Shown here: positions 1-64,000 of the stretch, piece after piece
Layout: every line of letters starts with the position of its first letter
Position numbering within the stretch: position 1 is the first letter of the stretch
NCBI GenBank assembly: GCA_905178155.1
Contig: CAJINV010000001.1
Span: 1,290,606-1,354,605, forward strand
Reading direction: 5' to 3'
DNA length: 64,000 bases
From: Amoebophrya sp. A120
Lineage: Eukaryota; Protista; Dinoflagellata
The notes under the pieces: model-generated
What the model saw: the letters and a program-made list of their open reading frames with translations, nothing else
What the model was told of the DNA's origin: nothing
The model's database searches: none
Program-made: the position numbers and the translations under genes

Positions 1-5
1 TGATA

Positions 6-868
6 GCCGTCTACTACGGGTTCACGCTGCTGAACGTGTTCAGTGTGCTGACGATATCAAATGCAAAAGTGTCTGGGTCTGGAAGATTGCCAGATTTGTC
101 TAGCTTGTCTGGCATGACCAAAAAGTTTGTGATGCGTGTCCAAGAAGAGACCCGTTTGCCTGTCATGCAAAAACGCAGTCTGTCATGCGAAAAACGCAAC
201 ACAAAGAAGCGCAGATGTTTCTGACGCTTGCCTGTGCATTACAGAGCATTTACTATTCCCAACGCAGCATTACAAGTTTCCAGACCCACACATTTTTGCT
301 GTTGATAGACGAATCCCTTCAGCTATTTCATGAACGTGACCTTCCTCCTGTTCGGGTGGATCACTGTTATCTGGGAGGCCAGCGAGGTATTACTGCAGGA
401 TTGGCGACCCCTGCGGGAGTACCAGGCGTGGATTGCAGAATACATGAAATGTTTGGCGATTCCCTGGTGCCTCGGGATCTTCTACCTCTACATCGGCTGT
501 CTGCAGGTCATGCTGCATTCAGTTCTGTCCGTGGAGTCCCTGTTGGGGTTGTACTATCGAAGTGGAACAATGCGAACTACAAAGAGACTGCTTTGCTTCC
601 GTTTCTGGTGTATTTCAATTTCTGAGCGGGAATGCAACTGCTGCATGACAGATTTGGGAGTGTTTCTCACCGGTACCTCCATGATAGAAAAACGCTGGAA
701 GTTCTTTTATACGAAAATGTATGGCTAGGTTTATTTCAAAGACACGATTTTGCTTTTGTTCGTTTGTCCTCCGATACGCACTTTTGTCTGATGGGTAGCT
801 TCAACCTCTGCCTGCACTACGGATACGACATCGAGAAGCCAACGAGAGCGGTGGTATACCATGCATAG
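6..868 (+). CDS. Partial multi-pass membrane protein, TVP15/COPI-associated-like (5' end outside window; 3' end uncertain)
   Basis: Removing the introner at 55-307 plus one GACGA joins AVYYGFTLLNVFSVLT to NPFSYFMNVTFLLFGWITVIWE...GIFYLYIGCL (ORF 330-728); hydrophobic helices. Family call from motif resemblance only. Confidence 0.5.
55..307. mobile_element. Introner family A (TIR core ATGTCTGGGTCTGGAA)
   Basis: TAT..ATA ends, TIR, 5-bp direct repeat GACGA; closely similar to the copy at 18857-19109. Confidence 0.93.
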
Positions 869-2872
869 TGATCAGATGAATCTATTTGTCAGAAAATTTT
901 GGATTGCTTCTAGAGTGAGTGTCAATGTATAAAATCGATGAGGTCCGCCCACGACAAAGCGAGGTCTCAATTTTGCTTCCTGCTCCTCGCGACAAAGCGA
1001 GTCTGCAACGGAAAAACAAAATAACTCCTTTCAGGGCGATTTCGTGCAGCAAGGCGTGGGTATCTAATGCAACTTTGTTGATGTCGGGGCGAGCGCGAGG
1101 AATTATTAGCGAGAACCGCTAGAAGGCTTATGTATATGTTGCAAAGGCCGTGCCATGCTTGTCCTCCCGGCGTGCCGACGAGCCTAATCATGTGGTGTCG
1201 TGTCTAGTGCACGACACGCCGAGAACGCTTTTCACACCACCAACCACCTCGAGAATTTAGTACAAATGAGAATTTTCATCATTTGCATCGCCCGACTTCT
1301 TCATGGTTTTGCGGGGCATAGTAGGTTGGCTGCGAACTAAGGTTCGGGAATTCTCCAATCGAGACTCCGATTCCGGGGGCGTTGAGAGCAGGACCGGCGA
1401 GGGCTTCTGATTCATCTGAGTCCGGGACGAGGCAAGGTCGAAGTTATTTCGATAGGGCAAAACCAACCGATGCAAGAAGTACAACTTCTGCTCTCGCCGG
1501 AAAGAACACTTCATCACCTGCGTACGAGTGGCTTTGTTTGTATTGTGTACCAGAACCTTTCAGACTACTGCCACTGTAGCGCGAAAAATTTTCCAAACTG
1601 TTCTTGTTCTTACCTTTTCCTGTCGCAGAAGAAAGTACGGTTTTGCATTGTTTTTTCCTGTTGACCCAAACCACTTCAGGTTTTTTTACCGTACTAGGTA
1701 GTACCTTGGGTTCAACCATGATGTTGTCAATGTGAAGTAGACTTTCTTTACTCGAGCATGAACTAAATTTGGACCACATGAGGCCCACGATGGGTGCATT
1801 TAAAGATGTTGACAGTGCCAACAGTAGTTTCGTGCCGGTGCAGGTCTAGTCCACCCGGCAGGCGCAGCTACGGTAATTGGTGCTACATTTGTCATCGATA
1901 TTTGTCACGTTTCCGTGGGCAAACATTTATTTGTGCAAATGGATGTGGATTCCAGGACGAACAGGAACACGCATTTTGGAGACGTGCGCGTGCCGGAAAG
2001 AAACCAATCCTAAAATGGTGGGACGTCCGCTAGGATCTCTGCGCCTTCACGATGTTCTTACACAATTCAGACTGATCCCGGTTGTATCTTGAGATGAAAC
2101 TGCATAAACAAAATTCACTCTGACAGATGACGACCTCGAAGCCGGCAATACGTCGTTTTGTGCTAGAGTTGTTGTATCGCCCACTGCAAACAGGATGTTG
2201 AATCTTTTGGATGAGTAGACCGCCACAAATGTCGGTAAAGTCTTTCCGAAGGACTCGAAGACTTGCTGAAGGTCAAGCAGGTGAAGCCTTGCTGCAAGTC
2301 GTGTAGGAGTTATTGCAATACTTAGGGAGCAGTATACTTCAGTAGAATTCGTAGTCGTACAAAGGAACAGAGTTGCTTGTTGTATATCCGCAACTTCTAC
2401 TACGGCCGCGTCGGTACTGTATCTGTATGAGGTTTTGTTGTCGGTTGTGGTCACCTGTGAAAGAAAAGTCTTCCTTCATCATCTGCATTTCGGTCCTGGA
2501 TTTTCGGCGAAAAAAGCTCCTTGTAATTCATATGATCAAAAGTAAGATATTGCTGTATCGCCCTCGATTTCTGTCCGCCGCAAAGGTGTCGAAAGCGTGT
2601 CGCACAACATGCACTCCATTGCATTTAAAATTGAATTTCGCACAGCATCTCGTGTGATGGCAGTATCACTTGATTATTTCTGCATTACCTTTATTACTTT
2701 CACGCATCCTCGCTTTTTTGACCTTTTGTTTTGTTTTTGTTCGTCGGTCTATCTAATACTGGCACAATGCTCATCCTCATAGACAGTCAGCGGTAGCGTT
2801 GTCCGTGAGGGCAAAATTCTTTCCGGAAAATAAAGGAGGAAAAATAGGCTTCAAAGTAACCTGACCAAGACG

Positions 2873-5800
2873 ATGGAGCAGAGCGCCCCACAACTACCGT
2901 GGGACTTCTCTCTGGCCGGCAAGGTGTTGCGCTATGATCTGCACTTCCACAAGATACTGCAACCGGGAACCGCAAATGCGGCTGGGGAAGATTCTTCGCC
3001 ACAGCAAACTACCACAGAGGAAGCGGGCGTTTCGCTAAAGTTATTCGGGGACGTGCCTCGGCCGTATGTGTCCTATCGAAACGAGATCAAAATCCGTATT
3101 GGCAGCGAGAACTGCCAAGCGCTCCCCGGGAACCGGCTCCTGCTCACGGCCGTGCTGCCGCCGCGAATTGCTAGCGACGCAGCTACTTTTTCACCCCCAC
3201 CCTCACCCACCACGAGCGTGGCCTATAATCGGCAGCACCGCTCGGTCGGGAGCGTAGAGATTCTGGATATTTGCTTCGCCACAACGTCCAAAACAAATCA
3301 TACTACTCCAACGACATCAGCTTCAGCATCAGCACCATCGACCGAAGAGAATGCTCCACCTCCAAGGGAAATCCTCGCGAACGCTTCGACATTGCAAAGG
3401 TGGTCCGAGGCCGAAGACGACGGAGCGTTGTTCCGCGTCAGTGGGGTTTTGCAATCTTGCGAAGTGCCGGGTATAATGCGGACTGACAGTGCGATGCTGG
3501 AACGGTCCCCGCACCTGCAGCACGCCCTTCCGCTCGCGGGGGCGACTTCTTCTATAATGGCCGCGCCGGTCGGAATCGAGCCGCACCCGGCTGCACTCTT
3601 GTCGACGTCCTCACCCACTCCATCACCAACGAGCAACAGCAGGAGGAGGAGGAGCCCTTCTGGCGCTGCCAGGGCGGTGGAGACAACTGCAACGACGTCC
3701 TCGCCCCCGGAAAACAATAGAACTGCGGATGATAGTACAACAACGGGGACAATAACGTCCGCTTCCGCACAGGATCTTCATGTCAACGGTCGAGTGGCAG
3801 CAAGATCAATGCCAATCGGGACACAGCGTAGCGCATTGGACGAAGAGGTGGAAGAGGAAATGGAGGAGAACAGCAGCCTCGACGAAAGCACGAACAACTA
3901 CGTCGTCGACGAGACGCACAGCCCGACGAGCCTGGACACCGCCACGCCGCAGCAGCTGCGGCAGCTGTTTCAGGTTATGCAAAACGGCGGGGCCATCTTC
4001 GTGAACGATGCGGGGACGAGGAGCGACTCCGGCTCTGAGGAGACTGAAAACCAAAATGATTCATCGGGTAGTGCTTTCCTGGAGCTGCCCGCGGAGCTTC
4101 CGGTAGACATGCAGGTGCGCGTCTGTGACATCGACAGCTGTCCTGTAGTATCCGCTGCCTATAACATGTCTGGGTCTTGAAGATTGCGAGACTTGTAATG
4201 CTGAACGCCCATAATCCTGAAGTGAACTCTGTCATGCGTGTCTCGGAATGGCGGTAGCGCCCCTCCTCCGTGATGCAAGAAGGCTGTTTCTCGTGTGCGT
4301 AAGCCGCGTATCGCACCACAGAACCGCTCAAAGATTTCTCATGCGTGGCCGCGTAATGTACTGAGTTTGTCAAATTCGCGTATTAGCATGACAACCTTGT
4401 TCGACTGTCCCAGACATCATGTTTGCATCGCATGGCCGTGTTTCGAGGATTTTTCCGAGAGCCTAGAAAAGTGTGTGACGGCGGAGTGCGGCCACGCGTA
4501 CTGCCGCCAGTGTGCCCTGAACGTGTGTCGGATGCGACCGCCCCGGTATCAGGGACGGTGCGCGGTCTGCCGCAAAAAGTTCTCGTTGCGAAACATGTTC
4601 TGCATCCAGGGAGGTGGGGCCGGCACAAGCGGGACCTCAATTGCTGGCGCGGAGTCGTTGGCCTTGGTACGCTGTTTTCCCGGGTTCGGATTAGGAATAA
4701 ATGAGAACAGGAGCAGAAGTCCGCGGGCAGCTGCAGCTGGGCACCAGAACGAAGTTTTGATTTCATCTGGGGGAAGTGGTCCTCCTCCTCGCTCCTTGCG
4801 ATTCACCCGCGAAGACTTTGAGGAAGAGGTGTTTGAGCGGGCCGCCGCAGCACTGGAGCTGTTGCAAAGTCTTGAATACGAAATCGCAAAAGTAGCCCTC
4901 GGACGGACGATCGTGCTATAGTATGTTGTAAGCAATTGCAATAAGAACGAAACAGAAACGCGGATTGAAGGAAGAGCTGCAACTGTTTATCCTAAATTTG
5001 TTTGATCTTACAGAAGTTGTGCTGGTGCGTTTTAATTCAGTACACCATCTTCACGAACACGATCGGTGACCACTTTTGCAACGCATATTGCAGAAGGTGT
5101 GCGAGAGCAAATCGATTTTTCTGGTGAAGAAGCTCCAGCTGGTGCTGGTCCCGGTGCAGCGATTGGTACAACGAGAACTCTGCCGCCGGTACAACCGCCG
5201 GGAACACAACGGGGGCAGAACAACCTCCCCCCCCTGCAGGTAGGATCCTATCTGTTGCCCATGGTGGATGAAACAAGCGTGGATGTTGAGACGCCGTCGA
5301 GAACGAGGCATCGCAACAACTCGCAACGCCCGACGCCATTGCGCATCGAAGAGCGAAGTGTAGTTGCCAACATCTCTGATAGGGACCACGAGCAGGATGA
5401 TAATACTGACACGTCAACACGACCACAACTTGTTCCTAGAGCGCACAGAGTAGCTGTCGGTCAACCTTCATCTCTGCAAGACGATGTGACAAGGGAGCTG
5501 AACCGTATCTACGGCGTGACAGGCGAGCTGCACGAGGGGCAGGACATGATAGACCCCCAGCTGGCGGAGGTGCGGCGACTGCGGGCGGAAATGTTTCAGA
5601 GGTCCCGACGGTTTCAAGCGCGGGTAGAGGAGCAGGAGGCGTGGCAGCAGAGCCGGCCCGACGATGCAGCGATGGAGCGGGCGCAGGCTATCCTGTGCAA
5701 AAGTATCGTACTCGTATAAATGCAAGTCTTGCATTACAAATCTTGTTCCTAAGGCAAATCTGCATCACAAATTTTTTCTCTCATGCTGAGGAAATTTGTA

Positions 5801-6240
5801 ATGCATTTATTTTTATACGAGTGCGATACTTTTGCAATCCATACAGGCCGCCATGGAACGACTCCAGCGAGAACTCGCCAACATGCGTATTACAGTGAAA
5901 AGTGCCCCCCACCCCTAAATTGCAAAAATTTGTGATGCGAAGTTTCCAAATGAAAACTTTTTGTCATGCATGAAAGGAGTACGAATCTTTCTGATGCAGA
6001 ATGTAGGCGTGTATCGCATCGCTTGCATGACAAGCGCCGATCTTGCTGGGGTCTTTTGCAATACAAATTTTTGCTATTCACGATTGAAAACCTGTGATGC
6101 TGATAGATGCAAGAGGGCGAATGTTTCATTTGGAAAGGTTTGCAATACAAATGCTCCGAAGTTCGGGGGTGGGGGCATTTTTCATTGTAATAATGCGGCA
6201 TCTGACGGCGCACGATGACCACGAGACTTCCTCGTCGTGA
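2873..6240 (+). CDS. RING-finger (C3HC4-type) protein, putative E3 ubiquitin ligase, multi-exon
   Basis: ORF 2873-4180 ends DSCPV; next exon CFEDF...CGHAYCRQC...CAVCR completes a RING; ORF 5066 continues in frame across introners 5689 and 5888 to TGA at 6238-6240. The link between 4921 and 5066 is inferred. Confidence 0.72.
4149..4433. mobile_element. Degenerate family A introner interrupting the RING motif
   Basis: ATGTCTGGGTCTTGAAG near the left end, CCCAGACAT near the right end; tips and direct repeat decayed. Confidence 0.65.
5689..5843. mobile_element. Introner family B (TIR core TGCAAAAGTATC)
   Basis: TAT..ATA, direct repeat CAGGC, frame restored. Confidence 0.92.
5888..6192. mobile_element. 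Introner family C (TIR TATTACAGTGAAAA..GCCCCCACCCC)
   Basis: Direct repeat ATGCG, frame restored; opposite orientation to 8594 and 19182. Confidence 0.92.
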
Positions 6241-6849
6241 AAGGAGATGGGTGAGGACGATCCATTGTCCGTGAAAAAAGCTCCTGCACTTAACATTGGT
6301 GTTGTTGTAATAAATATGTAACATCAACATCATCAAACACGATTTAGATATGGATTTTTACAGTACTTACACTACTCTAGATACTGTACCTGCTCCCTGT
6401 TGATGTGCTTGTTTGAGACGGAGGAGTCGGTGCTTGTTTCGACGTACACGCGTGCTTTTACGTCGCGATCCCGTACTTTCGATAGGTTTTCTTGAAAGCG
6501 GACGAACTCCTGCTGGGATCGCAATGAATCTAATTGAATTCCGTATCCTTTTATCTCAACAAAGCGCTAGCGCCAACGCTAGGTGCACTGCACGACTAGT
6601 AGTCGCAATGACAATGAGTATCTTGCAAAATATTGTGTTCGGCAACTATAATTCCTCGGCAGCGCGTCGGCCATTGTGTGCTCGCGCTGCTGCATCCATT
6701 TGGCTGCTGCGCGACGTGTTGCGTATCCGTTTTTGTTTTCGTCACTGCGGTCCCTAGCCATTTTGATTTTGGGAAAGCTAGTCGTAGCTCTTGTTAGGCA
6801 CAACGTCTTCGTTGTGGGTCGTGCTACAACTTGTATAACAAGCACCGCG

Positions 6850-9800
6850 ATGAACATTAAGATGCTGGGCGTCATGTTGCTTCCTTTTTGTGGTGAAGTT
6901 TTTTTCGACCGCCACGGCTTCGCTGTTTCTTCGGCGCTCCTATTCATGGTGTTGTATCTGGCGCCAGGATATGCAAGTGGTAAATATGTCTGGGTCTGGA
7001 AACTTGTGATGCTGTTTGGCGAATCATGTGGACGCCTGCATTTGCAGACAAGCATGACAAGTTTTGGAGTTGCTGTAGTGTTGCCTATCTGCGTGACAAA
7101 CTGCGTTTCTGCAAGACAGAGGAGTGTGGCTTTTGGGTGGCGTGCATGACAAACTTTAGAGCCATGCTGAGTGTGCATGACAAACCTGGCATTCTCCCAG
7201 ACCCAGACATATTTGCATTTGATACACGAGTGGAATGTTTCATCAGGGCTTACCTCGATGGCGGGGATTCGGACTTTATCCTCTGCAAATATTATGTCTG
7301 GGTCTGGAAGATTGAAACTTGTGATGCGCATTTTGGATCAGATAAAAATCTGCCATGTATGATGGACTGCAATATTAGCCTAGTTCTTGTTATCAAAATC
7401 TGAAGTTTCTAATGCGATAGCCATTGAGAAACCATCTCAGATAAACCAGTAATGCGATTGCTTGCATGCCAGAGCTTCTTGGTCATGCAAAAACAGCATG
7501 ACATTTCCAGACGCAGACATATACCTATTTGCAGTGTCGATAGACTTAGAAGTGGGACAGGGCGCGAAGTACTACAAGTTGGATCCCTTAGAGACCTGGC
7601 TGGACCCGAGTGACACCAGTGAGCACACGCTGACCGCCTCGGCCCTGAATAGTGAGTCCTCCACGAGTCCCTCCTCGCCTCTGTATAAGCCACACAGTGG
7701 GCGTGACCTTGCCGGGTATGGGAACAATTGGCGGGGCGCCACCGCACAGCCCAACTGGTGGAAGGTGGAGATCGATCCCGGAAAGCTGCTGGCCACACGC
7801 ATCCGCTTGTTCGCCGGTAAACAGCCGTGGTACACCCTTGAAGACCGCAAAAATCGAATCCAGAACAATTATTTATTGGTTGACGATGTGGAGATTGGAA
7901 GCTTGAAGCCGACCGAATCAGATCGGGTGCTGGGGACGAACCTAAACATGTTGTGGACCTCGGGCAGTGCTCCGCAAGTGGACATACCCCTTTGGCGGCG
8001 GGCTTCGAGATTCGAACTGCGAACGAAAGTCTCCTCCAATAGTACGTTAGGCGGATTCGAGATCTACTACATCCCGGAAATCACCGTTGTGTACCAGCGG
8101 TTGAACTTTAATCCCGTTCGAGGTGACCCCACGAGGTTTTTCAACGGATATCACGTTCCCGGTGATTCGGGTGTGGAAAGGTCGGACATTCTATCAAAAT
8201 GAAAAAACCCCCCTCCCCATACTCAGAGGAGATTTGTGTAAGCATAATTTGTGTATGTGTTTACAAATCACGTTGTCATGCTAGAATGGAAAAGATCAAG
8301 ATGCGGACTGTAGTGCTGGATGGCGCGGGAACGCCTTGCGTCTTCAGCATGACGCGAAGCAACTGGAAGCGGGAAACAGCATCAAAAATTGGCTTCAGAG
8401 GAGGACGCAACTGCGTATCTTGGCCTTCTAGCAATACAAGTCGATTTGTGTACTCAAATACAGCATCACAAATTTCGTTTTCGCTATGGGGAGGGGGAAT
8501 TTTTCTTCACAATACAGGCTCACCGGACCCATCACCGAGTTCCGCTTCGACGTCGAAGCAAACGACCAGGGATTCAAAATTGACGGGATGCAATATTACA
8601 ATGAAAAATTTCCCCACCCCAGAACTTGGCAGCAGTTGTATTGCAAACCTTTCCAATGGAAACACGAAACACTCCCCGTCTTGCATATCTCAGCATCACA
8701 AACGTTCCATGCTGAAGAGCTCAAATTTGTGTCGCAAAGGAGCCCAACAGCAGCCGGATTTGTTTATGTAAAAGACACCTTGCGCACCTAGATTCTGCAG
8801 TAGAAAGGCTCGTAGTCCACCTTTCGTGCATAGATAAAAAGTTCTTCATTTGAAAACCTTATGCATGAGAAACTTGTGCAAATTCCAGCGTGCGGGCATT
8901 TTTCATTGTAGTATGCAAACCACTGCCAACATGCCGATCCTCGGAATTTTGCTCATACGCTCGCCGGACGGAGCCTGCACTTTTCAACAAAGTAATGAGG
9001 TTGTCGTAGCGCAGCTCCGAAGCTTTGTACCGCACCAACGGAGGCTTATCACTTTCAAATTCACGGCCAGTAGTCCCAAGGGAGCGGAGTTAGTCACGAG
9101 CGCACAGTATCAAGTGTAAAAGTGTCTGGGTCTGGAATGTTTCCGGGTTTGTCATGCATATTTTGCATGACCCAGGATGTCTGTAATGCATGACCTAGCA
9201 TCGCAGATTGAGATTTTTAGAGAGCTTCCTGATGCCTAATCCGCATGGCAAATGCCCTCCCTCAATGATGATGATGATGATGATGCGTAGCACAAGCTAG
9301 ACTTCTCTTGCTGGTCATGCAATACAGATTGATCTTCGGACAGCGGGCTTCCAGGACCCGGGGAAAGAGTGGCCGCGGCAGCAGAAGCCAGCAGCAAGGA
9401 GAGAGGAGGCCCCCCTGTCACAGGTAGCGAAGCACAACCTGGAAAGAACAACGCTGCGGTGCATGGAACCCCATGCGGACCAGGAGGAAGAACAGGAGAT
9501 CAACAACCAAAACGAAGCGCCGTGGTTGGTAAAAGAGATGCAAAAAATTCAAGGAATTGACCCAACAATTCCAGAAGAAGAAGCGGCAGACTGGAAGCTA
9601 CCACTGGACAAAGTACTGGGCAGTACGCGACCTACTGGACGGCACTGGGCATCGAGAGTAGTTGGCAGACCGGCAACGAAACAATTTATGGTAGCAGTAG
9701 ACTCACCACGACGGGTGCTGTTGGAGGGTACAGGCAAGAGAGGCCGTCAGGTCGAGCAGAAGACGGAAAATATCCAATTACGATATGAAACTGTACATAG

Positions 9801-12800
9801 TGAGCCCCATGATCATGACGGAGACCAAAAGCAGATAAAACGGCGGAGGATCACGGAAGGTAACGGGATGCAGGTGAACTACGACGCAGATGGAGATGCA
9901 ATTATGCATGAGGTCGACGATGAGAGCAGTGGACCGGTGGAGGACGAAGAGGACGACCTGCTTGCAGATTGCTGATCAAAAAAAAAAGTTATGCTGTGTG
10001 TCTAGAAAGAAAATCAGCCTCAGTGTAGAAACTAATCGTAAGTAGAAGTAGATGAAGAAAAAAAACAGGAAGTTCATAGCCAAAAGGCAGTAAGAGCAAC
10101 GTCTTTGAAGAATGATGAGGGTGCTAGTTGGTAAAGTGCACTGTTACAACATCAGAGCAAAAAAAAATATAAATCACAAAAGGTTGCCGATGCGGACGAG
10201 AAGAAAAAGCCACGAAGGGCTTGCGCCAAGAGCACTAGGTCGCTTCATCGTGCGGTGAGGGCAGGGTGTCGTTGTCGCTCATCGTCGTCGCTGCTCTTCG
10301 GGGGCAGTGGTCGTTGTCGCTCTTCGTCATCGCTGCTCTGGTCGTCCTCGTTTCGAGAGATGGTTGGAGCGCTTCGACGAGAGTTCGGTGAGTTTTGGCT
10401 TGGAGGGGTGCGTCGGCCTTTGCTTCGCCTCTTCGTTGTCTGCTGTCGCCTCTTTCTGTAGCTCTGGTCTTAGGTGGGGTCCCTTCTCCCGGCTCCCTAA
10501 AAAGGGCGTTTGCTGGACTGCTGGAGACCCCAGTCCTGTCGCTCAGCGACACTGTTTCAGGCTGCAGGAGACCCCAGCCATCCCCACAGCTTTTCTATTC
10601 CTTTCGTCTTTGTCTGTTTTCGTGTTTTGCCTGGTTTACCGATGGAATCTTACCGTGCTTTTTGGAATCTTCGGTTTGCGACCAGGACATGCTGCCACTC
10701 TAACGGTTTCACTCGGGCCCGACCCCCGTTAGAGCTTGACCCTTTTTCCCCGAGATCCTACCTGAGGTAGCGGTCGTAAAGGGGATATAGTGGTTGAGGG
10801 GTAAATAAGGTCATGCAATACAGATTTTTTTGGAATCCGAAGTTAGCATCACAAGTTCCAACCTTCCAGACCGAGACATTTTTGCATTTGATACACAGGC
10901 CGACGACTTCTACTGTTTGCGGATCAGTGGCGGAAACGATCGGCGGCAGTACCTGCATTTGCACAAAGCCATCATGTCTGTAAAATACAGTGCCCGGAGT
11001 AGATCACGTCGAGAGCTAAATAATCTGGACGCCCCCGCCCCGCTAGAAGAACGTGAGAGTGATATCATTTGCAAAAACGTCCCCACCCCAGAGTCAAGAT
11101 GGGGATTTTGCAACACAAACCTGAAAGTTTTGGGAGCCACGCATGACAAGTTGCAGGCTGTAGTGTAATGCAGTTTAGCAAGGGAAGCCGCATAACAAAT
11201 CCATCTCCTTATCCTGTTGACAGCATTACAACTTCCAAAACACGATGGGGAATGCCTCTCATGGGGATGCGCATTACAAATGCTCTTGTGCTTGCAGATC
11301 TGCATGACAACTACCAGCCATGCCCCGGCTGACGCCGGGGCGCTAGGCTGTTGTGGCGGGGCAGGACTATTTGCGGATCGGGACGCCGCGCCAGGGCTTT
11401 GGACGCAGCGCGACAGCCCCCCCCCCCAAGGAACATACTGTCGCCGTTTTGCGCCATGCAAACCCGCAGGGTCTCCTGCGCGCTTCCCGCGCCTTCAGGC
11501 GCTATGCGCAGGGAGCAGCTGCAGCGAAGCTTGGGGGCAAAGAGAAGCCGCCTCGCCGTAAGTGCCGAAGCACAAGGGGGACCACGCTGCCCTGTGTTGA
11601 TCACGCTCCCGCCCCCGCCCAATGGCTTCCCGGCCGACGGAACTGCTGGCGCAAGAGGGTATCGCGAGAGGGTGGCGCGAGAGGGTGCGCGAGAGGGTGG
11701 CGCGAGAGGGTGGCGCGAGAGGGTGCGCGAGAGGGTGCGCGAGAGGGTGGCGCGAAAGGGTGGCGCGAGAGGGTGCGGGCCCAAGCGACGCAAAAATCCC
11801 CAGAAGATCGGCCCTGTACCGGGCGGATTCGGGTTGTTTGTACCCTCTCGCAGACCCTCTTTTTTACCTCTCCCGAGAGGTGTTGCTAATAGTCCGGCTA
11901 TACTCGCCGGTAGAGGTCTACAGAGGTGGCCGAGAGGTGGCCAAGAGGGTGCGCGAGAGGTTCGCCCTTATTCGCGCAACCTCTCGGCACCTCTGTCCCC
12001 CTCTCGCTTACCCTCTTGGCACCCTCTCGGCCCCCTCTGGTCCCTATAGGCGCGGCTTTAGGGTGAACGGTTCGGCTCGCTATACCCGCGCACCCTCTCG
12101 GCCACCCTCTCGAATGACCTCCCGCGCCACCTCTCCACCTCTGTCGACCTCTTTTTGACCTCTGTTGACCTCTTTTTTACCTCTCGGCCACCTCCCTTCG
12201 ACCCTCTGTAGACCTCTTTTTTCGCATGAATATAAAAGATAGTAATAGGCTGGGGACGTTTTTACTCAGGATAAGTGAGATGAACCTGGACGACGGCGAC
12301 ACAGAAAGAATATGCATTGCAAATATGTCTGGGTCTGGAAGGATGCGAACTTGTGATGCAGCATGTTGCGGATCGTAGAAAAATCTGTGTTGCGTGACTT
12401 GCGAAAGGTGCCCATATTTGGCCATGCTGAGAGGGCATTTCTCATGCAGAACAGGCATCACCAAGGGGCTGCAGATCCTGTGATGCTAGAACCTGCATTC
12501 CAGGATTGGTGGAGCTTGGATAAACTGCATGACAAATCTCGGGATCTTCCAGACCCAGACATATTTGCATTTGATAAAGAACTCCGCTCGACGACCTTCC
12601 GCTCGACTGGGATCCCGCGTACGACCCCCTACCGGACGAATTGAAGCAGCACGTCCCGAAAGCCACATTGCACGCTATGGAGGAGGAGCGCGCAGCAAAG
12701 GCCGCGGCAAAAATGGTGAAGGGCGTGGACTACAACCAATTCGTGCGGGATGCTGAGCGGGAGCGGATCCGCGCCAAACTGGAGCGAATTGAGCAAAAGC

Positions 12801-12859
12801 GTCGGCGGAAGCTGCAACAGCGAGGCCGAAAACAAGCCACAAAAAAACACGAACTGTAG
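6850..12859 (+). CDS. Hypothetical secretory-pathway protein ending in KHEL (ER-retention-like); possible discoidin/lectin-like domain
   Basis: Eight exons join in frame across seven introners: ..ALLFMVLYLAP-RVECFIRA..DSD-LEVGQG..NWWKVEID..-LTGPITEF..MQ-TTAN..SAQ-ADDFYC..ES-EMNLD..ER-TPLDD..KKHEL*. Start codon uncertain. Confidence 0.7.
6970..7224. mobile_element. Introner family A
   Basis: TIR present; direct repeat CAGGA/CACGA (1 mismatch). Confidence 0.88.
7277..7542. mobile_element. Introner family A (diverged)
   Basis: Direct repeat GACTT; frame restored. Confidence 0.88.
8192..8514. mobile_element. Introner family D (TIR core AAAA.CCCCCTCCCCATA)
   Basis: TAT..ATA, TIR; direct repeat CATTC/CAGGC decayed; related to 42584. 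Confidence 0.85.
8594..8913. mobile_element. Introner family C
   Basis: Direct repeat TGCAA; right tip is GTA; related to 19182. Confidence 0.9.
9108..10893. mobile_element. Introner family A split by a nested 1.48 kb insertion
   Basis: Left TIR at 9108, right TIR ends at 10893, direct repeat CACAG on both sides; frame restored (SAQ-ADDF). Confidence 0.88.
9331..10808. mobile_element. Nested insertion with 18-bp target duplication
   Basis: GGTCATGCAATACAGATT at 9313-9330 and 10809-10826; contains unassigned ORF 9463-9975. Confidence 0.8.
11063..12273. mobile_element. Introner family E (TIR core AAAAACGT.CCCACCCCAGAG) with a GC-rich insertion in its right TIR
   Basis: Direct repeat AGTGA; 11063-11312 matches the 17328 copy; right tip TGGGGACGTTTTTACTCAGGATA. 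Confidence 0.85.
11660..12220. repeat. GCGCGAGAGGGT(G) tandem repeat plus complementary CACCTCTC-type repeats
   Basis: About 9 units of 12-13 bp at about 11665-11775; GAGAGGTGG / CCACCTCTC inverted arrays at about 11910-12220. Confidence 0.8.
12311..12576. mobile_element. Introner family A
   Basis: Direct repeat AAGAA; frame restored. Confidence 0.92.
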
Positions 12860-13373
12860 GTGATGTTGTCCGTTGACAATTTTATTAGTTTTTGAATTGA
12901 CTGTCCTTGTTGATTACGACACAATAGAAGTCGTGGCACAGAAAAAGATTTTACTTCTTCGTCGATGAGTTGATCTTGATCTTTACGACACAAGAGAAGT
13001 CACGGTCTAAAAGGAGTTTCTGTCTCGTTGAATTGCGGCCAAGTGCACGGCTTTCTTTTGGAACAAGCTCTTGACGAATCGAAGGAAGCAGCACCTCCAC
13101 AGGTTCTTACTATGCCGCGATCGTTGTTCAAATAAAGACGGGCAAAATTTTTGATCTTTCTTGTTTTTATCTAGACTCCCTAAACTGCTCGTTTGAGTTC
13201 ACCCTCTGGAGCAGTTTGTTGTTGAGTCTGTGTGATGGCGACCGTGACAAAGTTTTTATACATAGAGCGATGCATCGTGCGTGTCTGTTGTACGCCTTGG
13301 GAGTTACTTTTATTTTGAATATAGTGTGAATTAGAATTTTTAAAGTCACACACAGGATCATACACAGCCCAAC

Positions 13374-16300
13374 ATGTTGGTTTCCAGTCCCAGTGTCCCG
13401 GTATCGTTTCTGTTTTTTCTCTGTATCCTGTGTAAAAACGTACCCACCCCAGAGTTGTCATGCAAATCTGCATGCTGAAAATGTTTGTCATGCGGAGCCC
13501 GATGAGAAGCATTTTCCAATCGTGTTTTGGAATTTGTCATGCTCCAATCAGCATGATAAAATAGATCTGTGATGCTGCTGAGCTAGCTCAAACAGCACTA
13601 CACTACGAGTCCAAATTTGTCATGCAAAACACCCAAAACTTGTGGATTTGTCTAGCCGAGTCCCCATCTTGACTATGGGGTGGGGACGTTTTTACATAGG
13701 ATACTCTGGTTCGTTTCATTACAACCAGCTCTGCCGGTTGTCGGTTTGCTTGCGAAAAAGGCCCACGCGACCTCCAACACGTCACCTATCAAATATAAAA
13801 ATGTCTGGGTCTGGAAACTTGTGATGCTGGGTGGCGTATCATGAGGAAGCCATAAGTGCTGGCTCAGCATGACAAGTTTCTGAGCTTCTAGTTGTTGCCT
13901 ATTCTGCATGACAAACTGCGTTTTTGCATGACAGGAAAGTGGGGCTCTTGGGTACGGAAAGCGATCGGATCGGCGAGGTGCGTCAGGGGGCGTCACTCAT
14001 TCATTCATTCATTCATTGGGTAACCTGCATGACAGATTTTATGAGTCATGCCAGAGAAGCATGACTGTATTTATATCGCAATAATGAAGTAGAAGAGCAT
14101 GGGCGCGATGGTCAGCAACTGCCCCCTTCTCTGCCTTCCTGTAGCAATACTTCCAAAAAGAGCCGATGCACAGCCAACATTTCGTCGCGCCCAGCCATGC
14201 ATGTCGTGGCACTTCGACGTCCCAAAGGTTGCTTCTTCAAAACTCACAAGTGTGAATTGAGATTTCCCGCCCTTTAGGCTTAGCATTTTAGGCGTGAGGG
14301 GCGGGACAGTGGGCCACTAGGAGGAACAGGTACAGAATCACCACCGAAAATGGGAGTGTGCTTCAGCCTTCGCGTTACATTACCACGGTTGTCGACTCCC
14401 ACGCTCAGCTGGGGTGGAGGCAACCCGGTGGTGTGACTAGCTGCGTACTGACCAATGTGAGCAACCGTAGCATTGTCGCGAGGAGGAGGGAACAGCAGTC
14501 CGGAGACCGGTGGATTCGCAACGCGAGAAGCCGGAGAAGGGGTCAGACCGCAACCTACAGAACACGAATTGGAACCGCGATGAGATGATGACGACGAGCC
14601 TGGATCAACACCATTTCCGATCTGAAGTTGTCATTAGATGCATTGCAGTTTTATGTTTGTGCCTATGTATTTAAAAAAAAAAAAAAAGAAGCATGACAAA
14701 TCGCGCATTCTTCCAGACCCAGACATTTTTACACTTGATATCACCGGAGTTGGCACGACGTACGAGAAATTCCCGACCCGTGGCGTTCATTTCCCCTGCG
14801 AAAAAGAAAATAATTCCCCCGCGGGCTGCCCCGGTTGTAAACTTCCCCGCGAGACCGAATTTCATGGACTGGGGATTGCGCCGATGGATAGGTCGCGGCG
14901 CAGAAGGGGACGACGAGACACATAATAACTCCACTTCGGAAGCAGGCGAAGGTGGTCCTCGACCTCGTCATTGCGTTGTTGCTGAGGACCCAACGACGGT
15001 CGAAAGTTTCGGACCCGCATATGGCTTGCTCAGATGTTACAATCTCAAGCGATACAGTAGAGTCTGGAACTTGTGGTCTTGCATGAACAGCATGAGTACC
15101 ATACAGAGACTTCCTTGGGCTTTTCGCAATACAAATCCCGCCAGATTTTTCACATGGGGTTTGGAGCTCCGAAACCTGTCATGCGCGCTCCTGTGCGAGT
15201 AGGCCAGACGTTGCGCATCTTGCAACACAAATTCCAGATTCTATTGTAACGCTTGATAAGATTGTAACGCCTGAGCGGTTTATACCGCACCGGGCTCGTG
15301 GGACTGGATCATTGCGCAGGCAGAGAGGTTATCAAGTGCAAAAATGTCTGGGTCTGGAAGGATGCAAGGTTTGTCATGCACACGCTGCATGACTCCTGAA
15401 GTCTGTGACGCATGCTCTAGCATCACAGATTTTGTGAGGGCTTCCTGATGCCTATACTGCATGAGAAATGCCCGCTCGCCGTGGCAAAGACTGGACCTCT
15501 TTTGCTGTTCACGCAATACAGATTTTTGTAGAATCCAAATTCAGCATCACAAGTTGCATCCTTCCAGACCCAGACATTTTTGCATTTGATAGAGGTTCGT
15601 CCAGGACCTAAAAAAACCGGTACGCGAGTTCGATATGAGAGTGCATAAGTATTAACCCCCCCCCCGCCCATTTGTAGTATCTGGCATGAACATCAGCAAT
15701 ACAAACACCTGTGCAACATGACAATTTCATGGGCCGAAGGTACTACTGTTTGGGCTTCCGAAGTAGTTTGTCACGTAAACAGTGCGCCGGGGAAGTAAAT
15801 GGATTTGCGGTTTTGCATGTAATATGACAAATGATGAGGGGGAGGGGGGTTGTGCACTCTGTCTCATACTCGAATGGCTGTATGTGGAAGAAGAGGACAT
15901 CGTGAAGTCTCCCCCCGAAAATGATAAAAACGAGGAACGCGGCGAGGGCCATTCTTCGGTCCTATCAACATCTTCGCGAAAAACTACTCACTCAGACTCA
16001 TCTGCTGCTCCGCCGGTCAGCCGCCTTTTGTCTGCCTTTCAAGAGTACGCGACGCTACACCCCGGTCGTGGGCAGCTGCGACAAGCACAGCCAGCGTCCG
16101 AAGTAGATCATATGGGAGTAGAATGTAAGGAACAAAGCACAATAAATCACCACAATAAGAACACCCTTCCTCCAGCAGCTTGGAAAGATGACCAAACGTG
16201 TACTTCTTCTTTGTCCCGCTCTCAACTTTCGTTGGAGATGAGCGACAAGCAGCCACACAGCACGATCACTCCTTCTTCGCTGGACTTGCATCAAGGAAGG

Positions 16301-18267
16301 GCTTCTGCGCCCACTGCTCGTCCCGACGTGTACGATGGTTTAATATTCGATGCACCAGCAGACCACCCGGAGGACGCGTCTTCAACGTACCACGCGCCTT
16401 GCGGTGCCGCTCCGGCCGCGCGGTCCTGCGTTCGGTGCCCTCAACAAGGCGGGACCAGGAGTGAAAAAATGCCGAGAGGCCGCGCCACGTTTGGAAAAGC
16501 AGCAAATGTGGAGTACAGTGGCTACGAAGATCTTGGGCGGAGTGCGACCGACAACAGGCACTACCTGCGGTTCGTGCGAACCAAAGAGCAGTGCAACTGG
16601 CCGCAGGCGCCCTTGATAACACATGGCGGGACCTGGAATCACGTGGAGTGCGTGAAGAAACCGCTGTATGGGCCGGTATGAGAGTGAAAAAACAAAAATC
16701 GTACCTACAGAGTCTTTACGTATCTACTGATTACTTATTTGCCCTCCTGACATGAACTACAAGCGGCAGCCAGCGTGATCACAACTGCAAAATCGACTAC
16801 GTTGTAGACAGTGACTTTTTTTGTCTCTTCATACCCCGGTTTTCATTCCTACGAGCTCATCGGCGAGGTGCACCACGTAGTGCCAGAAGTGTGCCAAAGT
16901 TTGCTGGACCGTGAACCTAGTGCCGCGCGTTCTCGTAGTAGTACATGTACAACTGGCACCAGCCGCAAAAACATTGACTCTGCTCCTGGTGACAGAGACA
17001 CCAGTCGTGAACCAATTGCGGCGAGCAGTGGGAGAATTTCTCGGCGGGATGAGTCCATTGCTTCTTCTTCCTCGTCAACCAGGTCTGAGGGAAGAGCCAT
17101 CACGTCTTCTCACGATGTTGATGTCGAGAAGACGAATAAAAGCTGCAGCAGTAAAAGGACTATGACCGCAAACAACACAAAGGATCTTCAAAATGATCTC
17201 CACATTGGCTTCATCAAGCCGTCGCTTTGTCCCTACTTTGGTCCTTTCTCGCAGAGCCTCCGGCCGGTGATTTCGTGCGAGGACAGCGACAGAGGGACAA
17301 CATCAAGAGGAATGAAAATTTACCTGATATCCTGATTAAAAACGTACCCACACCAGAGTCAAGATGGGGACTTTGCAACACAAACCTAGGAGTTTTGGGA
17401 GTCACGCATGACAAGCTTCAGTCCGTAAGGTAGTGCAAGTTAGCAAGGAAAGCCGCATCACAAATCGATCTGCTGATCCTGTTTACAGCATTACAAGTTC
17501 CCAAACACGATTGAAAATGCCTGTCATGGGGTTGCGCATCACAAATGTTCCTGTCATGGCAAATCTGCATGACAACTCTGGGGTGGGTACGTTTTTACAT
17601 AGGATACCTGAACCTGTCCCACCCGGACCTGCTTTCGCGCACGACCCGACCCAGCCGCATCCTGGAGGTGTGGACGAACATCGGAAAGGCGTACGTAATA
17701 TGGATTGCAAAAATGTCTGGGTCTGGAAGATTGCAACTTGTAATGCTGTCTTTGGATTCCAAAATAATCTGTATTGCATGACCAGCAACAGGACTCCAGT
17801 TTATGTTACGCGGAGAGGGCATTTCTCATGCGGAATAGGCATTAGGAAGCCCTCTAAAAATATGTGTTGCTAGATCATGCATCACAGACATCATGAGTCT
17901 GCCAAAATATGCATGACAAACGTGGCAAGCTTCCAGACCCAGACATTTTTACATTTGATACGTAAAGCAGCACCAGAAGTGGCGACACAGGGTGGCGCTG
18001 GATCTCGTGGCAGGCACGAGAAGGGTGGAAACAAGACAACATGGAGTTTATTCGAAGATGATGCCGCGAAAAGAACGGAGAATAGTTTCAGGTGGGTTGG
18101 AAAATCAAGATTATTGCTTCAACGAGAATACAGTTTGCAAAAATGCTAATGCACTACTAGTAGGTCGTTGTACATCAAACGGTGCTGCTGAGGGTCAGCT
18201 TGAAAGTTGCATCTGCACTCCACAGCTTCCGGAGAGCTTGGCCGCCGAAATCGTCAAATTCGCATGA
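13374..18267 (+). CDS. Hypothetical protein with N-terminal signal-like sequence, multi-exon
   Basis: MLVSSPSVPVSFLFFL-WFVSLQP..NTS-PELARR..FGPA-PGSWDW..ER-FVQDLKKPVREF-EWLYVEE (ORF 15782), then ORF 16811, ..IYL-NLSHP..KAYV-KQHQKW..KFA*; in frame across seven introners. The junction near 16676-16811 is not resolved. Confidence 0.68.
13424..13703. mobile_element. Introner family E (reverse orientation)
   Basis: Direct repeat CTCTG; internal sequence is the reverse complement of 17328. Confidence 0.92.
13787..14740. mobile_element. Introner family A containing a poly(A)-tailed insertion
   Basis: Direct repeat TCACC at both ends; frame restored. Confidence 0.88.
14066..14686 (+). mobile_element. 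Retroposed poly(A)-tailed insertion
   Basis: AGAAGCATGAC at 14055-14065 and 14687-14697; A-tract 14673-14687 immediately before the second copy. Confidence 0.8.
15020..15284. mobile_element. Introner family F (TIR core GCTCAG..GTTACAATCT)
   Basis: TAT..ATA, direct repeat CCGCA. Confidence 0.9.
15330..15591. mobile_element. Introner family A (reverse orientation)
   Basis: Direct repeat GAGGT, which contains AG|GT and so allows exact GT-AG removal. Confidence 0.92.
15634..15868. mobile_element. Introner family G (TIR TATGAGAGTGCA..CCCCC)
   Basis: Direct repeat TTCGA/CTCGA; related to 47063. Confidence 0.85.
17328..17606. mobile_element. Introner family E
   Basis: Direct repeat CCTGA. Confidence 0.92.
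17699..17960. mobile_element. Introner family A
   Basis: Direct repeat CGTAA; 262 bp. Confidence 0.93.
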
Positions 18268-18732
18268 ATATGCAAGCCAATAAAAGAGATAAAAGAACCT
18301 TTTTGTAGACAATCAAGTGCTTTGTTTGTAAGTAGTTCCTTCCAAAACTCGTTTCGATATAGTGACCATAGGGACTAAATTTACTCGCCGATGTGAGTAG
18401 ACTAATAAAATATGTATGACCACATCAGGAACTCTGTCTTGATGCTCCTTCTGCGTTCTCTTCTTCTGTGTTCCCTTCGTCTTTTTCGTTGTTTCTGTGG
18501 CTTTTGGTCTCGCGTTTCGTTTCCTCTCGGCTATCGTACGGCTACTTGCTACAACTAACGAGACGTCTGAACGAGGTTTTGTTGAATTGGCTTTGTCGTC
18601 GTCCATCTGTTCATTGTTGCCTATGCATTCTTGTTTGTGAGCAGCATTTACTGCTCCAACCCCCCGTGCGCGGTAGTAGCGCGACCGGCTACCGTTGCAC
18701 TGGAGCGCTCTCGGTCGTCGTGTGAATTCAGA

Positions 18733-21700
18733 ATGGTCGCCAAAGAACGGAATAGTTGCCACGATCGCGGCCCCCGGCGACGAGTGTTCGTCGTCGCTGC
18801 TGCCGCTTTTCGTGGGTGCTATCATGATAATACCGCCACCGCGCTGAAAATTCCATTATGGATTGCAAAAATGTCTGGGTCTGGAAGATTGCGAGATTTG
18901 TCATGCTTGTCTGGCATGACAAAAGAGTTTGTAATGCGTGCCCAAGAAGAGACGCTTTTGCCTGTCATGCAAAAACGCAGTTTCTCATGCGAAAAACGCA
19001 ACACAAAGAAGCGCAGATATTTCTCATGCTTGGTTGTGCATTACAGAGCATTCACTATTCCCAACACAGCATCACAAGTTTCCAGACCCAGACATTTTTA
19101 CATTTGATATCCATCCCCTATTGGCAACGACCAGATCTTCACGAACGGACCACCGGGACAGGCCAGCCATGCTGTGCCGCATATTACAGTGAAAAATGCC
19201 CCCACCCCCAGCTTGGCAGCATTTGTATTGCAAACCTTTCCAACAGAAACATTCCCCGTCTTGCATATCTCAGCATCACAAATTTTCCATGCTGAATAGG
19301 TCAAATTTGTGTTGCGAAGTAGCCCAACAGCAGCCGGATCTGTTATGCACAAGGCACCTTGCGCACCCTGATTCTGCATCAGAAACGCTCGCAATCCTTT
19401 TATGCAAGACAAAAAGCTTTCATTTGGAAACTTTTCATGACAAACTTCTGCAAATTCCGGGGTGGGGGCATTTTTCACTGTAATACCGCAGCAGACTGCT
19501 TCTCCGCAGGAATTGCCTTCTTCTGCATCAAGTTCCCGCCTCGTCTCCGGTGCGTCTACTGCGACATCGAGCTTCATGAATCAGTACCAGAACAATGGTC
19601 TGCAGACGAACAACCCGGAGGATCCAGTCGTGCAAGCGCCGCAAGGGCGTTTGGCAGGAGATCAAAGTCTTGCAGGAACGGCGTGGGACCCGAGACTTTA
19701 CGACGCGACGGCGCAAGCGGGCGCCGGACCAGGATTTACGCCGCAGCTCCAGGAGCCAGGACAGCTGCAGAACCAGCTTCCACTGCAGGGCCAGCTGCAG
19801 GGAGCAGCCATGCCGCAAACAGTGCCCTTCATGCCACTGTACGCCAATGGTTACAACCCCGGGCAGGCTGCGACGATGGCGATGCAACCGCCCTTCGCGG
19901 AGGCTTTTAATCCCAACGCAATGCCGCCAGGACAGAACTTTTACACTAGCAACTGGAATGCTGTTGCCCCCCCGAGCTTCATCTCTCCCCAAGAACAGCA
20001 GCAGCAGCAGCAGCAATATGCTGCCCAGCTGCCTTCTGCAGCTGGCACACTCGTCACCGCAAGCGATCATGATCCTCTGCAAGAACCTGCCACAGGTGGT
20101 CCTTCGTCCCACCAGTTTGTTGGACGTGAACTACGAGCAAGACCTACGACGTCTTCTGTGGCAATATCAAGCAAGATTCCGACAGCGAAGAGCGCGGATG
20201 ATGGGGGACCAGTAGAGAAGATGAGTGAAAATGAAGACAGGTCTCCTTCCGCTGAAACTTTAGCAGAGTCTTCTGCGATGTTGTCGCCGCCGCAGGCACA
20301 GCAGGCTGGTCCCCTTGAGACGACGACCGAAAATGCGCGCGAAGAACTTCCGGGGCAGCAATTCCTTCCAACTCCGAGCACAGCTACTGTTTCGCCCGTT
20401 GACCAGCAAGTGTTGTCTTTTTACGGCAGCGCGCCACCTCCGGCGGCCGTGGTCGCGCCGATGATGTCCGCTTCTGCACCGACCAGCGCGCCCATGATGT
20501 CCGCTTCTGCACCGCCTCCGGCGCCCGCGCCGCAGCAGTTTGTGGATCCGAACGCCGTGTCGACGCTCGTGCGGCAGGAACTGCAGTCCCAACTCCAGTC
20601 GCAATTGCAGGCGCAGCTCCAGCCGATGCAAACCCAGGTGAACTCGCTGGGGACGCATATCCTGTGCAAAAGTATCTGACTTATGCGTACTAGTTGCAGC
20701 CAGGCATCACAAATCCATACTTTCAACTTTAGATAGCATGACAAACTCCATTTGTGTTCTTGGGAAAATTTGTGATGCAATTTATACGACGTAGTATCGG
20801 ATACTTTTGTAATGCATAACGCAGCTACCGCAGCAGTTTGAGCAGCGGCTGACCGACGTGGCGACCAAGAAAGAGGTCGAGCAAGCGGAGCACGTGGTTC
20901 TGAAGACCGTGGAGGAGGAGGCAGAGAAGAAGATTCAGGAGGCGGGCAAGAAACTCGGGGAGGAGTTCGAAGCCGGGGCGAAAAAGCAGGAGGAGGCCCT
21001 GATGAACAAAATGTCGACGGTGGAGAAAGAGCTGCAAACTGTCGAAGAAGGGTTTCAAGAGAAGGTGAAGGAAGTGCAAGCGGCGGAAAAAGACATCCAA
21101 ACAGAGATCAGCACGGTGTTGGATTTATGGATCTGGCAAAACATTTTCGTAAATTACTGCAAGGTGAATAAACGCATGAAATAAATGCGATCACTTGGAC
21201 GGCCGGTCCCGCTTCCCAAGTAGACATGGCCAACATTCCTACTCAATCTCAACAAAAAAGCATTCAAAGGAGCGTTTGTTTCTTGCAGAGCTGTGCACAT
21301 CCGTTTTTTACGCAATGGGTTTTGCAATCCATACTAGACTATTGAGAGGAAAAATCCCCCCTCCCCATATCGAAAAGGTATCTTTCCGAAAATTTGCGTT
21401 GCTGATTTGAGGTCACAAATAGCATTTGTCTTGCAGGAAGACAAGGGCACCAGAAGCTTCCGCCCCATTATGGAAGCGATTTGTCATGCTGCTGGGCCTA
21501 AAGGTCAGCCGTTTGCAATGCTGAACAACTAGACCCATAGGCCCCTACCTAGCCTGGGGATCTGGCCGCAATGCCTTCCTGCAAGACAAATCCGATTTGT
21601 GTACGCAAATCCAGCATCACAGATTTCCTTTTTGATATGGGGTGGGGGCTTTTTTCACTTTGATATAGACAGCCAAAGCGGCCGGTGAAGTGCTGGAAAA

Positions 21701-22575
21701 GGCGAAGGAGGAGAACGAATTGCTAAAAAAAGACGTCGCAAAGGTACTTACTTACGTAGTTCATCGATCTGGTGTGATACCTCGTGCTCTACTGAAAGAA
21801 GTGAAGGCGTGAAGATGGAGATGAAGAAAATGCACGACTTTATCTTTCTACTTGAAACATAAATTTTACAGATGGGTCAACATCATCACTCTCACTGAAC
21901 TGATCATCTCAGGTTGACACGACTTTTCACAACGTGATGGAGCAAAGTTCAGCGGTCCAGAATGCCACCGAAGCTGTATGAGAGTCGTGCACAACTCGTT
22001 CCGCTGCTCCCGCTGGTTCGTTCTGCAAAATGCTCAGCAATGTGCATGAAAACCTTCGGAGGCCCAAGCAGCACTGCGATGCTCTTGCTGTAGAAATGAA
22101 ACAGAAACATACACTAGAGCAAATGACCGGGATTAGTGGGACGCGTTGTTCACTCTCATAGGCTGCCAGTGCCCAATGGAAAACCATGGAGACGGAGCTG
22201 ACCGGAGAGATGCAACAAGCGAACGCAAAGGCCGACGCAGCACTCACTGCCTCCAATGGCCACGAGGAAACCTTGGAATATGCATTGCAAAGAAAAGTAT
22301 CGTACTAGTAGTAATTGCAATACAAATTAGCGCAGCACGACAAATCAAATTTCTCGTCCTGATTTAGCTTGAAAATGAGATTTGTGTCGCATGCCTGCCA
22401 TTATTACGAGCGCGATACTTTTGCACAGGATATGGAAAAGGCCGCGACGATTCTGGAGGAGGTAAAGCAGAAGGTGGACGCTGATGAGGAAACGCTGGGG
22501 GCCTTAGATGGTAAGGTTGGGGACTTGCAGAGCGCTGTCGGGGCCAGCGTCGCGTCGCCCGCAGTCACGAGGTAG
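18733..22575 (+). CDS. Hypothetical Q/P-rich and coiled-coil protein, multi-exon
   Basis: MVAKE..LKIP-SPIGND..AVP-QQTAS (ORF 19462-20679)..GT-QLPQQFEQ (E/K-rich ORF 20858)..ETLE-KAATILEE..PAVTR*. Confidence 0.68.
18857..19109. mobile_element. Introner family A
   Basis: Direct repeat TCCAT; same subfamily and length (253 bp) as 55-307. Confidence 0.93.
19182..19485. mobile_element. Introner family C
   Basis: Direct repeat CCGCA. Confidence 0.93.
20658..20818. mobile_element. Introner family B
   Basis: Direct repeat ACGCA. Confidence 0.92.
21126..21333. mobile_element. Degenerate B-like introner
   Basis: TATGGATCTGGCAAAAC..GTTTTGCAATCCATA; no clean direct repeat. Confidence 0.6.
21340..21665. 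mobile_element. Introner family D
   Basis: Direct repeat TAGAC. Confidence 0.9.
22279..22432. mobile_element. Introner family B
   Basis: Direct repeat TGGAA. Confidence 0.92.
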
Positions 22576-23362
22576 GAGCGCCGCTGGGGGGCTGGAGGGC
22601 GATATGGAGCTGGTAAGAAAGTACGTCGCCGGATGAATAGATGACATTCTTTTCATAAAGAATAAGTTTCTGGCTCGGCGGTATGATCATTTATTTTCCG
22701 GTGAAGCCAGCGCAAATAAATTGTAAATTTTTTTTTCCTCCGCGTGTCACGCCCGCGCTCTCACGAACGTAAACCTTTCATGTGTGTGCTGGAGTGTGTA
22801 AAACATAAAGGATTCGACCTGTGTCGGGTTCTACTTTTGAACAAAAGCGATATACAAGCTAGATACTCCTGTGCGTAGACGAGAATGGATTCATGCGCGT
22901 TGCTGATGATAATTGTTCTCTTGTGGATGCCGTTTACGTTTTGACTTTTCCAAATTTGCTTTCTTGACGAGGAACGAGCTGTAGAGATGCGGAAAAAAAG
23001 CCCCGGAGCTGCTACTTGAGTTGCGCAAATAGTTGAAAAATCAACGTGGGACGAAAGAAACAAGATGCTGCGTCAGTCGTTGTTGAGAAAGCTGTCTATT
23101 TCCAGCTGCGATCTAGACAGGCTGCCATGATGACCAAAACAGATGACTCAAAACCGAAAATTTCTATAGTGTAGAGGTGCGGCAGAAGAATTTCAATATC
23201 GAAAAAAAGTAGAATATTAACATCTTTCTTGACAAAAGTGCTTCCAGAAGAAGAACAACGAACATCATGCTTCCCTATTAGCGCAGCGTATCGTGCCTTC
23301 AAGCTGCATTTCTCCCGAACAGCTCCTTGCTTCGCACTTTTTAGTGAACCACGCAAACCAGC

Positions 23363-26300
23363 ATGCCGCCCGTGAAGCGAGAGCGGCGCGGGTCCCCGTC
23401 GCCCAGCGGCGACCCGAGCGACATGCAGGAGCAGGGCAGCCTGCAGGGGAGCCAAAATCCGTCCGGACCGAGCGCTCGGAGAAGAAGAGTAGAAGATCCC
23501 AGTCCAGTACCCAACAGGGAAAAATAGGGCGTGTAGTCGTGATGTGCTCATCGATGTTGATCTTGGTACGTATAGACTTAATATCTTAGGATTTTTATAC
23601 AACTGCACAGGCGTTCTTTACAAGAACTTCATGTAACCACGCACAGGGACCAGCGCCGGAATGTGTGCGCGACATGAAGATCTTCATTCGCTAGCAGTCA
23701 GAGCAAAAGTACTATACTAAATGCGTTTTCGTCCTCTACTTGCGGTGAATCTCCATCTCTATTCTGACGCAAGGCAATGAGCAAGAGCATTCTTCTGGAC
23801 TACGACTACCCAGAGACATTTTTTCCTTGCATTTCCCAGTCCCAGCCCCCCGGGTGGACCAGGAGGAGGCGAAGGTCCGTCCGCCAGCCGCAGCAACCAC
23901 TTATCGGGAAGTACTTGATCGTCTTCTTCTTCTGGGGGCAAATGTTTATTTTCCAAAGATCCAAAAGAGAATAGAAAAAAAATGTTTTTTCAAAAGATCG
24001 GTGGCAACATCTTGTTTGAATGAACCGTAAAATGATAAATTCCAAGAAGTCAAACATCAAAAGTAAATCGCAAAAACCAGCCAACGCCGCTTCCTACCAG
24101 GAAGATGGGGATTGGGATCTGAAGCACGAGAAGCTGGACAAGGCGTCCGACATGACGGACCGGTTGGGCCACAAAATCCGGGAAAATTTCAAGTTTTTCA
24201 TCCGCACCTTCCAAAGCCCGCGGCAGGTCGTTGACATGAAAAAGAAGAAGGGCGAAGACTCCGATAGCGAGGAGGACGACGACAAGAGGGATGACGAAAA
24301 AATGGAGTACACCTACGTCGAACGAGTCAAACAGATGGTCACGAAGGGCAAACGAACCTTGATTGTCGGTATTTTTCCTCTGGAGGGGGTAGCTCCGTAG
24401 TTTTGTTTTTGAAGACTTCCGGCCGAGGAAAAGCAAAAGATAAGGGCGACTGATGAGTCCACCAATTATCTTCGTCGTGCATATAAAATTCACATAGATA
24501 TACATATCAGATTTCCGCCACCTGTACGGCAAGCCGGAGTGTGCCAACCTGGCCTGGTGGCTCTCCCAGTTCCCCGCGAAGGTGTTGCCCTTGCTCAACG
24601 AGGCGGTGTCGAAGCTCTGCGTGGAAGAATACAAGGCGCACGGGAGGGATAAGGACGAAGAGGTCTGGGTTTCCATCTCCAGCTTTCCGTGCTCAGATTC
24701 GATCCGGAAGTTCCGCAACGAACATTTAAACAATTTCGTCACCTGCGAGGCCGTCATCACAAGGAGAACACAGGTACGTAGGATGGTTGATTTTCCGTTT
24801 TATGCATTAGTAGCAGAGAAGGAGAAGAAGATCGATTTCTACTCCAGCATGACGCGGTCGTTGAATATGTTTAGCTCTGTCGACAGATGACACTAGGACA
24901 CGCCATATTCGTTGTGTTGACATCCATGCGACTCCCGGGCGAAAGCCAAGCATAGGCTGAATTCCGGTTTTTTTGAGAAACAAGTAAGCAATTTATCATC
25001 GACGCGGCCCTGACGGATTTTTTCTCACGCACAGGTGCGCAACTGCTGCTACAACAATCAGCCCCTTCTTCTACTTCGCGCGCCTGGCATGCTTGCTGTG
25101 GCCATGCTACTTGCGCAGTATAGATCGTGCCTCTTCTTCTAGAAGCTCATGTTCTACAAGAAGCTGCTCTGTGTAATTGTACTAGCGGTGCCCTGGGCCA
25201 CCCCGTTGCTCCACAAGCACAAGTTGGCCTCCAGCTTTTACCGCATTTTCGCCGCGCGCAGCCAAAAAACAAAACGCAAACGCAGGAAAAATCGTATCCG
25301 TTCGAAGTGAAAATCGAGGATGTCCTCGATTATAGATTTAGAACACAAAAAGCAAAGGCTTGCGAAACAAAGTGGCTTTGTTTTTTGTTTATGTCGTTAC
25401 CGGCCTCATCAACTATCAGGTGTTTAATCAGCTCCAGAACCTGTATCTCACGTGCGACCAGTGCGGTGAAATAAACGGCCCATTCTCAGTATGCCCTGCG
25501 ACTACTTATTCAGGCTCGGCGGGAGAAACGCAAAACTTGCTATTGATGCTTACTAACTTGTAGAGCAGTTTTTTGTGCAGCTCCTCGGAATAAGCTGCTT
25601 TGCGACCCCCGCGGATGAAGCACGTACTCATATTAACCTCAACGCAGAAGTGCTTAGAAGTTTCCTGTGGAATTATAATTCTCTGCTTGCCTGAACCTGA
25701 CCGCGTGTTTGCAATGCATAGACGGCAGTAGGGGCCGAATCCGATCCGTTCAAAAACAGAACCTGTTCAAATCCCGACTGCCAGAGCAGGTATACTTACG
25801 TTTTTGCTGCAGTTCATACATTCATTCCCTCATGATTATTTTCGGCTTCTCGTTTCACACAATTTTGCCTATGCTTATGGTGAACCGGTATTCAAAACCA
25901 GGACAAGTAGCACTAGACCAGGGAAAAATCGCAAAAATGTAGTGTAGCCCCCCCGTAAAAAAAACAGGTTCGGGTTCACGGTGAATGCGGAGCGCACGAC
26001 GTATCAGAACTACCAGCGCGTCACCTTGCAAGAGCCCCCGGGTTCCGTCCTGGCGGGGCGCATGCCGCGGAGCAAAGACGCGATCCTGTCCGGCGAACTG
26101 GTCGACACGGTGAAACCCGGCGATATGGTGCAGGTTACCGGAATCTACCAGGCGCAATACGATGTGGAACTCAACGCGCAAACGTCGTTCCCGGTGTTCA
26201 AAACCGAGATTCTGGTGAACCACGTGGAGAACATGCACGTGGAGAAAATGCTGGCCCTCACAATATCAAAAGCAAAAATCCCCCCTCCCCATATCGAAAA

Positions 26301-29300
26301 GGTATGTTTCCGAAGATTTGTGTTGCTGATTTGAGGTCGCAAATCACATTGGTTTGTGTACACAAATCCAGCATCTTGGCTCAAGACTTCTTGTCTTGTG
26401 GCCCATTTCCCACAATTAGAGGCGGGGCCGCCACCCCCGCGTGATCATCTTGTTTCAGGAGCTCATCGTGAGTTCCAAAGATCCGTAGCGGCTCTACATA
26501 ACAGGCGCCGGGTGCGGCCGGTCAGCCTCTAGATCATCGCTAGCGTAGTTCGATCATTCTGATAGTGATAAAAAGGAAAAGTGCTGCGTTCTTTTGTTGC
26601 ACTCCCTCGGTAGGCACGCGCGTGCGTTGCCGAGCATCTGAGCGGCTCCTGCGTGACGAGTGTCACCGCCCGTCGTTTCGAGTTGGGCTGTCCTTCTTCT
26701 GTCCTCACGAGCCGTCCCTATCGGCGTACCGTTGTGGTTTCCTCGATCGCCACTTAGAGGCTCTCCGCGATGGTCTTCTTCGTCGGGTGGATAGCGGCGC
26801 GCATCGAGTTTATGCGGCCTGGGACTTCCGTGGAACCAGCACGAGCTTCCTGGCTTATGTGGTCCTGCTGCGGAGTGGGCAGTCGGGGTACCTGTCGCTG
26901 GTTGCGGAGGCCATCTCGAAGTCCCCGATAGTGGATGGAGTTCTCCCGCCCATCTCCGAGTCACGAGGATGCCGCGCCCACCAGCGGATTGCCCTTCGGC
27001 GCTGGAGATCAGGGACTTTTATTTACTTACTTATTATTTTTGTCTGTCCTCATCTGCGGCTCTGTCTATCGTGAATTTGCATAATAAGTAAGTCCACTGT
27101 ACCTGCGCCAAAAATATACTTCTCCTCATTCGTTTGTCTTTGTGTATCTCGGTTTTTCCTTTTTGTTGTGTTGTGGTAGTGGATTATTTAGGGCCGCTTC
27201 CCTCATGGAAACCTTATTCCTGACCTCAGGCGCGTCGTAACGTCTCCTCTGGAAGCGGCTGTGCGCGGCTCTTACGTACAAGGTGGAGGCGGTGATGGTG
27301 TTGACGGGATGACTACGGAGATGGTTTTCGGATTATCTTCATCAGTTTTTCTTGCCGGGGGCACCGTGGCTGACCCATCTGTGTCAGTGCGCGGACCACA
27401 CCATCAGCTGTGATAGCGGCGCCCCATCTGCGGCGTTCGGTGTCCCCCGTGCGCCGGGTCCTGCGTGGTGCGACGTTCTCGAAGCGGGCGAGCTTTGCGG
27501 CACCAAGGTGGTGGCGGTTGTGGTGAGGGCGAGACGCGCCCACTTTGACCATCCCCGAGTGCGACACCAAGGTGGAGGTCGTAACGTGGAGTGGGTTATC
27601 CGTCTCTGGCCACGAGTGGTGGTTTCCAGCGTGATGCGCTGTCTGTCCGACATCGCCCGCAGTTCTCCGGCACAGTGCTGTTGCGTTAGCAGTTGCTCTT
27701 CGAGATTGAAGCTGCGCAGGACGAAGACGAGGCGGAGCAGCTCTGACGGAACTGGGCAGCGCGCGGCCTTCGCACCAGGAGCGGAAGCCGATTACTCAGC
27801 TTTCTTCCCGGGGGCTCCGGGGCTGACCCATTTGTGTCGGTGCGCGGACCAGCCCATCTGCGTTGAAAGCAGCACCCCATTCGCGGCGTTCTGTGTCCCC
27901 TGTGCGCCGGGTCCTTTGCAGCGTGCGTGGCCTTCTTGCTCGGCTCGGCCTGTTTTGGTGTCGCGTCGGTGGGTGTGCGTCAAGCTGAGTGGAGTGGAGC
28001 GAGATGCGCGTTTTGTGCTTGGGGGTTGTTCGACGGGATTCTTTTTGCGCCGAGGATTTCTAGCTTGTGACACGCCGCGTGTTCCCGCGGACTCTGTTTT
28101 GTGCCTGCTCGTGCTCGGAGATGACGTTGCTGTAGCCGCCGGAGATCGCGGCTTTCCATGATTTCCTACGATGCCGCTGGTCCTACAAGAGCCCTTTCGC
28201 CTTCATCCCAGTGCTGTCGCTGACAGACCTTGGGCTGATAATCCCGTTGCAGGAGGTTCGGTCCTTGGCGCGTCTTCGCCACCGGCAGGAGTCAGGATGG
28301 GTAGGTGGGTCTCCTTGTTATTGCCTGAGCTTGCTCAGGCCTTCGCTGCTTTCGGTGGCTGGTGGCCGCTCTTGAGTTTCAGGTGTGGGTCGGAGTCCGT
28401 TTGCCTCTCGTCAGTTTGGACGGAGTGCTCTCGTTCAGCCACCCCCCGGCGGTCGACTGTCGGCTATCTGGCTCCCCCAGCTCATGATTGCGGCGTTGGC
28501 TGGTGATGACAAGGTTGCGGACAGTTGACTTGTCATCTGTCTGGTTCGCTCACTTTGCTGCCACGACTGTTTGGTCCCCGGTCCCCTGAGGCGGGGGGAT
28601 ACGGGTTACCTGGTCGGGATGTCGCGCGGTAGGTGTCTCTCACGTCCCTAGCTCTTCGTACTCGCCGCTGAGTACAGTCGAGCACCTTGGTTGATCGCCA
28701 CACTGTTTCATAGTGCTGAAACGACCCGGCTTTCACTAGGGGGAGCATTCGTACATTTTGTGCCCTCCGGGACTATGCCTCTGCTTCCGTCTAAACTGAG
28801 GGGTCCACTTATCCCTCTCGGTATTCGGTCGCAGGGAAGGGTTGCCGGGGTCTCCCTCGCATCGGTTCTCGATGTCGGGTGTGAGTTTGTGACTGCGGGG
28901 GCAGTGGTTGGCTTAGGTTTGTGGAGTACTTCTGAAAAGAGGCTCCCATTCCTTCTTCCAGGCAGTGATCCTAGATCGCTGCCACGCGGAGCCACCCCCG
29001 TATTTCACCCCCAGGGGGTTGTGGACCTGGCAAAACCGATGAGTTCGGGCTGCTGACTGTTCCACCTCCCCTAAGTGTGATCATTTCCGCCTCACGCCTC
29101 ACGCCTCACAAATCCAGCATCAGAAATTCCGTTTTGGTACACGCCTGGTTTCAACTCGGCCTTGTCCAATTTGTATCCCGCACTGGTATTTGCGTTGGTT
29201 GTTTTGGTCATGACGTTTTGCGCATGACATTTCGCGCTACCACTTGTGTGTAGTTCGCGATACCGACGGGTGTCCATGTCGGTTACTCCGTTTTTTGGCC

Positions 29301-32300
29301 GTTTGCATGCGTCTCCACGTTGGTTTGTCTTGCGAGACTCTCCTTTTCTAGTGGTGGTTTTTGAGTTGTACCAGTGTGATAGTGCCAGCTTTAGGGCGTT
29401 TTTAGATATAGTGGAATTAGAACTTGTTTTTTGGTAGTACTCCTTTCTATACTTTTTTTGATCCCTCGGTGCTAGTGGGCAAATTTGTACGAAGTTATTT
29501 CTACTCAGATAACAACACAGCTCACTACGCCGCCTTCCCAGGAGCTGTTGTTGCTATCTTTCGGTAGAAATCACACCGTCCAAATAATCCTACTAGAGTT
29601 TACCGGACTTCATTTTTGGCTCCTGGGATTTGCATGTAGTCGTGTTGCTGAAAATGTTTATCAACAGCCGCTGATGGAGAAACATTTTCAACCGCGACCG
29701 TCTTGTATAAGAATGTTCATGATTGTGCTACCATTGCTATTGGGCATACTGGTTGCTTTGGGGCATTTTCATACATGGGCGGCATTTGCTACGTGGTACG
29801 GGTGTCCCGTGATTATCGGGTGACCAAGTTCCCGGTGTGCGCGGAGGTATCGCTTGTGGAGGGCGGAGTTTGTGCAGGCTACCGCACATGCTTTACGACG
29901 AGATCATGCACATTGCGCGGCTGTCAATTCGGGAGTTTAGGGTGCCCATCTCCGTCTTCCCGCTGGGTTCAATCTGAAAATATTCGCAACACCGCACTGC
30001 TCTACTCCGACTTACCCTCATTCTATTTCCTCGATTTCTCGGTGCCAGGCCATGCACTTCTCCGTCTTACATTGCGAACCGGGTCGACGGGTGCACATAT
30101 TGAAAAATAGAAAGTTGGGATGGCAAGACAAAAAAGGGCAATTTATTATTTATCAAGGGCGTTCCTACTAGTGCCGCTCGGGCTTAGTCATAGACATAGC
30201 GTTACCTCTAATCCTTTATTGGTTTTAAAAAAGTAACCAGGCCTAGTTCGTGATCTCCGGTGGAGAACTACAGCATGCAATTCCTAAGTTAGTCCCTGGC
30301 TCGGTCTGCTAATCCGGGTAAGTAGCAACATCGTCGTGCTTCTCTACTAAATCGCTTACTGGTGCCTGCCCACTCGGGGAATAATTACATAAACGGCTGC
30401 CGCTTGTGGTGGTCAGAGGCGTTCGAGTCTAGTTAGTCCCTAGCTGCGCGCTACTCTTTCAGTTCGTGCGGGCTCCAGGTGCTGCGATCACCGGCAGGAG
30501 CTTAACAACAGCGAGCATAAGGACGTTAGATTTTTGATTGCTTTACATTACAAGACCGGCACCTGTGTCGGCCCGCCGAAGTTTCGCGCGCGGGTTCAGC
30601 AGTCTTCTTTCTCGCGAAAAAGGTGAGTCTCCTGACCCTTTCGGTCGTCACCACTCCGCCGGTATTCGTGCTTGCGCGGTACCTCACGATGACGATGACG
30701 ATGGTTTAAGTTTTTTACGTATAGTCTAAACAGGGACGCCCAGCCCTTAGCCATCCAAAATCAGAAATTCCGTTTTGATATGGGGAGGGGGGATTTTTCC
30801 TTTCGATACACAACGGACGAGATTCAGGAATTGAAGAATCTCTCCGAGGAGACCGTATCAAATGCAAATATGTCTGGGTCTGGAAACTTGTGATGCTGAA
30901 CTGTGCACGACTGAAATAGTTCCCAAGGCAGCCAAGCGTGACAAGTTTGCCGAACACTTTGTTTGCCATGCGCAATCCGCATGACAAGCTGCGCTTTTAT
31001 GTGACAAAAGAGGGCGTTTCTTTGTTGGTCATGCAATACAGATCTTACAGGAATGTAGGATTAGGATTACAAGTTCCATTTTTCCCGACCCAGACATTTT
31101 TGCAATGCATAGACCGACATCAAAGACCGCTTGATCCAGTCCCTGGCACCCTCCATCCACGGGGAGCCCCACATCAAAACCGCCGTCGCGCTTGCCATGT
31201 TCGGTGCGGTGTCGAAAATTGCGCCGGGGGGACACATATGTGTTGCAAAAGTATCGTACTAGCATAAATTGCATCACAAATTTTTTCAAACGGAAAAATG
31301 GAATTTGTAATGCTGATTCACCTAGAAAGGGGTATTTGTCATGCATGATAGCAATTACTTAGTACGAGTGCGATACTTTTGCACAGGATAACATAGAATC
31401 CGCGGCGATTTGAATATTCTGATTTTGGGCGATCCCGGTAGACTGGGATTTCTTTTTGTTTTAGAAAAAAAGCCTGCTCATGTGAAGAAACGCGCATTCA
31501 AATCAGTAGAAGCTCCTACGACGTCCTGGTTTTGGAGAGGACGTGGTCCCGAAGTACAAACAAAGAGTCTTGATGCCACACTTGTTTTAGTTACGACAAA
31601 GGTTAGTAATGAGAAGCTACATGCTGTTGACAAGTAAGTACCTACCGTCTTTCGCATATAGTGGTCGCTTCGAGACCGTTGATTTCATTCACAGGTATGG
31701 CGAAGTCGCAATTTTTGAAGTACGTGGAAAAGACGATGCCCCGGGCGGTGTACACCACCGGCAAGGGTTATGGAAGTGTCAGAATCGAAATTGACAAAAT
31801 CGGAAAATTTGTGATGCACAAAATCGATGTCAGTTGGAGCCTCAGTGTCCAAGTGGCGCATGACAAATTTCGGGAGCACCAAAATCCAGTCTGTCATGCT
31901 GCTTGGGCAAAGAAGACTGCTCCAGTCATGCTACTCTCCTGGCAGCGCGTTGTATACCCCTAAGCAGGCTTACAATCGGTCCCATTTGCCTGCTCCCCAA
32001 TACAGGCCATCAGTGCCCTAGTACATTTTATGCATCACAAATTATCTCGATTTTGTCGATTTCGATTCTGACACATCCATAAGGGTGCTTCCGGGGTCGG
32101 TTTAACGGCGGCGGTCGGCCGGGATCCGGTCAGCGGCGAGTGGGTGCTGGAGGGCGGGGCGATGGTGTTGGCGGACCAGGGTATCTGCCTGATATGCAAT
32201 GTAAATTTCCCGTACATGTACAAAATGCATGACAAATTTCGCTCACTTGTAGTGTCCAACTTGTCATGCTAGACTAGGATTGAAGGCAAGTTTTGTTATG

Positions 32301-34877
32301 CAGAGACTGCATTTGTACACGTACGGCAAATTTACTGTGGATACCTGATTGACGAGTTCGACAAGATGAACGATCAGGACCGTACCTCCATCCACGAAGC
32401 GATGTATGCATTGCAAAAGTATCGTACTAAGTAGAAATTGCATGACAAATTTTTGTAGAAGGAAAAATGCAGTTTGTCATGCTGTTTTACCTTCGGAAGA
32501 AGATGATTTGTCATGCATATTTGCAATTAATACGAGTGCGATACTTTTGCACAGGATATAATGGAGCAGCAGACCATTTCCATCGCGAAGGCCGGCATCT
32601 GCGCGTCGCTGCAGGCCCGGTGCTATGAATTGCAAAAATGTCTGGGTCTGGAAGATCCTGAAACTTGTCATGCACGTTTTGCGTGAGGCGTGACGTCAGT
32701 GATGCATGCCCCAGCATCACAGATTTCGCGAGGGCTTCTTGATGCCTAGTCCACATGACAAATGCCCTCTCCGCATAGCAAAAATTACGTTCCCTTTGCG
32801 GCTCATGCAATACAGATTTTTTTGGAATCCAAACGCAGCATCACAAGTTGCATTCTTCCAGACCCAGACATATTTGCAATCCATAGGTGCTCCGTGATTG
32901 CGGCGGCAAACCCCCGGCAGGGCCGGTACGATCCGCAGCTGAACTTCGCCCAGAACGTGGACTTGACGGACCCCATCTTGTCGCGATTCGACGTCCTTTG
33001 CGTTTTGAAGGACGTTCCGGACACCGGCCGTGACGTGGCGCTGGCGGATTTCGTGATCTGCAGTCACATATGAAATGCAAATATCCCTGGATGTCTGGAA
33101 ACCTGTAATGCTGAATGGTCATGAGTGACAGTACGCCTCTAAGTGCAGTATTGCATGACAAATTTTTCAAACGCTTTCTCATGCTTAGTGCGCATTACAA
33201 ACTGCGGTTTTTCATGACGAAAGCGAAACAGTATGGTGCTTTTGTTGCTTTTACGCAAGAATACAGATTTTTCTGGAGTTGTCCTGGCCAGGCAATACAA
33301 GTTCAACCTTTATAATTCCAGACCCAGACATATTTGCAGCTGATATCCCATCCGCTCACACCCGGACTGCGACGAGCAGACCAAGAAAAATTTGAAATCG
33401 AAGGGCAGCGGATTCCGCTCCACGATCGAACCCTTGGAACAAAACAAGCTGCGAAACTACATCATGTACGCCCGGCAGAACGTCAAGCCCACGGTGTCAG
33501 ATTTGGACCGCGACAAACTGGCAAGGTTTTACCAGGAAATCCGACGAGAAGCCGCCGGGAACAACGCCAACGGCACTGTCATGACGGTAATACTTCATTT
33601 TTGTCCGGGTAGTTTCTTTACGTTAGTGCCTTGCATGACTGAGTGCCGGCGCCACTCTTGGCAAAGGAAAAAAAAACAGCTTCGTTCGTTTTTCAACTTT
33701 GAGAACGTTGCCACGTGCGGTCGCTGCACACAAAATGAGTGCCTACACAAGTAAAGTGCGCTTGCGCACATACAAGTATAGTAAATACCAAGAAAAATAA
33801 AAATGTTGAAAATCAGGTCCGTCACGTGGAGAGTATGGTCCGGATGGCGGAGGCTTTCGCGAAGATGGAGCTGCTATCAACTGTAAAAATGTCTGGGTCT
33901 GGAAGATTCTGAGATTTGTCATGCATATTTCGGATCACGCAAATGGCGTCTGATGCAGGCAAAAGCATCACAGGTTTTGAGCAAGCTTCATGATGCCTGT
34001 CCCGCATGAGAAACTTCCTACTTGCGTGCCAAGAAATGGACAGCTTTTGGCGCTCATGCAACACAAGTTTTTGTGTGTTCCAGAGTTTGCATCACAAGTC
34101 CCAACCCTTCCAGACCCAGACATTTTTACATTTGATAGCTGCGACACCAGGTGAACAAACGGGATGTGGATAACGCCATCGCGACGATGCTGGAGTCCTT
34201 CTGTCAAACGCAAAAACACGCCTACGCACAGGAGCTGCGTAAAAAGTTCGGGCACTATATTGTCCAGGTATAGATATGAGGGCGGCTCGTTTTCGATTTC
34301 ATCCAGAAAACATTACAATGTTATGTAATACTCCGGAATAATGTCAGATCAACATACATGCTCAACAAAGAAGCGCAAACAAAATTGTGCTTCAAGAATC
34401 AACACTATTCTATGCAGGTGCAAGACCACCATCAACAGCTGAACGGATTGCTTTCCCGGCAGCTCACGCGCGCCGAGCTGCTCATTAAAGACGAGCAGAC
34501 AAGAGTGGCGCACGTACTTACTTAGTTTCTGTCAACATTTCTTGCGGTTGGGCTATAATTTTCTTGCATGGCAACGCAGAAAGTGAAAAACTTGAAACAT
34601 TGATTGCGGCCTAAATGCAACAGCTCAGAATGAATGCGTTTATTTACTCTCCGCGGATAAAACACTTCCCCAAACTCAGGTGAAAGAAGCAGACTTCGTG
34701 AAGGAAGCCAAGCTCTACCTGCTGCAGGATTCGGTCAAGGATTACCTGAAGAGCGATCTTTTCCGAGAATCTTTTGTCATCGACGAGGACCTAGGCGGAA
34801 TTCGGCGCATGACCGAAGAAGAGCGCTACCAGCAGGACGACTTTTCTCTGCCGGCCTTCATCACGCCAAACCGATGA
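23363..34877 (+). CDS. MCM2: DNA replication licensing factor MCM2, many exons
   Basis: Reassembled motifs: zinc finger [62 protein letters not shown] (Walker A), [27 protein letters not shown] (Walker B), [33 protein letters not shown]. Start codon uncertain. Confidence 0.93.
26376..29106 (+). mobile_element. Nested insertion 1, retroposon-like, starts with a spliced-leader relic
   Basis: CACAAATCCAGCATC at 26361-26375 and 29107-29121; begins TTGGCTCAAG; ends in (CGCCTCA)x3. Confidence 0.8.
29137..30759. mobile_element. Nested insertion 2
   Basis: ATCAGAAATTCCGTTTTG at 29119-29136 and 30760-30777. Confidence 0.8.
30856..31111. mobile_element. Introner family A
   Basis: Direct repeat GACCG. 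Confidence 0.93.
31237..31390. mobile_element. Introner family B
   Basis: Direct repeat ACACA/ACATA; joins PGGH-RIRGD. Confidence 0.9.
31769..32081. mobile_element. Introner family H (TIR core GTGTCAGAATCGAAAT)
   Basis: Direct repeat AGGGT; joins TTGKG-ASGVG. Confidence 0.92.
32193..32343. mobile_element. Introner family I (TIR core GTAAATTT.CCGTAC.TGTACAAA)
   Basis: Direct repeat CCTGA; joins GICL-IDEFD. Confidence 0.92.
32405..32558. mobile_element. Introner family B
   Basis: Direct repeat CGATG/TAATG; joins HEAM-EQQT. Confidence 0.9.
32624..32885. mobile_element. Introner family A (reverse orientation)
   Basis: Direct repeat GGTGC; joins [11 protein letters not shown]. Confidence 0.93.
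33069..33345. mobile_element. Introner family A variant
   Basis: Direct repeat TCACA/TCCCA; joins ICSH-IRSHP. Confidence 0.88.
33875..34137. mobile_element. Introner family A (reverse orientation)
   Basis: Direct repeat GCTGC; joins KMEL-RHQV. Confidence 0.92.
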
Positions 34878-36762
34878 AGAGAGGCGAGCGCCAAACCGAC
34901 GAAGGTTGTAGGCGTGCTAACCAGCAGCTCTTTTTCGCATTTGCTACAGGAATAATCGACCTGCAACGTCGCTAAAGGGCGATCATAACATCGAAGTATT
35001 TTAGTTTTAACGCTACAACCATTTTTTATCACAAGTAATCGCAAGAGCTCCGAGCTCTGCTTCTGCTCTTGCAGAAGTTGAACTCGTTGCTGGTATAATG
35101 TCTAGATTGATAAATTGACACTTAGACGACCTATTTCAGGTTTGTTTTAGCATACTAATCCAATAGTAGTGGAACAGGGCCAAAGTTGCCCTGATCGAAG
35201 GTGTTTAGAACCCCACAGTAAGTTCAAAATGGGCGCAGGAAGTATTAGAGGTGGGGAGACCAAAAGTGTCTCTTCGTCTAGAGGTGGGGGGTTTGATTTT
35301 CATTTATGGTAGGAACCTACTATACCAATCTGGACACCACAGCAAGGAAACATTCGATCGAATTTGGACTGTTTTTTTGTAAGATTTTCACGATATTTTT
35401 TTGGCAAAATCAAAAAAGACGGTCCGAAAAGGCCGATGGCGTCTGAGTGCGTCAACCGCTATGTGCACCGGGACGAATGGATTTTGTTGTCTAGAACGCC
35501 TTCCTCCGTCTAACTACAATCTTGCGCGTTTCGTTTTTTTTTCGGTTCGATACCAGAGTGAGGATGAAGTCGGAAACCTCGTGCTCGAATTTGTTTGTAG
35601 TTTCGCGAGAACAAGGAGGGTTGAGGGTGAGGCGACTTTTACGAGTGTTACTTGACCATACCGCTGCCGAGACGACCATAGTTGTTGTCCGTAGAAAGCC
35701 AAACTGCCTTTCTTTCGTTCGTGCTGCCAAAGAGTGTGAGGCTCTTTCCGTGGTGAGCTGTGTGTCTGATCGAAGCAAAGTGTAGTCGCTGGTTGGGTTC
35801 TGCAAATGGTTTTTCCATACATAATTTTTTCAATAGCAGGCCGAGGAGAGGACAAAGGAATTTCCATTTATCAGACCAGCTCAGGGAGGAGCGCATGCTC
35901 CCTCTGGTAACCGTAAGGAAAATGTTCTGGTAGACGAGGCAGAAGTTACTGTACTTGCACTCTCCCAGGACAACGAACGTACGACGAAATTAATAAGGGA
36001 ATAACGCCGTCGGGCAGCTCTCATCTTTCACTGCGCCACAAGCACTTCGCGCTCCAGAGAGCAAGACCTGTTTAAGCGGTGGTCGTGTCCAGCAACTAGT
36101 TACGCAGCAGTCCTCGTTGCAAGCGCTTGTTGCTTCGTGCCGGGGTTGTTTCTGGTACAACAACACGCAGGGAGCTACAGGTACACCTTTATTGTGCAGC
36201 GTGAGAACGTCGAGTGTCTCGCGAAGCGCGGAGGCATTTGAACTGCCGCGCTCTGATTCTTGTCGCGGGTGTACTACTAGTACCAGAATCGAAGCGAGAA
36301 GAACACCACTACGCGCAAGAGTGCGACGTAACACGCTCGGAAGAGAACAAGAATCTTCGGAGCACCTTTGTTCGCTTCTGACCAAAGGTGGCGCGGACGG
36401 CCGAAAACAAGAAGAATTTTGTTGAACAAGATCACGCTTTCTTTTCCCGCACAAAGCAGAGGCCGACCTTCCCAGAGGACCAATCTGTAGTCGCCAGCAA
36501 TCCGTCGTGCGTCGACGCCGCCGGAATAGGCCAGCAAAAGTTTTCTCAGTCAACACACAGAGTAGAAGCAGAAGCCCAGCACCAGAGGAAGTACAGTAAA
36601 TAATCTTCCCACATAGTAAGTTGAGATCCAGATCTTCCTAAAGAGGGGACCGCTGCAGGACCGACGGTCAGACGATCTATTTCTTGAGACGCAGCAGGCC
36701 CACCAAGACATCCACCACGCGACAACACCTAGAAAACCTGCAAAAAGACTACAGCAGTGAAG

Positions 36763-39359
36763 ATGGGGAAGAAAGGGAAGGGAAAGAAACTCTCCCCGGA
36801 GGAGAAGGCTCGGGAGGAGGCCCTCCTCGCCGAGGCTGCGGAAAAGAAGGAGCTCCAGTTGAATACGCATTGCAAAATTCTCGTTCGTAGTATAAATTGC
36901 ATCACAAGTTTTTTCATCAAAAACTACAAACACGCAATTTGTCATGCTAAAGCAGGTCGAAGGTTACTTAGTTCAGTTTTGTCATGCACGCTTGCAATTA
37001 GTACGAACACGACACTTGAACTTTTGCAATGCATATTGAAGGCGAAAAGGCTCAAGGCAGAATGCGAGGGCGAGGAGCGGCTGTACAACACGTTTTTGCA
37101 GGAGCGGGAGAAGGTCAACTACTTCTGGATTGTGGAGAAGAAAACCCTGGCCGAGAAGCAGGCCGACCTGCGAAATCAAGAGAGGCAACTGCAGGACCAG
37201 GAGGAGAGACACCAAATCGAATTGAAGATGTTCCAACAGAGACTGAAGCACTTAAGGTAGAAGTTTTACATATGTGGATGTGGTGACTTGCTGCACCTGT
37301 ATTCGCTTGTTTGTTGCGCCTCTGGGGAGTTGTTGAGTTGATGACTAGGCATTGACCTTGTTGTGGATTCTCGTCATGTTGCTAATTCGTATCTTGAGAG
37401 GCAAGTCGGTGGTAACCAGAGTAATAAATTCATAATCTTCTCTATGTCTCAGGTATCACGAGCAGGATGAAGTAGTAGAGCTGAAGCAGCAGAACGAATA
37501 CAAGCTCAAACTGCAGGAGGACAGGCATCGACTCGCGGAGGGGGAAGTCCGAAAAGACAAGGGAGCGGTGAAAAAGGAAGTAAGAACACAAGAAGTCCAA
37601 GTCGAAGAATACATCCGTATTGAATATTTATCGAGTTTAGCTTCAAATCAACACGTCTTGTTCTGCATGTTCACTTTTTTGCGATAAAAATGCAATCCGT
37701 ATAAAACACAACAGTGGTTGTTAGTTTGATCATCCAAACCCATCCGCATCCCCTCCACACAACGACCAGGTTCCCTGAAGTTGCAGCAAGACGCGAAGAT
37801 CCAACAGCTCCGGCTCGAGTTCGACGCCAAGGCGCGGGATTTGCAGGCGCACGCCGCACAGAAGATGAAGTCCGTAAGGGACGAGATGGAAAAGCAGCGG
37901 CAGCAGGAAAAGACCGGGCTAGAGGACGCCACCAACGCGCATATCGCGAGGTGTATGGCGCAAAACGCCAAGGATTTCCACGAAATCAAACTCTACTACG
38001 GAGACATCACGTCGTCCAACTTGGAGTTGATAAAAAGGTACCAAATGTTTGTGAAAAAACAAAGAACACTAGTTTGGTATTGATTTCGGAAAAATTCGCT
38101 GCTGCGCTAGTTCGTGTGGAAGAAGGACTGGGACGGTGCTTTTATCGGAATACACACACTAAATGCACGAGGGGAGTAGATGCATGTAAAAAAGTTGATG
38201 CGCATGTTGCTGAGAAAAAAAATTCGCAGGCTAAAGGAGGAGCACGCAGAGTTGAAGAAGCGGGAGTCCTCGGATGCGAAGCAAATGTACGACTTGCAAC
38301 AGAAAAACAAGCAACTGGCAGAGCCGTTGAAGAAAGCGCAGCAGGACGTGGAGAGGCTACAGGAAGAAGCGCAGTTGTATGCGCAGGACAAGAAGCGCTT
38401 GGCAAACGTGAAGGCAAAGATAAAGGATCAGGAGACGCAATTGAACACTAGGGCGTTCCAGAGCGAGGTACTTATGCTAAATTACTGTTTGCTCCTGTCA
38501 TGCAAATTCATACTACTCGACGGACGGGTCGATTTCGTTTCCGTTTGCTGCTGTTACCGATCCTGGCGCATCAAGACAGATACAGATTGTCTCCCATTAA
38601 TAAATCAGGTCTTGCTGCAGCAGACGGAGCGGGTAGAAAGGGAGCGCGACGAGCTGTACCATAAATTCAGTGACTGCATCTACAAAGTGCAACAGCGAAC
38701 GGGCTTGAAAAACCTGCTACTCGAGAAAAAGCTCTCCACCCTTGGCGAGCAACTGGAGATTACAGACGCGGAGGTACAACTGCGATCGATATTTTGCGAG
38801 AATCTGTGAGCGATCTTTCTCCTTCGTACGCATGTCATGGCTTCTTCTTTTGTTTTCTGCTCGAAATTAAGTAATACCGCAAGTGAGTCACTACATTCGA
38901 GTAAATGAATTTGATGACAGACTGTTGCAAATGCGAACCTGTTCTTCAACTTTCAGGTGTCCGAGCTTATTGCTTCCGCACAAGGCGCACCCGGGGTCGC
39001 ATCCAAGATGGAGGATTTGGTCCGACATAAGAACGAACAAATCGCGTCGCTGCACACTGAGGTACTTACTACGAACCTTCCGTTGACAAGGAGCCATTCT
39101 CTTCTTGATGCAAGAGCAAGCGTAGAAAGACAAAGATTCCTTTCGTTTTCGAACCTCTCATACACGGACTCCGCGCGAGTAGTACTAGTTCTCTTCTTTT
39201 GTGTCTGTTCCTAATTCCGGACCTTTTATTTACCCGAAAAACCAAAACTAACAGCTTCAGCGGGTACGGGATGCGCACCACACGATGACGAACTCGTACG
39301 GGTCGAAACTTGCCGCTCACGGCGTGCCTGTAGAGGAGCTTGGCTTTGTTCCAGCATGA
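36763..39359 (+). CDS. DRC4: Dynein regulatory complex subunit 4 (GAS8/trypanin)
   Basis: MGKKGKGKK..EERLYNTFLQEREKVNYFW..EERHQIELKMFQQRLKHL..FHEIKLYYGDITSSNLELIK..ERDELYHKF..VQQRTGLKNLLLEKKL..GVPVEELGFVPA*, characteristic of GAS8. Confidence 0.88.
36864..37035. mobile_element. B-like introner
   Basis: TAC..ATA tips, direct repeat TTGAA; joins ELQL-KAKR. Confidence 0.88.
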
Positions 39360-39839
39360 GAAATTGATTTAGAACTACTCGCGGCTCTTTCGCGAGAAAT
39401 CAAATCGATCTCAGTCCGATTCGTTGTCCGCAAAGTAAATCTAAATTAAATCGTCCACTCTTTTATCAGCAATAAACAAGTCTCATGCAAGATAGTGACA
39501 CTGGTTAATATTCTTTTATTTACACACTCACGACCAGCTGCCCTCTGTTCGTAGGAGGTCAACAAGGTCGGAAAAGAGCAGTACTACACGATAGTACTGC
39601 TCTCAGTAATACGGAGTTTTGAATTTGGCTTGATTTCACAAGAGAAGTTTTGAAACAGAGCATACAGGCTGGGGAAACTCATCTATCATTTGTGCTCCAA
39701 GTCGTGCTCTGTTCGTGGCTGCGAGATGAACCGAGTTAGAAGTAACTTCAACACAACTCTTGTACCGACAGAAAATGATCTGCTTAGCTCTTTTACGAAA
39801 CCTCTCAGCTCTGTCGAAGCTCGGGCTTCGGAATTCTTG

Positions 39840-40686
39840 TAAAATGAATTTTGACAAGAACTTCACAATCAGGACGCGGCTTGTGCGTGCGCAATGCCAG
39901 CGTAGACAGGTGCTCTCCTGTCTTGTGAATGCTAGCAAATGGTCGGCGAATGCCTTCCCAGCGTGTGGTGGCCTGCAATTGCAGGCGTCGAAGCAATAGG
40001 GCGGTGGCTGGCGAATGCCAGCGCTGACCCCACAGCTTGGCAGCGTCCAGCGTGCGTTGGCGTTGCAAGGGTGGCCAGCGAACGTTGTTCCTGGGACTCC
40101 TGCGGCCAGCAAAGAAGCGGCGGCGCCGCGAATGAGTGCCATGTGGAGGAGCGCCGCCCTGCACTTTTGTGCTAGGTATGCAGGACGCGTGCAGGGAAAT
40201 CACGAAGAGCGCAGGCCAAGGGCTTGCGGGTGGCTCCGTGTTATGACGCGAGCGTGCCGGCCTCCCTGAGCAGCGCTTGGGATATTTGCGTGAGGTCGGC
40301 CCCCTCGTCGACGGATGTTTGTCGGCGCTTGGGAAATGTATCAACATCCGCTCCTCGCGGACCTCACTCACACGTGCGCGCAGCGTCCGGTTCTCGCGGA
40401 CCTTGCCCACACGTGCGTGCAAAGGTTTGCACGAAATCGATGACATGGGGGTAGCCTGCTGCGGCAGCTGCTTGCCCATGATCTTCCCTGCAGGGGGCCC
40501 GTGGCTGGCGCCGTCACGTCCCCATGATGTGCATACTGGCTCGAGGTGTCGCGGACACCAACTACATAACAAAAAGGGCGGCTAGCTGTTGCTAGTGTTT
40601 CGCCCTCGCCCACCACTTTATCGAGACTCGCCGTGAAGGAAATTAAAATGAATTTTGACAAGAACTTCACAATCAGGACGCGGCTT
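39840..40686. repeat. 43-bp direct repeat pair flanking a GC-richer segment
   Basis: TAAAATGAATTTTGACAAGAACTTCACAATCAGGACGCGGCTT at 39840-39882 and 40644-40686. Confidence 0.8.
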
Positions 40687-41117
40687 CTGTGCAATTATCG
40701 AATGGCCTTGCCTGCAAAAAACGTATACGTTTGCAGGATGTTGAATTGGAGGGAATCGTCATTCTTTCGCGCAGCGTCGGTAAGAACGAGTGGCTGTTGA
40801 TATGTCGGTGAGAAGATTCATTTTGTCACTGTGAAGCAAGGCGAAGAACCAAGGAAATAGGTGCTATAATTTTTCGCTGCACGAGGATGGAGAGGCAGAC
40901 GAGGCGAGGGTCGCACACGTCCATCGAACATCAACCTGTAGCTGAATTCAATTTTGGATTTTTATTTTATGATATCGCATCGATGACAGTGCTGGGAGCG
41001 ACTTGCGCATCTGAACCTGTTGTTCCTCTCAATCAATTTAGTTAGTACACCAAAAACTACTGAAACATTCTTTGTGTCCTCCAGGAAGGACGATACGCTG
41101 GAACAAGCCCTTCCAAG

Positions 41118-43514
41118 ATGGTAAAAACAGACCCGGGGGAGATCCCCCTGAACCGGTTTTGCCCCCAGGCGGTGGGGGACCAGGCCATGTCCCAGCGGGC
41201 CAACGCACCCAAAGTCAGCCTCTCGAAATGCACACGCGAAATGCGGAAGAGTGTGTTTATTTCCAAGGAGGCAAGTAAGGGGGTTATGCCGGCCTGGACG
41301 CCCGGGGCAATATACGACGTCGCCAAGAGCACCCTGAACCTCGAGTCAGGTACTGCTTTTTATTCTCTATCATGGGGATTTCTTCATATCTGTATCTGTT
41401 TTTCTAATTTAACAAGCTTGACCGCATGACCGGCGTAAGAAAGCAAAGCCTCTAATGCCCACCGAGAGTGAGTTGTGACAAACACAAAACTGGTCTGCCA
41501 GGTCAGAAGTTTAACATGGGTCCGCAGAGAACGTTCGGGAAATCGATATCAAATGTAAAAATGTCTGGGTCTGGAAGAATGCAACTTGTGATGCTGAATT
41601 TGGATTCCAAAAAAATCTGTATTGCATGAGCAGCAAAGGGAATGCAATTTTTGCTACGCGGAGAGGGCATTTGTCATGCGGAATAGGCATCGCGAAACCC
41701 TCAAAAAATCTGTGATGCTAGGGCATGCATCACAGACATCATGGCCAATGCAAAACATGCATGACAAATCTCAGAATCTTCCAGACCCAGACATTTTTAC
41801 ATTTGATAATCGAAGAATAAGTACGACTGGGAGTCAAAGAAAGTGGACCATTTGTCCGGCAGGGTAAACGAAATCGCGAACTTGAACAGGTAATATAGTG
41901 ATACAAGTACTTCGTTCTCGGAGAAATATAAATAACAGGAGTAAGCAGGTCAACATCTAGAAGACTGCAAAGTTGATTTAGTTGTCTTGCAGCAGAGGAC
42001 TGTGCCTAGTCTACAGCATTTCCATCACATCACGGCTGATGATTTTTCCTACAGGACTCACCTCATATATGAGACAAAAATCTTCATCCAAAACAACAAA
42101 CCAGATGGAGCAAGCAGAGGGAGATATGTTTCACGCAGGAGCCGATTGGTCTCGCAAACAACATCGAGATCTTCAAGGCGCACCCGATCGCTTTTCAGGG
42201 CCTAGATTCTCCCGGACCCGGCCCCAAGCCCGACATTAGTAAGACCAGCAAGTTTCCCAACCCACCCAAGATGCCTATGGGGTTCTCAAACGTTACATTC
42301 TCAACTGTTACATGATTTGTCATGCAAAATGACCATGATCCGCCAGACGATCAAGCTGCTTCGCATGACAAATTCTCGGAAGGCTAAATAGCACTGTAAT
42401 CCGGATCAAACCTGTAATGCAAGACGCGCAAGGTTCTCCCTCTCACCTGTGCTAGTCTTGCATTACAAATTCATGTAACAGTTGAGAATGTAACGTTTGA
42501 GAACGCCATAATGCCGTTCGGCGTGAAAACCAACGTGGGGTCGATGTACGCCGGCGATCGGAGCATAAATCCCGACATCGGACTATTGCAATGAAAAATG
42601 CCCCCTCCCCATATCAAAACGGAAATCTGTGATGCAGATTTGTGGCCACAAATCAGCTTTGTGATGCTAGAAGGCAAAATATGCGGACTGTAGTGCTGCC
42701 TAGCGTGGGAAAGCCTTGCAGCTCCAAGATGACAGGAGGCAACTGGAAGTGGGAAACAGCATGACAGATTGCCTGCAATTTAGGCCGCAGCTTCGTCACT
42801 TGGCCTTCTAGCAATACAAGTCGATTTGTGTACTCAAATACAGCATCACAAATTCGCGCGTCTTCCGTTTCCGATATGGGGTGGGGGCTTTTTTCAATTT
42901 GATACGGACCCAGCTCCTACCCGCCAAGGACGTCCCTCGGCAACCAAATACTCTCACAGTGCGGCAACGCCACGACAAATTTGTTTCCCAAAGCGCCGAA
43001 ATTTGGCCGCGCAATAAAGAGTCAGGAGGAAGGTAGGGGAGTTATGGTTTTGAATTTTTTGCTAAAGTAGTATCAAGCGCATGTGGTCATCAAACAGGAT
43101 TGAAGTGCGCTGATTGAATTTATATGTTTGTATATGATTTTTATAACTGCATCAACCAGGTCCCAACGTGCACATGAACCTATCGGCGTTTGGGCCACAA
43201 GTCCGCGGCGACAAGCGCAGCGAACAGACGGTGGGCTTCGTTTTGGGAACACGAGCACAGGCACAGCGAATGACAAGATGCATGACGGAGATGGATAGCG
43301 GTAGATTTTTTTTTTGGTGTTGATGAGTAGAAATGGTCCTTGCATGCGTCTTCACGCTTCACGCAGCTGTTCCGCAGATGAGACTGATTTATTGATTTTG
43401 ATCCGAAACGACCATGCAGCTGCTCCGCCCGGGAAGGTGCGTTTACCGCACCCAGCCTTGCCTGCGGAGCGGAAGGTCATCGCGTTTTCCGGGTCTCTCG
43501 GCGCATTTTCGTAA
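41118..43514 (+). CDS. Putative STPG/ODF3(SHIPPO)-like flagellar protein, multi-exon
   Basis: TPGAIYD, PKMP-FG, DIG-PSSY..SLGNQILS..FPKAPKF, SAFGPQV motifs resemble PG-rich repeats; in frame across three introners. Confidence 0.55.
41547..41808. mobile_element. Introner family A
   Basis: Direct repeat ATCGA; near-perfect TIR; 262 bp. Confidence 0.93.
42276..42510. mobile_element. Introner family J (TIR core TTCTCAAACGTTACATTCTCAACTGTTACATGA)
   Basis: About 40-bp TIR, direct repeat ATGCC. Confidence 0.93.
42584..42904. mobile_element. Introner family D
   Basis: Direct repeat CGGAC. Confidence 0.92.
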
Positions 43515-44239
43515 AGTGGCTGGCGGGGTCGTGGTTCTTGCTGCGGTGCTTTGTGCGAGCAGTGGTCGTCAGCGTGTCTACTGAGAGCGTCGATTGTCAC
43601 AGAATGTCGATATCAATAGAGAAATTGATGTAGCCTGAAATAGCAATGAATGTAGTCTTACGCAAGCCAAATGTTGAATGCGAGAAAGAAACCCTTGTTT
43701 CACCTCTTGATTATATTAAGTATAGCGCAATTTGAAATCACTTTCGATACAGTGTAGCACTGCTACCCACTGCTCTCTTAATGTAAAAAACCAAAAACGC
43801 GAATTTTCATCGGAATAGGGAAAGCCCAGAAACGGAAATTGACAGACGGATGTCGCAAGAGGTGCGTGCACCTGCAAACAGTGTCGTGAGCTTTCGAAAG
43901 ATGATTTTTACGGTGGTGATTTGCACCGAAGTGAACCTGTATGATATGGAATGCGGCTGGGCTCCGTGAGATGCCACGAGCTATTTACTTACTTAGTACA
44001 AATAGGAACAGGAAGTCCTACGAAGCCGACCGGCCAGTTCCGCCGTTGTCTCTTTTTTAGCGGCTGAGTAAGTCAGTGTTCGCCTCTACTGGTTGGTCTC
44101 AGAAGACCACACGAGAGAGAGCACAAATGTAGGGAATGCAAATGGCCGAGCAATGAGGGCGCTCGCTGAGGCGCCACAAAAAGAGTCCTAATGTCTAAGT
44201 ACAGCCAAGCGCTCACGGAGTGCCGTGGCTAACTGAATC

Positions 44240-45870
44240 CAAAGCCTAGCGGGCGTCAGCCTCTCCTGCTCTCTGCGGGCCCTTTTGGATCGACTGCGCC
44301 AAAAGGCTGCAGCTCGTCGGTGTTGCTCTATTGCCTGGGCCGGCGAGGGCGGTCGGCGGCGTTGCTCTATTGCCGCCCGCTTGGTGGCCGCCCGCTTGGT
44401 GGCCGCCCGCCCTCTCGGTCGGCCCGTCGCGGCCGCCGGCGAAGCGAAGAACGGCGCCGCCGCCGGCGTTTTCCGGTGGGGACCTGATGGGCGGCGGGGC
44501 GAGACCGGTGTCGCGGGGGCTCGGGCCGATGTTTGGGCGTTCGGCCCGCCGCTGCCCCTCTGCCCCTGGCGGGCCCCGTTTCTTTGTCTGCTTCTTGCCG
44601 CGGCCGGGGGGGCGGGCGCCCTCGCCCCCAACGGTCGCACGCTCGCCCGCCCATCCTTGTTGCGCCCCGGCCGGGGGGCCTGCTAGCTAGCTTGCTACGT
44701 TCGCCCGGGCCACCGCCGCTCGGTGGCCCCGGGGATCGATGGGAGCCGCCCGGGGGGCGCCCAGCGGGGTACCGGAGGCGGGGGCGTTGCTTGCAGGCCG
44801 CACGGCAAACAGCCCCGCGGGGAAACTCCGAAGCGCCGCAAGGCCGGTAGGGGGGAGGCCAATCATGCCAAGGAAGCCTGCAGCCCCGGAGCGCAAGGTT
44901 TGCGCCGACCACATGTGCGCGCTGGCTCATTGGGAAGGGCCCGCGGCCGGGCGCCAAAAAGAAAGCTTCCCAGAGAGAACATGCGCGCCCAGATGTCCCA
45001 TCCTCTGCGACTACATAGCGGGAAGGCGGGCGCGGTAGGAATAAAAGAAGCCCCCGCAGAGGTGGAGGCATGTGAAGCGCGGAAGGCAGGGCGGGCCGCG
45101 TACTTGTGGCGCGGGCCAGTGCAGTGCTTGGGCGCGTGGGGCTTCTGCCAAGTCGGCAGGCAGCGTGCGAGCTCAGGCGGGGCTTGGGCCAGCGCCGAAT
45201 GTTGCCCGCCGCCACAGACAGTTTCCGGGCGGCCCGGCGCGGCGGCTGCATCATCCACATCTATGGCGAAGCCGGAACCCCCGAGCCAGCCGCTTCGGCT
45301 AGGCCATCGATCCCGCAAGAACTTTCAAAGGACGGCGAGCAGTAGCGGGCCTTTGTTTCTTTTGGGACGGACCTCGCTAGCCAGGCCGGGCGGGCCATGC
45401 ACCACCCTGGGCCAGCAGTTCGGCCAGGACCTAACCGCGGGCCATCCTTGGATGGCCTGAGGTTCGCAAGCCATCCAGGTCGGGCGGGCCCCGTCGGCCC
45501 GGGTGTTTTCCGTTGTTCCGGTCTCTCTTGCGAAGGAAGGCGCCAGCGGGCGCGCTTTTTGGTGGTGCATGCCCGGCGACGCATCTCAGCGCACGGCGCG
45601 TCTCCGGCCCCAACCTGGGTGGCTGGGCGCTCGCCTTTGCAGGCGGCGGCCCCCTCTTACTCTGACCTGATTGCGCCTCCCTTGGTCGGCTTCGGCCCGC
45701 CGGGCGTCGCGCTCTCTGCCAAGTGGTAAAGCGCGCTCGCAGCACGCGCACCATGCGGGCACTTCGTTGCCTGGCTGCGTCCCAAAATGATGGCCGTGTT
45801 CGCGGCATATTTTTATTTTCCATTGTTCGCCATCCACCGCCCCTGAGGCGAATGTTCTGCAGACAGGCCT
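44240..45870. other. Very GC-rich intergenic island, possibly a mobile-element remnant
   Basis: Abrupt composition shift; overlapping low-complexity ORFs in many frames; short internal repeats such as GCCGCCCGCTTGGTG. Confidence 0.45.
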
Positions 45871-46177
45871 GGCGTAGCTAATTAGTAAGTATCGACCCTC
45901 TCAAGCGTTACGGCTTCTTTTGCGGAGTGGAGAAGACTAAAGCAACGCGTGTGTTGTCAACCGCGATCCCACTTCTCAGAGCCACGCGTTCTTTCCCTAC
46001 TTCGTCTTCGAGGACGTGAGAATAAGGGGAGAGCGATGGATTGCTTACGCCTTCCTTCCACGGGCACAACTCAAGGATCATGCTGAAGCGCATTGCGGTG
46101 TTTATTTGCAAAAGCTGGTGTTTTATTTCAGACTGCAAAAGCCTAAGCCTTTGCCTCCCTGCACAGCAATATCAACC

Positions 46178-49100
46178 ATGACCCGTGTGACTTTCGTGGA
46201 TACGGCGGAGCGCAAGGGTTCCTGCGACAGCACCGGCGCCAAGTCTGTGTGTCGGGACTCCCCTGACACAAGTCCAGCGCGAAACGCGATAAAGCCGTGG
46301 GAGCCAAAGCCCCGTCGCAGCACCACCATACAAATCACGTTCGCTCGAGAAAGGAATGCAAATCCAAGCGTTTACGGCACCGTTCCGGACCTGCCCGCAG
46401 GAAGCACTCGGGAACGTTCCCGAGCCCTCATCGCACAAACGCGACGACGTAAGCTTTGCCTGTTTTTGAGCAAGAAGTAATATACGCCCATACAAAAAAA
46501 TGCACTGGTCTGCGCAGCAGACAAAAATGAAGAATCATAGTTTAATCCACCACCCTACCAGGAGGTGTGCCGCAGGGCAACGGGCTCGCAATCGACTTGA
46601 CCTCGGATGCGACGGAGATGAAGCAGCTGGCGGAAGCGATCGTGGACGACGAAAGGACGGCCCAGATGGCGGCCAGTACCGCCTACCAGGCCATGCACGC
46701 GACGCGGATGTACCACGAGCCCGAGAATCCGCAGATTGTCCGCCCGCTCCTCGGTTCTTCTTGCTACGACAGCTTGCTCTTCGACGCGGATCTACAAGAC
46801 GCGTACCGCTTCGAACAGGCGCTGCGCTCGGTGGGTGCGAATGTACAGGCGAGGGATTGTGTGGGAGGTACTTTTTTTAGGCTGCTTTTCTAAGTAGTTT
46901 TGCTGATGGAGCGACAGCGACTGATAGTACTGATCCTGTTATAATGTAGAAACTGGTTCACTAGTGTCCATTTACATTTTCATGATGTGCCGCGAAAGTA
47001 AGTAGACGCAGGAGGCGAACATGACAAACGATCAGGTCACGCTTTGATCCACCTGTTGGCCCTATGAGAGTGCACAACTCCCCTTCCCCCTCATTTGTAT
47101 AGCATGAACACCAGCAATACAAACATCAGCACGGGTGGAGGCTACGCATGACAAATTTGTGAACCTAGTATAGTTCTGTTTGGGCAGCATCCGGAATTTG
47201 TCATGCAAACAGTGCTACAAGGCAGCGTCTGGATTTGAGATTTTGCATGACAAATGAGGGCGGGACGGGGGAGTTGTGCACTGTTATAGGCCCGTTATGC
47301 GGACCGACCCGGTGTTACGGACAACTGGTTCCTGGACCGGGTGAAAACTCTGCGGAAACGCTATCGTGAGGAAAAATCCCCCCTCCCCATATCGAAACGA
47401 AGTTTCTGATGCTGGATTTCCGTACACAAATCAGATTTGTCTTGCAGTAGAGGACTGCAGGCATATGTCAAGCCTCAGTCGAGAGGTTTTGACGTAGGCG
47501 CCTAGCATGACAAACGTGTATGCTCTAAGCCCAACAGCATCACAAACCGCCCGGAAAATGCGGGGCGCTCTCTGGACTTGCCTTCTTGCAAGACAGACAG
47601 GATTTGAGGTCACAAATGCGCATCACAAATTTTCAGACGGATACGTTTTCAATATGGGGAGGGGGAGTTTTTCCTTACGATAAACGCGGGAGCGACAACC
47701 GCTGCGCGGTAGACTCCTTGGGTGCAGCGCCGCTGCTCGCCGGCTTGGAAATGTATTCGCTGCTGTTCACCCGTGCTTTGCTGCGCACCGAGCTCGGCGA
47801 GACCTGGTGCCGCCAGCACTTGATCGCCTGTCCGCTGTACGCGATGAATAATGGCGAAGAACTACAGGCTGAAAAAGGATCGGGAAATAATGACTCAGCC
47901 TCATCGGCTTTCCCTTCCTTACAGCAGCGTCGGGCCAAGATGCAGCAGCAAACGAAACTGCTGTCCGCGCTGAAGAAGAACTACCTCGCCGCAACAGAAA
48001 AATTACACCCAAGTCGAACTGCAGGGGGAGAAGTAGCACCACAGGTCGTGTCTACTGCATCTACTTCCGGTTGTTCACTAGCTGGTACCACCATTCCGGG
48101 GTTGCTCGAGATGATGCAAAGCGGTGCGGCGGCGCCGATTTTGCGCCAAGTTCCCTTCAACAAGCACACCGGCCAGCTCTCCTGGTTTACCGCGCTTCAC
48201 TCTGCCGCACTGAAGGGGAATGCAAAGGCGGTCGTTTTGTTTCATCTCCTCGGCTTCGACGTAAACTACTCGTGCAGTGCGAACCAACAGGAATTTATGC
48301 CTACGCCGAAAGGTGGTCATGGTCTTGCTGCCGCAGCGGGAGGTTTGTACAATAAGCCACTGCTGAAAGCGTCGCAGAGCGAAGATCTCGACAGCTGCCA
48401 GCAATTTTCCCCGAACGGAAGCACTACGTCCAGCAACTTTTTTGCCAGTGCCGTCCGGCGCGGCAGGTCGGCCTCGCACCAGTCGTCCGCGAGCGGGGTC
48501 AGTATGATCCACAACAAATTGATGCGCCAGCAATTGCAGCTCGGGGGCTTACCGACGTCGAAGAGGGAACAAAACATAGATGAGCAAAATGGTCCGGCAA
48601 ACAACGCGAACAATAGCGGAAGACCCGGGTCTTTGGATACCACCTCCAACTCTTCTTCCGCGAGAAATAACTATCCGAACTCGTCCCGCAGCGTCTGTAG
48701 CACCGGTTTCGGCGCCGGAATTGCGCACCGCCACGAGTCGCCCCTCTGGATCGCCATTCAGTACGGTCGCACGGAAGTGGTGCGGGCGTTGTTGCAGTGC
48801 GGATGCGTGCCGAAGGAAAATTCAAAAGGTATCTATAGGAAGATGCATTGAGCAGTAGAAAATTTTTCTCTGTTGCTACTTGCAGTGAGTCATAAGTTGC
48901 TCGCGTATGAGTCAGTATGTGACTTCTCGTATGTTCACCATTATCATCATCGAGTGTGATGACTACGATCGATGACAGGCGAGAGCCCCCTGCGCGTTGC
49001 CGAGCACCTCGGGTTTTCGGAGATCGCGACGTTGCTGCAGGACTACTACAATTGCCCGGGCGAACTGTACCACGAGACGTACTGTTTACCGACCGCTTCG

Positions 49101-50751
49101 ACGGATGTTTGGCGGCACGCGCTGGACATCAGCTTTGACGCGGTGGACGCGCTGGCCGAGTTTATCGAGCACGGGAAAGTGGTCGTCACCTCCTACGAGC
49201 AGCTGTGCGACTGGTACTACTACCTGGCGCCCGCCAACTGGGAGCGGGTCTTCGCGTTTTGGAGTCTCTACTGCGAACACATGGAAGAGAAAAAGGTGGC
49301 TGGAGATGTTACTGGTACTGGTTCTCCAACCGCATCAAATACTTGGTCCTCCTCCGGTAATATTTCCTCCACGCCACCGTTGCTCCGGAAACCCAGACCC
49401 CGCGTTAGCATGAGCGCCGCGAGATTCTCGGGGAAGAACCACCCGATGCTTCTGTCGCACTACTCCCCAGAAATGGATGTTTCCATCTGGAGCCCGAGTG
49501 GAAATAGTAAAACTAGCGTCGGCGGGATGATGAACGCTAAAAATGGCGAAAATGCAGACCAGAAAGACCACGCTGGTCGAGCATCTTCTGGGACTACTGG
49601 AACAAGCATCAATCAAGATAGTGACCGACTCTCTTTGTCGCCCTCGACGCCGTCGCGAGAAGCCGCCGCCCAGCAGAAGCTGCAGAATTTGCCCACAACA
49701 CCTGAGCAGTTCACTCTCACTTCACCAAACGGTAATCATGTGTCTCTGACGAAGAGTGACGCGGAAGTGCAGATGAAATTGAAAACAAGACGCGAAGTAG
49801 GAGGCAACATTGCGATGAACAGGACCAGTAAAGATCTTCACTACCTCGTCCACCAGCCGCCAATTTTCGAGGAGAAGTGGTTTTGGGAGGAGGAAAAGCA
49901 GGCTTTTCCGGCTTCCTGGTATCAAATGCAAATATCCCTGGATGTCTGGAAGGATGCAACTTGTGATGCTGCGTCTGGATTCTACAAAAATCTGTATTGC
50001 ATGAAAAGCAAAGAAAAGAGGTCCAGTTTTTGCCACGCCGAGAGGGCATTTCTCATGCGGTATGAGCATCAGAAAGCCCTCGCTAAATCTCTGATGCTAG
50101 GGCATGCATCACAGACCTCATGGGTCATGCAAAATCTGCATGACAAACTCCTGCATTCTTCCAGCCCCAGACATTTTTGCAATCCATACCTGGGCGAGAG
50201 TAACGAAAACGGAGGACCCGGTAGAGCCGGAGGAACGGCATGAAGAAGGAGGACAACCACTGCATAATACATCTCCCGCCGAGGACCTGTATCGGGCGAG
50301 TTTCGTCAGTTCCCAGTATGATCGGCCGTCCAATATCGCGATCGACTTTGGCGTATCAAATGCAAAAATGTCTGGGTCTGGAAGAATGCCAGACTTGTCA
50401 TGCAGGTCTTCCATGACCCATGAGGTCTGGTATGTAGGACATAGCATGACAGATTCTGTGAGAGTTCTATGATGCCTATCCTGCATGAGAAACTGCCTCT
50501 CGATTAGGTCAAAAGTGGACAGCTTTTGGTAATGATGCAACACAGATTTTTACATGATTCAGAGTTAGCATGACAACCTGCTTTGTTCCAGACCCAGACG
50601 CATTTGCATTTGATATGGCGGCCGCCCGTCGGACGCTTCGAGGACGGATGATTTTTTTGCAAACGCGTACCTGCACTCCTCAGACTACTTGCTGCCGGGC
50701 CGGAGGAATTCCGAGCCGGACGATTTTCCCCGACCGGTCACTGAAGTTTGA
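46178..50751 (+). CDS. Ankyrin-repeat-like protein, multi-exon
   Basis: Ankyrin-like motifs GHALIHLLA, FTALHSAALKGNAKAV, ESPLWIAIQYGRTEVVRALLQCG, GESPLRVAEHLGFSEIATLL; in frame across four introners. Confidence 0.75.
47063..47288. mobile_element. Introner family G
   Basis: Direct repeat GGCCC. Confidence 0.92.
47362..47682. mobile_element. Introner family D
   Basis: Direct repeat AACGC. Confidence 0.92.
49920..50188. mobile_element. Introner family A
   Basis: Direct repeat CCTGG. Confidence 0.92.
50354..50615. mobile_element. Introner family A (reverse orientation)
   Basis: Direct repeat TGGCG. Confidence 0.92.
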
Positions 50752-51364
50752 GTTTTTTTGTAAAATGTTGAGAAATTGTACGTGCTAAAACTAACCCCAA
50801 CGGTGATAGTGCTACTCTAGCTGCGCACCTGCACAACAACAATTTGCGAGTTGCTCTCGTAGCATGGATTTGCGTTTCTTTTGGCAGAACAAACTTGATG
50901 GAATGAATTTTATGCACCTTGCCACATCTTCTTTTCGTGTATGATTGATGCTCATTTTGTTTCGACATTTGCTTGTATTTTGAAAAATCAATGCACTTCT
51001 GCATGCGCATGAACAGTCACGTCATTTTTTTGTGGTCTTTGCAACGTCACTTAGTGCTGCCAGCTGCAGCCGTCTTCACACATAAATCATAGAAAAATTT
51101 ACGTTACCATTTCCAAGAAGAAGTAAGCCACATAGAAATTCTTTCCATGAACGCGGTGCCGCCGGTAAGCTAGCTTCACCTGCTGGATCCTGCAGGACTT
51201 TCAACTATCGTCACAGTGTTAAAGTACTCTTCGCATTGGAAATAAATCTATCTTGCAACTAGGCTATGACTGTGTGTCCCCTTTTAGTCCTCTTCGGTAA
51301 GACTCGGTCCAATGTCTCTTGTCGTGCCTTACGATCACCAAGATAGAATGACAAGCGGTCGTTA

Positions 51365-54300
51365 ATGTCGTATTCAGAAGAAATAGACCCGGCTGGAATA
51401 AACGAAAGTTCTTCTAAATCACCGATCACAGAACTTCAATTTTTTGTCGTTTTGAAGAGCAAGCCTTTGACGAGACCGCAGACCCGGGAACGAAGATTCA
51501 CACACAACGAACCAACTAGAATGAGTTCATCTTTGCATCAGCCTTCCAGTTCCTCCTCCTCCTCAACATCCAGGCTGCCACTTCCTGCGGACGACGAGCA
51601 CGGCAACGAGCGACAAGAAGAACCGCACCAGCATGCAAGGTTCACCTCCCGCTCGCGGCCCGAGCGGCTGCTTGGTGGGGACAACTCTGATGAGGAGGAT
51701 ATTACCATGAATTTTGGGATGAACAGAAACACGCTGCTCGCGGGAGCTGCACCTGGTGGACCGCAATCCTCGGCCAGCAGCGTCGTTGGGAAGGACAGCT
51801 ACCTGAACGACGAAGACGAGGAGGAGGAGGACTTTGACGCGACAGACTGGAACAATTACGCCTTTCAAGAGCAGCAGCAGCAAATTATGTGGTCCTCTTC
51901 TGAGGACTCGGACGATCTGGAAAGTTACGATAGCGACGCCTCCCTGGAGTTTGCGCTTCTCGACAAGCAAAAATCGTTTATCAGCAAGCCCGCGGAATAC
52001 ATCGCGAATTACGTCGTCGACCTCCCCGGAGGGACGTCGGCGCGGCCCGTTAAGCTGAAGATGAAAAAAAACATGCGCTGGGTCAAAACGAAGCCGCACA
52101 AGTGCTGCCCCAGGGTGGTCATCGGGTATGTTTTGGGGGGTGTTTCGATGGTGTTGTCCGCGTATTTTGGCCTGTATCTGGACCGGCTGTTCTTTCTCGA
52201 CGGGGACGTTTATTCGGAGCAGTTTTTCGGAGAAGCGGTTGTAGAACTAGTACCTGAAGAGATCACGATGACCTCCACAAAATTTGCTAGTACAGAGAGC
52301 AGGGATAGAACCATTTCAAGTTCTGGTGCGCTTCTGGGCAGCAACATTAATTTGAGCAATGAACGCAGAAACGAGAGGACCGAAGAACCGCGTGCGCAGG
52401 CGTTTCCTGGCCATGGTCTTGTGCGGAGAACTGCAGAGAAACTGTCCGACCTTCTGTCATTCGTGTGGAAGAAAACTTTCGGTGGGAACAAGATGAGTAC
52501 AACGACCGTCGTGCTACAACGTGCAGCATCACCCAAGGAGAAGAAGATTCGCTTTCTTCTCCGCAGCTTCACCGTGAAAACGCCCGCGCGCACGAAGCGC
52601 GATTGGCTCGCCCAACTGGGAATGGACAAGGTCAAGGAGCTTCTGCTTTCAAAGGGCCCACTGGGAATACTACGACGGAGTACAACTATTCCGATGTTGC
52701 CCGTCACGACGTCGCTCCTGCCCAGGTCGGATTTTTTCGTACGGACCGCTACTGAAGAGCAACAGCGCCGTGATTTTTACAGCGAGATAGAAAATGTTGA
52801 ACAACGTCGCGGGCAAATAATAAAACAAGCGGAAATGTCGGTGGTAAAAGATGCAGAGCCGATTGCTGGTGCACAGCAACAAGACCAACATCTTCGCACT
52901 CCTTCGAAAAAACCTCCACGACGGTATCATGCAAACAATCCAAACCAAGACCAACCAATGGATGAGTTTCCTGACCTGCAGCTCCCAGCGCGCAGCCGCG
53001 AACGGCGTGGGACGGGGACGACCATGACTGTAGCTGTATCAAATGCAAAAATGTCTGGGTCTGGAAGGTCACAACTTGTGATGTTGTCTGTGGATTCTAA
53101 AAAAATTTGTATTGCATGACCTGCAAGAGGTGTCGGGTTTGTCCTACGCGGAGAGGGCATTTCTCATGCGGTAGAGGTATCACAAAGCCCTCTAAAAATC
53201 TGTGATGCTACGGCATGTATTACAGACATCATGGCTCATGGAAAATATGCATGACAAATCTCCCAATCTTCCAGACCTAGATGTTTTTGCATTTGATAAC
53301 CTGCAGGTGCTGCCAACTACCGCGAGTCCAGCGCGGCGTCGAGTGCGACCAGCGTGGTTCGTATGAAATGCAAAAATGTCTGGGTCTGGAAACTTGTGAT
53401 GCAAGTCAGTCAATAACAAACGCACTCTAATGCGCCACCAAGCATGACAAGTTGCTTCGTGCTTCTGTGCTGCGTATTCCGCATGAGAAACTGCGTTTTT
53501 GCATCACAGGCGAGAGAGGCAGCTATTTGTGGCCACGCAATATAGAACTAAGGACCATGCCAGATCAGCATGACAAATCTCGCAATCTTTCAGACCCAGA
53601 CATATTTGCATTTGATAGCTCGTCGAGGCAGGTGGAGCGCGCCAACGACGGCCAGGGTGATGGTACCACAACAACAACCCGCGGGGGCACCCGCGTGGCG
53701 CCATTTGGACCGCACGCGCTCGCCGGCTTTGCCGAGAAGAAGTCTGCTACCCCCGCCGGATTCGCTTGGGAACAGGAATACCAGTACCAACAACACGACC
53801 GGGGTCGCGCCTTACCTTCCCCGCAGAGCAACTGTGCTTGATGTTGTCCCTCCGCGAAGAACCAGTGATCCAGGCGACAATCTTGATTCGGGCGGTGTTG
53901 GCAAGAATCCAGCTTCAGCTGCTCCAGTGTCAAATTCTATTCCCCGTGCAGCAGGTGGCCGTCCGTACTCGTCGGTCGAACAGCCTCTCTTTCAGTTCAC
54001 TGTGCAGTGGCACTACCTGCAATCTCCGGTTGAAGACGAAGACGAGGAAGAGAGCAGTGCAAGAAGTGCCGTCTTCACTTCGGAGCAAGCAGCATCAAGG
54101 GAAGAGGAACAACAAACGGCTCATCTGGACCGCGACGCAGGGTCAGCGTCAAACAGCGAGTCGTCAGCATCCACTTCAGCGCCCCCCGCGGCACGGGTGT
54201 TCTCCTTCGAGTTGGGGAGCCGGATCGAGAAGCTGCTCGTCGAAAGACTGGAAGAGAGCGCGGAGGAAGTTGTGAGTGGTACAAACAAGGCGCAGCCGGT

Positions 54301-57300
54301 GGTCGACGAAAAACTTGATGTTGAGCACGCATCGGAACATGAAGGGGGCGAAATATTAAAGCGTCAGTGGGCACCCATGATGTACTGCGGGTTTGAGGAC
54401 CGGGTACTGTTGACGCATCAGCAACCACAAGACGTCGATGTTGAACTACAACCCGGAGAAGTTGTTGCCTCTAGTACTACAACGGAAAATGTTTTCCGCG
54501 ACATGGGCTGCGTTTTGATTCTCGCACGGCTGAAGACGGAGTTTTCGCCCCACCCCGTGCTCACCGAACCGGAGTTGGCGACGTTCGAGATGGGCTTGGA
54601 GAAGCTCGTCTCGCACAACCCGCTCTTTTTCTATGGAACCACGCCTGATGCAGAGCACGTGCAGTTTTTCCCAGGAGCCGGGGACAAGAGTAAAGGGAAT
54701 GGACGCGTAGTTCCTGCTGCTGTTGAGAGTACGTCAGCTGGCGATAGTACAACGAACGTGTCAAAATTGAAGCGGAGGCGACGCTCCTCTTCGGCTGCAG
54801 GAAACCGCGAACGACAAAACGACCCCTCAGCGGCCGCGAGTGAAAAAAGTTGTCGTGCACATCAAAACGGCGCTGCTAGACCATCTTCGTCCGTGACTGC
54901 ACACGAAGATCGTGCGGGTGGAACTAAAAGCGAAGAATTTTGTTCTACTTCCGTCGGCGATCACCGGGAGAGCGCGGGGACAGTCTCGTCGTCCAGGGCT
55001 GGTACAATTACAGAGGAGGACCATGCAAGAGAAGATAGGACAAGAACTACCCGCTCCTCGCGCTCGGGACTGCACTTATCTTCTGACGTCAAAAATGAAA
55101 GGGGCGAAGATCATGACGATCCGGTGGGAGGACCACAGGCTGCTGCACCCGCGGCTCTGGAGTCCATTGTCGAGGAGCAACCTCCGCCGGCCCCTGTTGC
55201 ACCACCACTACCCTTTCACCACCCCTTCTTCGCCTGGGGCCCCCTGCATCCGTTCACGCTCTCGCGCCATTTGCAGAACAGCGTGAGATTGTCCCAGTTA
55301 GAGGCATCAAACAGGACCGTTTGTGAGGCTGCAAAAAACGATAAGGCGAAACAGGCTGTGGAAGTAGTAGGGGGACGAGAGAACCACGCAGCTGCTGTGT
55401 TCTTGCAATCGTCGATGACAGGAGGTACTAGCGGGTCGAACTCCGTTCTTGTAGTGCCACCCGATCACTCACATTCTCCTGCAGATGATCTTCGTCTACA
55501 ACAACATTCCGCAAAAACAGCTGGCCCCGACAGCGTCAAATCGAATGCGACCTTATCATGCTCCGGTGCGGTTGTAGGTGCAGAAGCCTCGGGAACAACG
55601 TCAGCACGACTCGGTGAATCAACGGGAGAACCACGCGAGGCTCTTGCAGAGAAAAGGCATCCTCCAGAACAAAAATCAGAAGAGGGACTGGATTATTCTA
55701 TTGGTCATGGCGGAACAAGAGCTGCGGCAGAGGTACCCGCTGACCGACTGTCTTCGAGAATTGTCACAGAAACCGAAGTTCTGCGTCTAAAACCGGTAAC
55801 GACACTAAACGCGCTCGCCGGACAGGTGCTTGACCAAAACAGCCGCGCATCTAGAGCTGCAGGGCCGAGGGTAGCAGGAGCCTCGGCTGTTGTGCAGCCA
55901 GGTCCTCAAGCTACTTCCATGCCCTCGAATAACCCGCACGATCTTCAAAGCAGGGCTGTACTAAAAACGGCGACGACCACAGCCACGTCCGATCCTAACA
56001 CCCCGAACCCGGCAGGTCTGCGATTCGCGAAACTGGTGGCCGACTTTTTTCGCACGTCGATCGCAGACAGATTACTCCTTCTCGGCGGGGATCTTCACGA
56101 CAAAACGCACTTTTACCTCGCACAGGGAAAGACAAAAATGTCCATTCGCGAAAGCTGTGTGCGCGACGATGAGGAGGAATTTGCGGACGATGTTGATCCG
56201 CTGCAGCACCCAGCGACCTCCACCTTGGACGCTGTTCCAGAGCATGGCTTACAACAGCGAGCGCAATCTACCACTTCCAGTGGCGTGCTTCCACAAGCCC
56301 AAGTGCATGGCACAGCAGCAACAGGATCGACATCTTCGGGAGGAGGTTCTTGCGCTGTTAATATCTCGGATGGAGGCGACCCAGAGATCGGGTACACCAC
56401 GCCGCAGGAGCTGGGGCATTTAGTGCGAGAGCGGTTCATGGAGTTGCTGTCGAAAGTAACGGCGCAGAATGATCGGCAAAATGCGGTTACAGGTGGCCAA
56501 CAAGAAGGCGCATCGGAGAATGATCCGCTTTTGTTTAATGAGTTTTTCAACGCACCGCAGGCCAGGTGGCACATGATCAGCCAGAGAACCGTCGATAACG
56601 ATAGTAACGATGACCAAGGAATTCCTGCGATCGTGGTTTCTCGGTTGGTTGAGGCGCCTGCTCCTGTCCCTGCGGAATCTACTTCGGAAGCACTGCCTTC
56701 GGAAGCACGGCGGCAAAGTGAGGCAGAGCTGCGAGCACTTGGAGATGGTGCAGGGTGTGCAAGCAAAGCTGAGTCAGATGAGCGTGGCAGTTCCACCGTA
56801 GGACCGACAGCACCAGAAGGGCCAGGCATGATAGATTGCAGTACTCCTACAACTGCTTATCAACCCCCTCGCGTTCATCTTCAAGGAGCTTCAGTTCCTG
56901 GCTCAATGCGAGAGGAGCAGGCTAAAGAAGCGGAACAGGCCAGCGCCAGGGATCATGCAGTCGCAGAAGCTTTGCGGTTGCGCTCATCTGACCTGCCTGT
57001 TGTACGCCAAGTTGTAAATAAACAAGCGTCGAAAGCAGGAGGTGCAGCGACGCCCAGCTCTCAAATGAGGAGGCAACTTTCGCCTGCCAGCTCACCAGAA
57101 GAGGGACCCTCTTGTACTAGTTCTGAACTAGAAGACGAGGTCAGTGGTCCAGAAGACGTCTTTGAAGGTGTTGCTGGGAAGCATGATATTATTAACGTGG
57201 AGGCACCTGCAGCTCCAGTAGTATCTAGGTCGACGATGTTGAAAACGGCAGCAGGTCGAGTCGCGGATGAATCCCCGGCACACGAACAGCCATCCGATCC

Positions 57301-57544
57301 ACCTCCCGGGGCCCGTAAAAATCCACACCAATCAGGACGGGATAGTCCTTCGAGACCGATGAAAAATTCCGAAGCTCTGAATAGTCGAGGAGCTCCTGCT
57401 ATATCACCTCGATTTGTAGTACCACGACAAGCTGCACCACCGACGCCGCGGCCATCCGAGCACAACCGGGGAGATCCGGAAAACTTGCGGCGGGCAATAG
57501 ACTATTACAATCTCCAGGATGAAGACATGCGGCATATCGAATGA
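51365..57544 (+). CDS. Large hypothetical low-complexity protein (about 1900 aa) with one predicted TM segment
   Basis: ORF 51365-53119 and ORF 53570-57544 join in frame via a micro-exon between introners 53037 and 53362; TM-like VVIGYVLGGVSMVLSAYFGLYL. Start may be 51520. Confidence 0.72.
53037..53298. mobile_element. Introner family A
   Basis: Direct repeat AGCTG/ACCTG. Confidence 0.9.
53362..53617. mobile_element. Introner family A
   Basis: Direct repeat GTTCG/GCTCG. Confidence 0.9.
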
Positions 57545-58276
57545 GTAGAACAATTGGTATGAAATAAGTTCCGCTAGCTGCATTTGGCGGGCTCGGGCTG
57601 CCTTTTCTATTCTTGTCCTTACTTTCCCCTTTAATACGGAGCCGCGAGAGGCTTCCTTATTCACGACCTAGAGCTGCTTCATCCCGGTGGACGAAAATTA
57701 ATGAACTGTGACAACTGTAAGTTGGAGACGAAGATCTTCGTTTCATGGAAATGTACGCAAACTTTCTTTCTACACACACAATGTACACCACCATAAGTAT
57801 ACAATTAGATGGAGGCGATTTTCGTCAATGAAGGCTGGAACTTGTGCGAATGTGGGTGGTCACGAACTCATCTTTCATCTGCTCTCAAGCAGTGTGTCGA
57901 GAATCTTCTATGTTCTGCTCTACTTTTTAACAACTACAAATTCTTCCACGAGCGCTGTAAGAAGTCGTCGCGAAATCAAGTGCAACAAGCAAAGGAAATG
58001 GCGGAGTTTGTGTAATACTCGTATGTATTGGCTCTTCTGGGAGCGTGAACGTGAGGCATTCAGGCTCTTGGTGAAGAAAAGTCAAAGGGCTGCTGACCAG
58101 TAGGGAGCGGAAGGAAATAATTTAGAGAACGTTGATGGAGAAAATCTTATGGGGACAAAAAGAAAGAACCGCGCAGCGATCTACTTTTGAAGGCAATGAA
58201 TCTACTCGCAGCGGACTTCGCAGAGCCACCTTAGCACGGGACCTGCACCTCCCACCTTCGCAAGTCCAATCACAAG

Positions 58277-61146
58277 ATGGCGATCCCTGCCCTGCTCGAG
58301 GTTGAGATTCTCGAGGGGTCGGGGTTTAAACACGAGGGCTCGCACATGGTGGAGGCCAGAGTCGATGGCTTTCCGCCGCAGAGGACCGAGTGGGCGACGG
58401 ACGATGATTACGCGTTCTTTTCCGGCGGAAGAACCGGAAAACGGTTTCTCAGCAGCGGTCCCCATGGCTGCATGCAGTTCAACAACGTCGTGTATCTGCA
58501 ACAGATGGACCGGTTTGTCTACTTCACTTTGATTCACAAACGCATGTTTTCCGACCACAAGCGGTGTGGCGAGGCGTTCGTGAAGCTAGCCGCGCCCGTC
58601 GAGAAGAGCGTGTCGACGGCGAAGCTTTTCACCGTCGCGTTGGAGCACAAAATGCGGTTCGCTGGGTCGCTACAGGTGCGGATTTCCTACAGCTACCTCT
58701 CGCGGAACGGGCAGGCGCCGCGGATCGAGCGCCCGACAGGAGGAGCAGCGTATGCGAGTGCAAGAACAACTACTACATCCAGAGTCGGAGCATCTACATC
58801 AATGGCAGCCCCGCCGCGCGCTGGCACAACTTATGCGCCTCGTGCGGACGGGAGGGTTCTCTCCGAGGAGGAGGCGACCCGGCGGGAAATCGAGAAGGCT
58901 TTGCGCGCGGACGGCGGAGATTTGAGCGCGCAGGCAGCGATGCTGAACCAGTTTGAGCAGCGGAAGCAAGCCTCCTCGCCCTCCGCCTCCTACCATGCCT
59001 CCAGTCCCAGCAGTCATGGTAGGGGCTCGCCGGCGTCCAGCCCCGGAGGCAGTTCGCCCGGCACCACCAGCCCGGCGATGAGTCCGCAAATGGGAACAAA
59101 TGTCGAACAAAGAGCCAGGCCACGAGGGCCACCACCGCGTGATGTAGCGGCAAGTGGTCCTAAGAGCACCTCGTCCTCATCCCGCGTGCACTATGTCCAC
59201 GAGCCCCCGCCAACGCCACCGGACAGTCCCTTTCGCGGTCCGGGCTTCAGCAGCGCTGGTAGCTCGCCCGTACCGCCGTCGGCTGGTGGTCGTGTGCAAC
59301 CGAATGGAAGTAGCCGTCATGATCAGCAGTCCTCTTCGACTTCCGGCCGGCGAGGAGAACCGCCGCCGAGCAACTATGGCAGCAGCAGTACTAGCAACGC
59401 GCACACGAATTATAGTACAACTAGTAGACCACAAGGCGCCACGAGTACAACTTCTAGTGCGGCAGCAGCTTCTAAAGGCAGACCACCCAACACTGCATCA
59501 GCAAGCGCCCCCGCGGGTGCGACGAGGCGCGCGACGGACCCAAGACCCGACCCCCGCCCGAAGAGCACCGGTGGTGGCCCTACAAGTGCCTCGGCGGGTG
59601 CGAAGTCAAATGATAACCATCAATCGCAGCCGCCGCCGAAGTATGAATTGCAAAAGCATCCGCATCGTACTCAGTAAAGATCGCATGACAAATTGGCTCA
59701 GTATGAGAAACGAAATTTGTCACGCGAACTCACCTCAAGAAGGCGATCGAAATTTGTAAATGCATGATTGTGATTTTTACGCGATACTTTTGCACAGGAT
59801 ACGAAGAAGAAAGCCGCGCCGCCACCGCCGGAGCCGGAGATTGACCCGGAGGAAGCGATATGCACTCCGCAAATATTTATAATGTCGGGGTTTGGAAAGT
59901 TCGACTTCGAACTTGTGATGCTGGTCTTACTTTCCTGCGAAATCTGTATTGCATAACAAAAGCCGCAGCCTCTTTTGTCATGCAAAAACGCACTTTCTGT
60001 TTGTGTTTCTCATGCGAGCTGCGTATGCGAAAGCGTTCTCGAGGACGAAAGTGGTCATGCTTGGCTTCATTCGGAAGCGTTTCCACCATCGTTCACATTT
60101 TAGCATCACAAGTATTTCCAGACCGCCCAGATTGATGATTTGCCCTGCATAAGCGAAGCGAGAAAAAGAGCTGGAGGAGAAGAGGAAGGAGATCAAAATG
60201 CAAGCCAGGGCGAGCCAGCTGGCGAAAGTGCGGGCCATGAGCGACACCTCGTCTCCGTCGCCCGCGACGAAGTCACCGTCACCAGTGTCCCCGGTGCAGC
60301 GGCGGGTCATCGTAGAGAAGGTGCGCAGCCCGGACACAGTGGGGGCCGCGTCATCATCGGTGACCGCAAGCCCGTCCGGGAAAGACGTAAGTAGTCCCGA
60401 CGTGTCCGCATCTGGCAGTCCCAGCGCTGCGGCCGGGGGTGCGACGACGCCGGCGAAGGCCGCGTCGAGTATTGATCCGAATATGAAAGCGAGCAGTGCT
60501 GGGGTGAACAAGAAAAACAGCGAAGCTGCTGGTGGTGATGGAGCGAAAGAACCGCAACAACAGCCCGCACCGGACGACGAAACTGCAACAGGAACAACAC
60601 ATCAATTTAGGTCGGCCGCTTCGAAACAAGCCAGCGCCCCCGCCACGGCTTCATCATCATCTGGGCTACCAAGAAGTAAAGCGTCAGCTGCGTCCGCCAC
60701 CACCCCTCCTCCCGCAGTGGTTTCAACGGCACCAGCAACAACTGGTGCTCGCGATCCGTTTGACTTTGAGGTGCCGAGCGAGAAGGGCGAGCGCTTGCGC
60801 AAATTCCTCCATTATCCACGAAAAGAACGTTGTTAGTGTAAATTTGTGATTCGCAACATGCAAGATGATTGCGTCCGTCATGCTTGGCATCCATTGTAGG
60901 GTCCATCAAAGGGCGTTTTCACGACGTACTATCTGCGCATGACAGGTTTTTGCTGTCATGCCAGACAGATATGCTGTTCCTCCAAAAAAGTTACAATGTT
61001 TTTTTTTCTTGGATATCCATACGAAGAGGAACAGTACGAGCACTCGTGGTCCTGTTGCAGGACCTGCTGCCAACAATCCCTACAACGACGCAGTTTACGG
61101 ACACGGGCAGATGATGGCCCCGAAGACAGAACGCTTTATGGAATAG
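58277..61146 (+). CDS. C2-domain protein with S/P-rich tail (3' end uncertain)
   Basis: LLEVEILEGSGFK..FTLIHKRMFSDHKRCGEAFVKL..AGSLQVRISY is C2-like; in frame across introners 59642, 59859 and 60813. Confidence 0.7.
59642..59801. mobile_element. Introner family B
   Basis: Direct repeat CGAAG. Confidence 0.9.
59859..60151. mobile_element. Diverged A-like introner
   Basis: TATGCA..TGCATA tips, direct repeat AGCGA. Confidence 0.85.
60813..61015. mobile_element. Introner family K (TIR TATCCA.GAAAA.AAC.TTGT)
   Basis: Direct repeat TCCAT; joins KFLH-TKRNS. Confidence 0.88.
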
Positions 61147-61773
61147 GGAATAGGGAGAGATAGGGAGAGTAGGGAGATAGGGAGAGTCCCCCTAAAAGGG
61201 GGCAGCAAAAACAAAACCAAACTGATCGCAAACAGCATGGCACGGCCACGACAACATCTTTCGAAATCTGGGGTGGAAATGCTTCCGAGTACCCCCCTCC
61301 TCGGCGGCTCCTCCCGGGGTCGGGGAGGCGCGGAACCTTCCCTGAGGGGATTTATCCTCTTGCGGGCCCGTAAGGCTCAGGTCTTGCTCATCAGCTGGCG
61401 AAGGCGGAAAGGTAAAGTGGCCATTTCAAATTTCCTTCGATGAGGGAAAGTTGAAGTGGCCATTTCAAATTTTCCTCGATGGGGAAAGTTGAAATGGGCA
61501 ACTCGATTTTCCTTCGATGAGGGAAAGTTGAAGTGGCCACTTCAAATTTCCTTCGATGATTCAACGGGCGCGCGGTGCTCGTTCGCCTTCGAATCGATGC
61601 AACGCGCGCGCGTGCATGAATGCGCGCGCGAAATTTTTTTTGGTTCTACGGCTTACCAAAACGGAGCATACCATCGCGATTCAAGGGGAATTAGGTTTAC
61701 CACGGCTCTCCCTATTGACCTATTCTCCCTATTCCGCTCTCCCTATTCCCTCGATTCACTACAGTCATATATA
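61131..61773. mobile_element. Foldback-like insert between 60-bp direct repeats
   Basis: (TAGGGAGA)n near the left end, (TCTCCCTA)n near the right end; internal ~39-bp tandem unit GTGGCCATTTCAAATTTCCTTCGATGAGGGAAAGTTGAA at about 61417-61560. Confidence 0.65.
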
Positions 61774-61887
61774 CAACAATCCCTACAACGACGCAGTTTA
61801 CGGACACGGGCAGATGATGGCCCCGAAGACAGACCAAGCAGTTAATCTATATACTATAGGGGCAAGAAATGTACTTGCTCCTCCCAA

Positions 61888-63535
61888 AGCTTCTGAAGGT
61901 TTGACCTTCTGAAGAGCTTCTGAAGGAAAAAACTTGATTTTCAACCTTCAGAAGGTCAAAAAAACTGGCCGGCTATTTTTCAGTGTAAAAAGCGCAGCAT
62001 GAGCTCGCGCAAACGAAATCATCGCTCATTTTTTGCAACCTTCAGAAGGTTCAGTCTTCTGAAGGTTTTTTTTCACCTTCTGAAGAATTTTTTCGATTTT
62101 TTGACAAAAAATTCTTCAGAAGACTAAAAAAACGACTTTTTGAAACCTTCAGAAGGCAGGCATTCTTCTGAAGAAGTGCGTTTTATGCCGACGTCCGAAA
62201 CCTTCAGAAGACTGCCATTTTTTAAACTCAAAAAATGACGCAAAATCAGGACAATCAAAAAAAACTAAGAAAAACCTTCAGAAGACTAAAATTTCTTCTG
62301 AAGGTTTTTCGAAAATTGTCGCACTTTGACAAAAATGAAAAAAATAAAAAAAACACACCTTCAGAAGACTTTGATTTTTGAGTCTTCTGAAGGTACATCT
62401 TCTGAAGAACCTTCAGAAGGTCCAACACAATTTGGTGTTTTTGTTGCGCGCACCCAACTAAAAACTCGATTTTTTGTAAAAACGTGCGCAAAAAACCTTC
62501 AGAAAGATCTTCAGAAGCTTCGGAGCTTTTTCTGTTGCGCCGCCGATTTGTTGTTCGAGCGCCAAAAGCACTTTACTGCCACCTGTTTTTTCCTAAATGC
62601 AAGAAATATTATGAATGGGTCTGTCAAGTATTTCTGTTTTCTTGTTGAGGATTTTTTCCAAGCGGTGGACGGCAGAACGCAATGAGATCGAAGTTGCTGC
62701 TCCGCCTCAAGCTCATTTTTTTTTTGTGCTACGAGTGGATTTACGACATGACGCTACGAGGAGGACAAGTTTATGGCGGACGCTGCGAGAAGCAGAGATC
62801 AGGCGCAAACTGGACAACCAAAACTGAACGAGCACCTCGGCACTCTATCCTTAGGCAATCCTCAACAACAAACATGAAAATACTTGACGCGCAAATATTT
62901 TTTTTCTTTCATAATCGACGGGAAGAGCAAGTACGAGGCTTGCCCCGCGACGCAGTCGCGTGGATTGGTTCTTACGGACACGGGCAGATGATGGCCCCGA
63001 AGACAGACCCAGTTAATTGAAGGACTATAAGGGAAAAAATCAAAACTACCTTCAGAAGAAAATTCTTCAGAAGACTCTTCAGAAGAGTCGACGAACCTTC
63101 TGAAGGTTCTAAAAAGAGCAGTTCAAAAAACGACCAAAGTTGAAAGGGAGTCAGATCCTGCGCCGCGAAAATTTATTTTTTTTTGTGAACCTTCAGAAGG
63201 TAATTACCTTCAGAAGGTCTGACTTTGACCTTCAGAAGGTTTTTGATCAAAAAAATCTTCTGAAGGTTTGGCACGCGTTGGCTTTGGACCTTCTTGAAGG
63301 TTTTGACCTTCTGAAGGTTAGTTTTTCAAAACCTTCCTGAAGGTTAAAAATGAAAAGGGTCGCTTTTTTCCAAAAAATGCAAAAAAAAAGGGCCAACCTT
63401 TTTTGACCTTCTGAAGGTCGAAAAACCTTCAAGAAGGTCTTCTGAAGGTTGGAGGCTGAAAACCTTCTGAAGAATTCTTCTGAAGAAATGTCGGCTCTTC
63501 TGAAAGTTTCTTCAGAAGGTTTCTCCTGAAGGTTT
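61888..63535. repeat. Two arrays of the palindromic motif CTTC(A/T)GAAG
   Basis: Many CCTTCAGAAG/CTTCTGAAGG copies at about 61890-62520 and 63049-63535. Confidence 0.85.
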
Positions 63536-64000
63536 GCCGAGCGTTCTCCGCGATGAGAAACAAATTGCGCAACGAAAACGCCGCGACAGTGGCGCGAAAA
63601 AAGTGCAAAAGTGAAAGCTTTGCCAAAGCGCAACGATTCCGGATCTGATTCTGCAACAAGATGCAAAGTGTCTTGTTGCAGAATCAGATCTCCGCTTCAC
63701 CGGATCCGCAGCAAGGCCAATGCGAGCGATGCTGCCCTGCGTTCATTGACTCTTGCGGGCGGTACGCCGCCGGAAGCTAGTAAGCTAGGGCGCTCAGTCT
63801 CTGGAAGCTAGTAAGGCCAATTTCTCGGCTGGGCCAGGGGTCTGACAAAAGTTGAAGCCATCAAAAAGGGCAAAAGGATTCAGGATCTGACTACGTAAAA
63901 AAACTGCAACGCTTCGCCTTTCCTGATCTGGTGCGCAGCTTTTTCCTGGGTTCATGAGTTACGCCACGAGACGCACCAGGCGAGCTTTTTCCTGGCTTCT

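Follow-up and report, generated by a model that had tools for sequence, protein, structure and literature searches.

Introner elements of Amoebophrya sp. A120 are missing from RNA where tested, probably through cuts at a fixed place relative to their ends

Amoebophrya is a marine parasite of algae. As the preliminary description of this locus noted, introner elements with inverted and direct repeats are already known from strain A120 (Farhat et al. 2021, PMC7789003). Their inverted repeats start from TAT, followed by seven looser letters and at least three A; direct repeats of 3–5 bp flank them; they are non-GT-AG, RNA-supported, free of any transposase and repeated in families. The passages of that paper used here leave the position of the intron border unsettled and report no splicing signature, which agrees with the description's view that the literature had not settled how the elements are removed. 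They also report most spliceosome proteins and U2, U4, U5 and U6 in A120, with U1 undetected. Nonconventional introns of Euglena follow the code N3-CDG...CHG-N5-6|R, and a MITE origin has been proposed for them (Nomura et al. 2025, PMC12501133). In Fritillaria borealis, spliceosomal removal of non-canonical U2 introns has been shown (PMC13326754, PMC11282704). Ginger-like elements are on record for A120.

The elements that interrupt genes in our window, the whole stretch of 64,000 nucleotides analysed, are the published introner elements of A120; non-GT-AG elements with TAT ends and a 5-bp repeat are thus already in print. Relaxed scans and curation gave 48 elements between positions 55 and 61015, all on the + strand. 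About 45 elements in some 11 families, with TAT/ATA tips and an arbitrary 5-bp duplication, had been proposed, and the census bears this out. A strict scan (TAT...ATA, perfect 5-bp repeat, 60–1500 bp) found 42 pairs, 30 of them with an inverted-repeat score of at least 10; each of 20 shuffles gave 0–1 pairs that reached this score. The repeat has at most two mismatches in 46 of 48 elements: it is perfect in 36, has one mismatch in 7 and two in 3, and is decayed in 2 (4149–4434 and 21126–21333). It is also perfect in 317 of 449 elements from additional loci. Repeat letters match background composition. Three window tips deviate (TAC at 36864, GTA at 8913, ATG at 4434). AAA occupies positions 11–13 at both ends in 35/48 window and 287/376 pooled elements, and is shifted or shorter in the other families. 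Among 57 elements, the spacing from ATA to the repeat was three letters longer in three true cases and one or two letters longer in none.

Elements of many families crowd the window. The strict scan recovered family 0 at 55–307 (perfect repeat), 12311–12576, 15330–15591, 17699–17960, 41547–41808, 49920–50188, 50354–50615 and 59859–60151; family 1 at 59642–59801; family 2 at 42584–42904 and 47362–47682; family 3 at 60813–61015; family 4 at 13424–13703 and 17328–17606; family 6 at 47063–47288; family 7 at 42276–42510; and family 10 at 15020–15284. Relaxed scanning added two family-0 elements with a mismatch at repeat position 2 (53037–53298, 53362–53617) and, with curation, two with family-6-like ends: 15634–15868 (mismatch at position 1) and the diverged 16677–16833 (positions 1 and 4). 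Four window elements are long (954–4545 bp) because foreign DNA has inserted in them. One lies in MCM2; the others are a family-0 element with a 1.5-kb insert between 18-bp repeat copies (9108–10893), a family-4 element recognised only by restoration of the reading frame (11063–12273) and a family-0 element whose poly-A-ended insert lies between 11-bp repeat copies (13787–14740, from insert analysis).

The elements are probably non-autonomous inverted-repeat (TIR) transposons. They have the features of MITEs: TIRs and a locus-specific target duplication, with no coding capacity. Pooling the window with the 449 elements from other loci gave 11 multi-copy families, all of them represented in the window; the grouping took in 372 short elements. 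Orientation is near even within families (79/76, 29/28 and 13/14 among the counts). Tips and the AAA at 11–13 depart from the family consensus in 0–3% of copies, other positions in 5–39%, and the conserved end positions are mirror-symmetric. A motif common to all families, GCA(A/T)(G/C/T)ACAA, was counted 891 times within 91 kb of element sequence versus once in 44.7 kb outside, peaking 30–49 letters from each end; it may be a transposase site and nothing more. Predicted stems have a mean pair probability of 0.6–0.8 at most end positions across 44 elements, and the tips are unpaired in the predicted fold of one RNA-confirmed element. We found no transposase in the four long window elements or in seven long candidates from other loci, no Pfam match for 14 ORFs of the inserts, and no integrase in or near the elements.

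The data support removal at the level of RNA. The MCM2 gene (approximately 24035–34877, +) holds nine elements beside ordinary GTA...CAG introns, and all nine are missing from RNA-type contigs in 4/4 runs (two samples of one study). Each skip equals the element length plus five and loses exactly one repeat copy. Element 1 (26264–30808) has family-2 ends and two foreign inserts; its 4545 bp are excised at the true ends, as a skip of 4550. There follow element 2 (30856–31111, family 0); element 3 (31237–31390, family 1, silent mismatch at repeat position 4); element 4 (31769–32081, family 5); element 5 (32193–32343, family 9), directly upstream of Walker B; element 6 (32405–32558, family 1, mismatches at positions 1 and 2); element 7 (32624–32885, family 0); element 8 (33069–33345, family-0-like, mismatch at position 3); and element 9 (33875–34137, family 0). 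Two GT-AG introns are skipped alongside them. Joined along the RNA joints, MCM2 reads through 464 codons with no stop, and every element would bring an in-frame stop if retained. The proposed junctions TTGKG|ASG, GICL|IDEFD and HEAM|EQQ were correct, and the expectation of precise removal is supported; since all nine elements are skipped in every run, MCM2 is not a pseudogene. The DRC4/GAS8 gene (Pfam GAS, approximately 36761–39360, +) does contain an element as proposed, though only one (36864–37035, family 1, left tip TAC, relaxed scan), beside seven ordinary introns. At another locus an abundant RNA still carries the end of an element (302 and 82 reads), so some copies escape removal.

Database gene models extend these observations. 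Homolog searches found three database proteins labelled Amoebophrya A120 that are 100% identical to window exons. Model P0001 removes the decayed family-0-like element 4149–4434 from a RING-finger gene (right tip ATG, no repeat letters matching), 5689–5843 (family 1) and 5888–6192 (family 8). Model P0003 removes 6970–7224 (family 0, mismatch at position 3), 7277–7542 (family 0), 8192–8514 (family 2, mismatches at positions 3 and 4) and 8594–8913 (family 8, right tip GTA); exceptionally, it leaves element 9108 after 217 letters, at 9323/9324 (GT..AT or TA..TA), and continues into the inserted DNA. Model P0002 removes 18857–19109 (family 0), 19182–19485 (family 8), 20658–20818 (family 1), the decayed 21126–21333 (one of five repeat letters matching), 21977–22160 (family-6-like ends, silent mismatch at position 1) and 22279–22432 (family 1). 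Family-2 element 21340–21665 is inserted across the 3' junction of element 21126, leaving either a 1-letter exon (21338) or a single composite intron.

Cuts likely fall at a fixed place, exon|N-TAT...ATA-NNNN|exon. Elements with unlike repeat copies show which copy's letters stay, and hence the register, the number of upstream repeat letters kept in the exon. Three RNA junctions, read from contigs, which lose rare variants, are informative: 31237 (joint 31235>31395, with one letter of play) allows register 4 or 5, 32405 allows 2–5 and 33069 allows 3–6. By themselves they give register 4 or 5. Four model junctions are informative: 4149 (register 3 or 4), 21126 (4 only, the 5' cut lying before T-TAT with no GT), 6970 (3–5) and 8192 (4–7, bypassing an AG at register 3). 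Register 4 is the sole register compatible with all seven; simulated uniform cuts share a register in 0.6% of cases, or about 1% when protein class is used to score 4149. The narrowing from 5 to 4 comes from two gene models of unstated basis, both at decayed elements. A fixed cut place, one letter before and four after the element, would supply the missing removal rule.

The cut sites resemble a donor without being canonical. Ordinary window introns start with GTA in 18/18 cases (seven from DRC4/GAS8), the fourth letter being free, and register 4 puts TAT at +2 to +4 of this GTA donor. At that register the T at +2 and the A at +3 are retained, +1 is G in 116/376 elements and the 3' end is AG in 29/376, so the elements do not classify as canonical U2 introns. 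A register that leaves the product unchanged yields GT-AG in 2/48 elements: 15330 (register 3), given earlier as an exception, and 32624 (register 1). GC-AG is readable not only at 5689, as had been noted, but also at 21977 and 47063. Among 353 oriented elements, tip changes hit the third letter in 9 of 10 cases on the left and that letter in 2 of 10 on the right (Fisher p=0.005; 0.009 and 0.03 under stricter strand calls). At the donor end the outer T is intact in 331/331 elements, and at the acceptor end another letter replaces it in 7/331; the contrast of the outer two letters alone gives p=0.04, falling to 0.2. Strand calls came from a codon model, with 98/449 elements receiving none. The strand-asymmetric tip variants are as a donor predicts, in small counts. 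Pooled elements yielded neither a branch point nor an internal signal specific to one strand, and in 41 elements with diverged repeats there was no shift towards G at +1 or towards AG at register 4; two diverged loci carry AG at register 5. Decayed elements look hybrid, with a GT start at 4149 and an AG end at 21126. In the published table of top non-canonical pairs, all of A120 begin N-T and all of A25 T-T (9/9 each), and most end in AG or AC; register 4 predicts GG/GC as commonest. Given this mismatch, the table reflects aligner choice and supports the register weakly.

We somewhat favour a relaxed spliceosome that measures from the element ends. An inferred transposase would insert the element in either orientation and duplicate 5 bp of whatever sequence it meets. 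The element is then lost from the RNA together with five letters, as observed for nine elements. Of the upstream repeat, letters one to four would stay exonic and the fifth become intron +1, while four letters of the downstream repeat would form the intron end, a register that RNA places at 4 or 5 and gene models at 4. Because 1+4 equals the 5-bp duplication, removal would be scarless at any target. The left TAT may serve as donor +2 to +4 of GTA(C/T/G/A), the requirement for G at +1 having been dropped, and the 3' cut may be measured from the right end without AG, where the conserved TTT-N7-ATA could pair with TAT-N7-AAA in a stem. The same code at both ends would let the element be spliced in either orientation. 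Conserved tips, even orientation, removal of 4.5 kb and background-like repeats indicate that the ends likely act as the signal. The direct repeat would be an insertion footprint: of the two guides first suggested, ends or repeat, the ends are supported and the repeat is not, given the join at 31237 and the gene models at 4149 and 21126.

A dedicated endonuclease and ligase outside the spliceosome could make the same fixed cuts, binding the paired ends or shared motif and cutting the stem base with a 1-and-4 offset; we regard this as possible, though not probable. The needlessness of G+1 and AG, the mirror symmetry, the inner motif near each end in all families and the undetected U1 speak for it, as do the Euglena introns, for which the authors favour non-spliceosomal factors in the parts of PMC12501133 used here. 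Against it, the cut falls exactly where TAT fits the host GTA donor, tip tolerance is donor-like, decayed elements are hybrid-like, the Fritillaria U2 spliceosome copes with such ends, and the inner motif may simply be the transposase's. A second RNA excision machine outside the spliceosome, reading TAT-N7-AAA ... TTT-N7-ATA and the inner motif on the transcript and cutting 1 and 4 outside, is likewise a tentative idea; if true, any element with a 5-bp duplication would be a target-independent portable intron, scarless whatever its site and orientation and across lengths of at least 4.5 kb. It is improbable that the ends guide removal at register 5, flush with TAT, or at a register varying inside the repeat. 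All three informative RNA junctions permit this, PMC7789003 describes splice sites as variable relative to the hairpin, and the two diverged loci have their AG there; yet register 5 destroys the RING C-x2-C at 4149, contradicts models P0001 and P0002 and creates an in-frame stop in one element from another locus.

Two further readings are far less credible. A join guided by the direct repeat could come about through template switching, microhomology or recombination, either inside the cell or artefactually during reverse transcription. It would account for the loss of exactly one copy and the prevalence of perfect repeats, and hairpins with flanking repeats promote template switching. This reading is nevertheless extremely unlikely: in all four runs the join at 31237 uses a 1-letter shared stretch and not the 3-letter one, gene models remove elements with 0–1 of 5 matching letters at the same distance from the ends, and MCM2 is untranslatable unless all nine elements are removed in the cell. 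The repeat is thus likely no removal signal, fully diverged repeats being tolerated in gene models. Excision from DNA at some life stage, like that of ciliate internal eliminated sequences, or RNA from an intact MCM2 copy elsewhere, is very unlikely too. Ends with a 5-bp duplication are typical of DNA transposons, but the genomic contigs from run X1, which may be the source of the window itself and in which rare variants are lost, pass unbranched through the filled sites at an even depth of 40–46, and nothing in them points to a second copy of the exons. Low-depth RNA-type contigs also come from inside the 4.5-kb element, as from an ordinary intron, and tip tolerance tracks the direction of transcription.

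The elements share features with several known systems. Relative to the passages of PMC7789003 used here, what is new is the placing of the intron border (N-TAT ... ATA-N4), a repeat dispensable in gene models and a motif common to all families. The elements resemble Ginger2/TDD transposons in the 5-bp duplication, found in TDD-4/5 (PMC2836005); they do not belong with Ginger/TDD, as Ginger1 ends are TGT and no integrase accompanies them. Like Euglena nonconventional introns (PMC12501133), they have paired motifs near both ends, unequal set cut distances outside them and no GT-AG. The Euglena motif is CAG/CTG, whereas window elements have TAT/ATA with AAA/TTT; CDG/CHG with N3 and N5-6 spacers is absent from their end logos, which sets them outside that class, and they have spacers of 1 and 4, need no purine behind the 3' cut and show a donor-like +2 T/+3 A. 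Fritillaria likewise has MITE-derived introns without GT-AG beside ordinary ones; there, according to the parts of the two papers used here, the intron ends show a bias (AG-AC, AG-AT) and U1 has been retained, whereas A120 elements have free first and last letters and U1 is undetected. TIR/TSD introners of algae and dinoflagellates (Gozashti et al. 2022, PMC9860276; 2025, PMC12130899) share a DNA-transposon origin, removal of one duplication copy and splice sites overlapping the duplication. As described there, they carry or co-opt GY and AG and therefore need suitable targets, in contrast to the window elements, which have a partial donor and can use any target, whichever way round they lie.

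The elements of the window were already known; their removal from RNA is confirmed here, and the rule that places the cut is the new part. The window is eukaryotic, with genes co-oriented on the + strand and interrupted both by ordinary introns and by 48 elements of 150–330 bp, four of them longer. Each has inverted TAT...ATA ends and a 5-bp flanking repeat, perfect in 36, with one or two mismatches in 10 and decayed in 2. A strict pattern requiring a good inverted repeat found 30 in the window versus 0–1 per shuffle (20 shuffles), and relaxed searches recovered the remainder. Three exon queries each returned one database protein, 100% identical and labelled Amoebophrya sp. A120. The available text of Farhat et al. 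2021 (PMC7789003) describes A120 elements as repeats starting TAT, followed by seven looser letters and at least three A, with direct repeats of 3–5 bp and about 29,850 copies. Every feature of this introner class that we tested is present in the window elements. The preliminary description's terminal-inverted-repeat elements acting as non-canonical introns are thus real and, as far as that text describes them, published for A120. Rfam and viral contig searches gave 0 matches.

The same elements recur as families in metagenome contigs. Scanning these contigs with one end pattern yielded 150 overlapping loci (694 kb, from a strain that may differ from the window's), in which a caller blind to the direct repeat identified 449 distinct elements versus 3 in shuffled loci. 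Repeats were perfect in 317, with one mismatch in 80 and two in 23, the two-mismatch set still containing a few evident mis-calls. A codon model assigned a strand to 351; the other 98 of 449 were left out of counts, as were the 23 oriented elements whose repeats had at least three mismatches. The pooled short elements fall into 11 multi-copy families, every one with a window member and each inserted in both directions about equally. Repeat letters follow background composition, with no target-sequence preference at single positions.

What the families share lies at the ends and just inside them. The tips and the AAA at positions 11–13 depart from family consensus in 0–3% of copies, versus 5–39% for neighbouring positions, in calls biased to good ends though without special weight on these positions. 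A motif, GCA(A/T)(G/C/T)ACAA, is common to all families and present in 352 of 372 elements, with 891 matches in 91 kb of elements versus a single match in the 44.7 kb of window that lies outside them. It peaks 30–49 letters from either end in mirror arrangement. No strand-specific inner k-mers were left after multiple testing, and the examined window and locus elements held no transposase ORF. Positions 4–7 draw on a small letter set common across families (CAAA, GGAT, GCAT, CCTG, GAAT); the two ends of a copy often differ there and are complementary in 37–70%, as if ends had been exchanged.

Elements are removed precisely from MCM2 RNA. In contigs from four RNA-type runs, each of the nine MCM2 elements is skipped by its exact length plus 5, the 4545-bp one included, and two GT-AG introns are skipped as well. 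This mapping covered region 25960–34260 at 100% likeness in two samples of one study; the runs (X3–X6) were taken as RNA-type from the absence of ordinary introns, their record not labelling them RNA. Joined at these joints, MCM2 reads through 464 codons with no stop, spanning the Walker A, Walker B and arginine-finger motifs, and any retained element brings an in-frame stop. Genomic contigs run unbranched through filled element sites at depth 40–46. Two outcomes that the preliminary description had named as refuting, a pseudogene and use of nearby GT-AG sites, are thereby rejected, and excision from DNA is made unlikely. Two raw RNA runs, X10 and X11, had no depth over MCM2 exons. These runs and the X3 contigs hold abundant RNA from other loci in which an element end is retained (one such RNA has 302 and 82 reads), so some copies stay in RNA; within the window, such RNAs have matches, and matches only, at 32533–32563, 19080–19111 and 17709–17747.

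Junctions with diverged repeats point to a single cut register. The border has been unknown so far because identical repeats allow six registers with one product; Farhat et al. 2021 (PMC7789003), in the available text, state that its position 'remains unknown' and found no splicing signature. The register, the number of upstream repeat letters left in the exon, can be read only where the two copies differ. From RNA, the MCM2 element starting at 31237 gives register 4–5, at a silent difference, and those at 32405 and 33069 give 2–5 and 3–6. Database gene models give 3–4 at 4149, where a RING finger requires 4 or less; 4 only at 21126, where the intron starts TT, a choice no GT-seeking predictor would make; 3–5 at 6970; and 4 or more at 8192, where an AG at 3 is passed over. 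Register 4 alone is compatible with all seven junctions, a coincidence expected from uniform cuts in about 0.6–1% of cases, and the intron therefore reads N-TAT...ATA-NNNN. We consider this register probably correct.

Gene models remove eleven further elements cleanly; one other is an exception. In model P0003 the exit from element 9108 is internal, at 9323/9324, four letters after an ATG resembling a right end, and the model then reads a 1.5-kb insert just downstream; the resemblance may be chance or model error. At 21126–21665 the 3' junction of an older element is interrupted by a younger one, so that the two either are separated by a 1-letter exon (21338) or make up a composite intron, TTAT..ATAG. 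A homology comparison of 19 locus cases with position-5 mismatches gave no register, the proteins being lineage-specific. The DRC4 join, which has a frame slip at its element, was kept out of the evidence.

Several statistics were discarded as evidence. Length plus 5 is divisible by three in 29 of 48 window elements, yet in 153 of 449 locus elements; position-5 mismatches number 0 among window elements with one or two mismatches, yet account for 14 of the 121 mismatches in the pooled set. With register 4, insertions fall between codons in 106 of the 213 elements that have a clear frame (window and loci), an excess that is no proof, as a symmetric target model alone gives 41%. Drift of diverged repeats toward GT or AG was rejected, a stop-codon test was informative for 4 of 65 elements, and the orientation of informative elements within families was too weak.

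Register 4 makes the left tip resemble a splice donor. Ordinary window introns are GTA...CAG in 18 of 18 examined, with 3' ends A-rich rather than pyrimidine-rich and no fixed-distance branch motif seen; their donors read GTA, then a free letter, and register 4 puts the left TAT at +2 to +4. Nine of ten donor-side tip variants alter the third letter (TAC, TAG), and eight of ten acceptor-side variants alter the outer two; across 353 elements this asymmetry has p=0.005, and it holds with stricter strand calls. A mechanism that is symmetric throughout, whether it acts on DNA or on a hairpin, does not predict it. Among 57 elements, additions between ATA and the repeat are of three letters in 3 true cases, with none of one or two letters, where chance would give about 1.2 matches over all offsets. 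This is the pattern that a cut placed by distance from the element end would give, with frameshifts selected against. The direct repeat appears dispensable in both decayed elements. Published junction pairs, commonest as N-T in A120 and T-T in A25 in the available text, lend weak support: the pairs fit the +2 T, yet they are aligner-dependent and their 3' letters are unlike the register-4 prediction.

Donor likeness, tip asymmetry, repeat dispensability and distance-like spacing favour a U2-type spliceosome that would need neither G+1 nor AG, both given up together, and would find the 3' cut by distance. Given register 4, we consider the spliceosome the likely machine. The element ends are predicted to pair, though the predicted fold of 31237 begins its stem at the A-run with the tips open. 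A dedicated nuclease-ligase could act instead; we regard it as rather unlikely. U1 was not detected in A120 according to the available text of PMC7789003. In related Amoebophrya strains with ordinary introns, U1 is present. For the favoured spliceosome, we infer the catalytic step and branch point, as we do the transposase.

Long elements carry inserts, at 9331–10808, 14066–14686, 26376–29106 and 29137–30759, flanked by 11–18 bp direct repeats, one after poly-A; they look like retroposed DNA landed inside elements and had no match in a Pfam search. Ten letters that end in TCAAG open the insert at 26376, and the dinoflagellate spliced leader ends in these same five. Within element 11063, GAGAGGGTGGCGC-type tandem repeats occupy 11600–12230 in an inverted arrangement, and a stretch of this region has a 90% identical counterpart inside another long element, in metagenome locus L020. 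Elsewhere, AT-rich 61130–63600, perhaps another repeat family, contains numerous CTTCAGAAG/CTTCTGAAG copies as well as a 40-letter unit that recurs at 61080, 61780 and 62970, and 44000–45900 is an intergenic GC-rich island (65–68%).

The splicing mode of more than 60% of A120 introns is stated as an open question in the available text of PMC7789003. With cuts one letter before TAT and four after ATA, the 1-and-4 rule would reduce an 'unprecedented variety of splice sites' to one code plus arbitrary target letters, account for elements landing anywhere in essential genes and correct gene models at diverged repeats. It predicts exactly which letter each read keeps and where a lariat should branch. 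If the spliceosome is responsible, it operates without G+1 and AG, which bears on splice-site chemistry as a constraint of intron ends; if not, a new RNA machine is at work. The rule is new, rests on seven junctions and a modest asymmetry statistic, and was not found in the literature searched, which covers the supplementary figures of PMC7789003 through their legends.

The elements were also compared with other systems in the available text of the papers. The Euglena code (PMC12501133) likewise combines paired motifs with fixed unequal spacers, although its motif is absent from A120 elements. Other introners (PMC9860276, PMC12130899) carry or co-opt GY and AG. A120 elements work like Fritillaria introns (PMC13326754, PMC11282704), without the Fritillaria end bias.
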